This document shows, piece after piece, positions 1 through 64,000 of a stretch of DNA of 64,000 nucleotides. The DNA comes from Chiloscyllium plagiosum (taxonomy: Eukaryota): assembly GCF_004010195.1 (NCBI RefSeq), contig NC_057760.1, forward strand, positions 1,672,215 to 1,736,214, in the 5' to 3' direction. A model generated the notes under the pieces. That model had not been told where the DNA came from. It worked only from the letters and a program-made list of their open reading frames with translations, and ran no database searches. A program made the position numbers and the translations under genes. Within the stretch, counting starts at the first letter, position 1. Every line of letters begins with the position of its first letter.

Positions 1-210
1 GGAGGAGGTGACAGATAGGGAGGGTTGTTGTTGCTGGAGGAGGTGACAGATAGGGAGGGTTGTTGTTGCTGGAGGAGGTGACAGATAGGGATGGCTGTCG
101 ATGCCGGAGGCGGTGACAGATAGGGAGGGTTGTCGTTGTTGGAGGAGCTGACAGATAGGGAGGGTTGTCGTTGCCGGAGGAGGTGACAGATAGGGAGGGT
201 TGTTGTTGCT
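1..210. repeat. 35-bp minisatellite (GGAGGAGGTGACAGATAGGGAGGGTTGTTGTTGCT), 6 copies, runs off the window start
   Basis: Unit starts at 1, 36, 71, 106, 141 and 176. Confidence 0.9.
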
Positions 211-544
211 GAAGGTGAGAGTTCAGAAGATTGAGGATAGTGAGGGAGCTGCAAGTAATGCTGAGAATTGGGCCCTCGGTGCCCAAGGATCAGAATTGAA
301 TATTCCCTGTTTCCCTGTTCCAGTCATTGAGCGATGGCACCATCCTATAAAGGAATGTAAGGTTTACACTTCCATCTTGTTGTTTGTAACCTCAGGACAT
401 CCCACATTCTCTCTGGCCTATGTCAATGCAAGGCTGGCAATGCCACCAGCTTAAACATCTGATCCTGCTTTCAGATCCCTCCTCCTACTTCTCCTGCACA
501 TCTCCTTAACCACTTCCAGCTCTAACATATCACAAATCCCGCCT

Positions 545-777
545 TGTCTCTGTCTGGCTGTCTCTCTCTCTGTGCTTCTCAATCTCTCTCTCTGCCCTTC
601 TCAGTCTCTTTGTATCTCCCCTCTTGCTCACTCCCTCTCTCCCTCTCATACACACGCACATTCACGCTATCTCTCTCACCCTCACACTGTCTCTCTCTCT
701 CTCTCCCTTGTGCTCTCTCTGCCCCCACACTGTTGCTCTCTGTCTTCTCCCTTGCGCGCGTTTTGTCTCTCTTTTTC

Positions 778-813
<36 letters not shown>

Positions 814-832
814 CCCCCATCTGTCTCCTCCT
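545..832. repeat. CT-rich low-complexity tract / (CT)n microsatellite
   Basis: Imperfect (CT)n runs; explains the S/L-rich and R/E-rich ORFs here. Confidence 0.9.
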
Positions 833-1827
833 TTAAGATATTCTTTTTTTTAAAAGAACCTTTATGACCAAGCTGTTGGCTGGCTGTACCTAACACCTCC
901 TCACATGGTTTGGGGTGGGGGAGAGGGGATGTAAACGTGCTCTGATGGACTGCCTCTGTCAAGCACCTTGGGATGTTTGGCAGTGTATGGGCGCTATCTA
1001 AATGCAGGCTTGGTATCTGTGACAGGCAATCTTTTCTGTTGAATCCTGTGTTGCTCACGGCCAGTTACATGTAATAGGCGTTTTTGTCGGGAATTAAAAC
1101 CTAGAACAATACAGCGCACATCTGGCCCTTTGGCCCTCGATGTTGCGCTGACCTGTGAAGTAAGCTAAGCTCATCAATTCTTCAGACCCAGGGCAGAAGG
1201 TAGGGTTTTGACGGTAAGGAGACAGAGATAGGGGCAGAGAGAGGGAGAGAATTGTACCGAAAAACATTCTGGCCTGTCTTTCATTAGTGATGGACATTTA
1301 ACTTTTCATTCTGCTGTGACAAAGGGAACTCATTTCTTCATTCTTATACCAGAGTATAAGAGATGTGTGTTCCTCGGAAAGCGAGCACAGCAGTGAATAA
1401 CTTGCGCAGCACCAATGAAGGCCACGTTTTATAAATTGGTCCGGGACTTTTCTGGCTGTGCTGTCTCTAATTGCAGCCCCCTCCCCTCACTTGAGGTGTG
1501 CCGCTGTCTTGAACTGCTGCAGTCCCCCGTATAGTGTGGGGGCACCTTTTCAGAGTGTCATCGGTTCCAGGAGTTTGACACACTGACAGATCAGCTGATA
1601 CATTTGCGTGTGGCTCTGAGCTGCCTGTCATTCACATGCAAGCCCTGTTCTGGCTCCACTTGGTCAGACAGCTCTGAGAGAGGCAGAGTCCGTGCAAGGG
1701 ATAGAGTAAGAGTGAGCATGAGGGACAGACAGCGAGCACAAGACAGACAGACACAGCACAAGGGAAGAGACAGAAAGAGATAGCGCTAAGGAGAAATAGA
1801 GAGAGCCTGGTAACCAGCATTGATACA

Positions 1828-2182
1828 GTCATAGAGCCATACAGCACTGGAACAGACTGTTCAGCCCAACTCGTCCATGCTGACCAAGCATCCGAACCTA
1901 ATCTAGTCCCATTTGCCAGAACATGGCCCAAATCCCTCTAAACCCTTCCTATTCATGTCCCCATCCAGATGCCTTTTAAATGTTGTCATTGTACCAGCCT
2001 CCACCACTTCCTCTGGCAGCTCATTCCACAAACATACCACCCTCTGTGTGAAAAAGTCGCCCCTCAGGTCCCCTTCCCCTCTCACCCTAAACCTCTAGTT
2101 CTGGACTCCCCCACCCCAGGGAAAAGACCTTTCCATGTTCACCCTATCCATGTCCCTCATGATTTTATAAACCTCTATAAGG
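1828..2182 (-). mobile_element. CR1-clade LINE 3' fragment
   Basis: Minus-strand FFTQRVVCLWNELPEEVVEAGTMTTFKRHLD (CR1 ORF2 C-terminus) followed by 3' UTR. Confidence 0.9.
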
Positions 2183-2561
2183 CTACCCTCCCCACCCACT
2201 CAACCACCAGCACCAACCAACTGGATCTCTGGGAAGTGAATCCGTCTTCCTCAGCCACTTCCCTGCCCGTCAAACCCACGATGCCAACCTTCATTCTTGT
2301 GCTGCTGTCTTCTGAAGGAGCTTGTTACCCTGGCCCTCTCGCAGGTGGACAGGCAAAGTACAGGAGAGCATCAGTGCTACAGTCTGTGCGTGGCTGAACA
2401 CTGATTTTACAGCACGTTTGACACCCTTTAAAGTTGGAGTTCGGACTTTGCTCCTTGTGTTTTCGCCCTGGGAGGTGGGTGCAGCAGATCTTTCGCCAGA
2501 GGCACTTGGCTTGCCCACAGTTCTCCCCTGTTATTTATCGAATAACACCGTCAGATCCTCT

Positions 2562-2650
2562 AGAAGATTAGAGTGGTGCTGGAAAAGCACAGCAGGTCAG
2601 GCAGCATCTGAGGAGCAGGAGAATTGACATTTCGGGCAAAAGCCCTTCAT
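2562..2650 (-). mobile_element. Short Penelope-type terminal-repeat insertion with truncated hammerhead-like core
   Basis: Minus strand reads ATGAA-GGGC-TTTT-GCCC-GAAATGTC; same family as 26336-26515. Confidence 0.65.
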
Positions 2651-4139
2651 GCTGTAGCTTTTAAGGGTTACGTACCTTTGTTGGGTCTGTTTCCTCAGAG
2701 GGGGAATAACTCCTCTTTTCGGAGGGCAGGTCCATGCCAACAGGGAGCCTGGAAAGGTGCACCTGTTACACAGTGTAAGGGCCATCACTGCAAGGTCGTC
2801 CTCCCACCCCAGCTCTGGGTGGTCTCGAACACAGGGGCACAGTCTCGGGATGAGGGAGAGGCCGGCTTTGGAGCGATTTCATCTGATTTAAATCCCACCA
2901 CTGGGAGGCTGTGATGGGATTTGAAGCTGTGCTGCCCAGGTCTGGATGAAAGCTGAGTGGCTGTGTAATGCTTAGGGACGTTCTGATCTGTTCGGGAAAA
3001 GCACCTGGAAGTAGTCCTCCTTCAGGCATGGCAGCCGATCTGTACGGAGCAGACACTGAAGGAGCAGTGAGGGAAATGGGCATTGTCGGGCGTGTGAGGA
3101 ACATTTTACTGGCTATGGGGAGCACCGCTGACTGTTAAACCCTGGATTATGGCAGTGAGTTTTGTGAGCAGTGCTTTAATTATGGGGCAGCCAGTCCATA
3201 TCTATGCTTTCTGAGTCTTCAGTGGGAGTATGGTCCACTGGTAACAGAGGGACAGATCCTCCTCCCACGTGCTTTTTCCCATTGGCTGATGTGGATCTGA
3301 GCACTGTTCCCTCTATCACGTCCCTAAGTTCAGCATATATGTCTTGCCGTCCGACTCGAAATGACCAAATGAGTTTGCAGAGACCGGTTTTACTTCTGTG
3401 CCAGCCAGTTTCCTCATTTCCAACATGTTTTACTGTCAGCGTTTTTGACCCCCCCCCCCCAAATTCACACATGCACACGTTCACACGCACACACACCCAC
3501 CCCTTGTTTCTGGAGTCTTGACGGCTGGTTCGCAGTCATGAGGACAGAGGAAGGCAGAGAGGGACTGTTCCCGTCGGCTGGAGGATTGGATTTTGGGTGA
3601 CTGGTTTAAAAAAGGAGAGCAACAGAGACATGTGGAGAGAGATCTGGGTTTCAACACGGCAAGTGGCTGAGATCTGGTGGAAGAGGTCAGATCACAGCAA
3701 AATCCTGCATCGCTGATGAGGCCATTCACCCCATTGTGTCTGTGCTGCTCTTCGAATGAGTAATGTTTCTGACTGCCAGTCTCCCAACTTTTCCCCATAG
3801 TGCTGCACGCTACTTCAAGCGATGCCCTTTTGAATGCTTTGATTGAATCTGCTTCCACCTCCTTCCCAGTTAGTGTTCCAGGCACTTAACTACTTGTTGT
3901 TAAGTGGAAAACTTCTAATCTGGTTCTGGATCCTTTTCAGAGCAGGAAAGGAAAAATTCAAGCTTGTTAATGGAAGCCATCTCTCAGGGCTCAGGGCCGT
4001 GACCTTGTGTGTTCAGTATATTAGCTTGCGAGTCTTTGGTGACCTGGATTAACCACCATTACCTGCCGATCAGGCAGCTCCCAGTACAGAAGGTCTTAAC
4101 GTGATTCTCAGATTAAAGGAAAGGAGAGGTGTGTCAACG

Positions 4140-4495
4140 CCATTCCCTTCAAACGCTCCCTGGAACAGGGTCAGGACAGGGGTTAAATCTAGAGCTAAAC
4201 TCTCTCCACTCTTTGAACAAGGAAAGTGCAAGTAAAGCTCTCTCTACTGTCTCCATCCAACAGGGTTAGATACAGAGTAAATCTCCCTGTACACTGTCCC
4301 AATTAAACACTCCCGGGACAGGGACAGCACGGGGTTAGATACAGAGTAAAGCTCCCTGTACACTGTCCCAATTAAACATTCCCTGGACAGGGACAGCACG
4401 GGGTTAGATACAGAGTAAATCACCCTGTACACTGTCCCAATTAAACACTCCCGGAACAGGGACAGCACGGGGTTAGATAACGGAGTAAAACTACT
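4140..4495. repeat. 69-bp minisatellite, about 3.5 good copies plus a degenerate upstream copy
   Basis: GGGTTAGATA starts at 4263, 4332, 4401 and 4470 (period 69). A degenerate reverse copy lies near 26980-27070. Confidence 0.9.
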
Positions 4496-5364
4496 CTTTT
4501 AAACAGAAATGAAATGTCCCTTGACACGAACTGCATTAAACATTCCCAGGATAGGAACACCTCTGGATTTGACAGAATGAAGCTCCAGCATGTACTTCTA
4601 TTGTACGCTCTTCTGCAGAAAGCCCTGTCCAGTGTGACTGTGACAACCTTTCTGTCGCACTGCTGTTGTGCTGATGTTCATGTGAGTGAGTCCCAACCAG
4701 TGTTCTCAGCTGGAGTGGAACTGTCCACCATTTCAGCTTGGGGGGGTTCCCTGACAGCCAGAAAAGTTTTCAGCAATTTTTCTGACAAAGCCATATTGCC
4801 TCTCATAACCTAATAAGTCTGTAAATTCTCCTGGGAAGGCCCAGATTGAACCCGGGCCAGAGGTTTACTTCCAGTAACAATTGCACTGAATCCTGCTTAG
4901 GTCTCCGAGTCTGGAGCTTCGAGCCCCCAGGCGATCTGTTGACCTACTTTCCTTTTGCACTGGAGCCTGTGACCAGGAAAGCAGACGTCTTATGATGAGG
5001 CTTTTTGATTTTAAACAATCTTCAATTTGTGTCTTTGCAGAGGATGTAGCGCCTGCAGGTGGCTGGTGTCGTTTCCAACCACCCCCGCCCCCCCCCCCCC
5101 CCCTCCTCCCCTCTGGAGCTCGCTTTGCATCATTGGTTTCTCGTCCAGAATGGCGCCGGGCGTTGTGTGACCTGAAGCGCCTTTGGTCTTTGTCCCTCTG
5201 AATGGTTCGGGAGACTGGAGCAGGTAAGGAGAATTCTGACTTTGTCCATGGTCGGTGGGGGGGTGGGGGGGGGGGGTGGAAGGCCGGCTGCTTCACCGTG
5301 TTGAGTCCTGGAGCAGGGAGGGCAGCCATTTTACACGAGGGCTGCCAATGGTGAATCTTTACAC

Positions 5365-5464
5365 TCTCTCCCCTTCTCTCTGTCTCTCTCTCTCTCTGTC
5401 TCTGTCTCCCTCTGTCTCTCTGTCTGTGTCTCTGTCTCTGTCTCTCTGTCTGTCTCTCTCTCTG
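5365..5464. repeat. (CT)n/(CTGT)n microsatellite
   Basis: Directly visible. Confidence 0.9.
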
Positions 5465-5764
5465 ACTTTTAATACAACATATTTCAAAACCCATCTTCAG
5501 GTGTAGAGTTGGGGGGGTGTCCTCCGTGGGTTTTGACGTGCTGGATGGGTGAAATGTAAACCCTGACAGGCAGCTTGGAGATTTGGACTGTATTGGCCCA
5601 GATAACCATGATGCAGACTTGGGCTCAGCACGTTGATGTTTTCCCGATTATGTGGGTGTTTGTTTGGATCGCCAATCATTATAGATGGCTTGGAAAGTCA
5701 CCTGGATGTTGAGTGCAGGGTAGCATGTGCTTATGTCCAGATTTGAGGAAATTCTAAAGTCCTA

Positions 5765-6720
5765 GTGATGTGCAGTAAGGAAACAGACCCGTCGGTCCAA
5801 CTTGTCCATGCTGACCAGATATCCTAACCTCATCTCGTCCCATTTGCCAGCACTTGGCCCATATCCCTCTCAAACCTTCCTATTTATGTCCCTCTCCAGA
5901 TGCCTATTAAATGGTGTAATTGTAGCAGCCTTCCTCTGGCAGCTCATTCCACACACTCATCACCCTCTGTGTGGAAATGTTCCCACTTACGTCCCTTATA
6001 TATCTTTACCCTCTCACCCTAAACCTATGCCCCGCTAGGTCTGGAGTTGTTGTGAGATAATCCGACAGCACCGAAACAGACCCTTTGGTCCAACCATGTC
6101 CACGCTGACCATGTTCCCAAACTAAACCGGACCATGTTCCCAAACTAAACCGGACCGTGTTCCCAAACTAAACCGGCCCGTGTTCCCAAACGAACCCGGC
6201 CCGTGTTCCCAAACGAACCCGGCCCGTGTTCCCAAACGAACCCGGCCCGTATCCCTCCAAACCTTTCCTATTCATGAAGTTATCTAAATGTCTTTTAAAT
6301 GTTGTTATTGTACCTGCATCCACCACTTTCTCTGGCAGTTCATTCCACACATGAACCACACACTGTTTTTAAAAAAAAAGGTTTGTTCCTCATGTCCTTT
6401 TTAAATCTTTCTCCCCTCAACCTTAAAACTGTGCCCTCTGGTTTTGAATTCCCCCACCCTAAGGAAAAGACCCTTGCCACTCCCCACTTTATCTATACCC
6501 CCCCCCCGCCCCATGATTTTATAAACTCGAAGGTCGCCCCTCAACCTCCTGCGTTTCACTGGAAGAAGTCCCAGCCTTTCCAGCCTACTTGGATACCTCA
6601 AACCCTCCATTCCTAGCCACATCGTGAACCCTCTCCGGTTTAATAATATTTCTCCAATAACAAGGCGACCAGATCTGTGCACAGTACTCCAGCCAAGGCC
6701 TCGGCAACATCCTGGTAACC
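5765..6720 (-). mobile_element. Two adjacent CR1 LINE 3' fragments (about 5765-6036 and 6055-6720)
   Basis: VWNELPEKVVDAGTITTFKRHLD and RLERLGL..RRRLRGDL peptides on the minus strand. Confidence 0.85.
6107..6250. repeat. 23-bp minisatellite, 6 copies, inside a CR1 3' UTR
   Basis: TGTTCCCAAA at 6112, 6135, 6158, 6181, 6204 and 6227. Confidence 0.9.
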
Positions 6721-6992
6721 ATCACCCAGATTGGCTTTATATCATGGATTGGTTTAAGTCCTTGTTACGGTAGGGATTTGTAGTCCTTCCAGATCCTGAA
6801 TCCCGGGCCTCTTGATTCAGGCAGCATTCCTGCTGTTAAGTGTTGGTTAGCTGAGGGTGAGCAGTGCGGTCATTCTGATATTGGCCTTGTCCCACACCTC
6901 CCAGTTGCCGCTAGGTACCAACCAGACAGATGCGGAACATGCGCTGCTTGATATCGTGAGTTTTCCCATTTTGTTCCTGCGATTTGTAAAAC

Positions 6993-7217
6993 TAGGTGTA
7001 ATGCATATGGAATGAGCTGCCAGTGGAGGTGGTTGAGGCAGGTACACTAACATTTAAAAGGCATTTGGACAAATTATTAGATAGGAAAGGTTTAGGAAGA
7101 TATGGGTCAAGTGCAGGGGGAAATGGGGTTAGGCGCAGTCGGACATTTTGGTCAGCATGGACCAGTTTGGGCTGAAGGGCCTGTCTCCATGCTGTAGCAC
7201 TCTGTGACTCTGTAACC
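6993..7217 (+). mobile_element. CR1 LINE 3' end
   Basis: TGGAATGAGCTGCCAG..GGTGGTTGAGGCAGG core and CR1 tail. Confidence 0.85.
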
Positions 7218-8694
7218 ATATAAACTCAACATGTTTCAGTACAGTATGTGTCACCGTCCGGTAGGATCCGGCAGAAACTGGAACAGGTTAACAATGTCAA
7301 ACGGCTGAGCACTTCTCTTTGGTCTCTGTATGCCTTGTGGTGTGTGGGCAGTAAGGGCTATAGAGTCAGAGCTCGGGTCCCGGAGGTGAGTCCAAGCAGG
7401 TTGCTTCGGGGAAACAAGTCATCCGTGTTGACGGAGATTGTGGAGTGAGAGTTGGAGTAAAGCTCTGACTGGGAAGGTCTGTATGCAAGGTCTCTGTCCA
7501 ATTAACACTTCACCTCAGGTGTTTTATAGCCCCTTGAGGTCCCCACTCGACTTATGGCCGTGCTTTTCCAACACCACCCTCTTCCATTCAATGAAATCTG
7601 TATTGTTCATTTTGTGCTAAACCTCCCCTGGCGTGTGGATGGGGCCTTAAACTTTTGGCCTATCCACGTTGTGTCTCTGTGATGGCTCCCCCACCTCAAA
7701 CACCTCAGTACGTCCCTGAGCACGTTGTCCTGGAGCTTGGAGTTTGCTGGCCTGTAGCACTTGCTGTAAGACTGGCAAGGTTTGGGCAGGTTTGACGAAC
7801 GTCGTTCGCAGAGTTGTTGGTTCTCCGGGCGCAGTGGATGTTTGTCCCAGGGAACAGCTCATAGACTGTAGCGCCCCCGGGTCGCGGAGCTGCTCTGGCC
7901 GAACTCTGACAAAAGCCACTGCGTTTCTGTCCCGAGATCTGCATTTGCCGAGGCACATTCTGCGTGGAAGTGGGCAACAGCCTCTTCGTCACCACTGGGC
8001 AGAGGGAATGTGACGCTGACTGTGGGGGAAGCTCCTGTCACGGAGTGCCCTTTCTCACTGTCGAGGCTGGCCGCTCCTCCCTGGCCTGACATCAGAGGCT
8101 TCCTGAGGGAGGCGTCAGGTCAGTGACCTCGCCCTCTTTTGCTCCTCACTTTCCTTCCCAGACATTTTCCTGCTGGGGCCCAGTTCCGGTACCCCAAAAG
8201 CCAACCCTTCCCAAACCCGGAAAAAAAATCTGTGGTGGGGTACACAAGTTGTTTGGTGGTGGTGGGGGGGGGGGAGGGGGGTGTGTGTGGAGTGGGGATA
8301 AGAGTGAGAGATGTTGAGTGGGCTGAAGGGTGTTTAAAATGCAGGGTTACTCTTTAAGTAAAGGAGCAGGCATCTCACTATTTCATCGCAAATCGCTTTC
8401 CGATTGCAGTGGGGTCAGAGTGATCTGGCAAGGTTAGGCCTTGCCCATCAGTCGCTGAGGTGGATAGACCTAATGCAGGGAAGTGGGATGCTATGCATCT
8501 CAGTCAGAAGGGCATAGAGACAATATATAGTGAAGGGTGTGCTTCCAAACGGTGTGCAGGAGCAGAGGGGCCTGGGAGTATGTGCGCGCAAGCCGTTGAA
8601 AGAGGCAGGAACGATTGAGAAAATGGTTTAAAAGAAAAAGCATCCGGGCTTCATAGACCAAGACAAGGAGATGAAGGTGAGATTGGCATAAAAC

Positions 8695-9152
8695 GTCATC
8701 AACAGATGCCTAAGAGAAAGACCACAGAACGAGGACATACCACAACCCAAAGGACTAGCCACACTACCATACATCAGGAGCATCTCGGAACTGACAGCCA
8801 GACTACTGTGACCCCTAGGACTTATAACAGCACACAAACCAACAGCCACGCTCAGACAACAACTCACCAGAACGAAGGACCCGATACCCAACATGAGCAA
8901 AACGAATGTGTACAAAATACCATGCAAGGACTGCACAAAACACTACATAGGACAAACAGGAAGACAGCTAAGGCGACGTCATCAGTGCTTGGGAGCCTCC
9001 TGCGAAGCGGCAGGGACAGACCACTATAAACACCGGAGGAAACATCAAAGAAGCGCTTCGCAGGAGGCTCCCAAGCACTGATGATGTCGCCTAGCCAGGG
9101 GACGAAATGTTTGCAACAAAAACTTCCAGCTCGGCGAACAGAACCACAACAA
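8695..9152 (+). mobile_element. Penelope-like element (PLE) fragment: RT-EN linker, N-terminal GIY-YIG endonuclease and terminal repeat, inserted into an older LINE remnant
   Basis: Translates LATLPYIRSISELTARLL*PLGLITAHKPTATLRQQLTRTKDP..KTNVYKIPCKDCTKHYIGQTGRQL (PLE GIY-YIG signature). Has one stop codon and an internal inversion. Confidence 0.88.
9075..9114 (+). ncRNA. Minimal type-I hammerhead ribozyme-like motif in the PLE terminal repeat (partly decayed)
   Basis: GCA-CTGATGA-T-GTCGCCT-AGCC-AGGGGAC-GAAA-TGTT-TGC: core boxes present, 6/7-bp stem II, GCA/TGC stem I. GAAATGTT instead of GAAACGTC. Confidence 0.65.
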
Positions 9153-9499
9153 CTCTTGTAGTTCAGCCTCAGCTGGAGTATCGTCTGTGATTCTGGGCAC
9201 CACCCTTCAGGAGGGGCGTGAAGAGAGGGGGCAACAAAGACTTATCGAAATGGCCCCGGGGAGTTTGGGACTTACAGTGGCGTGTCGAGGGCCGAGGAAC
9301 CGGAATCGGAGGAAGAAAGGGGGGGGTGGAGGTATGATTTGAGGAGTTCTAAACCACGAGGGGATCTGGATGGAACTGAGCGAGAAGATAAACTGTTCCT
9401 GTTCGAGGCAAAGGATGAAGAAACAGAGGGGCAATGCTGCTTGGTAGAAGAAGCATTGGCGACTAGAGGAAAAACACAGCGAGAGGTTAAGACAAGGGA

Positions 9500-10175
9500 A
9501 TACTGTATTCAATCCTGGTCACCCTACTTTGGAAGGATGTTGTGAAACTTGAAAGGGTGCAGAAAAGATTTACAAGAATGTTGGAGGGTTTGAGCTACAG
9601 GGAGAGGCTGAACAGGCTGGGGCTGTTTTCCCTGGAGCGTCAGAGGCTGAGGGGGTGACCTTACAGAGGTTATTAAAATCATGAGGGGGCACGGGTAGGG
9701 TGAGTAGACAAGGTCGTTTTCCCAGAGTGTGTTGCTGCAGGTCCGGCAGCATCCGAGGAGCAGGAGAATCGACGTTTCAGGCTGGACCCCTTCTTCCTTG
9801 ATGAAGGGCTTACACCCGAAACGTCGACTCTCCTGCTGCCCGACCTGCTGCGCTTTTCCAGTGCCACACTCTCGTCTCTGAGCTCCAACATCTGCAGTCC
9901 CTCACTCTCTCCAAGATAACTTTTCCAGCATAGGGGAGTCCAAAATTAGAGTAGTGGGGGAATTAATTAAAAGGGACCTGAGGGGCAAGTTTTTCACACA
10001 TGGAATGAGCTGCCAGAGGAAGTGGTGGAGGCTGGTACAATGACAGCATTTAAAAGGTATCTGGATGGGGACATGAATAGGAAGGGTTTTGAGGGATATG
10101 GGCTAAATGCGCCTAGATTGGGTTAGGATATCCGGTCAGCATGGATGAGTTGGACCGAAGGGCATGTTTCTGTGC
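9500..10175 (+). mobile_element. CR1 LINE 3' fragment interrupted by a PLE-type foldback insertion
   Basis: [10 protein letters not shown].. and [17 protein letters not shown] sequence plus CR1 tail. Confidence 0.85.
9726..9912. mobile_element. PLE-type foldback insertion with hammerhead-like core
   Basis: Inverted arms around TTGATGA-A-GGGC-TTAC-ACCC-GAAACGTC (9798-9825). Confidence 0.7.
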
Positions 10176-11198
10176 CCGATAGAATGGGGGAGGCAGGTTT
10201 AATCAAGGCTTTCAAGGTGCAATAGGATTGCTACCTGGAGAGAGAGTGGATTTGCATGTTCTGGGGAAAGTTTCCAGATGACGAGCTGAGGGCGCTGTCA
10301 CAGAGCTGGCCTCCTCCTGTTCTGTGATTCTACTCGTTCGAATGTCAACACAGGAGAGGACTCGAATGGATGTGGCGCCTTACTATAAGTGAAACAGTGC
10401 AGCCTTGGTGCTGAGAGAGTGCTGCAGTCTGAAGGCAACTCAGAATAAACACCTCCATCTCGTGTGGGTGCAGGTAGGCTGGTCCTCCCCTGGTGTCCTG
10501 GCTAAAGCATGTGCCCCTCTCCCCTTTTCCACGTTGACACTGTTCCCAGACTCGCAGGAAGCCCCTACCCTGCAGAAGAAGGCCATTTGGCCCATCGTGC
10601 TAACTGACCCGGTCCGTAGCCCCCTCGTTCATGCCACTTCCAGCCCATATCTGAGCAGCTCGTAAACGTGCTGAGAGTTTCTGCCCTCGCCTCCCTTCCA
10701 GGCAGCGGGTTAGAGACTCCCCGGGACCCGTGGATAACCACTAGACGCCACACTCTTCCTCCCTTTTTCAGGTGGTTTCGAGAGCGATGACTTTGACCGG
10801 GCTTTTTGGTTATGTGGTTCCCATCCTCCTTGTATGGCTCAGCATCAAATTCTGTCTGAGAGGGCCACAGTGAGAGATTTTTTTTTTGTTTTCAAGTCAC
10901 TTGATGGCGTTATGCTGTGTAGAAGGAGCAGCTTATTGTGCAGCAGGGGAGTGGGGTTGAGATTGGGGGCCCTACACGATTTATTTATTTTTTCGCTAAA
11001 AATCCTGCAGGCAGTGTCTGAAACACGGTGCACATAAAACCGTGTAAAATCACCAATGTTTATTGCTTGGAAATTGCTGAAGATCTGTATGGCCTTCAGT
11101 AATTGTATAACGTCCTGCATGTGGCTTTTGTGCCATATTTCCGGTGGTGTCTGGCGGTACCAGCGTCCGTTGGCCATCTGTTGCCTAATTGCCGAGAG

Positions 11199-11288
11199 CT
11201 GAAAATGTGTTGCTGGAAAAGCGCAGCAGGTCAGGCAGCATCCAAGGAGAATGAGAATCGACGTTTCAGGCATAAGCCCTTCTTCAGG
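11199..11288 (-). mobile_element. PLE-type short insertion with hammerhead-like core and 12-bp TSD
   Basis: Minus strand CTGAAGA-A-GGGC-TTAT-GCCT-GAAACGTC (11260-11287); flanks AATTGCCGAGAG / AATTGCTGAGAG. Confidence 0.75.
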
Positions 11289-11311
11289 AATTGCTGAGAG
11301 GGCAGTTAAGG

Positions 11312-12485
11312 GTCATAGAGATGTACAGCACGGGAACAGACCCTTCGGCCCAACCCGTCCATACCGACCAGATATCCCAACCCAATCTAGTCCCACCTGC
11401 CAGCACCCAGTCCATATCCCTCCAAACCCTTCCTATTCATATACCCATCCAAATGCCTTTTAAATAGGGCGGCACGGTGGCTCAGTGGTTAGCACTGCTG
11501 CCTCACAGGACCAGGATCCCAGGTTCGATTCCAGCCTCCGGCTGTCTGGAGTTTGCACATTCTCCCCCTGTGTCTGCGTGGCTTTCCTCTGGGTGCTCCG
11601 GTTTCCTTCCACAGTCCAAAGATGTACAGTTCAGATGAATTGGCCATGCTAAATTGTCCCGTAGTGTTAGGTGCATTAGTCAGAGGGTGATGGGTCTGGG
11701 TGGGTTACTGTTCGGAGGGTCAGTGTGGACTGGTAGGGCTAAAGGGCCTGTAGCGAATCTAATCTAATCTAAATGTTGCAATTGTACCGGCCTCCACCAC
11801 TTCCTGTGGCAGCTCATTCCATAAACGTACCACCCTCTGGGTGAAAAAGTTGCCCCTCAGGTCCCTTTTATATTGTTCCCCCTCTCACCCTGAACCTATC
11901 CGGCTGTCTGGAGTTTGCACATTCTCCCCCTGTGTCTGCGTGGCTTTCCTCTGGGTGCTCCGGTTTCCTTCCACAGTCCAAAGATGTACAGCTCAGATGA
12001 ATTGGCCATGCTAAATTGTCCCGTAGTGTTAGGTGCATTAGTCAGAGGGAGATGGGTCTGGGTGGGTTACTGTTCGGAGGGTCAGTGTGGACTGGTAGGG
12101 CCAAAGGGCCTGTAGGGAATCTAATCTAATCTAAATGTTGCAATTGTACCAGCCTCCACCACTTCCTCTGGCAGCTCATTCCATACACGCACCACCCTCT
12201 GTGTGAAAAAGTTGCCCCTCAGCTCCCTTTTATATTGTTCCCCTCTCACCCTGAACCTATGCCCTTCTAGTTCTGGACTCCCCCCACCCCAGGGAAGAGA
12301 CTTTGTCTATTTACCCTATCCATGCCCCTCGTGATTTGATAAACCTCTACAATGTCACCCCTCAGCCTCCGACGCTCCAGGGAAAACAGCCCCAGCCTGT
12401 TCAGCCTCTCCCTGTAGCTCAGTTCCTCCAACATCCTTGTAAATCTTTTCTGAACCCTTTCAAGTTTCACAACATCTTTCCGATA
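11312..12485 (-). mobile_element. CR1 LINE 3' fragment hosting a SINE and a local duplication
   Basis: [38 protein letters not shown] on the minus strand. Confidence 0.88.
11467..11770 (+). mobile_element. tRNA-derived V-SINE (HE1-like shark SINE)
   Basis: A box TGGCTCAGTGG, B box GGTTCGATTCC, V-domain GGAGTTTGCACATTCTCCCC..GCTCCGGTTTCC, (ATCTA)n tail; TAAAT repeated on both sides. Confidence 0.85.
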
Positions 12486-12589
12486 GCTGTGGGTCTGGAG
12501 TCATGTGGAGGCCAGACCAGGTAAGGACAGCAGATTTTCTTCCCTCAAGAACTTTAGTGAGCCAGATGGGACCCCCCCCCCCACCTTTC

Positions 12590-13170
12590 CCTTGAAGGTC
12601 AAGTTAAAATTGTACAAGACATTGGTTCAGCCGCATTTAGAATACTGTGTACAGTTCTGGTCGCCACATTACCGAAAGGATGTGGACGCTTTGGAGAGGG
12701 GGCAGAGAAGGTTTACGAGGATGTTGCCTGGTATGGAAGGTGCCAACGAGGAAGAGAGGTTGAGTAGATTAGGATTGTTTTCATTAGGAAAAAGGAAATG
12801 GGGGGGACCTGATTGAGGTGTACAAAATCATGAAGGGTATAGACAGGGTGCAGAGAGACAAACTTTTCCCAGGTGAAGGATTCATTAACGAGAAGTCATG
12901 TGTTCAAGGTGAGAGGTGAAAAGTTTAACGGGGATACACGCATCAAGTACTTTATACAGAGGGTGGTAGATGCCTGGAATGCGTTGCTAGCAGAGGCAGG
13001 CACGGTCATTAAAGCTGCATCTGGACAGATGCATGAGTAGGTGGGGAACAGACAGATACAGATCCTTCGGAATTGGGCAGTATGTTTAGACAGTGAATTT
13101 GGATCGGCTCAGGCTTGGAGGGTCGAAGGGCCTGTTCCTGGGCTGTAAATTTTCTTTGTTCTTTCTTTGT
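12590..13170 (+). mobile_element. CR1 LINE 3' fragment (same subfamily as 28062-29590), nested in a minus-strand SINE
   Basis: LYKTLVQPHLEYCVQFWSPHYRKDVDALERGQRRFTRM and TTCTTTG tail. Confidence 0.88.
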
Positions 13171-14581
13171 GGTCATCATTAGACCCTTAATTTCAGATGC
13201 TTCTTGATGAATTCAGATTCCACCGTCTGTCATGGTGGGATTTCAACCAGACCCACACAACGCTCGCTGGATTTAACGTCCAGCAATAATACTGCCAGGG
13301 CATTGCCTCCCCTGAGGAGGTGCCCTCTGATTGGGATAAATAAGGGCTGTGTGGGAATTGGTGTAGGACGTGGGATGTTGTGACTGGATACATTAACATT
13401 AATGCAAACGGTGTTTGGGAAAAAGGGCAGGTGGAATGAGGACTTTATTAAAAAGGAAGTGAATGTGGAGAGTCGTTGTAATCTGGGGGACACGCTGCCC
13501 GAGAGGGTGGTGAAAAGTGATTCAGCAGGAGCTTTCATAGGGAGGAGGAGAGAATTGGAAAAGTACTTGAAAGGGGATGAACGTTCACCAAAGATCCTCA
13601 GGTAGCACCGGGGCGGGGGAGTGAGTGGTGTCGAGATGGTGAATGCAACTTTTAAAAATGCTTCCATGGGGTGTGGGCATGACTGGCTGGGCCAGGATTT
13701 GTTGCCCATCCCCAGTTGCCCCCTTGAGCCATAGGGGTGGTCCTGTGTAGGGACAACCACACAGGAAGCAGTTCCAGAACTGACGCTGAAGGTACAGCGA
13801 TGATTTGGACAGTGAGCAGGGTGGGAGGTGGCAAGCCAGTCCACGTGTTTAACCAAATGGCTGCGCCTCTCGTTCGGAGCACGTGCTCAGATGGCGTTTT
13901 GGAACCTGGAAAACGTGACCCCGGGGATTTGGCTCGGTTGGATTGAATGCAGTACACGGGAGTGTTTGTTCACTCCCTGACTGGGACCCGAGGCTCTGTG
14001 CTTGCTAAAGTTCCATTTGGATTTCCCGGATTCAGTGGGATGGAATGTGCCAGTTCTGATTCTGCATCGCTGACAATGTGATCTTAATCAGGCCCCCAGA
14101 TTGGATTTCAAATCCCAGCCCTGTGTGAAGGTGGGCAGGCAGGCATTCCAGCACGTGCAGAGATTGATTTAGTGACTGTCAGGGTGAGCACTCGTTCAGT
14201 GAGCACAGTCTGAGTGGGATTGAGGTGCTTGTAGATTTGTGTGTAACTCTCTCATGCCTGTCGAACAGTAGGCGTGCTCTCATGGCCTCCATCTCTTTGG
14301 CCCTCACTCTTTCCGGGCCCCCCCTCACATGCACACGCCCTCTGGACCTCCGTGACCTGTGCCCTCACCAGAATGCTCACCCCGTGCTACTGAGACATGC
14401 TGTCTCCCTGTTTTCTTGTTGAATGGATCACCCACTTTTTGTTTTGCTGTCTCCTCCTTTCTTTCTCACGTGCTTGATGTCTCAGTCTTGCACTCACTCT
14501 GTCAATCTCTCACACTCTCGCACTTGCTTTCTCATACTTGCCATCTGACACTCGATCTGTCACTTTCACTCACTTTCTCTC

Positions 14582-17500
14582 CCTCTCTCGCGCGCTCTTC
14601 CTCTCTCGCGCGCTCTTCCTCTCTCGCGCGCTCTTCCTCTCTCTCGCGCGCGCTCGTACTCTCTCTCTCGCGCGCGCTCGTACTCTCTCTCTCGCGCGCG
14701 CTCGTACTCTCTCTCTCGCGCGCGCTCGTACTCTCTCTCTCGCGCGCGCTCGTACTCTCTCTCTCGCGCGCGCTCGTACTCTCTCTCTCGCGCGCGCTCG
14801 TACTCTCTCTCTCGCGCGCGCTCGTACTCTCTCTCTCGCGCGCGCTCGTACTCTCTCTCTCGCGCGCGCTCGTACTCTCTCTCTCGCGCGCGCTCGTACT
14901 CTCTCTCTCGCGCGCGCTCGTACTCTCTCTCTCGCGCGCGCTCGTACTCTCTCTCTCGCGCGCGCTCGTACTCTCTCTCTCGCGCGCGCTCGTACTCTCT
15001 CTCTCGCGCGCGCTCGTACTCTCTCTCTCGCGCGCGCTCGTACTCTCTCTCTCGCGCGCGCTCGTACTCTCTCTCTCGCGCGCGCTCGTACTCTCTCTCT
15101 CGCGCGCGCTCGTACTCTCTCTCTCGCGCGCGCTCGTACTCTCTCTCTCGCGCGCGCTCGTACTCTCTCTCTCGCGCGCGCTCGTACTCTCTCTCTCGCG
15201 CGCGCTCGTACTCTCTCTCTCGCGCGCGCTCGTACTCTCTCTCTCGCGCGCGCTCGTACTCTCTCTCTCGCGCGCGCTCGTACTCTCTCTCTCGCGCGCG
15301 CTCGTACTCTCTCTCTCGCGCGCGCTCGTACTCTCTCTCTCGCGCGCGCTCGTACTCTCTCTCTCGCGCGCGCTCGTACTCTCTCTCTCGCGCGCGCTCG
15401 TACTCTCTCTCTCGCGCGCGCTCGTACTCTCTCTCTCGCGCGCGCTCGTACTCTCTCTCTCGCGCGCGCTCGTACTCTCTCTCTCGCGCGCGCTCGTACT
15501 CTCTCTCTCGCGCGCGCTCGTACTCTCTCTCTCGCGCGCGCTCGTACTCTCTCTCTCGCGCGCGCTCGTACTCTCTCTCTCGCGCGCGCTCGTACTCTCT
15601 CTCTCGCGCGCGCTCGTACTCTCTCTCTCGCGCGCGCTCGTACTCTCTCTCTCGCGCGCGCTCGTACTCTCTCTCTCGCGCGCGCTCGTACTCTCTCTCT
15701 CGCGCGCGCTCGTACTCTCTCTCTCGCGCGCGCTCGTACTCTCTCTCTCGCGCGCGCTCGTACTCTCTCTCTCGCGCGCGCTCGCACTCTCTCTCTCGCG
15801 CGCGCTCGTACTCTCTCTCTCGCGCGCGCTCGCACTCTCTCTCTCGCGCGCGCTCGCACTCTCTCTCTCGCGCGCGCTCGCACTCTCTCTCTCGCGCGCG
15901 CTCGCACTCTCTCTCTCGCGCGCGCTCGCACTCTCTCTCTCGCGCGCGCTCGCACTCTCTCTCTCGCGCGCGCTCGCACTCTCTCTCTCGCGCGCGCTCG
16001 CACTCTCTCTCTCGCGCGCGCTCGCACTCTCTCTCTCGCGCGCGCTCGCACTCTCTCTCTCGCGCGCGCTCGCACTCTCTCTCTCGCGCGCGCTCGCACT
16101 CTCTCTCTCGCGCGCGCTCGCACTCTCTCTCTCGCGCGCGCTCGCACTCTCTCTCTCGCGCGCGCTCGCACTCTCTCTCTCGCGCGCGCTCGCACTCTCT
16201 CTCTCGCGCGCGCTCGCACTCTCTCTCTCGCGCGCGCTCGCACTCTCTCTCTCGCGCGCGCTCGCACTCTCTCTCTCGCGCGCGCTCGCACTCTCTCTCT
16301 CGCGCGCGCTCGCACTCTCTCTCTCGCGCGCGCTCGCACTCTCTCTCTCGCGCGCGCTCGCACTCTCTCTCTCGCGCGCGCTCGCACTCTCTCTCTCGCG
16401 CGCGCTCGCACTCTCTCTCTCGCGCGCGCTCGCACTCTCTCTCTCGCGCGCGCTCGCACTCTCTCTCTCGCGCGCGCTCGCACTCTCTCTCTCGCGCGCG
16501 CTCGCACTCTCTCTCTCGCGCGCGCTCGCACTCTCTCTCTCGCGCGCGCTCGCACTCTCTCTCTCGCGCGCGCTCGCACTCTCTCTCTCGCGCGCGCTCG
16601 CACTCTCTCTCTCGCGCGCGCTCGCACTCTCTCTCTCGCGCGCGCTCGCACTCTCTCTCTCGCGCGCGCTCGCACTCTCTCTCTCGCGCGCGCTCGCACT
16701 CTCTCTCTCGCGCGCGCTCGCACTCTCTCTCTCGCGCGCGCTCGCACTCTCTCTCTCGCGCGCGCTCGCACTCTCTCTCTCGCGCGCGCTCGCACTCTCT
16801 CTCTCGCGCGCGCTCGCACTCTCTCTCTCGCGCGCGCTCGCACTCTCTCTCTCGCGCGCGCTCGCACTCTCTCTCTCGCGCGCGCTCGCACTCTCTCTCT
16901 CGCGCGCGCTCGCACTCTCTCTCTCGCGCGCGCTCGCACTCTCTCTCTCGCGCGCGCTCGCACTCTCTCTCTCGCGCGCGCTCGCACTCTCTCTCTCGCG
17001 CGCGCTCGCACTCTCTCTCTCGCGCGCGCTCGCACTCTCTCTCTCGCCGCGCTCGCACTCTCTCTCTCGCGCGCGCTCGCACTCTCTCTCTCGCCGCGCT
17101 CGCACTCTCTCTCTCGCGCGCGCTCGCACTCTCTCTCTCGCCGCGCTCGCACTCTCTCTCTCGCGCGCGCTCGCACTCTCTCTCTCGCCGCGCTCGCACT
17201 CTCTCTCTCGCGCGCGCTCGCACTCTCTCTCTCGCCGCGCTCGCACTCTCTCTCTCGCGCGCGCTCGCACTCTCTCTCTCGCCGCGCTCGCACTCTCTCT
17301 CTCGCGCGCGCTCGCACTCTCTCTCTCGCCGCGCTCGCACTCTCTCTCTCGCGCGCGCTCGCACTCTCTCTCTCGCCGCGCTCGCACTCTCTCTCTCGCG
17401 CGCGCTCGCACTCTCTCTCTCGCGCGCGCTCGCACTCTCTCTCTCGCGCGCGCTCGCACTCTCTCTCTCGCGCGCGCTCGCACTCTCTCTCTCGCGCGCG

Positions 17501-18045
17501 CTCGCACTCTCTCTCTCGCGCGCGCTCGCACTCTCTCTCTCGCGCGCGCTCGCACTCTCTCTCTCGCGCGCGCTCGCACTCTCTCTCTCGCGCGCGCTCG
17601 CACTCTCTCTCTCGCGCGCGCTCGCACTCTCTCTCTCGCGCGCGCTCGCACTCTCTCTCTCGCGCGCGCTCGCACTCTCTCTCTCGCGCGCGCTCGCACT
17701 CTCTCTCTCGCGCGCGCTCGCACTCTCTCTCTCGCGCGCGCTCGCACTCTCTCTCTCGCGCGCGCTCGCACTCTCTCTCTCGCGCGCGCTCGCACTCTCT
17801 CTCTCGCGCGCGCTCGCACTCTCTCTCTCGCGCGCGCTCGCACTCTCTCTCTCGCGCGCGCTCGCACTCTCTCTCTCGCGCGCGCTCGCACTCTCTCTCT
17901 CGCCGCGCTCGCACTCTCTCTCTCGCGCGCGCTCGTACTCTCTCTCTCGCGCGCGCTCGCACTCTCTCTCTCGCGCGCGCTCGCACTCTCTCTCTCGCGC
18001 GCGCTCGCACTCCCTCGCGCGCGCGCGCTCGCCCTCTCTCTCGCG
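14582..18045. repeat. 3.4-kb CpG-rich satellite, 24-bp unit CTCTCTCTCTCGCGCGCGCTCG(T/C)A, about 140 copies
   Basis: Sequence lines repeat every 120 nt (5 units); 8-aa periodic ORFs in several frames. Confidence 0.97.
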
Positions 18046-20524
18046 TGCTCTCTCTCTCTACCTCCCTTGCATCCTCTCTCCTCCCCTGGCGCTCTCTGTC
18101 TCTCTCAAGTCCATTGATTCGCTCCTGCTAGCTGCATTAATTTGCTGTGCTGTTTTACACCCTTGCTCCCATTATACTCGGTGTTGTCTGTCACTCAGTC
18201 CTGCTCCTTCCTCTGCTATCTCGGATCTGCATATTGTAATCCTTGCCCACTCGCTCACGTGCATCTCTCTCTTCGCCCATGCCTAGCCCACCTTTGCTGC
18301 TGCTCCTGTCCTTCAAGCAGTGCTGTGCTTCATTGACAGAGGGAAGCCACTGGAAGGATACGTCTTTGGAGAGGGGAGCATACCACAGAGGCAGTCTGTC
18401 AACATGAGACTGTCCCTCAAAATGCATTTGAGAAGTCAGGAGGAATGCCTTTCCCTTGAGAGTGGGCCTCTTTCCCAGAGGGGAGTGGTCAAGCTGAACA
18501 GTGGTGACTCATTGAAGGCAAGAGGCCGGATAAACCCATGAAGGAGAGAGGCTGGGGTTAGGCTTGGCAGGTGAAAGTACGAAGTAGCACCACTCGTCTG
18601 GGGCAGATGGGCCAAATGGCTCCTTTGGCCCACACCGCTCCTCTCTCCCAGTGCTGACCTCGGCCTGGGGAGGACAAAGTTCGGAGCCCATGCCTGCTGT
18701 GAGAGCTCCTGATTGAGTGACTCCTGCTGTGAACCGGAGGGTGAGCCCGGTGAGAAGCCTTCGCTGTGATAAACCCTCCGGCTCCTCTGTCCAACAGGCC
18801 CCAGTCACTTGTCTCAGTCCCTATGTGGCAAGTGATCTCTGAGGCAAGGGGGTAAGGAGTCACGTGGACTTGGCAGGAGAGTGGGCGGGTGGGGAACTTG
18901 TCCATGCCAATGTTTGGTCTGCTCCACCACCATCTCAAATGCCAGGTTAGGGATTCTGGGTCTTCGTCGCCTCACTGTTTGTGGGAGCTTGCTGTGCACG
19001 TTTACCACAGTGACCACTTGCCTGAGAAGCCCAGTAAAAATGCACTGCCTTTTCATCGTTGAATAGTGAGCTTAGCTTCTACTGTGGAGTCTTCGATCTA
19101 TGGTCCACTCTTCTGCGGTACTGAGGGAGTGCTGCTCTGCCTGAGGTTCACAGGAGCATAGGCCACAACGGGAGAAGGAGGTTACTTGGCCTCTCGAGGC
19201 TGCTGTGCCATTCAGTGCAATCGTGGCTGACCTGATTATGGCCTCAACTCCACTTTCCGGCCTGTTCCTCCATCACCCTCACTGGGGCACGAATCAATCC
19301 TAAATCCTAATCCCTAACCTGGCATCCACTGCTTTTTGGGTGGAATTCCACAGACTGTCCACCTTCAGATGGACAAATGTCTCCTCGAAGCCGAAAGCCC
19401 TTTAAAGCAAGGCAGTGGGGAGGGAGGAGTTCTCCCTGAGTCCAGGCCAATGTTTTTCCAGCAGTGAAACACAATACCTGACCATTCACCCATGTACACT
19501 GTGAGCAGGAGCGTGCTGCGTGTAGCTCTGACTGCTGACATAACAAGGGGAGACTGTGCTTTGGAAAAGTGCTTCGCGACATCTGGAGGACATTACAAGG
19601 TGTTGTACACATGCCAGCTCTTGGGATTGTCCATTGTTAACCGACGTGACTTCCCACTGAACCTTCCTTTTTAAAATCGCTGCTTCCATACGACGTGGGA
19701 GACCGGTGTTTGTTGCTCCCTTTCCTAATTGCCCCTCGAACTGTCTCCCCCCCCTTCTCCTCTGGGGCTGTTTCAGAGGGCAGAGTCAACCTTGCTCCCC
19801 CACGTTGTGTGGGGTCTGAAGTCCCGTGTAGCTCCTGCTCGGATAAGGATAGCAGATTTCTTCCCCCCACCCCCCCCATCAGTAAAGCCGATGGGGGCGG
19901 TTTTCCCACAATCGGTTATCATGGTAACCATCACCGAGACTACCTCCAGATTTGATTCACTGAAATTAAATTCCACCAGGGATTTGACCCCAAGACCCAC
20001 ATTCTGCTGGGAGAGGGGATAGCGCACTGATAACCCCAAGACCCACACTGCAGAATGGTTGCCTTCAGGCCACAGGGAGATATCGGCAGAGGGCAGAAGC
20101 CCTAAGGATGCAAACTGGAACATGAACCTCCTCTCCTGGGAGCAAGGCTGCGGCAGTGACCCGCAATGGCGTAACGCTGGGGTGTAAACCGACCTCAGGA
20201 CTTCCACACGATCTGCGGCCCCCCCGCCCCAATCTCGGTGTGTGGCGAGCTGCTAACATCTTTTGAATTATGGCCTGCTGTCCCCCTGGATAGATTGGCC
20301 TGAGGTGGGACCGGGTACCGGGCAGTGGACTGTGATGATCTAGTGAACCAGATCGCAAAGGAAGATGAGAGCGTTCTGCGTTCCACCCGGTCGCATTCCC
20401 CATTCCGTGACTCAGCCCACCTTCGGCTTTCCTTCGGAAGCGTGGTTTGCTTGTTCTCCTTGACATTTCTGAGGAGTCTGTAGTCAGAGGAAGCTATTCC
20501 TGCCAAGTTGGCAGACAGCTGATC

Positions 20525-20661
20525 NNNNNNNNNNNNNNNNNNNNNNNNNNNNNNNNNNNNNNNNNNNNNNNNNNNNNNNNNNNNNNNNNNNNNNNNNNNN
20601 NNNNNNNNNNNNNNNNNNNNNNNNNNNNNNNNNNNNNNNNNNNNNNNNNNNNNNNNNNNNN
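20525..20661. other. Assembly gap (137 N)
   Basis: N run. Confidence 1.
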
Positions 20662-21529
20662 GGGGGGGGGGGGGCCAGAGTCTAAAGATCCGAGCCTGGC
20701 CCTTTCAGCGGTGAAGTCAGGAAATGCTCAGGAGAGTGGGAGAAGTTTGGAACTCTCTCCTGTAAACTTTTTTTTTTAAATCTGAGATTTCTGTTGTACG
20801 CAGGTATGGGGCAACAAGGTGTGTGGAGTTAGGTCGCAGCTCAGTCAGGACCTCTCTGAACAACAGCGCAGGCTCAAGGGGCTGAATGGCCTCCTCCTGG
20901 TGCTCCGATTTGGAGCTGTTCGCTCTCATCTATACGTGTCAAAGCTAGGACTGAGGTGGCTTTTCTTTCGGGTCTGTCTTGTTCCCTAAACTTGGCGCTG
21001 ATCCTTCTTTTATTTCCCAGGATGTGGGGTGTCACTGGCATTTACTGCCCATCCCTAATTGCCCACCCCTCCACCTTGAGAAGCTGAGGGCTGAGCCAGC
21101 GTCTCGAACCACTGTATTCTCCATGTAATGTAGGGGGCACCCCACGCAGTGCTGTTGGGAAGGTCCAGCAATGGCAATATATTCCCAAGTCAGAGTTGGA
21201 TGTGGGGTTCAGAACTTGGTGTTCCCTTGTATTTGTTTGTCCTTGTAGACAGCAGTGGCTTCAGCTTCGGGAGCTGTTATTAGACAAACTGGGTGAATGT
21301 TTACAGTTCAGTTGTGGATGGTACTGAGTGTTGGTGGTGGAGGGGATGGCTGTTTGTGAATGTGGTGCCTAAAATAACTCTACAGGGGCTGGATTCCATC
21401 ACCAAGTTATCTTTATTTGCACAAACAGTCCTTGACTTTACGACTGACTCATTCAGGGTCCAGGTACCTGGAGTGTCAGTATCTCCTGACGCTCATCCTT
21501 TTAATGTGGCAGTCAGGGCTCCCTGTTTG

Positions 21530-22029
21530 NNNNNNNNNNNNNNNNNNNNNNNNNNNNNNNNNNNNNNNNNNNNNNNNNNNNNNNNNNNNNNNNNNNNNNN
21601 NNNNNNNNNNNNNNNNNNNNNNNNNNNNNNNNNNNNNNNNNNNNNNNNNNNNNNNNNNNNNNNNNNNNNNNNNNNNNNNNNNNNNNNNNNNNNNNNNNNN
21701 NNNNNNNNNNNNNNNNNNNNNNNNNNNNNNNNNNNNNNNNNNNNNNNNNNNNNNNNNNNNNNNNNNNNNNNNNNNNNNNNNNNNNNNNNNNNNNNNNNNN
21801 NNNNNNNNNNNNNNNNNNNNNNNNNNNNNNNNNNNNNNNNNNNNNNNNNNNNNNNNNNNNNNNNNNNNNNNNNNNNNNNNNNNNNNNNNNNNNNNNNNNN
21901 NNNNNNNNNNNNNNNNNNNNNNNNNNNNNNNNNNNNNNNNNNNNNNNNNNNNNNNNNNNNNNNNNNNNNNNNNNNNNNNNNNNNNNNNNNNNNNNNNNNN
22001 NNNNNNNNNNNNNNNNNNNNNNNNNNNNN
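21530..22029. other. Assembly gap (exactly 500 N, probably a scaffolding join of unknown size)
   Basis: Round-number N run, 36 bp from the last IQGAP3 exon. Confidence 0.95.
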
Positions 22030-22065
22030 TACTATTTAATCTTTCCCATCACCATGATCACATAC

Positions 22066-22229
22066 TTAATTTCCTCTTGAAGAGCAGTGGTGAACAGACG
22101 TAAGAGCAGGTAGTCTTCTCTCTGGTTGGCTGCGTAGTTGTAGAGTGAGAATATGACGGAATCTATGAACTTGGTTGATCTGTTCTGGGGCATCTGGAAA
22201 ATCAGTTTGGCCAAGTACACCGGCTTTGT
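22066..22229 (-). CDS. IQGAP3: IQGAP3 coding exon (approx. exon 25, start of RasGAP-related region): TKPVYLAKLIFQMPQNRSTKFIDSVIFSLYNYAANQREDYLLLRLFTTALQEEI(K)
   Basis: gtgctag acceptor, GTATGT donor; 164 nt, phase 0 to 2. Last exon before the 500-N gap. Confidence 0.96.
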
Positions 22230-22364
22230 CTAGCACAAGAGAAACAGGCGCAGATCGAAAGTCAATGAGCTTTTAATCCAATAAGAACGGACATCACCAG
22301 CTAGTCCCAAACACCACAAAACAAAAATGGATCACAAAATTACAATCTGGACCAAGACAGCTTA

Positions 22365-22660
22365 TGATAACATCACTGGACTAGAAATCCAGAACACCAA
22401 ACTAAATGTTCCAGATTCTTGGGTTCAATGAATTCAATAAAAACCTAGAATCAAATGACTATAAAATCATTGTCAAATGTTGTAGAAACCCATCTGGATC
22501 ATGAACGCCCCTCAGAGAAGGAAGTCATCCTTCGGTTGACTGGACCTATTCCACACCCACAGCAGTGTGGTTGACTCTCAACTGGATAATCTGGGCAATT
22601 AGAGATGGGGAACAAATGCAGACCTAGCTAGTGGTGCCCACACCCCCTGAATGAATTAAA
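22365..22660 (+). mobile_element. Degenerate SINE sharing its 3' tail with an L2/CR1-clade LINE; related copies at about 36522-36855, 60683-60990 and (minus) 12490-13300
   Basis: Shared blocks such as GGGTTCAA, CCCATCTGG and GTGGTTGACTCT between copies. Confidence 0.65.
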
Positions 22661-23344
22661 GGAATATGAAAAAACAAATCAATCAGTCTTCCCTTGGATT
22701 TAACCCTTTGACAATAATTAACTGTGAATGTGTCCAAATTGTATTGGATATTTCTTTTATCACTTTCCTTTTTCCAGCTCAAATATAGTTTTCAACTTTC
22801 AAATTATCAATAAAATACTTCACAGAGGAATATGTCTGAAGCAAGCAATAGAAGGGATTGAATGATGGTTTTGACAACAGGACACCCTGGCAGCTTAACA
22901 GAAGAGTCCCCTCTGGTGTACTTCAGAAAATGGGACGAGGCTCCCTCTGGACAATTTATCCATTTTGATGCTGTGGGGAGATAACAGGGCAAAGGGAGGG
23001 GTGGAAACTAAACACCAAACAAACAAGAGAAGGCCATTCAGCCTTCTTATACCTGTTCCTTCATTTCAATTAGATCGCAGCTGACCTGCTCTGTGTCTTC
23101 GCTTGCTCAACAGTGGCTGTACCCACTCCACAAGGTGACTAAAACAAAAAACAGCAGCAAAACAAGTCTTCCCACCCTCCCCACACTGTGCTCCAGTCCC
23201 CTCGAGATCAGGCAAGCACTGCTACAATCTCCCTCACTCCATCGGAAGGCCGGGGAATCTACCCCTTCAGCCAAATAACAGATGGCGAGGGAAAATCAAG
23301 TGGGGTGACAGGAGGAGACATTGTCGCTGCGAAACCACGGTTAC

Positions 23345-23497
23345 CTGCAGGAGGTAGAAGAGATGTTGATATGCCTCCAGTTTCTCCCGCTTCTGTCTGC
23401 TGAGAGCTTTCAACCCCTTTTGCTTGTCGATCACCATCAAGTCTTCTAGCTGACCCTTGTTCTTCTTAGTAAGTTTCTTGCAGTGGGAAACCACTTC
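23345..23497 (-). CDS. IQGAP3: IQGAP3 coding exon (approx. exon 24): EVVSHCKKLTKKNKGQLEDLMVIDKQKGLKALSRQKREKLEAYQHLFYLLQ
   Basis: tttgtag acceptor, GTAACC donor; 153 nt, phase 0 to 0; EVVSHCKKLTK is IQGAP3-type. Confidence 0.96.
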
Positions 23498-23852
23498 CTA
23501 CAAAATTGAAAGCAACAGTGTCCCAGGTTGTCTTGGAGATACATCCCCATGCCCCATAAAGCTTTGGCACTGGCTCAGTGAAGTCATGCTTTACTCACAG
23601 GTCAGCACGATGACTAAATCGTCAACTGCAATAAAATCTTTGGCTCAAAAGAAGTAATTTTGTCCATGATTTACCAGGCATGTCAGCCCACTGCCATCTA
23701 TTCTTTGTCCAGCAACACTGCTCCAATCGCGAGCAACTGCAACAGTGTAGATGGGCAGGGGAGGGGGGGAAAAAAAGAGGTCCAGGGTTCAGGGCCCCAG
23801 TCAAGCATGATGACTCAGAGTTAGACACCAACTATCACTCAGAAATCATGGC

Positions 23853-24049
23853 TTTAGGGTGTAGGTTTGCTCACTGAGCTGTAGGTTTGATATCCAGACG
23901 TTTCATTACCTGGCCAAGTAACATCAGTGGCGACCTCCAAGTGACCTCACCTAGCCAGGTAATGAAACGTCTGGATATCAAACCTACAGCTCAGCGAGCA
24001 AACCTACACCCTAAACCTCAATCTGAGCTACAAACCTTCACAAACCTTG
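23853..24049. mobile_element. 197-bp PLE-type foldback mini-element with perfect 13-bp TSD
   Basis: 62-bp inverted arms 23853-23914 / 23954-24015; CAGAAATCATGGC at 23840-23852 and 24050-24062; GAAACGTC hammerhead half-core in both arms. Confidence 0.85.
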
Positions 24050-25320
24050 CAGAAATCATGGCCCTGAAGTCAGCGTTTATCTATGCTGTTCTATGGAAGA
24101 ATTAATCCATTCTAAACAAATAAAGGGTGGGTGTTCGGAAGTAACCACTAAAAGGGTCTATTTCCATACCAGTCAGAATGGGTATGGGTGGCATCATCAT
24201 TGAAGTTGTACCCTGTTATGGACAGTGACATTCATGAGACAGTCAATACATGCGAGAAATTATATCAATGGCAAAGTGCTAAGTAGAAATGACATATTGT
24301 ACCACCAGCAAGAAATAAAGGAACCCCCCTTCTTGGGCGACTAAAAACTTCTGAGGTACAGGGAGCAAGCGATCAACTATGATAACAGTCTGAGACACAG
24401 AATGATTTAGAATTGAACCATCTACAAAAGACAGCCATGCTTTGGTTTCTGTCCTTCCTAGAATTTGCACCACACTTGGGGGTCAATGCACAGAGTTCTG
24501 GTCTCCACACTTTAAACAAGACCAAGGAGACATTAAAGAAAGCACAAAAGGAAATGTACAAGGATGATACCAGAGCCAAGACGTTATAATACCAGAACTG
24601 AGAAATTACGATTGTCAACAAAGTGCCAAAGGAACTGAGGAAGGCTTCTCTAGGAAGGGAAGGCTGAGATGTGATGAGATAGAGGTTAAAAAAAACCATG
24701 ACAAAGTTTGACAGAGTCAAAGTGGCGAGGTTGCAGATTCATTCCTAATTTTTTTGTAAATTGTTTTCAAGTTGTTGGCGTTTACTGCCAATCCCCAAGT
24801 GCCCTGGAGAAGGCAGGTGGTGAACTGCTTTTGTGAACCACTGTAGAGCTGGTGGTTGTAGGAAGACCCTCAGTGCCGTTAAGAAAGGGTAGGCAGTAAA
24901 GATCAAATGTAGGTGCTGTAAACACAAGATGGTCACAAATAAGCCTAAAATGAGAAACCAAGAGAGATGTTTTCAACCGTAAGAGCAGGGAGTGTGCGGA
25001 ATTGCACCCACAAAGAATGCTTGAGGCAAATAGGAGAGAAACACAGAAGGGGCAACTTGGATAGATGCAAGAACAAGGAAGGAAAAGAAGGATAGTGTGA
25101 CCCAGGGTTGGGGGGGTGGGGGTTAAGAAATAATAATAAGGATATGTGAGGAGCACAAAGACCAGAGGCCGAATGGCCTGCTTCTCTGCAGTACATTCTC
25201 AATTACACAAGCTAAACCACCTTTTTGAAATCTCCCATGCACGATAAAATGCACAATCCTGCCGAAAGAGGAATTGAACCAGACGGTTCCCTTGCTTAAA
25301 GGGCTGGGACAACCTCTCAC

Positions 25321-25529
25321 CTGCAGGGTGATCCTGTTCTTCACCAGCAGCCCTATTTTTATGTCCATGATGTTGAGGTCCTGCTCCAGGCGTTGATTGG
25401 AACGGATGTGCTGCACCACTTCCTCACGCAGTCGCATCAGTTCCCACTCCTCACGGAAGTCGTGGTCGCTGTGTTCCAGGAGATGGGCAAACTTCCGAAC
25501 CACGCTCAGCGGAGGGTTCTGGGCATGGA
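25321..25529 (-). CDS. IQGAP3: IQGAP3 coding exon (approx. exon 23): (V)HAQNPPLSVVRKFAHLLEHSDHDFREEWELMRLREEVVQHIRSNQRLEQDLNIMDIKIGLLVKNRITLQ
   Basis: tcctcag acceptor, GTGAGA donor; 209 nt, phase 1 to 0; LEQDLNIMDIKIGLLVKNRITLQ matches IQGAP3. Confidence 0.96.
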
Positions 25530-26204
25530 CTGAGGAATACAAGGTTTTTTTTTGAGAAACAAAATTTTCTCCACTAGCCCATGGAACTAAAGCTGCAGAC
25601 ACAGAGGTGAAATTGGGACCTAGCCACGACACCACTTGGGTCGTGTTGCATCAATGCATGACATGCACTCTGCCTGATATTCAGCTCCGTCAATATTATT
25701 GGAACTGAATAACAGGTCTTTATCATGGTCAGCATTTGCTAATTTGCACCATTTAATGCAGGACTCCCTAAACTGTGAGTTACAACTGAAGGGTCATGAG
25801 CTCTGAGGCAGCTTTTCTAATGAAGGGCCCGATTAATGCTGGGGGAATAAAAAAAAAAAGCCTGTGCAAAAGTAGATTTTTGAAAAAAAAAAATCCACAA
25901 TTTAAATACTTCCCAGCAGATAAAGCCCATCTTCCCCAGCCCTGCTCTTCTCATAAAATCTCCCTCCTCCAGGCACACAGCAACATGGTGGATTCCCAAC
26001 TGCCCTCAGAAACTGCACAGTAATCGGCGCAGATGAAGAGGAACTGGGGATGGGCAACAAATGATGATCCACATCCAGTGAAAGATATTTTTAAAATATC
26101 ATTATGGTACCTCTATTGCAACCTCTCAGGACAAAGAAGGACAGGGCATTGGTTTACAGCTTCACCTGAAAGGCTGCACACCCTCAGTGGTCCATTAGAG
26201 TGAC

Positions 26205-26299
26205 GAGTTCGATCAGTGAGTTCGATCAGTGAGTTCGATCAGTGAGTTCGATCAGTGAGTTCGATCAGTGAGTTCGATCAGTGAGTTCGATCAGTGAGT
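26205..26299. repeat. 13-bp minisatellite (GAGTTCGATCAGT)x7
   Basis: Perfect tandem copies. Confidence 0.92.
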
Positions 26300-26335
26300 G
26301 GTGCTGATTGACCAACTCTAACCAGAGTGAATGAA

Positions 26336-26515
26336 GCATCAAAGGAGCAGGAGAACCGATGTTTCGGGCATAAGCCCTTCTTCATTTTCCTGAAGAAGGG
26401 CTTATGTCCGAAACGTCGATTCTCCTGCTCCTTTGATGCTGCCTGACCTGCTGTGCTTTTCCAGCAACACATTTTTCCACTCTGATCTCCAGCATCTGCA
26501 GTCCTCACTTTCTCC
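26336..26515. mobile_element. PLE-type foldback insertion with intact hammerhead-like core
   Basis: 49-bp inverted arms 26336-26384 / 26391-26439; CTGAAGA-A-GGGC-TTAT-GTCC-GAAACGTC at 26390-26417; GAGTGAATG on both flanks. Confidence 0.8.
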
Positions 26516-26756
26516 CAATCTGAGTGAATGCAAAAGCTCCTGCAAGCCTGACAAAAAACAGGCAACGTCTTTGGTGCAGCGCTGAAGACCACTAGAGCCC
26601 TTGGAGGAATTGGACCAAGATGGATACAGAAGAGCCTGCATTGCATCTCGGAGCCTTCGCAACAAGCGGGTTGCCAGCTGGCAATGATTACAGAAAAGGA
26701 TAGGTGCTGCAGGTCTCAAAGATACCTCAAATGATTCAGTGCTTCAAACCCCTTAC

Positions 26757-26826
26757 CTAGGAGCCTGTAGTCTCCTCTGGCTTTGTTGGCTCTGACAAAC
26801 GCCTGGATCTTCACCACCGAAGCAAT
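26757..26826 (-). CDS. IQGAP3: IQGAP3 coding exon (approx. exon 22, IQ4): IASVVKIQAFVRANKARGDYRLL
   Basis: ttctgcag acceptor, GTAAGG donor; 70 nt, phase 0 to 1; KIQAF.RANKAR motif. Confidence 0.94.
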
Positions 26827-28061
26827 CTGCAGAAATGAGTAAACATTGGTCTTTAGAGAGTCCAAGGAAGCACAGTACCAGGATTTCAGTCGAGTGGGCA
26901 TCTGTTACCAAACCTGTGTGATCAGGAACTGATGAAGTAAATGATGACTTTACTTTCCAATCATTTCCTGTCAAAAAGGATAGAAGGAGCTTTACTCTGC
27001 ATGTAATCTCATGCTATCCTGTCCTGGAAATGTTTGATGTAGATGGTGTCAAGGCGACTTCTCTTTCTATTTGCTTCCCATTTAAAAGAGTAGGAACTGA
27101 TAAACGAGAGCCCCTACATTTAGTGGGCACAGCTTCACCCCATGGGCTCTGGTCACCAATTAACAGCAACAATATCATTTGAAATATAGTGTCAGGAACT
27201 CAGGAACAGGGCAATTAAGCTGTACTGGGCAGTCGGAGTATCAAGGACATAATACTTCTACTTTGGAGACAATGAGGAGGAGCCCATCCTTTTAAACATC
27301 ACGAACCGAGGGTTGGTCTTTCTGTCTAAAATGCTGTCACTCCAAGGTGATAAGCCCTGTGTACAAACGCCACGCACCCACACAAAAACAAAATGCAGAA
27401 AATCTGAACCAAAAAAAACAAAAACGTGGAGAATTGGGAAACACTCTGCAGTGCCGATGGAGAAAGAAAAAAAAAAAGGAGCCAACATTTTAGGTCTGGA
27501 GGACTTCCTGCAGGATGGGGTACTCCGAATGAGTGAAAGATGTGGAATGGGGCGGGGGGAGGGGAGCAAGATGGGAAAGGTTAAACACCAAAAAAAAAGT
27601 TCATAATGTAAGGCTAAAGAGAGTGCAGTGAGCAAAGAAACAAAAGATGTACCTGGAGAAGGCTACAACGGAGGAGCCTACAAAGCCATAACTCGAACAT
27701 ACAGGAAATGAGAGACAGGCAAGGTGAAAGAAACGTTAAGATGGCGAGGGACTGGATTGGGTGGAGACCTGGACGACTTTGGTTGTGGGGAAGACCAAAA
27801 CTAGTGGACATGTTTTAAGAATAAGACAAAGTTAAGGAAAATTACTTTTTTCTCAGAGGGTCATCAGAATGCATAATTCTCTTCTCAAAAAGATAGTGCA
27901 TTCAAACTTATCCAAAGTGGGAGTTAGATAGATTTTGATAGACAACGGATTTAAGGCTACAAATGGGACAATGGAGATGAGATCACAGCCAGATCAGTTA
28001 TGACCATATTGAATGGTGGAGCAGGCTTGAAGGACCAAATACAATATATAATAATTATTGC

Positions 28062-29590
28062 AGAATCCAGAAGGCTGAAAAGTAGTTAGGCGAGAGAGGA
28101 AGTAGCTGGGGCCCTGACAGTTATCTTTGCAGCATCCTTAAACACAGGAGAGGTGCTAGAGGATTGGAGGGTTGCTCATGTTGTCCCCGCATACAAGAAG
28201 GGTTGTAGGGATATTCCAGGCAACCTACAGACCAATGAGCCTGACGCCAGTGGTGGGAAGGTTGCTGGAGAAGGGACTGAGGGATAAAATCCATTTATAT
28301 TTGGAAAAGAATGGGCTTATCAGTTTTAGGCAACAGGGTTTTGTGCGGGAGAGATCGTGCCTTACCAACATAGAGTTCTTCGAGGAAGTGACCAAGTTGT
28401 TAGATGAAGGAAAGACTGTTGTTGTCATATACATGGACTTTAGTAAGGCGTTTGATAAGGTTCCCCATGGTAGACTAATGGAGAAAGTGAAGTTACATGG
28501 TGTGCAGGGTGTTCTACCAGGTGGAGAAAGAACTGGTTGAGCAACAGGAGACAGTAGTAGTAGAAGGGAGTTTCTCGAAATGGACAAAGGTGACCAGTGG
28601 TGTTCCACAGGGATCAGTGCTGGGGCCACTGTTGTTTGTGATATACATAAATGATCTGGAAGAGGGCACTGTTGAGATGACGCGAAGGTTGGTGGAGTAG
28701 CAGAAAGCATAGGGGACTGTCAAAGCATACAGGAGAATATAGATAGACTGGAGAGTTGAGCAGAGAAGTGGCAGATAAGTTCAATCCAGACAAATGTGAG
28801 GTGATGCATTTTGGGAAGACTAATTCTAGAGCGAATTATACAGTAAACAGAAGAGCCTTGGGAAAAGTTGATGAGCAGAGAGATCTGGGAGCTCAGGTTC
28901 CATTGTACCCTGAAGGTTGCTGTACAGGTGGATAGAGTGGTCAAGAAGACAAATGGTATGCTTGCCTTCAGACAGGGTACTGGAGTATAAGAGCTGGCAA
29001 GTTATGTTAAAATTGTACAAGACATTGGTTTGGCTGCATTTAGAATACTGTGTACAGTTCTGGTTGCCACATTACTAAAAGGATGTGGACATTTTGGAGA
29101 GGGTGCAGAGAAGGTTTATGTGGATGTTGCCTGATATGAAGAGCTATGAAGAGAGGTTGAGTAGTTAGGATTGTTTTCATTAGAAAAAAGGAGGAGATTA
29201 AGGGGGGGAACCTGAGTGAGGTCAACAAAATCATGAAGAGTATAGACGGGTTAGATAGAGATAAGCTTTTTCCCCAGGGTGAAGGATTCAATAACGAGAG
29301 GTCATGCATTCAAGGTGAGCGGTGAAAAGTTTAAGGGGGATACACGTGGCAAGTACTTTACACAGAGGGTGGTAGGTGCCTGGAATGCGTTGCCAGCAGA
29401 GGTAGTAGAGGCAGGCGCAGGAGATTCATTTAAGATGTGTCTGGACAGATGCATGAGTCGGTGGGGAGCAAAGGGATACAGATGCTTAGGAATTGGGCAA
29501 TAGGTTTAGACAGTGGATTTGGATCAGATCAGGCTTGGAGGGCCGCAGGGCCTGTTCCTGGGCTGTAAGTCTTCTTTGTTCTTCTTTGAA
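28062..29590 (+). mobile_element. CR1 LINE, RT domain to 3' end, decayed
   Basis: YRPMSLT, QQGFVRERSCLTN, IYMDFSKAFDKVPH and [21 protein letters not shown] motifs with frameshifts. Confidence 0.93.
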
Positions 29591-29802
29591 AGAGGAGGTG
29601 GTTTTCCCACAGTTTGTGGTCACTGGAAGGCTGCACTTATGCACAAACCAGACAGGGTGCTTCGAACCTTGAATTAAGCAGCTGTGGCCAGGTTTTGCAA
29701 CATTTGATATCTCTCCCAGTACCTCCATCCAATTTCAAACCTGTTCAGTCCTTTAAGCAGAGAATTTGCTGACTGGTAGATTATTTATTCACTCAAGCTT
29801 AC

Positions 29803-29874
29803 ATTGTTCTTGAAGTGCTGCAGCCTTGCCCTATATCTCCTCTTTGCCTGCCACATCCTCACCCAGGACTGAAT
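29803..29874 (-). CDS. IQGAP3: IQGAP3 coding exon (approx. exon 21, IQ3): IQSWVRMWQAKRRYRARLQHFKNN
   Basis: ttttctag acceptor, GTAAGC donor; 72 nt, phase 0 to 0. Confidence 0.93.
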
Positions 29875-32642
29875 CTAGAAAAAAAACATTAAAGACAATA
29901 GTTAAAAAAAGAAATCTAACAAACTTGACTCAACTGACTAGGTGAGCAACGTTCAGGAGTAACAGCTCTTCAGGATGGTATCCTCGGTCCAACTTCTTCA
30001 GCTATTTCATCACTGACTCCTTCCATCAGGAGGGCAGAAATGGGGATTTTCGTTAATGACAGCACAATACTTAGCACCATTCGCAACTCCTAAGATACTG
30101 AAGAAGTCTCAATCCAGATGCAGCAAGACCTGCATACCATCCAGGTTTGGACTGACAAGTAAAATGCACCCACACAACTGCCAAGCAACAACGATCTCTA
30201 ACACAGTAGTGAATCCACCCATCACCCTTTTTCACAATTACTGGCATGACTATCATTGAATCACTACTAGCAACATCCTGGAGGTTACCATTGACCAGAA
30301 AATGAATTGGAAATAACCAAGCCTCCAAAAGGACTTTGGTACTTTCCACATTGTTCAGCACACAGGAATTTGATGTTAAGATAGGGCTTAGGGAAGTCAG
30401 CAACAAATTATTCGAAATGCAAAAAGCTCTCCCAGGTTTCCCTTAACTCTTTTGAACCACGTCAAGGTGGGTGCTCAGCCCCTCAGCAACAAGTCACAAA
30501 GGTGCTTTACTGAACACAAGCTCCAGGAACATGTCAAGCACAGCATTCCCTCCAAATTTCTTTCTGGCTCACAATGCCAATCACCATGCAGGGAACATTG
30601 GAGCAGCTGTGCAGCTTACATGGAACATTGAGGGGGGGGGGGGGGCAGTCATTCACCCCCTCAAGCCGGCTCCCAAATCTAATAATCATGGCTCATCTAA
30701 TTACGGCCTCAACTCCACATCCTACCCATCCTCTGACCTTCTGGATCCCTTGTTAATCAAGGATCTCTCTCCTTCTGCTTTAAAATATGGTCTCTCCTCA
30801 CCTCTAGCCCGCTCTGTGAAAGAGTTCCAAAGACTCATGATACTCTGGAAAAGAGATTCCACTTCATCTGTGTCAATATGGGACACCCCTCATTTTTAAT
30901 CTGTGCCCCTTTGTTCCAGTCACACCCACAAGGGGAGAGAACATCGTCCAAACATCCACATTGTCAAGTTCCCACAGGATCGGATATTTCAATACTGGCG
31001 CAGGCAATGTTACAAATGCCAGAAACCGGAGCTGGAGTGGGTCAGCCAGTCCCTCGAGACCGCTCTGCCTTTCGGCGAGAACATGGTCTCTCTGCAACCT
31101 CACCTCCACTCTCCCTCCATTCCCCATTCTCCACTCTGGAAAACAGGCTGAACCACCATCACGTCTCGTTAAAGGGTGTTTGTCGCACAAGTTGTTTATC
31201 TGTGAAGTGCTTTACAAGGTACCTTCCTACTACTGCTTAGGTTCCACTTCAAATCAAATCTCACTGGCCCCATCTCCAACTCTGCCTCTCATTTTCTCCC
31301 CAGATCACCAAATCCCTCAGATTTCTCTTAGAGATCGGAATTTAATGTCACCATATCAGTACTACATCCTGATTTATCTCACTCTCTATACTACATGTCA
31401 ACTACTGAGTTTCTTTACACTGATCTTTCAATTTGCCACGTTTTTATTTTAGGAAAAAGAGGTTCCACTTCCAACTAGAAGGACAAGAGCATGGGAACAC
31501 CAACCCCTGCAAGATTCCCAGCTAAGCCACCCAACATCCTGACTTGGAAATATATCACCATTCCTTCATTGTCACTGGGCCAAAATCCTGGAATTGCCTC
31601 CCTCAGGGCATTGTGGGTCAGCCTACAGTAGGTGGACTGCAGTAGTTCAAGGCGGCAGCTCACCTTCAAGGGCAACTATGGATGGGCAATAAATGCTGGC
31701 CCACCAGTGACATCCACATCCCACAAGTGAATTTTAAAAATCTGTTTAAAATACAGAGGATGCTCAGTGAGCTCACATTAAGGTTTTGCATTGCTTTGCT
31801 AAGGCAATTCCTTTAAAAATGAAGCTTCATCAAGTGATTCAATAATGAAACACATCTTAGCTCATTTACATAAAAGCACAATTTGAAACAGTCATTTCGC
31901 AGGCTGGTTAATGCCTCATGACGCTCTTATCGTGCAGCTGGGGTTGAACCGTTTCATAAGCACCTGGATGGCACAGACTCACCATTCTCAGGTTACTCTG
32001 AAGAAAATTAAGTTTTAAGCGGTTTACTTGTGCCCCCCACCCTTAAAGATTAGTTTGTTTAAATAACAGACCCATTAAAATTATACATTTAAACAAATTC
32101 TCCGGTTGAGCACAGCGTTCGATCACTACCGCTTCCCTTGTTTAAGGAAAAATCGATTATCTGAATAATCAATTAACCAAACGAAAGAGTGTCCGGCCAA
32201 TCTCGTCCAGATAATAGAGGTTCCTCTATAGACAGCTCTCACCTGTCTTATAACCAATCTTCAAAAAAAAATGTACCTCTTAAAGCTTAGTATCATCGCA
32301 ACCAATGTCAATGGACTATTCCACATTGGGGAGCTCTTCCCCCTTGATGACCTTCTGCCCTGTGAACTTTCTGGGAGATGGGGTTTAGGGGTGGGTAGAT
32401 TCACTGGACAGCCAGCAACAGAATGAGATCTCCCCGTTCCATTTTTGCACTGCCCCAAACACAGGATGCAGAGACTGAAAAGAAAAAACAATTGGCTCCA
32501 AACCCAGTCTGTGGGCTCAACTGAAGCAAAACTCCAACCAGCCACTGAAGGATCTTTAAATATTTATCATGCTATTTAGACCAGTCTTCCTTCATTATAA
32601 TTAACATTACATGACACAAGGCCAGAGCTAAGTGGTCTGTAC

Positions 32643-32726
32643 CTTAATTACAGCATCTGTGTTGTCTCGAAAGTGATGAAGTCTCTTCTGGTAATCTCTC
32701 CGCTGTCTGTAACCTCTCCAGTGCGA
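32643..32726 (-). CDS. IQGAP3: IQGAP3 coding exon (approx. exon 20, IQ2): SHWRGYRQRRDYQKRLHHFRDNTDAVIK
   Basis: gtttcag acceptor, GTACAG donor; 84 nt, phase 0 to 0; completes the Q|SHWRGYRQR IQ motif. Confidence 0.94.
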
Positions 32727-33804
32727 CTGAAACATAAAACACAGCTGAATGCTATTCCCTCCACCAGTTACCAGCCACCACAAACAAGAGGATAACTTTT
32801 AGGATTTAATTCTGGAATCTTAAAATTTAGCAGGAAGAAAACTAATGTTGAAAAATAATTTTTCTTTGGATGCGAGTGACACTGGCAAGAGACTGTTTAT
32901 TCCCCACGAGTTATCAGAGCATGTTGGCACAATGATGCACAGATGTTGCAGCAGAATTGTGTCTTAAGGGACCCATTGATAATTTCAAGAATGGTCTCGT
33001 CTTTTGATTCAAAAAGCCATAACTACCTTTGCTGCTTGCTCATTGGATGATATTACTCAGAAGGAGTCATTCCACACTTAAGGCTTACTATTCAGAAGAG
33101 CTATGTGATTATTCCCATTTCTGGCAGAATTGCAGATTGCTCCTCTGTTTAGGTATTGATTGATTTCCTTTTCAAGGTTATTATTGATTCTGCTTTCACT
33201 GGGTGCACCCGCAAATCTTACCCAGCTGGACTCGATTAATCTTTTACACAGAAACACTCCAAAGTTACATTAGGACCACGTGCTGGTTGCAGCTAACCAC
33301 CACCCTCCAAAGGACAATAAATGCTGGACTAGCCAGTGATACAGATGATGTGAATGAATAAAATTTTTAAAAATCAGGTCATTTGATCCATCTGCTCCAC
33401 GCTTATCCTCCTTGATGCCATCCCTTTGTTTTTTAAAGGCACCCAACTAACCTGTTCTTTTATCCTTTCTTTATTTTTTCATGGGATGTGGGCTTTGCTG
33501 GCAACACCAGCATTCATTGCCCATCTCGAAAAATATCTTGAACTGACTGGCTCGCCATAGAGTGGACGTAGAGATGATGTTCCCTCTCGTAGGATAGGCT
33601 AATAGCTGATGGCACAGCCTCAGAACGAAGGGACAAGTCTTGAGAACGGAGGAGAGGAGGAATTTCTTCAACCAGAGGCAGACGAATCTGTGGAACACAC
33701 TGCCACAGAAGGTTGTGGAGGCCACATCATCGAGTGTATTTAAGGGAGAGAAAGATAGGTCCTTGGGAAGAAGTCATGGGGTTGAGAAACATATCAGGCA
33801 GACT

Positions 33805-33954
33805 AAGTGAGGACTGCAGATGCTGGAGATCAGAGTCGAGAGTGTAGTGCTGGAAAAGCACAGCAGGTCAGGCAGCATCCGAGGAGCAGGAGGATCGACG
33901 TTTCGGTTCTCCTGCCCCTCGGATGCTGCCTGATCTGCTGTGCTTTTCCAGCAC
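33805..33954. mobile_element. PLE-type foldback insertion (centre deleted) inside a CR1 3' fragment (about 33540-34030)
   Basis: Inverted arms TGCTGGAAAAGCACAGCAGGTCAGGCAGCATCCGAGG / CCTCGGATGCTGCCTGATCTGCTGTGCTTTTCCAGCA; CATATCAG on both flanks. Confidence 0.75.
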
Positions 33955-34479
33955 CATATCAGCCAAGATTGAATCGAGGAGAAGACTAGATGGGCCAAAT
34001 GACCCAATTCTGCTCCTATATCTTATGGTCATAGGGAGGCCAGCTAAGAGTTAGCCGTATTACTGAGGTCAGTGGAGTCACACATCAGTCAGACAGCGCA
34101 AGGACAGTGATCTCTTTTCCCGTTAATGAACTCAACACTGTTTTTTTTTCTAAAAACATCAATTAATTTCATGGCCCCATATTCCAGATTTATTAATTGA
34201 ATTTAAATTCCACCACCAATGTCTCCGGGCCTCTGATCTAGATAGCTTGGATTTAATCCTATACCTACATCCTCTCAGCCATTCGAGATAATCTGAATCC
34301 CTGTATTCTGTCTATTTTCTTTCCCATCCATTTAGAGAGAAAAGACCCTATCAAATCCTTCCACAACCTCCTTGGACAAAACTGCCCCAATTGTTCATAG
34401 TGGGGATAGAGGAAAATGGGGAGGTTCACTGATGATTACAGTGCCCAGTTCCACTGCTAATTCTTCATGGTCCATATCT

Positions 34480-35160
34480 GCGTAGAGCAAGAGCCTGAAC
34501 AACATTCAGGGTTGAATTGATAAGAGGCAAGAGTCATGCCACAATGAGTGTAAAACCACCTCCCATGAGATTTAATAGCATCTCCAAATGCCAGTTGTCA
34601 ATAACCTGAGGCGAGTGGGAGAGATACCTTTGACCAGATATCGCTACTGGATCCACCTCCTAAAAACTGCAGCTTATTAAAGGAGGCTGGGACTTCTACA
34701 GCGTATGTCTGCCCCCCAAACTCCTACACCACTTGCAAGGCACGAGTCAGGAGTGTGACGGAACTCTTTCCATGTGCCTGGATGGCCAACTCTAACAAGA
34801 GAATCAACATCACCCAGAATAAAGCATCCCCCGATTGTTTGCCATTCCACCTACCACCTTAAACATTCACTCCCAATATCACCAATGCTCTCTAGCAGCA
34901 GTGTGTACCATTTGGAGAACGTACGGTGGTAACTCATCTACACTCCTTTGACAGCCTCTTCTAAAATCGTATCTTCTACCAGAGGGACAAGGACAGCAGA
35001 TGCAGGAGAACCTCACCACATGTAGGACGTTACCAAGCCTCTCAGTGCTGACCTGGAACTATTATCGGCCATTGCTTCACTGTCCTGGGTCAAAAATCCT
35101 AGAAGTGTCTACCTAACAGTATCTGGTAACACCTTCATACACAAACTGCAGTGGATTAAG
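34480..35160 (+). mobile_element. Old L2/CR1-clade LINE 3' fragment; same family at about 29950-30310, 31470-31740, 38530-39120, 57590-58150 and 63400-64000
   Basis: Shared blocks; the 63.6-kb copy translates MEYSPLIWKSAAPSTLKKIDTLQDKA (post-RT LINE region). Confidence 0.7.
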
Positions 35161-37094
35161 AAATGGGTAAAGAGAGGTAGCAAAGGATTTGCAATAAATG
35201 GGGTGTGGAATAAAAGGCCTTCCTGGATTTGATCACAGGCGAGCCAAAGAAAGTCACTAAGGTCTTCAGAAGATCAAACTGAACAGTCAAATAACCTCTG
35301 AGAAGAACAGGTTCAATTTGGTGATAACTCCTGGTACGTATAATGGATTGGTTGGCAAACCCAACACTTGGTGCTGGATTCAAACCAAAGTCCATCAACT
35401 CTACCTTCATCTACCTTGGTCCTAGCTGTGGCTTGGTGCATGGCTCACCTTACCTCAGACACGTGGATTTGAGTGCCACTTCAAAGGCACCACAACAAAT
35501 TCCATGCCGAGACCTCCAGTAGCTGTAAGGTGCAAGTGCTGCACTGTTGGAGGTTGCACCTCTACGGAAAGGGTTCACAGAGTGACGACGAGTTCAGAGC
35601 AGCGTTTGTTAAGTGAACACTTGCTAAAAATTGTGCTGACACGTTAATTACAGTTGCTAAATCAAACAGGGACACAGGAAACAAGAGGAAGAGTAGACCA
35701 TTCAGCCCCATGCTTTGCCACTTTCCCAGATTTTGGCTGATCTTCTACATTTTCCCGGTACCAGCCCATAGCCTTTGATATCTTTACAACAATTTAGTAG
35801 AAGTAAAAAGAGTGATGTTCAAAAGAGAATTGGACAAACGCTTTAAGAGGAAAATAAAATTGCAGGGTGTGGGAAAAGTGTACGAGAACAAGATCAATTG
35901 AAGAGCTCTTCCAAAGAACCAACACAAATACAAAAGCTGAACGGTCTTTTTTCATGCGAGAACAGCCCAAGATTACAGCCATGACCTTGAAGGGCAGTAG
36001 ACACTGGAGAATCTGAGCTGCATGTACCACTCCAAGTCATGGACCATCCTTCGAAAGGATGTCATTAGTTGCCAAGTGTGTTGGAGTATTGTGTGTGTCT
36101 CTTTCTTTCTGCCCATCCTGTCCAAATTACCCCCACTTTTTCCTGAAATTGTGTTCTTAGGAGTGCAACTCAACTGGCACTCCATTCTTTAAACACATGA
36201 GCCCAGGTGGTGACAGCAGACTGCTCGAACACAAGGATGTCGCAGCTTAGCCAGACCCCAATCTCCAGGCGTAACGCTACGGATCAGTGGGTAATCATTG
36301 CAAGAGTTTTCCCGGGCAAACCAGGAACACAAAGGTCAATATTATCACCCCAGCGAAGCACAACCATTTCAGATTCACACCACTCCCCCAAACACTCTAA
36401 CAGAATGGCTGTGTCGCATTCAGACAACGTTATATGACTCGGACAGACTGTGTTACTCGGGGACAGATTATGGAAGCAAAAGTGGTTGCCAATTTATGCA
36501 GAGCAAGACCTGTATCAAGGGGAGGTAATGACGGTATTATTGCTTGACAATTAATCCAGAGCTCTGGGGAATGCTCTGGGGGCCCAGGTTCAAACCCTAC
36601 CACAGCAGATGGTGGAAATTGAATTCATCACAAATCTGAATGGAAACAGTTTAATGATGGCCATGAAATCAAGTCAGAAAAATCCACCAGGTTCACTGAT
36701 ATCACTTATTGGCCTGGGATATCCTTACCCACTCTGATCTGCATGCGACTCCAGCAAACTCACAGCATTATGGTTGACTCTTAACTCCCCTCTGGGAGAA
36801 GGGATGTGTATTAAGTGCTAGCCTAGCCATCAACACCCACATACCATGAATGAACAAACAGAACTCCACACACGGCAACAAGAGGAATGTCACTTCTTTT
36901 TTAAAGAAAGCATCGACTGGAGGGAGGCAATGTCAGTCAGGAATTCAAGGGATGTGGCAGGATGTTTACGATCATGGAGACAAGGATGGGCGGGGTCAAT
37001 TGCGAGGTGCATCCCTGACAACCTGACATCTCTTCAGTACCGCACTGGAGAGTCGGCCTGGATGATACGGGAAGAAAGGTCAGAAACACTCTAC

Positions 37095-37265
37095 CTGGAC
37101 TGTTACGATGGCTGGCAGTTGTTTTTGGAGAAAGTCTTTGCGAGCGCACAGATCCTTCCGAATGAGATAACCCTTCATGTGGGCCTGAAGCCTTGTGATC
37201 ATTCCCTCGTTCGCCTTCCAGAGTCTCTCTCGATTATAAACAGCTGTCACTCCAGTTACCGTGGC
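37095..37265 (-). CDS. IQGAP3: IQGAP3 coding exon (approx. exon 19, IQ1): ATVTGVTAVYNRERLWKANEGMITRLQAHMKGYLIRKDLCARKDFLQKQLPAIVTVQ
   Basis: attttag acceptor, GTAGAG donor; 171 nt, phase 0 to 0; IQ motif LQAxxKGYLIR. Translated by hand. Confidence 0.94.
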
Positions 37266-38115
37266 CTAAAATCGGTTGGTGGGGAATAAAGGTAGCAGTT
37301 GTCAGAGTCTGCAGTGTCTACAACATATCTGACCCACACAATTTCTCTTGGTAGCACGACCAACAGGAGCCCTAGACAGCTTTCTGCACCTGTAGGCCAT
37401 TCACCCTCTGAGCTTATTCCACCTTTGAAATATATCCCGGCTGATTTTAACTCTTTCCCTAGCAAGATGCGAACATCTATTTTGATAATGAGAGACACGG
37501 AGACACAGAAGTGTTCCAGATTTCCACTGTGTGAGGAACTGCTGTTTGATATCATTCATGAACAATCTGGATCAAACTTGGGATTTTAACATTTCTCCCA
37601 TCCCCACCCCATTCTGAACAATTCCCCATGCCTCTTTGCCTACTACATTCGAGGTAATGCAAGACTAGTTTGTGGGACCTCACCTCAGAATTTAACTCTT
37701 CCAGCCCAGGATTGTGCTGGTGAATCTGCAATGCACCCCCTTACAAGCCAATATGCCCTTCTTGAGCTTTGCGGGAGAGCTTGGAGTTGGGGTGGAAAAC
37801 AGGAGAATTGAACCCAGCTACTCCTAAGCGAACTGAACTCAAATAGTGAACATCACTTCCTCCCATTTCTCGTCCAGCCCCTGAGGTAAGGGATAACATC
37901 CCATTAGCTTTTCAGATTACACCTCCCCATTCCTGGCTTCTCGCCATTTGGAAAGAATTCTGGTCTCGCCTGGATCCAAAGTGGATGGTCCCTCACACTT
38001 CTCCATAATTGAGCGGTTTGTTCCCACTGGTTTAATCACACAATGTCCACTTACACGGTCTGTCAGCTCCTCCGAAGCTGCTGTGTGGCTCAGGACAGCG
38101 ACAGGGAAACCATAC

Positions 38116-38258
38116 CTGGATCTCTTCCCTGCTGATCTGTGTGGAGCTCTGCACAAATCCCCTGGGTCTCTCCCAGCTCCCCTCGAGCGTCTCCAAATTG
38201 AAATAGTACAGCGACCCATCCTTCAGCTTGTGTTTCACCCAACTGCTCCGGTTATCAC
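38116..38258 (-). CDS. IQGAP3: IQGAP3 coding exon (approx. exon 18, WW domain): (G)DNRSSWVKHKLKDGSLYYFNLETLEGSWERPRGFVQSSTQISREEIQ
   Basis: tctttag acceptor, GTATGG donor; 143 nt, phase 1 to 0; W...YY.N.....W..P WW signature. Confidence 0.95.
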
Positions 38259-41013
38259 CTAAAGAATGGAACAATCAAAAATGGCTTGCCTTTCTCATCC
38301 AACATTAGTACCGTACTCTGCAGGAGGAGGAGGCCATTTGACTCATCATGCTAAGGCCAGCTCTTTGAAAGAACTCTCAAATTAATCCCACTTCTCCTCA
38401 GCCTGCACTTTCAAAAGATATGCCTGGTTAGGATTTTCAAAGGGGAGACAATAGTTAGGTGGTAGTTAGTGTCAGTGGACCAGTAATCCAGAGGCCCAGA
38501 TTATGGGTCTGGGGATACTAGTTCAAATCAAATCCTGGGAGGCCATCATTTACTAGAACTGAACTGAATCAATCATATGAATACTATGGCTACAAGAGCA
38601 GGTTAAAAAGCTAAGAATCATGTAGAAAGTAACTCACATCCTGACTTCCCAAAGCCTATCCATAAAGGCTTACAAGACAAAGCCACAAGGATGATGGAAT
38701 ACTCCCCACTTGCCTGGATGAGTACAGCTCCAACAATATTCAGGAATATCTGCACAATCCAGGATCGATACCACATCTAAATTCAAAATTCATTCTTTCC
38801 ACCACCAATGTACAGTAACAGCAGTGTATACCATCTACAAGATGTACTGCATAAATTCACTAAGACTCCCTAGGCAGCACCTCCCAAATGCGCAACCACA
38901 ACCTCCCAGGGGACAAGGGCAACAGATACTTCCTCCAAATCACATCGCATCCAGACTTGGAAATATATCAGCCATTCCTTCAGTTCACTGGGTCCAACTG
39001 CTGGCACTTCCTCCCAAATGGCACTGAGTGCAGCAAGTTAAAGTTGTTGGCTCACCACCACCTACTCAAGGTCAATCAATGCTGGCCCCAGCAACAATAA
39101 CCACATCCCGTGAATGAATAGAGTTAAACTTGCACAAAAAACAAAAAGTCAGCACGCAGGCATAGCAAGCAATTAGAAAGGCAACAGATTAGTTCCCTTT
39201 TAATACAGGTCAAAGTTAAGTACCGAAATAAAGAAGCCTCGCATAAGGTTTTGGTGATCCCACTCCTGAAGTGGTGTGTGCAGTTTTGCTCTCCAGATTT
39301 CAGGAGGGATATACTCGTGCTGGAGGCCGTATACAGAAGGTTCAGGAGATGGGCCCCGAGTGAGAGAGGCTATCCTATGATAAGAGGTTGAATCGATCAG
39401 GTTGATACCCTCTGGAGTCTAAAGGAATTAGGAGCTGGTGATCTCACTGAGGCAGACAAGATGCCAAAGGGGACTGGCCAGGATCAACAGAGAGGGTACA
39501 CCTTCCCCCACGTCTAGCCAACGGGGGAACATGATGTGCACATTGTGGAGTGAACTGATCACAATCTCAGGACAAATGGGTGGCCATTTTGGACTGAGAT
39601 GAGAAGAAACTTCTTCACTCAGGAGGGAACTCTCTCTCCCATAGTGTTTGAATGTTCCGTGGCTTTAAGGGTGGAATCGACAGATTTTTATCCCACGTGG
39701 GGACTCGAGAGATATGGGAAACAGTCTGGAAAGTGGAGTGCAGGCTGATGACCAGATTATACATTGCAACAAGCACTATGGGCCATGTTCTCATTTCTTT
39801 CTTTTTTTGATTCCTGCAGCTTTGCAAATTGAGCCCAATTTGACTGCTCTTTCAAGTAGTGTTTACCAGACCACAACAACACATCACATTAACAAATTCT
39901 CATTTCACCAGAGCTCTTTCACCAAATCTCCACTATCTGCGCTCCTCTGCTGACCGACCGACCTCTCTGCCAGTGGAAATAGTTTCTTGTGACTATCTCG
40001 ACTGAAACCTTGAAGACCTGGAGCTTCTCTGCTGCAGGGATGACTGAAGTCTCTCATTAACCAGAGAATAGTTCTGGCAAATTCCTGCCCTAGACTTGGG
40101 CAACCTTCCTAGAGTTTGGGTGCCAATAATTGGATGTAACACTTCAGCTGGGGCCTAACCAGAGAATTACAAAAGGTTTGGTGCAACTTCATTGCTTTTG
40201 TACGCAATTCCATTCTGAATAAAGATGACAGCTTTATCAATTTATCTTGCATCCCTTCAAACGTGCGCAAGCAAGAACAACCAAGCCTCTGTTCTGCACC
40301 ACCCTTGAAAAGCACAAGTTCATATAGAAAGAGATTTGATCTTCGCTAATAACTCCAGTGACCGGTCATCTCATGTTACTGCCTGGCCCTCTAGGAAGGC
40401 GTTCAGAATCTAATTTAGGAGTTAAGAGAGTAGGGGTTGATAGCTTTTTCTGACACTTGGGGCAACATAGCTGGATCTTCATCCCATTTCCACCAAACAC
40501 CTACTCCTTAGTAGGGCTTGTTGATTGGAAGTAGGAGCTCCAGTTGATTATTCACAAGGAGTTTTCCTGGCCTGTATGTTACAGAGTCACACCATGATGG
40601 CATGCAAGCCTGTCTACCACATGTGGTATGTGAAAATACAATGATGTGAGCAGTGGTGTGAATTGGAATGGTCCAATTCCAAAACAGTGGTGCCAGAAAG
40701 GTAGGCAGTCTTCAGGTTCCTGGGTCCTTCTGCTCCAGACCAGCTGCTTCCTCCCTTCTTTGTCAGGGGCTCAGGGTGGGATGAAGATGGACTTTCAGCG
40801 TTTTAAAAATTCTTTGTTCTGAAGCTACTCAAGGTGGTGCCGGATTGTGGCGACAGTTGAAGCTTTTCACTGTATTTTACAGTGCTGTTCATTGTAGAGT
40901 ACAAGTGACAATAAATCATGATTCAAGTGACTACAAACCTGAGGAGAACAGAGACATACTATTTCTTAAAGCATAATGAGCAGCATCTCTATCCCTCTGA
41001 GGCAAAGGCTTAC

Positions 41014-41181
41014 CCATCTCCATTTTAATTTGCATCAACATGGCCAACTCAGATTGGTAGGTGGAGGCACATTCTGGAACCACACTGCATAAAGCCACAC
41101 TTGGAGAACGCAGAACCCGCAGTGTTTGCGATGCAACACCCTCCTTGATTGCCTGATTGATGGCTGCTACCCCCAGCGACA
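41014..41181 (-). CDS. IQGAP3: IQGAP3 coding exon (approx. exon 17): (M)SLGVAAINQAIKEGVASQTLRVLRSPSVALCSVVPECASTYQSELAMLMQIKMEM
   Basis: ttttcag acceptor, GTAAGC donor; 168 nt, phase 1 to 1; LGVAAINQAIKEG is IQGAP3-like. Confidence 0.94.
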
Positions 41182-41895
41182 CTGAAAACAAAGCAAAGAG
41201 AAACCAACAACACATGAAGTTAGAAGGCACTTGAAACTACAACTAAATTAATAGGTGTCTCTCTCTCTCTCTCTCGAGCTACTGTCTTCCTCTTTCTCTC
41301 TCCCCATCCTACCTAGCCCGTCCTCTCTCACTCTCCACCCATGGAGTAGTTCAGCACCACGCTGGGAGATACATCGATCCCTCCATGCCACAGCGTACAA
41401 CTGCATATTCACAGGGAATACCACAATGAAACAAGACTGGCGTTCGCATTCTGTCTTTTTAAACGTATATGTTGCAAAGTACTTCAAAAGCCAATGATAT
41501 TTGGAGGTGCATTCACTGTTGTAACACAGGAAACAGAAAATCTTCCACCTGCAATGTGATAACCACCAGCTAATCTATATCAGCTATTGTGGACAAGTAT
41601 TGGCCCAGATCATTCAAAAGATGCTCCTCTTCCAGAGGGCCTAAAAGAATTCAGGTGTGGTTTTTGGAAGGGCAGACAGGGCCTTGATTTAGCATCTCAC
41701 CTGAAAGACAGCACCTCCAACAGTGTGGAGGCCTGGACAGAGTTATACAGCATGGAAACAGACCCTCTAGTCCAGTCAGGAGTTAAACACACAACTCTTT
41801 TAGACTCAGAGGTTGCTGAGACATGACTGTTGGAACACACTGACAGGACGCAACACGCCCCCAACCCCACCTGGCCCGTAACGGAATGACTCAAC

Positions 41896-41986
41896 TTTTC
41901 CTCGCAGCCTGCCCATCCTGGTTGGCCTTGTGAATCCCATCCTGAACTTCCTCGATCCAGAGCACCGCTGTCTCGTCCCGATTGTC
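41896..41986 (-). CDS. IQGAP3: IQGAP3 coding exon (approx. exon 16): DNRDETAVLWIEEVQDGIHKANQDGQAARK
   Basis: tcctcag acceptor, weak GTTGAG donor; 91 nt, phase 0 to 1; AVLW.EE.Q.G motif. Confidence 0.9.
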
Positions 41987-42103
41987 CTGAGGATGCGAAA
42001 AGGATTTTTTTTTCTCTTTGAAAAAAGGAGTCGTTAAAACCTCCACAGGCAACCGATCCTCGAGGAGACGGAAAACGGGATTTATAATGGGGCTGCCTCG
42101 TAC

Positions 42104-42267
42104 CTTGGCCTTTTGCCGCTTTGCCGCGGCCAGCACATCGTGGTAGCGCTTGGCAGCCGGGAAGTCCAAGTCGGCTAGTCCAGCAGATGGCATTAGGAGC
42201 GCCGCTATGGTCCTCTCGGGATCGTTCCGGTCCAGTGCTTCATTTATCAAACCAATCGCAACGATTT
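42104..42267 (-). CDS. IQGAP3: IQGAP3 coding exon (approx. exon 15): (K)IVAIGLINEALDRNDPERTIAALLMPSAGLADLDFPAAKRYHDVLAAAKRQKAK
   Basis: tctgcag acceptor, GTACGA donor; 164 nt, phase 1 to 0. Confidence 0.93.
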
Positions 42268-42289
42268 CTGCAGAAACCACAGATGGAAT

Positions 42290-44800
42290 TCACGCAGCCT
42301 AAGAACAGGCAATTGTGGATATGGTCACATGCTGAGAAGCAAACTTAATGAGGGAGCTCAAGGTGAAAAACAACCCCTGGGGCAGTGGCCATAACAAGGT
42401 AGAATTCACCCTGCAGGTTTGGGAGGGAGTAGCTTGGAATCAGATGCAACAAAATGACAATTGAGTAAAGAGAACAAAGACATGAGGGAGGAGCTGACCA
42501 GAGTTAATTGGAAGGGGAGCCGAGCAGGGAAGACAGTGGAGCAGCAATGGCAGGAGTTTCTGGGGGTGTAATTCAGGAGGCACAATTCATCCCAAGGACA
42601 AAAAAAACATACTAAGGAGACAATGAGGCAACTGAAAGTCAAGGACAGCATAAAAGCAAAAGAAAAAGCATACAATAGGAGTAAGATTATTGGGAAGCCT
42701 TTAAAAACCAGCAGATGACAACTAAAAAAAAAGCAACGAGGGTTGAGAAGTTGATAAGTAAGGTTAATCTAGCTAGTAACATAAAAGAGTTTTTTTTTAA
42801 GATAGATAAAAGGTAGAGAGAGGCAAGAGTGGATATTGGTCCACTGGAAAATGAGTAGTAGTAATAGGGAGCAAAGAAATGGCAAAGGAAATAAGATACT
42901 TTGCACTAGAATTCAGGGTGGAAGACACCAGCAGCACACCACAACTTCAAGAGAGTCAGGGGCAGAGGTGAGTGTAGTGGCCATCACTAAGCATAAGGTG
43001 CGAGAGAAGCTGAAAGGTCCAAAGGTGGATACTCACCCAGAAGAGGATAGAAAAGGAAATTGAGGAGGCATTGGTGGTTCTTTCAGGAATCATTGGAATC
43101 AGGGGAGGGTCCCAGAGGACTGGGAAATGGTTTAATTCATAAGAAGGGAGGGAAGCAGAAGTTAGAATCGGTTAGCTTGAGTTCAGTCTTCGGGAAGAGT
43201 TTAGAGCTCATTATTGAGGATGAGATTGCAGAGTACTTGCAGAATGCTGTAAAATAGAGCAGAGCCAGCACAGCTTCATCAGGGGAGGTCATGCGTGGCT
43301 CTTTCAGGAATCATTGGAATCAGGGGAGGGTCCCAGAGGACTGGGAAATGGCTTAATTCATAAGAAGGGAGGGAAGCAGAAGTTAGAATCGGTTAGCCTG
43401 AACTCAGTGTTTGGGAAGAGTTTAGAGCTCATTATTGAGGATGAGATTGCAGAGTACTTGCAGCATGCTGTAAAATAGAGCAGAGCCAGCACAGCTTCAT
43501 CAGGGGAGGTCATGCCTGGCAAATCTGTTAGAATTGTTTGGAGGAAGTAATGAGTAAGTTAGACAAGGGAGAGTCAGTGGACATAATTTATTTGGATTTC
43601 CAGAAGGCCTTTGACAAAGTGCTGCACAAGAGGTTGCTCAATAGGATAAGAGGCCATGCATCAGGGGCAAGGTACTGGTGTGGAGACAGGATTGGTTGAC
43701 TGGCAGAAGGCAGAGAGTGGGGATAAACGGGTCTTCTTCAGGATGGCAGCTGGTGACTAGTGGAATCAGTGTTGGGTTCACAACTGTTCAGGTTATACAT
43801 TAACAATCTGTATGAAGGAACTGAGGGCATTGTTGCCAAGTTTACAGATGAGGAAGGAGGGAGCAGGTAGTCTTGAGGAGGCTGCAGAAGGACTTGGAGA
43901 GACAGAGAGTGAGTAAAGAAGTGGCAGATAGAATACAACATGGTAAAATGTGAGATTATACATTTTGTGAGGAAGAATAAAGGTGAACTGTTTTCTAAAC
44001 AGGGAAACATTTCGGAAATTGAAGCACAAACAAACTTGGGAATGCTAGTTCAGGATTCTCAAGGTTAATGTGAAAGTTCAGTTGGCAGTTAGGAAGGCAC
44101 TGATTTAAAGAGGGCAAGAAAACAAGAGGAGGGATGTACTGCTGAGTTTGAAGAAGGTGCTGATCAGACTACACTTGAAATATTGCGAGCAGTTTTGGGC
44201 CTTGTACCTAAGGGAGGATATGTTGGAGTCAGAGGAAGTCGAGAGGCGGTTTTCAAGAATAATGCTGGGGTTGAAGGGCTCGTCGTAAGAGGTTGAGGAT
44301 TCTGGGTCTGTACTCAGTAGAGATTAGAAGGATGAGAGGGGATCTGACTGAAACTTAGAGTGCTGAAAGGCCTGGAGAGAGTGGATGTGGAGAAGATGAT
44401 GTTTCCAGAGTGGGAAAGACCAAGGGCATGGCCTCAGTGAAGGGACTGAGATGAGGAGGAATTTCTTTGGCCAGAGACTGATGAATCTGTGAAACTCAAT
44501 GCTGCAAAAGGCTGTGGAGGCCAAATCAATGAATGTATAGAAGACAGAGTCTTGATTAGTAAGGGGATCAAGGGTTACGAGGAGAAGGCAGGAGAATGGG
44601 ATTGAGAAATATATATATATATATATATATATATCAGACACAATTGGCCAAATGGCTAATTTTGCTCCTACATCTTATGGGAGGCCTTTCAAACGATCAT
44701 ATTTCAGTTTTGAAGAGGAGTCACCCTAGACTGGATTGAGAAATATATCAGCCATGATTGAATGGTGGAGCAGACACAATTGGCCAAATGGCCTAATTTT
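42290..44800 (+). mobile_element. Decayed CR1 LINE ORF2 to 3' end, containing two local tandem duplications
   Basis: LDFQKAFDKV-type RT motif near 43590, LEYCEQFW motif and CR1 tail. Confidence 0.85.
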
Positions 44801-45329
44801 GCTCCTACATCTTATGGGAGGCCTTTCAAACGATCATATTTCAGTTTTGAAGAGGAGTCACCCTAGACTTGAAACATTAATGGCTTCTCTCTCCACAGAT
44901 GTTTCCAGACCTGCTGAGTTTCTCCAGTATTCTGTGCTTTTGTTGCAGATTGCCAGAATCTGCAATGTTTTGTCTTTCAAAGGTAACAGGGCTAACATGC
45001 TCTTGATCACGGGAATATCAAAATCGTCTGTAGAAGGCATTCGCAAATAAATGGGTTGAGGCAGGGTTTCCCAGACTGGAGCTTGCGGACCGAATAAGGT
45101 CGCCAGCGGACCACGTGCAGTTGCAAGCTCTGGGGCAGCCACTTGAAGAGTGGACAAAGTCAGCTCGCATTTGGGAACACCCCCTGCCAGGTCCTCTGAG
45201 ATGCACGCAATCCAGACTCAGAAATATATATTAGACATTCCTCCAGTGTCACTGGGTCAAAATTCTGCACTCCCTCTTTTCACTGCACTCTGGGTGTTCC
45301 TGTGTCAAGGTTCAACGCAACAGCTCAAA

Positions 45330-45750
45330 GAGGCTGAACAGGCTAGGATTGTTTTCTTTGGAGCGTCGGAGGCTGAGGGGTGACCTTATACAGGTTTACA
45401 AAATCATGGATAGGGTGAATGGACAAAGTCTTTTCCCTGGGGTAGGAGAGTCCAGAACTAGAGGGCATAGATTTAGGGTGAGAGGGGAAAGATATAAAAG
45501 AGACCTAAGGGGCAAATCTTTCCATGCAGACAGTGGTGTGTGTACTGAATGAGCTGCCAGAGGAAGTGCTGGAGGCTGGTATAATTGCAACATTTAAAAG
45601 GCATTTGTATGGGTATATGAATAGGAAGGGTTTGGAGGGATTTAGGCTGGGTGCTGGCAGGTGGGACTAGATTGGGTTGGGATATCTGGTCGGCATGGAA
45701 GAGTTGGAACAAAGGGTGTTTCCATGCTGTACATCTGTGACTCTATGACC
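45330..45750 (+). mobile_element. CR1 LINE 3' fragment
   Basis: FSLERRRLRGDLIQVYKIM..SRTRGHRF. Confidence 0.9.
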
Positions 45751-46344
45751 ACCCATTCAAGGGCTTTTAGGGATGGACAGCCAGCCACTCCGACATCACG
45801 TGAACAAACATAACAGAAAGGAGCACTATTTCAAGAGAACGCTAGGCAACCTCATGAGGAATAGAGGTTATGCTGACAGGGAGGTCATGTTAGTGTTCAG
45901 ATTGTTCTTCCCAAGAGGGCAGTGGAGACTGAGAGACACAGCGTATTCATTGTTGAATTATTTTTGTCCAACAAAGGAGTAAAGAAAGATTATTGGGCGG
46001 CTGGTGGCTGTGGACAGGAAAGGGAAGACAAGGTCAAAAAACAAAAACAGATCAGCCACAATCTTATCAAATGGCAGGACCTGCTCAATAGCTGAATGGT
46101 CTATTCGTGCTCCTAATTCACATGATCTTATAAAGCAAAGGGTAGAGGCTCAGTTGGAGCATAGAATGAATATAGATCCCTTGGAGTGCATAACCTATTT
46201 CTGTGCTGTTGCATTACATATATTGAAGTAAACCTTCAGAAGGGTCCAGGGAAGCACTCAAGGTTAATTCTCCCCTCCGATTCTCCAAGTGCATTTATCA
46301 GAAACCAAACTGGCAGGGCACAGAAGACGGAAGTCCGTACTCAC

Positions 46345-46469
46345 TGTCATGCTCCTTTTCCACAGCTAAATTCACATCATGCACACACATTTGCAGGTCG
46401 TTCCAGGACAGCATCACCACCCCATTTCTCTGGGCCTGTTGCTTGAGCAGAGTCAGTTCAGCAAAGTAC
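46345..46469 (-). CDS. IQGAP3: IQGAP3 coding exon (approx. exon 14): (R)YFAELTLLKQQAQRNGVVMLSWNDLQMCVHDVNLAVEKEHD
   Basis: ttaacag acceptor, GTGAGT donor; 125 nt, phase 2 to 1; LSWNDLQ motif. Confidence 0.93.
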
Positions 46470-46689
46470 CTGTTAACGAAACACCACTGAAACATCACAA
46501 ATCCAAAATGAGCCCGCATCCAGGGAGCCTACTCGGGCAAGGACACCCTGCACAAAGGTCCACCATGCTTGTTCCCTCTCACCTCCCCGAACTGTCACAA
46601 TATCCAGAATCGGAGTGCATCTGGGAAAGTTAAAAAACAGTGAAATTCACAACTAATCTTGGAGGAACTGTTGGGCGAAGTTCACAGCA

Positions 46690-49600
46690 CAGAATCAGAT
46701 AAGTTAATTGTTGTTTTAAGTCTGTCCAAGAGAAAGGCTGCAGTAATGAGTATTGTGGATTCTTTCTTGATTATATGTTTTTGGAGACAAGTCTCTTGAT
46801 TAAACTTAAAATATAAGCCATAGCTATTAATTTAACCTGGGACAGTTTGTAGAGGAATAAGACAGTGTTATTTTCTGGGTCCATAGATTGTGAAGGAGCA
46901 AAAATGGCCTTTGCAGTGATATGTACTTCTTGTCAGATGTGGGAGTTTAAAGAGTTTAATGATTACTGCGGATTATATCTGCCATAAATGCTGTTGGATG
47001 CGAAGAGGTCGGCACCTAGGGCAGGAGTCTTGTGGATATACCCATTTCAAACAGGTATGCTGTTTTGGAAAATGTAGGGGGTGATGGATTCTCAGGGGAA
47101 CGTATCACAAACAGCCAAGTCTCTGGTATTGAGACTGGCTGTAATGCAACGAGGGGTACGTCGGCTTCCAAGAGATCAATTGTGTTAGGGGATTCTGTAG
47201 TCAGAGGTGCTGACAGATGTTTCTGTGGCCAGCAGAGAAAAAGCAGAATGGTGTGTTGTTTCCCTGGTGCCAGGATCAAGGATGTCTCAGAGAGGGTGCA
47301 GAATGTTCTCACAGGGGAGAGGGGCCAGCAGGAGGTCATTGTCCACATTGGAACCAACGATATTGGAGGGGGATAGGTTGAGACTCTGAAGGGAGATTAC
47401 AGAGAGTTAGGCAAAAATTTAAAAAGGAGGTCCTCAAGGGTAGTAATATCTGGATTAATCCCAGTGCTACGAGCTAGTGAGGGCAGGAATACGAGGATAG
47501 AGCAGATGAATGCATGGCTGAGGAGCTGGAGTGTGGGAGAAGGATTCATTTTTTTGGATCATTGGAATCTCTTTTGGGATAGAAGTGACCTGTACAAGAA
47601 GGACGGATTGCACCTAAATTGGAAGGGGACTAATATACTGGCAGGGAAATTTGCTAAAACTACTCGGGAGGATTTAAACTACTAAGGTGGAGGGGTTGGG
47701 ACCCAGGGAGATAGTGAGGAAAGAGATCGATCTGAGACGGGTACAGCTGAGCACAGAAGTGAGTCAAACAGTCAGGGCAGGCAGGGACAAGGTAGGACTA
47801 ATAAATTAAACTGCATTTATTTCAACGCAAGGGGCCTAACAGGGAAGGCAGATGAACTCAGGGCATTGTTAGGAACATAGGACTGGGATATCATAGCAAT
47901 TACGGAAACATGGCTCAGTGATGGGTAGGACTGGCAGCTTAATGTTCCAGGATACAAATGCTACAGGAGGGATAGAAAGGGAGGCAAGAGAGGAGGGGGA
48001 GTGGCATTTTTGATAAGGGATAGCATTACAGCTGTGCTGAGGGAGGATAGTCCTGGAAATACATCCAGGGAAGTTATTTGAGTGGAACTGAGAATTAAGA
48101 AAGGGATGATAACCTTATTGGGATTGTATTATAGACACCCCCCAATAGTCAGAGGGAAATTGAGAAACAAACTTGTAAGGAGATCTCAGTTATCTGTTAG
48201 AATAATAGGGTGGTTATGGCAGGAGATTTTAACTTTCCAGACATAGACTGGGACTGCCATAGTGTTAAAGGTTTAGATGGAGAGGAATTTGTTAAGTGCG
48301 TACAAGACAATTTTCCTGATTCAGTATGTGGATGTACTTTCTAGAGAAGGTGCAAAACTTTACCTACTCGTGGGAAATAAGGCAGGGCAGGTGACCGAGG
48401 TGTCAGTGGGAGAGCACTTTGGGGCCAGCAACCATGATTCTATTCGTTTTTAAAATAGTGATGGAAAAGGATAGACCAGATCTAAAAGGTGAAGTTCTAA
48501 ATTGGAGAAAAGCCAATTTTGATGGTATTCAGCAAGAACTTTTGAAAGCTGATTGGAGGCAGACGTTCGCAGGTAAAGGGACGGCTGGAAAATGGGAAGT
48601 CTTCAGAAATGAGATAACAAGAATCCAGAGAAAGTATATTCCTGTCAGGGTGAAAGGGAAGGCTGATAGGTTTAGGGAATGCTTGATGACTAAAGAAATT
48701 GAGGATCTGGTTAAAAAAAAGGAGGAAGCATATGTCAGGTATAGACAGGATAGATCGAGTGAATCCTTAGAAGAATATAAAAGGAAGTAGGAGTATACTT
48801 AAGAGGGAAATCAGGTGGGCAAAACGGGGACATGAGATAGCTTTGGCAAATAAAGGAGAATCCAAAGGGTTTTTACAAATACATTAAGGACAAAAGGGTA
48901 ACTAGGGAGAGAATAGGGCCCCTCAAAGATCAGCAAGGCGGCCTTTGTGTGGAGTCACAGAAAATGGGGGAGATACTAAATGAATATTTTGCATCAGTAT
49001 TCACTGTGGAAAAGGATATGGAAGATATAGACTGTAGAGAAATAGATGGTGACATCTTGCAAAATGTCCAGATTACAGAGGAGGAAGTGTTGGATGTCTT
49101 GAAATGGTTAAAAGTGGATAAATCCCCAGGATCTGATCAAGTGAACCTGAGAACTCTGTGGGAAGCCAGAAAAAGAGATTGCTGGGCCTCTTGCGGAGTT
49201 ATTTGTATCATCAATAGTCACAGGTGAGGTGCTGGAAGACTGGAGGTTGGCAAATGTGGTGCCACTGTTTAAGAAGGGTGGTAAAGACAAGCCAGGGAAC
49301 TATAGACCGGTGAGCCTGACCTTGGTAGTGGGGAGGTTGTCGGAGGGAATCCTGAGGGACAGGATGTACATGTACTTGGAAAGGCAAGGACTGATTCGGG
49401 ATGGTCAACATGGCTTTGTGCATGGGAAATCATGTCTCACAAACTTGATTGAGTTTTTTGAAGTAGTAACAAAGAGGATTGATGAGGGCAGAGCGGTAGA
49501 TGTGATCTATATGGACTTCAGTAAGGCGTTCGACAAGGTTCCCCATGGGAGACTGATTAGCAAGGTTAGATCTCACGGAATACAGGGAGAACTAGCCATT

Positions 49601-50312
49601 TGGATACAGAACTGGCTCAAAGGTAGAAGACAGANNNNNNNNNNNNNNNNNNNNNNNNNNNNNNNNNNNNNNNNNNNNNNNNNNNNNNNNTTGCTGAACA
49701 AAGAGACCTTGGAGTGCAGGTTCATAGCTCCTTGAAAGTGGAGTCGCAGGTAGATAGGATAGTGAAGAAGGCACTTGGTATGCTTTCCTTTGGTAGTCAG
49801 AATATTGAGTACAGGAGTTAGGAGGTCATGTTGCGGCTGTACAGGACATTGCTTAGGCCACTGTGGAATACTGCGTGCAATTCTGGTCTCCTTCCTATCG
49901 GAAAGGTGTTGTGAAACTTGAAAGGGTTCAGAAAAGATTTACAAGGATGTTGCCAAGGTTGGAGGATCTGAGCTACTGGGAGAGGCTGAATAGGCTGGGA
50001 CTGTTTTCCCTGGAGCGTCAGAGGCTGAGGGGTGACCTTATAGAGGTTTACAAAATTATATGGGGAATGGATAGGATAAATGGGCAATGTCTTTTCCCTG
50101 AGTTCAGGGAGTCCAGAACTAGAGGGCATAGGTTGAGGACAAGAGGGGAAAGATATAAAAGAGACCTAAGGGGCAACGTTTTCACGCAGAGGGTGGTATG
50201 TGTATGGAATGAGCTGCCAGAGGATGTGGTGGAGGCTGGTACAATTGCAACATTTAAGAGGCATTTGGATGGGTATATGAATAGGAAGGCTTTGGAGGGA
50301 TATGAGCCAAAT
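46690..50312 (+). mobile_element. Near full-length, inactivated CR1 LINE: ORF1 (Cys-pair N-terminus plus SGNH/GDSL esterase) and ORF2 (AP endonuclease plus RT)
   Basis: IVLGDSVVRG..HIGTNDIG..DGLHLN (ORF1 esterase); YFNARGL..IIAITETWL (APE); PGNYRPVSLT..DFSKAFDKVPH (RT). Has stops and frameshifts; the RT core falls in the 56-N gap at 49635-49690. Confidence 0.93.
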
Positions 50313-50991
50313 GACGAGTTGACAGCATGCAAACAATGATACACCTCAGCATCTCTGGGGAGGCTCTACACTTGAAGCCAAATTCCTACTCTTCACAGCA
50401 CACTGACCTCTGTCAGAAAGTCAGTGAGACTGCTTTCAAATGGTGTGACAACGACAGTCACACACCTTGGCGACTAACTATCAGAGATTGGCATGTACCC
50501 CATCAAGAAAACAAGCCAAGGATTGATGTGCAATAATGCTCATTGCAATCAAATAGCCGCACAGGTCATTCAGCCCATCTGCTATCCCAATGTTTCTTTT
50601 CCATTTGAGTCTCCTCCAATCATTCTTTTCACTCTACCATCACCCTATTCATTCTTATTTGAATGTCTATCTAGCTTCCCCCATCCCTGTTACGTACCTC
50701 GACAACTGGAAGCCAGTTTCACAGTCTCCCCGCTCACTCAGTAAACATGTTCTTCCTGAATTCCCGATTGAATTATTTAGTGGTGATGATATATAGGATA
50801 GTCCCGTAGATTTTGTGGTCCTCACACAAATGGAAACATCTAAGCTATGCCTACCCTGTGTCTTCTTTTAAGGTCAGCTATCAAGAATCCTGCAAGCCTT
50901 CCCTTGTCTACAGAGGTGATCTGGCAAGGCAGTCTTTGGATGCAATGGTTCCTGGGGTATGTGCCATGCAGCGGGCAGGTGCTTGGCTTAC

Positions 50992-51152
50992 CGCTGGGCA
51001 CAGCAATCCTGTACGTCGGTCAGGCCCGTGGCCGCACTGATCAGGTGCCTCCAGAATGCATTGAAATCCCCAGCTTCCAGGGCACGATTGATCAGTGCCA
51101 CAGCCGAGAGCATCTCCACAGCAATATACAGCTCCTCTTGGGTCAGCTCACC
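50992..51152 (-). CDS. IQGAP3: IQGAP3 coding exon (approx. exon 13): GELTQEELYIAVEMLSAVALINRALEAGDFNAFWRHLISAATGLTDVQDCCAQ(R)
   Basis: gttcag acceptor, GTAAGC donor; 161 nt, phase 0 to 2; conserved AVEMLSAVALINRALE motif. Confidence 0.94.
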
Positions 51153-51771
51153 CTGAACAAATGAAACAAGAAATATTAGTCACAAAAGCCGGCCCTCAAC
51201 AGGGGCCACTCGGCCCATTGTGCCTGTACCAGCCTTTTCAATGAGCAACCCAATTCACCTCACTTCTTCTGTCTCTCCAAAAGGCTCGAAAACGTCTTTT
51301 TCTTTTGAAAGTTACTATTCAATCTATTTCAATCAACCTTTCAGGCAGCACAGTCTAGATCACCATAATTCACAGGGTACATATGGAGAGTCTGATTGCG
51401 TACAGTCATAACTCCTTCACAAAATCTCCCTCCCTTAACCGTCTCTGTTCTGAGGACAATCCCAGCTTCTCCCCATACAATCTGAAGTCTCTTATCACTC
51501 GTCTTCAGGTAAGTCTCCCTCCGCACCCTCTGAGGGCTTCAATATCCTCTCTTATCCAAAATGGACACTATCCTCAGGCTGTGGCTGAACCAGCAACTTG
51601 CAAAAGTTTAGTAACATCTTGTTTTTGTTCTCCTGAGAAAGAGTGCTGGAAGGAGTGAAACATTGAAAATAAATTTTAAGAACGGGAAGCAGGCACCGGG
51701 CACTCACTTATGTCTCTTAAATCCGTTTTGGTGACAACTGGGAGGCAGTGACTTTGAGACTGATCACTCAC

Positions 51772-51935
51772 CTGTGGTTTCTGCTGCTGCAGGGCAGCCA
51801 GCTCCCTCTGGTAAAGCCCAGCCGCAAAGAGGTAGACATCTGGGAGTTTGGCGCTCGAGTTCATCAGTTCCTTCAGCGTCTCGTCAGGGACTCCCCTACG
51901 GATGGCCACGTTGATCCGTGACACAGCCTGCATCA
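51772..51935 (-). CDS. IQGAP3: IQGAP3 coding exon (approx. exon 12): (M)MQAVSRINVAIRRGVPDETLKELMNSSAKLPDVYLFAAGLYQRELAALQQQKPQ
   Basis: gcgcag acceptor, GTGAGT donor; 164 nt, phase 1 to 0. Confidence 0.93.
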
Positions 51936-52429
51936 CTGCGCACAGACAGATTATACAGTTCGACCATAAATTAGGGTGGCGGAGCACAAGCTGTAAATAG
52001 GTCTCAGCCATGTATAAAGTCAGGGACAAAAATGCTAAAGAAACAGGAGAGGAATTTCTATTCTTTGTGGCGACAGCTCCAATCACCGGTGGGGGAGGTG
52101 CAAGTTTGGTTTACCCGAGAAGGAGCCACCCTCAGGTGGCAAAGAGCAGGAGGAGGAATCCTGAGCTTCACATCATTCTACCATGCAGGGGATGCTGAGA
52201 TACAGTGCAGCACTCCTGCCCTGGCAGCAGTCAAGTTCACACTGATCAACACAGATTAGGTTTCTTAAAAAGAAAGATTTCCCTGTTCTGTGGTTCAGTT
52301 GTTCTCACCCACAAACCGTACAAGAATTTCTTCCAAATAGAATCCTCCAGTTTCAAACTGGGCAAGAAGATGCTCTTCTTTCTTAGAGAATCCTGAATTT
52401 TTAGCATGGCACAAAGAACAGCAGATGCC

Positions 52430-52770
52430 AGCACACTGCAGTCAAAGTGCACTCAATCTAATGAGATGTTAAGACAGAGGTGCCACCTGGCCCCTCTGGT
52501 ATGGTAACAAACCCTACAGCCATTACTGGAAGAGAAACAGAGCAGTCCTCCTGCTGACCAATCTACTCATGTCTCAATGCCTCCTAAAGACAGATTATCT
52601 GATCATCATCCTACTGCTGATCGCAGGAGCCAGCTATGTCCAAATTGGTCACCGCATTTTCCATGTTCCAACAATAACAACACTCCAAAAGTATCTCATC
52701 ATCTGTAGGAGTGCACGGAGGCACCTCAAGAATGGGGAAGGGACCAAATAAATGCAAGTCATGTCCTTCT
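52430..52770 (+). mobile_element. Ancient DeuSINE-like element; related remnants at about 41480-41730 and 53620-53950 (minus) and 18930-19490
   Basis: GATGTTAAGACAGAGG..CAGATTATCTGATCATCATC..CAAATTGG blocks resemble the Deu-domain SINE body; family assignment from memory. Confidence 0.5.
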
Positions 52771-53149
52771 TTGCCCAGCACAGTAGAATCTGGGGAATTG
52801 GCCTGTGCTTAAACAGAGGAGGAATTGCAAAAACTGACCCACAGAAACAATACCGGGCAATTGAAACGGAAATCAATGAAACAGGCTCCCGAGGGAACTG
52901 GTGGAAACAGTTTGTATTGATTCAAGTGCAAATTAGATAGATTCCTTTCAGCAAGTAACATTTCGGGATCAAATCTACAAGTCATTTGGGACACGTTGCA
53001 TAGTGATTAGAACAGTACTTGGGAAAAACAGGTGAGCATTTGATTCCTAAAGTGCTCTACCATGAGAGTGAAGCTGGTGTTGGGGGGGGGGGGGGGTGTC
53101 GGGGGGGTTCATCTTCACTCTGTGTCAGGGCCTGCTGTAGATGAATCAA

Positions 53150-53618
53150 TAGTCAAAGATGTACAGCATGGAAACAGACCCTTCGGTCCAATCTGTCCAT
53201 GCCGACCATCTAGTCCCACCTGCCAGCACCCGGCTCATATCCCTCCAAACCCTTCCTATTCATATACCCATCCAAATGCCTCTTAAATATTGCCATTGTA
53301 CCAGCCTCCACCACTTCCTCTGGCAGCTGATTCCATACACATACCACCCTCTGTGTGAAAAAGCTGCCCCGAATGACTCTTTTATATCTTTCCCCTCACC
53401 CTAAACCTATGCCCTCCAGTTCTGGACTCCCCAACCCCAGGGAAAAGACATTGCCTATTTACCCTCTCCATGCCCCCTCATGATTTTATAAACCTCTATA
53501 AGGTCACCCCTCAGCCTCCGACGCTCCAGGGAAAACAGCCCAGCCTGTTCAACTTCTCCCTGTAGTTCAAATCCTCCAACCCTGGCAACATCCTTGTAAA
53601 TCTTTTCTGAACCCTTTC
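53150..53618 (-). mobile_element. CR1 LINE 3' fragment
   Basis: GLFSLERRRLRGDLIEVYKIMRG on the minus strand. Confidence 0.9.
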
Positions 53619-54035
53619 TATTGAAATGAACTATTTGCATTTATACCCGGCTCAGATCATCCCAAAGCGCTTCACACTCAACGCTGTTTTTTTTTTAATG
53701 TGTTGCCTGCTGCAATGTGGGAAAAGAAACGACCCAATCTGCGCACAGCAAGATCCCACAATTGCAATAGGAGGTCGGACTTTGATGTGTTGGTTAAGGG
53801 TGAAATATTCCTCCCAGAGCAACAGGGAGGATCGGCTTCTTGCCTCTTCTGAGACAGCCCTTTGAAATCCGGTTGAGGGGACAGGCAGGGCTTGGTTTAA
53901 GGTCTCATCCTAAAGGATGGCACCAACTGGCAGCACCACACTGGTCTGGGAGCACTTCCAGTACCATCCTGGAGCATCACCCGGTGAGCAAACCTCTGTT
54001 GTGTGGGTCGAGCCCAACATTTTGAGACTCAGGAC

Positions 54036-54358
54036 CTTTCCCTGGGGTGGGTGAGTCCAAAAACTAGACGGCATAGGTGTAAGGTAACGGGAAAAATATT
54101 TAACAGGAACCTAAGGGGCAACTTCTTCATGAAGAGGGTGGTGTGTGTATCGAATGAGCTGCCAGAGGAAGTGGTGGAGGCTGACACAATTACAACATTT
54201 TAAAAGTATCTGAATGGGTGTATGAATAGGAAGAATTTAGAGGGATGTGGGCCAAATGCTGGTAATTTGGTATCTAGATTAATTTAGGATATCTGGTGAG
54301 CATGGACTAATTGGACTGAAGGGCCTGTTTCAATGCTGTACAGTTCTATGACTCTATG
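54036..54358 (+). mobile_element. CR1 LINE 3' fragment
   Basis: RGNFFMKRVVCVSNELPEEVVEADTITTF and CTATGACTCTATG tail. Confidence 0.88.
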
Positions 54359-54476
54359 AATAGAGAGTGTGCTCTTTCAGCAGCCACAGCCAGCATAGAG
54401 GACAGCCACCTTATTGCTTCACGCTGCTCGCCGGTTGGTCGCAGTTAAAGCGGATACACCAATGGCTCCTACTCAC

Positions 54477-54564
54477 TGCACAGATGTACGTTGGAGTTTT
54501 CGTTGGCTGCGTCGATGGCCGCCTGGAGCTCCTCCTTCTCTAGTGGCTCCATCGTCCCTAACTC
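54477..54564 (-). CDS. IQGAP3: IQGAP3 coding exon (approx. exon 11): ELGTMEPLEKEELQAAIDAANENSNVHLC
   Basis: tcctcag acceptor, GTGAGT donor; 88 nt, phase 0 to 1. This frame is not in the ORF track and was translated by hand. Confidence 0.9.
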
Positions 54565-57089
54565 CTGAGGACACAAACAGTAGGGTTAAACCATTAACCT
54601 CAGTACAGGAGGGAAGGCTCGTTTGTTTGCAAAGCAAACTGCAAAACGAGAACGAGTGTATGCAGCAAAACTCAACACTGCTCAATTTGCAGCCAGCTCG
54701 GAGTTTAACAGAGTGGATTCCCAACTGCTCGAGGAGCTGAACTGAATGGAGCTTGGCTCCTTCCAGAAGAGTCAAACGGTACCGAACTACGGAGACATAT
54801 CACACTGAAGTTGCGGCTACTGTGCAGAAGGAGGCCATTCAGTCTTTTGATTGAAAGAGTTAATTAGTTCTACTCCTGCACTTCCAGACATTGCTCTTTC
54901 ATGGCATAACAGCCTCTCAGCCTGATCTCTCAGCAGCCTGGCCTAGCGGTCTCTCAGCCTGACATGGTGATCTCTCGGCCTGGTGTGGTATCAGCATGGG
55001 CATCCAGTCTTGAGGGTATTCCTCAAAGTGCTTTCACACCATGGCTAATCACTTAAGACGGTAATGCTTGAACTTTAAGCTTTATTTTCTACTTAAAACG
55101 AAGAAGGTCTCTACCTTATTTCATGCTGTACTGTAATTACTGCAATGTCTAACTTTTAACTTTGTTCTTTCTTTCCACCTTGTTCTTCAGTTTCTGTACC
55201 TAGGTATTTGTACCGAAGGTGGCAGCGTGCGTGGTGACATTATACACTTCTCACTTTTGTCCCTCTGGTCACTGAACCACCTGCCAATGGGAACAGTTTT
55301 CCCTCAGTTACTCAATCAAAGTCCCTTCAAAATTTTGAACTTCTTAGTTAATCTTCCCTCATACATTTCCTTCACATAACTGAAGCCACTATCCTACTAC
55401 TGTTCTGGTAAATCTCCTCTGCAGCTTGTCCAAAGCCCTTGACATCCTTTACAGAGAACAGCACCCTTAAATAGGGAATGCTATGACTGGAGGTTAACCG
55501 GTGATTTATACTTTTCTATGTCTCCATGTTAAGAGCCAACATCCCGCCACACTTGGTTCTTACAAAAGTAAATAGAGAAACTGGGACTGTCTGGAGAAGG
55601 TAGACAGGAGAGCTCATCATTTAGTACAAAACCATGAGGACAAAGTGGATGGGGAAGACCCTTGAAAGGGATCACATTTAAAATAATTGGTCAAAGGAGT
55701 AAAAACGACATGTGGAGAAGCTTGTTCACATAGCGAGTGGCTACGGTATGGAGTACTGTACACAGCCTTGGCATGAGGGAGGCATGTTCAATCGAGGATC
55801 TCAAGATGAAATTGTATTTATCCAAAAAGGAAGGTGGTTATGGGGAGACAGCAGAATGACACTTTGAAAAGCTGTTGCCGATACTGGGGGCTGAATGGTT
55901 ACAATGCAGCATGATGCTATTCTGTGAAAACAGCCTTTCCAACCTGCCCTGCCACATTCAGGGACCGGAGAGGGGTGAGAGAGGAGGAGGGAGGGGTGGG
56001 GGTAAACAAGCGGGTTGTACGAGAATGAGACACAGAGAGACAATAGCCAAAAGAACATAAAAAGGTAATTAAGATTTCATCTTGGCCAAGGGGTAGATTC
56101 CAGCAAGGATCTGAATCCTAACAGCAAAGTGCACAATGCTAAAATAGACAAAAGGATGTCGATTCTTAAAGTTAGGCGGAAGGAACGCAGTGTCAGGCCT
56201 GATAGATCCAGAGAGAGTCAGGAAAATTGCTGACTCTCCAGAGATGGCACTCGTTAAATCTCTGATACACTAAGTGTATGCTAGGGGACTAGAGAGTCCA
56301 AATTCATACTTTATTTATAAAGCAAAAAAACCATCTGTTTACAGACTAGTGAACTTATTAATAGATATGGTAGGAAAAAAAAACATGTAATGAAAAGATG
56401 GGACTATAAAATACCCAGATAAAGAGAAAACATTAGGAAGTAAGGTGTGGGGACATCAAAGGGACAATAATTGTTAGTGTGCACTGATCTTGAAGCAGAG
56501 CTAGTAACACATTTAATCAAGGTACATAATTATGAATGTTAGAAGAGATGAGGAGAGATGGTTTCTGGTGGCAGGAGGGTCAGTAACTAGAGGGACATCG
56601 ATTGAAGAGAATCAGCAAAAAAGAACCAGAGTGAGAAGGGAATTCATCTTTAGATGCAGCAAGTTGTTATTACCTGGAACCCACTGCCTGAAGGGAAATC
56701 AAAAGCAGACTTAGGAGTTTTCAAAAAAGGGGGAAATCTGACAAATAGTGGACGGGGCAGGGGGTTTGCGGGGTTGTGGTATACTTGCAAGAGGTACAAT
56801 GGCCACTGTACTATTCTGTAGTGACTAAGCAGTCAACCCAACCCTGCGCTGCTTTTGTGAATTGCCCCTTCAATCATTACCCTTACTCCTGGCTTGCAAG
56901 CAGCACTGGGGCTGGACAAACCAGCACCTTACACAAAGTGGCTAGGCACAGTATCTCTGTGAACACTTCATAATTGCATAAGGTGAATAATATGTCATTC
57001 CTTGTTTAAAAAGGTTCCAAACTTGGGGAATATGTTAACATACCCGTAAACAAGTACAAGAAAGCTAAATCATATAGAGCATTGCGTAC

Positions 57090-57253
57090 CAGTGCTTTCT
57101 GCTCTCGGTCAATGATGAGCTGTTCCATGTACCAATCGGTGTTCTCCCGGTTAACTTCGTGAAGGGCTAAAGCCTCACTCTGTAGAGTAGAGTACAGAGC
57201 CAGCACATCTCTCTTCTCCAATGCCTCATCAACATACTCCAGAGCAGCGTGCA
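57090..57253 (-). CDS. IQGAP3: IQGAP3 coding exon (approx. exon 10): (V)HAALEYVDEALEKRDVLALYSTLQSEALALHEVNRENTDWYMEQLIIDREQKAL
   Basis: ctctcag acceptor, GTACGC donor; 164 nt, phase 1 to 0; DWY.EQL..DREQKA is IQGAP3-like. Confidence 0.93.
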
Positions 57254-57365
57254 CTGAGAGGCAGAAACACAAGCATCACAGGGAAGAACAGCAGAGAGGA
57301 GTCCAATGAAGCATTAACACATGTTAATACAAAACGACAGTCCTGGAGCTGACAGGCTTAGACTT

Positions 57366-57530
57366 GAGAAAGTGAGGACTGCAGATGCTGGAGATCAGAG
57401 CTGAAAAATGTGTTGCTGGAAAAGCGCAGCTTTTGAAAAATAATTCCTGAAGGGCTTATGCCCGAAACATCAATTCTCCTGCACCTTGGATGCTGCCTGA
57501 CCTGCTGTGCTTTTCCAGTAACACATTTTT
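57366..57530. mobile_element. PLE-type foldback insertion with perfect 13-bp TSD
   Basis: CAGGCTTAGACTT at 57353-57365 and 57531-57543; CTGAA-GGGC-TTAT-GCCC-GAAACATC (core with a 3-nt deletion). Confidence 0.82.
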
Positions 57531-58828
57531 CAGGCTTAGACTTAATTCACACAAAATCATAAGCATTGTTTTCTCGAAGATAACAGTAATTACCAGCATC
57601 CTGGGGTTACCGTTAACAGAAAGCTTAACTGGACTCACCATACAAATACAGTGGCTACTAAAGCAGAATAAAAAAAAAGTTAGGAATCCTGCAGCAAATG
57701 ATTTCCCAAAGCCTGTCCACCATTGGCAAGGCACAAGTTAGAAGTGCGATGGAACACATCAGACTTGCTTGGATGGGTGCAGATACAACACCATCCAGGA
57801 CAAAGCAGCTGCTTAACTGGCACAAACATCCACTCCCTCCACCACCAATGCTCAGTACCATCTACAAGATGCACTGCAGTGACTCACCAAGGCTCACCTT
57901 ACAAACGCATGACCACCTGCAACAAGAAGGACAAGGGCAGCAGGTGTTTGGGAACACCACCCCCTGCAGGTTCCCCTCTAAGTCACTTATCACACCGACT
58001 TGGAAATATATCATCGTTCCTTCAGTGTCACTGGATCAAGGTGCTGGAATTGTCTCCCTAATGGCACTGTAGGTGTCCCAACACCACACAGGCAACAGCA
58101 AGGACAATAAATATATATCCAGCCAACGATATTCACATCCATAAATGAACAAAAAAAGAAATGAAAAAGTAGATGGGATCTTTAAGAATCTTTTAGGATG
58201 AGAAGAGAGAAAAAAAAAGGCATAACTAAAGTAATTTCTTGAAGATAACTGGTTTCACCATTGCAGAATCCAAAGCCGATGAAGTGGTATTTGACATGCA
58301 CTCACTGATTTGGGCAGAACAAGATTTCACAAACAACATGACCACTCTCTACACTCTCTGACTGAGCAAGAGATAAATTACTGGACCAGGACAGAGAGTT
58401 TGCATGAAGAGTATTGATAAATTACGACGTGCTCCAAAGTTACGATGAGTCAGCTATCAAAGGAGTAAGAGAAAGAGTCGGTCGGGAAAATATCACTGCA
58501 ATCCATAGGGGGGTGATATCCAAGTTAGGGCAACTTGTGTGTAGCGGTCACTCTGACTTCTGCTCCATTTGAAGTCCATCTCCCCTCAGGAGTCAAGATT
58601 CTACTCCCTCATCTGCCAAAATCCTTGGTCATTTTCTCAGTCAGCTATCTATCTCAAATCAGAAAGCAAGACAGGTATCCTGCCTAATCTCACGGGATTC
58701 AGCGTGAGGAGTTGGGTTAAAACCATTCCCCATTATTCCCCAAAGCCAGCTGCTTTTCTAAGGTGCAGAAGAATTGACCCTCACATCAGGTCACCGAGAG
58801 GACGCGTCTTTTAATACTCCATCCTTAC

Positions 58829-58916
58829 CGTTGACCTTATTAACATTGCCTTGAATCTCAGCTTGTGTGAGGAGCTCCTCATACACATCCTTGCCCTCAG
58901 AGGATTCTGGTTTGTA
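58829..58916 (-). CDS. IQGAP3: IQGAP3 coding exon (approx. exon 9): YKPESSEGKDVYEELLTQAEIQGNVNKVN
   Basis: ccacag acceptor, GTAAGG donor; 88 nt, phase 0 to 1; conserved DVYEELLTQAEIQGN motif. Confidence 0.93.
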
Positions 58917-59044
58917 CTGTGGAATAAACAAACAGCAATGTGACCTCAGGCAAACACAGATTTCAGATCGACACAGCAGCACAAGCTGAATTGAATGCAT
59001 AAGTGAGCACAAAATTTAAACATAGCTCAGATAACTTATGAAGG

Positions 59045-59763
59045 TGTAGTGTATACTGTACCTTTAAGAGAGGAAGCTGGCACGGACCTAGAGGTATAGA
59101 GTGTGTTGAACAACTTTAAAACGTAACATTTGGGTGTGAAACAAATAGCTGGAGCTGCATTGCCATGGTACACAACAAATTCGAATTTGGCCAATCAATT
59201 TAAATTATGCCCCAAGATACCAAAATCCAATCTAATTTGAATTTTAATTTTAAAGACCGTCAAACCATGAGACGGTCCATGTTTTGGGGTATATAAATTC
59301 GGGTATTTTGAACAGTTAGCCAGAGCAGCAAAGAGCCTGGCCTGCAGAGCCTCTCTCTGAAAAGGTACCTTTTCATATAAAAGTTGTGAAGCAGAAGACC
59401 AAAGAAAAGACCCAGGAAAGCACAGACAAAGATACCAAGGGAACAGCAACAATGGCTGGCTTTAAAATTTGAATTTTCTTTGTTAACCTTAATCAGGGGT
59501 TTTTAAATCTGATCAGTATATTGTTGTAAAGGAGGAAGTAGATAAATTAATCAGACAAAGGAGGATTACCGTGTAGGTAGTTGATGTTTAATGTTCTTGA
59601 GTTTCTTGGGGTTAAAGAATAAATTGTTAATTTTTGTCTTTAAACAGTGGGAATTTGGTAGCTCTTTGTCATTCATACTTTAACAGATTATGAGGCGAGG
59701 TGAGCTTTTCTGTGGGTCTGGTTCAAATTAGCAGAAGGGTTTACCCTGTGTCATAACGTAACA
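59045..59763. mobile_element. Possible solo LTR
   Basis: About 720-bp segment bounded by TGT...ACA, with internal TATAAA and AATAAA. No clean TSD. Confidence 0.35.
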
Positions 59764-60124
59764 AAAGAGGATGCAAGTAAACACAGAGAAAGGACGAATG
59801 AATAATCATAATTTGTCTAATTCCCCGTAATCAGTTTTGGATATTTTCTAATCAACCTGTTTAAAGATGTTATGTTACACTCTAAAGCACACTGCACAAT
59901 TAATTTTGAAATCTTTAAACAAATAGACAATGCAGTGGAGTTAAATGTATCTGATTTTAGTTGAGGGGCCTGATGTGGTGTCCCTACCTCTAAACCAGAG
60001 GCCTTAGTCAAGTTCCACTTGCTCCAGAGGTATGCAGTGAAATCTCTGAACAGATTGATGAGAAAATATCTCTGGAGACTTGATTGGGAGGAGAAACTCC
60101 AGCTTAAAGTTACTCCATTTTTTA

Positions 60125-60332
60125 GAAAGGTAAAGTCACCATAATACTGCTAGACCACAGGGCTGTTCTCATGTTAAAAAGAGATGACCACTTGTGGGTT
60201 ACCGCTCCTCAGGTGAGGGGAGAGGTTGAGAAAGGGAGTCATTCATGGTAACCTTCGCCAGTGCAGGAATTGAACCCACGCTGTTGGCATTACTCTGCAA
60301 TGCAAACCAGCTGCCCAACCAACTGAGCTAAC
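60125..60332 (-). mobile_element. tRNA-derived SINE
   Basis: Minus-strand A box TAGCTCAGTTGG and B box GGTTCAATTCC followed by a non-tRNA body. Confidence 0.65.
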
Positions 60333-60344
60333 AGACCACACAAG

Positions 60345-60602
60345 ATGAGAGGGGAGAGATACAAAAGGATCCAGAGGAACAATTGTTTCCACTCAGAGGG
60401 TGGTGAGTGTACATGGAATGAGCTGCCAGAGGTAGTGGTGGAGAAACTTAAACATTTGAACAGTTACATGGATGGGATAGGTATTGGGGGGGGGGGTATG
60501 GACCATACGTAGGTAAATGGGACTTGTTTAATTGTGAAAACTGGGTAGCATGGACAAGTTGGACCCAAAGGCTTGTTTTCCATGCTGTAAGCCTCTATGA
60601 CC
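60345..60602 (+). mobile_element. CR1 LINE 3' end
   Basis: TGGAATGAGCTGCCAGAGG core and CTCTATGAC tail. Confidence 0.8.
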
Positions 60603-61194
60603 TCACGTGAGATCACCAACATCAGCCTGAATCACCCGAGTTGATCAGCACCTCTGACAGTGCAGCGTTCCTGCGACAATGAGGGGAGGCAGTTTTGTTA
60701 CTGGACGAGTCTCCAGACAATATGTTTGGAGGACCTGGGTTCAAATCCATCCGTTACAGTTGCTGGAATCCAAACTCAAAAAACGTGGCCTCAGGAGTCA
60801 AATGAAACCACTGTCGATTGTCTGCTTTACCAATGTCCTTTAGGTGAAGGAAATCTGCGGTCCCTGCCAGGTCGGGCCTGTGACCCCAGACCCATAGCAA
60901 AGCAGGTGACTCTTAACTGCCCTCTGGGCAATGAGGGATGAGCAATGCTAGCCTAGTCAGGGATGCCCATCTCCCAGGAATTTTAAAAAAACTAGCGTTG
61001 TGAACCAAAATTGTGTGTATAAGCAGAGGTAGCAGGTGCAGCGTCCAGATCCTGTGCCATGATTTGAGCACAGCTTTACTGAATTGTACTGATTCAGTGC
61101 TGGGAATATTCTGCACAGTAGTATTGTAATAAGAACATGCACCAGTCAGGGAGGGAGGGCTCGAGGACCTAGCTGACTCAGATTTTATCATTTT

Positions 61195-61833
61195 ACCGGG
61201 TTGCCTACTTCGAGGAAGGACATTAAGCTGGAGATATTTCAGAAGATATTTACCAGGATGCTGCCGGGTATGGAAGGTTTGAGTTATAAAGAAAGGCTGG
61301 ATAGGCTGGGATTCTTTTCACTGGAGTGGAAGAGGTTGAGAGTCGAAAAGTGTTGTAGCTGGAAAAGTATAGCTGGTCAGGCAGCATCCGAGAAGTGGAA
61401 GAGTAGACATTTCAACAATGAGCTCTTCATCAGGAAAGTGTTTAAGAGGTTCAGAAGTAACATTTTAGACGTTTATAAAATTGTGAGGAGTGTAGATATG
61501 AATAGATGAATGGTGGGTGTCTTTTCCCGAGGGTGGGGGATTTCAAGACTAGGGGGAAAATTTTTAAGGTAAGAGGAGAGATTTAAAACAAAATATGGGG
61601 AAGAATTTTTTTCTTTTACAGAGGATGGTCCATGTGTGGAATGAACTTCCAGAGGAGATGGTGGATACGGACACAGTTAAAAACATTTTAAACATATTTG
61701 GATAAGTATATGACTGGGAAAATTTGGAGGGATATGGGCCAGGAGCTAGCAGGCGGGACTCGGTTAGTTTGGGATTATGTTCCGCATAGACTGGTTAAAC
61801 CAAAGAGACTGTTTCCATACTGTACAACTCTCT
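61195..61833 (+). mobile_element. CR1 LINE 3' fragment interrupted at 61342-61443 by a PLE-type insertion
   Basis: FTRMLPGMEGLSYKERLDRLG; the insertion has minus-strand CTGATGAAGAGC..GAAATGTC and flanks AAGAGGTTGAGA / AAGAGGTTCAGA. Confidence 0.85.
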
Positions 61834-61863
61834 AAAACACTTAACCACGTGACAGCAAATTAT

Positions 61864-62057
61864 GATGTGGGGATGCTGGTGTTGGACTGAGGTGGGCAAA
61901 GTCAAGAGTCATACGACACGAGGTTATAGTCCAACAGATTTATTTTTTAAAAATCAAAAGCTTTTGGGGCACTGTGCTATCATCATGTGAGGAGGGCTTT
62001 AAATTGACGAAGAAGCTTGTGACTTCAAATAAATCTGTTTGACTATAACCTGGTGTC
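61864..62057. mobile_element. Degenerate foldback insertion of a further PLE-type family
   Basis: Inverted arms GACACGAGGTTATAGTCCAACAGATTTA / TAAATCTGTTTGACTATAACCTGGTGTC; AGCAA(A/G)TTA on both flanks. Confidence 0.6.
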
Positions 62058-62291
62058 AAAAAGCAAGTTACTCATCTACACTTAGTGCCAGGGGAAAGTG
62101 TGGAGATTGAAACTGAAACAATTTGCCCACTCTCTCCTAAAATCGGGTCACAACAACAGCGCGAGGTCAGGTGGAGTGAGGGTGGTGGGGTGGTGTGGGG
62201 TCTCCTGGCTTCCCTCTCCACTGGAAGTGGAGATCCAAAAGACCAGAACACAAAACAAAAAGAGAAACATCCAGCAAAGAGGACAGCTCAC

Positions 62292-62479
62292 CACATCCAC
62301 ACGGTTCCTGGCATTAGCAGCCTTCTCACTCTTGGCTTGGTGTAGCATTTCCTGGTAAACCAGGGCAAGGCCATCGACAAGGTTCACCAGCATGGCATTC
62401 GGATTGTGGAGTGCCAGCAAGGTCTGTGCCACAACCCCTCGGTCAATGGCATCGTTAATGGCGATCACCGCGGCGTGCA
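62292..62479 (-). CDS. IQGAP3: IQGAP3 coding exon (approx. exon 8): (V)HAAVIAINDAIDRGVVAQTLLALHNPNAMLVNLVDGLALVYQEMLHQAKSEKAANARNRVDV
   Basis: ctctcag acceptor and GTGAGC donor; 188 nt, phase 1 to 0. Peptide matches the IQGAP post-CH repeat region; VYQEML..AK.EKAANARN is IQGAP3-like. Confidence 0.92.
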
Positions 62480-62855
62480 CTGAGAGTGAAGACAAGAGAG
62501 AGAGGGAGGGAGGGAGCACTCAAGTTAAACCAACAGGACAAGCAAACTGCTTGGATCAGTTCACTGAAACACTAGAGACTGGGCTCACCACTATTCCCTC
62601 CAACCCAGAGACCAGACTGGCACATGCAGCGTGATACTGACCCATAAAGTCCGGAGAGCTTGGCATTAATGTGGCTCTCCCCAGGGCTGTGTCCAGTTCG
62701 ATGTAGTTAATGCTGCGGAGTAAATGTGTCATACTAAGTGCAGGCTAATTGTCTCAGCAATGAGGAGGAATGGCTTCAGGGTTTGGCTTTTGCTTAATTA
62801 AAAAAAAAGATGTATACTAAGTTCCACCATTCATGCACGTTAGATGAGGGGGAGA

Positions 62856-62960
62856 GGAGACAGACAGACAGACAGAGACAGACAGACAGAGACAGACAGA
62901 CAGACAGACAGACAGAGACAGACAGAGAGAGACAGACAGAGAGAGAGAGACAGACAGAGA
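62856..62960. repeat. (AGAC)n/(AG)n microsatellite
   Basis: Directly visible. Confidence 0.92.
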
Positions 62961-63128
62961 ACAGTAATAGGAGGAGATAGGAATGACTAAATTGTGACAG
63001 CTCAGGCCTCAGGCTGGAAGGGCCAATTCCTGATGAGCCGGTGTGAGAGCGCTGGTGAGGACACCCCAGGAGCTGCTGTTGTTCCTGTTCCTGTTCCCAC
63101 CCCCTCTGCTCCTTCTCCCTTGTATAGA

Positions 63129-63300
63129 CAGAGAGCGAGAGGCAGAGAGCGAGAGGCAGAGAGCGAGAGGCAGAGAGCGAGAGGCAGAGAGCGAGAGGCA
63201 GAGAGCGAGAGGCAGAGAGCGAGAGGCAGAGAGCGAGAGGCAGAGAGCGAGAGGCAGAGAGCGAGAGGCAGAGAGCGAGAGGCAGAGAGCGAGAGGCAGA
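63129..63300. repeat. 14-bp minisatellite (CAGAGAGCGAGAGG), about 12 copies
   Basis: Perfect tandem copies. Confidence 0.93.
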
Positions 63301-64000
63301 TGCAGCTGTGTTACGAGAATGTGAATTTTTTGCTCAAGGAACCTCAAGGAAAACCATTGTCAATTGAGATCTATGCACACTGGGTCAGGATTTGACAGTC
63401 AACATCGTTGCTATTACTAAATCACACCCTCCCTACATCCTAGTGGTTGCCCTTGACCAGAAACTGAACTGGACCAGCCTTACAACTAGAAAAGCTACAA
63501 ATGTAGGTAAGAGGCCAGGGTCCCTGCAGCAAGTAACTCACCTTCTGACTCTCCAAAGCCTGTCCACCATTGACAAGACATAAGTCAGAAGTGTGATGGA
63601 ATACTCCCCACTTATCTGGAAGAGTGCAGCTCCATCAACACTCAAGAAGATTGACACCCTGCAGGACAAAGCAGTCTTTTCGATCTGCACCACATCCACC
63701 ACCTTCAACATTCACACTTTCAATCAGCAACACAGTGACAACAGTACCTACCATCTACAGAATACACTTCAGTTGTTCACCAAGGCTCCTCCACCAGCAC
63801 CTTCCAAATCTGGAATTCCTGCCTCCCAGAGGACAAGGGCAGTAGATACACGAGAAGACCAGTCCATGGAAAATCCCCTCCGAGCCACACACCATCCTGA
63901 TTTGGAAATCCATTAGCTGTCCCTTCAGTTTCGCTGTTCAAAGTCCTGGCACTTCCTCCCTAACAGCACCGTGGGTGCTGTTCCTAAACCACATGGGCAT

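Follow-up and report, generated by a model that had tools for sequence, protein, structure and literature searches.

The window analysed here, a 64,000-nucleotide stretch of the Chiloscyllium plagiosum genome, contains short insertions with hammerhead ribozyme motifs, and these raise the question of whether such hairpins copy themselves as foldback units or are left behind by Penelope-like elements (PLEs). The initial annotation had listed nine insertions, at about one per 7 kb, and offered two options: extreme truncation, or a self-copying foldback class resembling MITEs or retrozymes.

Insertion loci and the link of family B to Penelope-like elements

A repeat copy was present at all nine listed coordinates. 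Two additional loci (8692-9153 and ~44838-44970) brought the count to 11 loci with 18 arms, about one per 6 kb (Table 1). Family A comprises seven of the loci, with mutual matches at 73-95% identity. The head-to-head inverted arms already described were observed in six doublets and in the family B2 copy. Only 1 of the 11 loci contained any ORF sequence, and the other ten were 87-197 bp long.

Table 1. Features of the insertions in the window (TSD, target-site duplication; min-HHR, minimal hammerhead; strand "." for doublets).
Feature	Positions	Strand	Remarks
Family A single arm	2562..2648	-	no tail; start is +3 from C3, within first hammerhead box
PLE ORF fragment	8692..8970	+	RT-EN linker and beginning of GIY-YIG-type domain; 79-93% identity to P0002-P0009
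Inverted copy of 9054-9092, family B2	8971..9009	-	39 nt, 38/39 identical
Family B2 PLE 3′ end	9004..9153	+	ORF C-terminus; TATAAA at 9025-9030; min-HHR at 9078; AC-rich end
Family A doublet	9726..9912	.	42-nt tail on right arm; only 77% arm complementarity; degenerate target duplication
Family A single arm	11199..11292	-	complete min-HHR core at 11287; TSD 11187-11198 / 11289-11300
Family B1 doublet	23853..24049	.	right arm with 34-nt tail; TSD 23840/24050, 13 bp, perfect
Family A doublet	26335..26521	.	right arm with tail and complete core at 26390; 9-bp TSD 26325/26522
Family A doublet	33803..33954	.	45-nt tail on left arm; arm starts +18 and +30 from C3; 11-bp TSD 33790/33955
Family D, older A-related single copy	44838..44970	+	decayed min-HHR at 44847; 5-bp stem II, 3-bp stem I
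Family A doublet	57366..57530	.	37-nt tail on left arm; perfect 13-bp TSD 57353/57531
Diverged family A single arm	61342..61443	-	sits in LINE-like repeat; 12-bp TSD 61330/61444
Family C doublet	61864..62057	.	47-51-nt tail on left arm; weak 9-bp repeat 61854/62062

The four TSDs quoted initially were exact (13 bp without mismatch at 23840 and 57353; 12 bp with one mismatch at 11187 and 61330), and two more were found, at 26325 (no mismatch) and 33790 (one mismatch). With scores of at least 8 occurring by chance at 1.2% of 1,500 random intervals, 6 of the 11 loci had a convincing TSD of 9-13 bp, in line with the proposed retrotransposition. The remaining five, including the ORF-bearing locus, lacked one, and none was found for 2562..2648. 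The TSD of 11199..11292 shares letters with the element's 5′ end. The targets of the 61342 and 33805 insertions (the latter 33803..33954 in Table 1) occur once in paralogous host repeats elsewhere in the window: paralog 53611-53380 joins the flanks of the former with a 12-nt overlap, and a paralog near 44745 has the latter in single copy. Contigs of a second species (organism B) run into the 23853 and 26335 insertions, both of which therefore look common to two species; no empty allele for either was seen among the public contigs listed. The host gene, which we take to be IQGAP-like, was not named by sequence searches, including a Pfam search of stop-free fragments of the window that returned nothing relevant. 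The core at 11287 lies in sense with this apparent minus-strand gene.

The link to PLE termini was provided by the locus at 8692-9153, where an RT-to-GIY-YIG ORF fragment runs into a hammerhead. The reading frame of 8692..8970 has one in-frame TGA and one missing codon, and its relatives P0002-P0009 are carpet-shark proteins. The C-termini of P0002, P0003, P0004, P0008 and P0014 match 9005-9091, with the P0003 match extending to 9157, and the same RT-bearing proteins match both 8692-8970 and 9005-9091. RVT_1 was detected in the relatives (P0006, E 1.2e-8), and the C-terminal GIY-YIG Pfam match was weak (E 0.027, under the curated cut-off). The ORF stop codon, TAG, falls within loop II of the hammerhead at 9078. 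Over 59 nt, families B1 and B2 are 73% alike, and B1 reads the motif like P0013 and P0016. The Penelope-like origin proposed earlier thus held for family B through this ORF-to-hammerhead junction, and for families A, C and D the motif, tail and inverted architecture suggest the same origin. None of 168 retrieved proteins gave a credible tblastn match on the arms of families A, C and D, and a family-A arm translated in one of three frames had no protein relative.

Arm ends and doublet junctions

One arm outreached its partner at the outer end in all six doublets, by 34, 37, 42, 45, 47-51 and 75 nt; five of the six offsets lay within 34-51 nt, and the 75-nt one reflects the shorter left arm of the 26335 doublet. 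In reference coordinates, the outer ends of 4 of the 11 family-A arms mapped to 26512-26515 and those of 5 to 26467-26480. Public contigs showed the same two 3′ classes, with loose ends at 26515 and 26470-26475. The inner ends were also clustered: 8 of 11 lay between about −13 and +3 of C3 of the first hammerhead box, suggesting run-off at the template 5′ end. In public contigs, loose ends before 26387 (602, 712 and 631 contigs; median 236-255 nt; agreement 0.34-0.35) had only the nearest 5-12 letters in common. The template was not cleaved by the ribozyme, because what lies upstream of the cut site is retained in most copies, with 9 of 11 family-A arms beginning there. The start of the right arm at 33805, 2 nt beyond the cut site, is that expected of a cleaved template.

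These ends bear on a different source for family A, namely that it is a non-autonomous, SINE-like family in which a PLE protein acts in trans to insert a 130-140-nt hammerhead-headed RNA transcribed from short masters; addition of the inverted arm would still take place at insertion. The 5′ edge is sharp, and none of the 11 arms has sequence upstream of it. Several 3′-end variants in public contigs suggest several masters, a summed contig depth of 5-9 million (which is not a copy number), compared with about 4-40 for most unique bins, also fits, and non-autonomous PLE derivatives and trans-mobilisation are reported in the literature. An ORF link was not found for family A, including in the P0012 search, but protein searches are blind to any ORF whose stop lies upstream of the arm. 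Against this, the ORF-linked family B is built in the same way, no promoter was identified within the arm, and RNA reads on family A came from both strands, with 0.97 running into unlike sequence and no pile-up of starts or ends (in 2% of one single-cell poly(A) run, a weak sample for end pile-up). Family A may be an independent SINE-like lineage, but we consider this unlikely.

Much less probable still is that the foldback doublet itself replicates, like a MITE or a retrozyme, as a unit with a fixed centre. Three doublets (9726, 26335 and 23853) are centred on the first box or close to it, one two-letter variant is common to the two arms of the 26335 doublet, and head-to-tail joints from 26515 to 26387 were seen, rarely, in 12, 37 and 27 of the contigs listed; however, no two of the four family-A doublets share a centre, and no head-to-tail array occurs in the window. 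In public contigs the listed junctions were dispersed, each with a depth below 1,000 against millions, and partner arms started anywhere from 26414 to 26486, with at most 7 contigs for each start among those listed. These tallies are incomplete, a further 461 joints and 1,826 loose ends lying outside them, and perfect palindromes assemble badly, such that a common symmetric junction could go unseen. A 2-nt deletion at 26385 was not accepted as showing that a junction recurs, as extension of a single arm yields the same signal. MITEs have symmetric terminal inverted repeats, a uniform length and a fixed short TSD, whereas these insertions have asymmetric arms, vary in length from 87 to 197 bp and are flanked by TSDs of 9 to 13 bp. 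Nor did any locus show the retrozyme hallmark, at least two complete hammerheads in a head-to-tail tandem. Given the varied partner-arm starts and dispersed junctions, we conclude that doublets are assembled at each insertion and are not copied as a unit, contrary to the self-copying option. Extreme truncation was the closer of the two, except that the inner ends, instead of being random, gather at the hammerhead's front edge. The arm reaching further 5′ was the tailed one at 33805 and 61864 and the tail-less one at 57366 and 23853; this inconsistency leaves neither fold-back nor double priming proven.

State of the hammerhead cores

Copies carry the motif in uncut form, and the initial annotation described most as keeping all or part of it, but a complete min-HHR core was found in only 2 of the 18 arms (11287, minus strand; 26390, plus strand). 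The full descriptor matched these two arms and nothing in 20 shuffles; allowing one mismatch gave four matches, the 9078 motif being in this class, against a shuffle mean of 0.25 and a maximum of 2. A match at 20469, with neither stem I nor repeat context, was discarded as chance. Some of the remaining copies have damaged boxes: the first box is 3 nt short in the left arm at 23853, whose right arm begins in stem II, and has a 3-nt deletion in the right arm at 57366, while 61864 has only a decayed core near 61993-61960 (minus strand) with an AGCT-type helix III. An Rfam search at E<=5 gave 18 hits, none to a hammerhead family. Sub-threshold miRNA matches fell on the hairpins.

The covariation of stems reported earlier is one between families, whose stems differ in length, and the quoted pairing GTCGCCT/AGGGGAC (stem I, GCA/TGC) comes from 9078, which was not on the original list. 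Within the 11 family-A arms, the comparison of how well the core and the sequence 3′ of the cut site are preserved gave 5/98 against 66/525, and 5/98 against 44/503 once two 11-nt deletions were removed, with no significant advantage for the core (Fisher p=0.31).

Stem I of family A is only 2 bp long, and the hammerhead fold was predicted at −5.3 and −4.5 kcal/mol, above minimum-energy folds of −7.5 and −8.7. The predicted probability of stem II was 0.70 when the right arm was folded alone but 0.00 for the whole 26335 doublet; the antisense arm of a doublet is thus predicted to sequester the ribozyme. Inverted arms had been considered a source of hammerhead dimers, an idea at odds with their antisense orientation and with this predicted loss of stem II. 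The idea that self-cleavage determines where the element ends and continues in genomic copies, processing host intron RNA, has two complete cores (one in sense with the host gene) and the start of the right arm at 33805 in its favour, but is the least probable reading of all, considering that only that one family-A arm starts at the cut site, that the hammerhead is so weakly favoured in folding, that the RNA reads show no end pile-up (weak evidence), and that published min-HHR monomers were uncleaved and dimers cleaved poorly (PMC4209133), while cleavage of the anole element is described as protein-dependent and dispensable for insertion in vitro (PMC11167929).

Proposed origin and relation to known elements

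We think it likely that the stubs are minimal insertions of endonuclease-bearing (EN+) PLEs, consisting of the terminal repeat only, with their arms paired at insertion. It is established that the RT/GIY-YIG protein nicks DNA and starts reverse transcription at one of two internal sites 30-50 nt apart, with tailed and tail-less 3′ ends as the result. The cDNA would usually end at the front edge of the hammerhead if this is where transcription of the template RNA from the pLTR promoter begins, to which we give not quite an even chance; alternatively, the folded or protein-bound motif could be a strong RT stop. The inverted arm could arise from a second cDNA that uses the other start site and is primed on the nicked strand opposite, or from fold-back, with a short microhomology at the junction, and staggered nicks would produce the 9-13-bp TSDs. 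After insertion, the hammerhead would be a decaying passenger, locked in a hairpin in doublets. Somewhat less likely than not, in our judgement, is the more specific proposal that the stubs are a defined PLE by-product, in which reverse transcription from an internal site of the 5′-most repeat, on a transcript initiated in the pLTR, runs off just upstream of the hammerhead and is coupled to second priming from the other start site, leaving exactly one tail per doublet and ORF-less minis that far outnumber full elements.

EN+ PLE insertions are described as a 5′-truncated copy adjoining an inverted pLTR, with a 30-40-bp tail at one end (PMC3846280, PMC8557442), and share with the shark copies head-to-head arms, palindromic or microhomology junctions, a tail on one arm, TSDs of ~8-13 bp, a TATA-like box in the pLTR and solo pLTRs. 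An ORF with RT followed by a C-terminal GIY-YIG domain upstream of the terminal repeat was found for family B; a minimal type I hammerhead, an inverted 5′-truncated copy, a tail and a variable TSD were found among the insertions as a whole. The shark insertions differ in being ORF-less at 10 of 11 loci and very short and frequent, with offsets to 51 nt (one of 75) and inner ends at the hammerhead. PMC8557442 describes the formation of PLE inverted repeats and tails as unresolved. Metazoan PLE minimal hammerheads (PMC4209133) likewise have CUGANGA, an extra base after A9, G10.1-C11.1, a palindromic 15.2-16.2 and a short helix I, and occur as genome-wide solo copies and as opposite-strand dual motifs 100-700 bp apart. 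Family A resembles the Acropora (Neptune) row of that study and B2 the Clonorchis row, the clade names serving as leads. Its Table S1 contains no shark, nor did a term search of its supplement find one, and the highest number of motifs that it reports for a genome is ~9,000; family A, with its 2-bp stem I, looks far more abundant.

For the Poseidon element PAc of Anolis carolinensis (PMC11167929), ends with and without a tail are likewise put down to two internal RT start sites, nicking and extension occur on both strands, the RNA substrate is uncleaved and the end is AC-rich, as in family B. The PAc ORF starts at stem II, unlike the family B ORF, which stops in loop II, and the account of PAc, as far as it was consulted, is silent on foldback products that lack an ORF. 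Non-LTR retrozymes (PMC7229834; bioRxiv 10.64898/2026.07.22.740005) are also ORF-less, PLE-related, dispersed monomers with a type I hammerhead, but they form head-to-tail tandems with at least two complete, often canonical motifs, whereas the shark copies are single or head-to-head with minimal, mostly decayed cores. Li et al. (the bioRxiv study) sampled one chondrichthyan. The family-A motif had no match in metagenome or viral contigs; 20 metagenome loci matching a shorter motif were set aside as chance-like matches of 19-28 nt. Literature searches, with Repbase, Dfam and the chondrichthyan tables of Li et al. outside their scope, showed no published shark description of these families among the papers listed, which may already be catalogued in Repbase or Dfam.

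In summary, the insertions are mostly decayed end-pieces of Penelope-type elements and shark members of a known architecture (Arkhipova 2013, Cervera 2014, Craig 2021), the only novelty being the clustering of ends around the ribozyme motif. For annotation, this means that these very abundant hairpins resembling miRNA precursors or MITEs are PLE ends in which most ribozyme motifs are decayed or sequestered. The many short, junction-variable doublets allow a direct statistical test of whether there is one tail per doublet, whether the two arms come from the same or different templates, and how the inner end relates to the transcription start. If the stubs are a defined PLE by-product, this genome would contain a natural record of them large enough that the formation of PLE inverted repeats could be settled from it.

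Repeat copies and their target sites

Each of the nine positions listed in the initial annotation indeed held a repeat copy: seven are members of family A, the copy at 23853 is of family B1, and that at 61864 represents family C. Two loci were absent from that list, a B2 insertion (see the table) and an older, A-related copy, family D, at approximately 44838-44970, giving 11 loci and 18 arms (single repeat copies; two inverted arms form a doublet) in 64 kb. The stem II quoted as GTCGCCT/AGGGGAC does exist, but its true source is the unlisted B2 locus.

All four quoted target-site duplications (TSDs) were exact on re-checking, and two more came to light: 9 bp at 26325/26522, and 11 bp with one mismatch at 33790/33955. 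The lowest accepted score was reached by 1.2% of 1500 random intervals, and no convincing TSD was found at the remaining 5 of 11 loci. The 61342 flanks are joined with a 12-nt overlap in a paralogous LINE-like repeat at 53611-53380, and the 33805 target is present once in a paralog near 44745. Because both paralogs show a single target, the TSDs at these two loci are true target duplications.

The arms of 9726-9912 have a complementarity of only 77%, versus 92-97% in other doublets, and disagree at about half of the letters in stem/loop II; either the locus is older or two different template RNAs were copied. About 90 nt are duplicated locally and almost perfectly at 44643-44733 and 44778-44869, and the 5′ portion of the family-D hammerhead lies within the duplicated stretch; tandem duplication in the recent past or an artefact of the assembly would explain this. 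The window also contains exon-like stretches of one host gene that we take to be IQGAP-like; the exon at 25.3 kb is followed by a splice donor, and searches of these stretches assigned no gene name.

Further features of the window, with the B2 insertion
Feature	Coordinates	Strand	Remarks
Exon-like stretches, one host gene	25123-25650, 41891-42289, 51676-52110, 62148-62519	minus	
Low-complexity tandem array	about 14500-18100		3.6 kb; open frames >1100 codons on both strands
Rearranged Penelope-like insertion, B2	8692-9153		in order: ORF fragment in sense, 39 nt of the terminal part inverted, 3′ end in sense; inside LINE-like repeat

The hammerhead motif

A minimal hammerhead (min-HHR) descriptor requiring both boxes, one extra base, a stem II of at least 4 bp and a palindromic helix III matched the window perfectly twice (11287, minus strand; 26390, plus strand), versus never across 20 shuffles that kept the dinucleotides; when one mismatch was allowed, there were 4 matches versus a shuffle mean of 0.25. 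This excess indicates that the hammerhead motif proposed for the insertions is real, but only two cores are complete and 16 of the 18 arms are partial or decayed. An Rfam search of the window matched no hammerhead family. The one-mismatch match at 20469 (+), without stem I or repeat context, was rejected as chance.

Between families the stems vary and the boxes are kept, a pattern that would fit selection on master elements. Across the 11 family-A arms, the core was not significantly better conserved than the letters downstream of the cut site (5/98 versus 66/525 changes raw; 5/98 versus 44/503 minus two 11-nt deletions, p=0.31). Family A has a stem I of 2 bp, and its hammerhead fold is predicted to lie 2-4 kcal/mol above the minimum-energy fold. 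The predicted stem II probability drops from ~0.70 in a lone arm to 0.00 in the 26335 doublet, and is also 0.00 in the 11199 singlet with flanks. As modelled, inverted arms could not serve as the dimer partner for the hammerhead.

Relation to Penelope-like elements

Translation of positions 8692-8970 gives 93 residues interrupted by one stop. This fragment shares 79-93% identity with eight predicted proteins from Hemiscyllium and Chiloscyllium, and 61% with one from Rhincodon. These relatives contain RVT_1 (best E 1.2e-8) and give weak C-terminal GIY-YIG matches (E 0.027-0.028) below the cut-off. Their C-termini match 9005-9091, to 9157 in the retrieved protein P0003, placing the ORF stop within loop II of the hammerhead at 9078. 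B1 agrees with B2 at 73% across 59 nt and weakly parallels the ends of proteins P0013 and P0016 (E 0.09). The proposed origin from Penelope-like elements (PLEs) is thus backed by an ORF in family B, while the putative assignment of families A, C and D rests on motif, tail and inverted layout. No ORF turned up for these three families: the 168 retrieved proteins gave no credible match on their arms, and the family-A arm, read as protein in one frame, found no relative. Family A looks similar to the Neptune row for Acropora in PMC4209133, which is a lead only. That family A is instead an independent SINE-like unit seems to us unlikely, though worth keeping in mind.

In B2, ~80 endonuclease codons are skipped, short microhomologies occur at the joints and no TSD was found. 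The inverted piece starts at the position mirroring 9054, which is 29 nt beyond a TATAAA (9025-9030) and within a short palindrome; a transcription start and priming by fold-back would each account for this. Five retrieved carpet-shark gene models (P0009, P0014, P0019, P0022, P0023) contain PLE endonuclease sequence despite host names (MAP3K7, 5′-nucleotidase domain protein 1, CUEDC2, EYA3-like, WBP2-like), representing exonised PLE pieces or annotation read-through.

Ends of the arms and route of insertion

One arm was longer at the outer end in all six doublets, by 34, 37, 42, 45, 47-51 and 75 nt; if each arm chose its end independently and with equal odds, a mixed pair in all six would have a probability of 0.016. 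On the coordinates of the 26335 doublet, four of the 11 family-A outer ends fall at 26512-26515, five at 26467-26480 and two elsewhere. This extension is the published PLE 'tail', which PMC3846280 and PMC8557442 place often at one end only; work in vitro attributes tailed and tail-less ends to a pair of internal start sites for RT (PMC11167929).

Contigs from three runs (two for organism A, one for organism B) were aligned to 23400-26900, together with the raw reads from an RNA run. Families A and B1 are clearly very abundant, with summed contig depths, which are not copy numbers, of 5.4-9.4 million and 0.2-0.56 million; most unique bins had roughly 4-40. Organism B contigs run into both insertions (23853, 26335), so neither looks recent. 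Loose contig ends piled up at 26515 (1257, 1935 and 2101 contigs in the three runs) and at 26470-26475. Among the joints listed, those linking an inverted arm to its partner arm had at least 10 start positions (26414 to 26486) with at most 7 contigs each, and head-to-tail joints had 12-37 contigs; the counts are incomplete, a further 461 joints and 1826 loose ends lie outside them, and perfect palindromes assemble poorly. Beside the scattered joints listed, a self-copying foldback as the replicating unit appears very improbable. A joint from 26514 to 26482 (9, 7 and 4 contigs in the three DNA runs) steps back 33 nt and duplicates the tail, something that repeated use of both start sites could produce.

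Inner ends were measured from C3, a reference letter in the first hammerhead box: of the 11 family-A arms, 8 begin within about −13 to +3 of it and the others at +18, +30 and +60; with the cut site at +28, just one arm starts there. Loose ends before 26387 (602, 712 and 631 contigs; median 236-255 nt) agreed at only 0.34-0.35 and shared just the nearest 5-12 letters; being long and otherwise unlike, they indicate that most copies passing the first box stop soon after. The 3,897 RNA reads, obtained by sampling ~2% of one single-cell poly(A) data set, came from both strands, a fraction of 0.97 running on into unlike sequence, and showed no start or end pile-up in a library poorly suited to show cleaved ends. 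Active ribozymes whose cleavage defines the ends are scarcely credible. In RNA run X21, 201 reads with a loose end behind 26514 (agreement 0.83) pass beyond the tail of family A into a single unique sequence with AATAAA; their likely source is one gene, expressed from another site, that carries a family-A copy close to its 3′ end.

We consider it fairly likely that these are PLE insertions made from uncleaved RNA. The PLE protein would nick both strands and the RNA would be copied from internal start sites; the cDNA would end near the hammerhead front, perhaps because the RNA begins there, and a second priming or fold-back would add the inverted arm at each insertion. The tail-less arm reaches further 5′ in the 57366 and 23853 doublets, which is hard to obtain by simple fold-back, and the piece order, microhomologies and skipped codons of B2 look like template switching; both routes may be at work.

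Inverted PLE terminal repeats, a one-sided tail and 8-10-bp TSDs appear in PMC3846280 and PMC8557442, as do solo and opposite-strand min-HHRs, treated as truncated PLEs, in PMC4209133. PLE-derived tandem retrozymes, including a chondrichthyan case, are covered in PMC7229834 and a 2026 preprint (bioRxiv 10.64898/2026.07.22.740005), and UCON13 is listed as an ancient Penelope-class human repeat in PMC5753468. A search of the literature, as distinct from repeat databases, turned up no account of these shark families and none of a gathering of 5′ ends at the hammerhead. The insertions are a real feature, shark families of an already described kind of element; the inner-end clustering adds to the published pattern, and one tail per doublet is a candidate rule.
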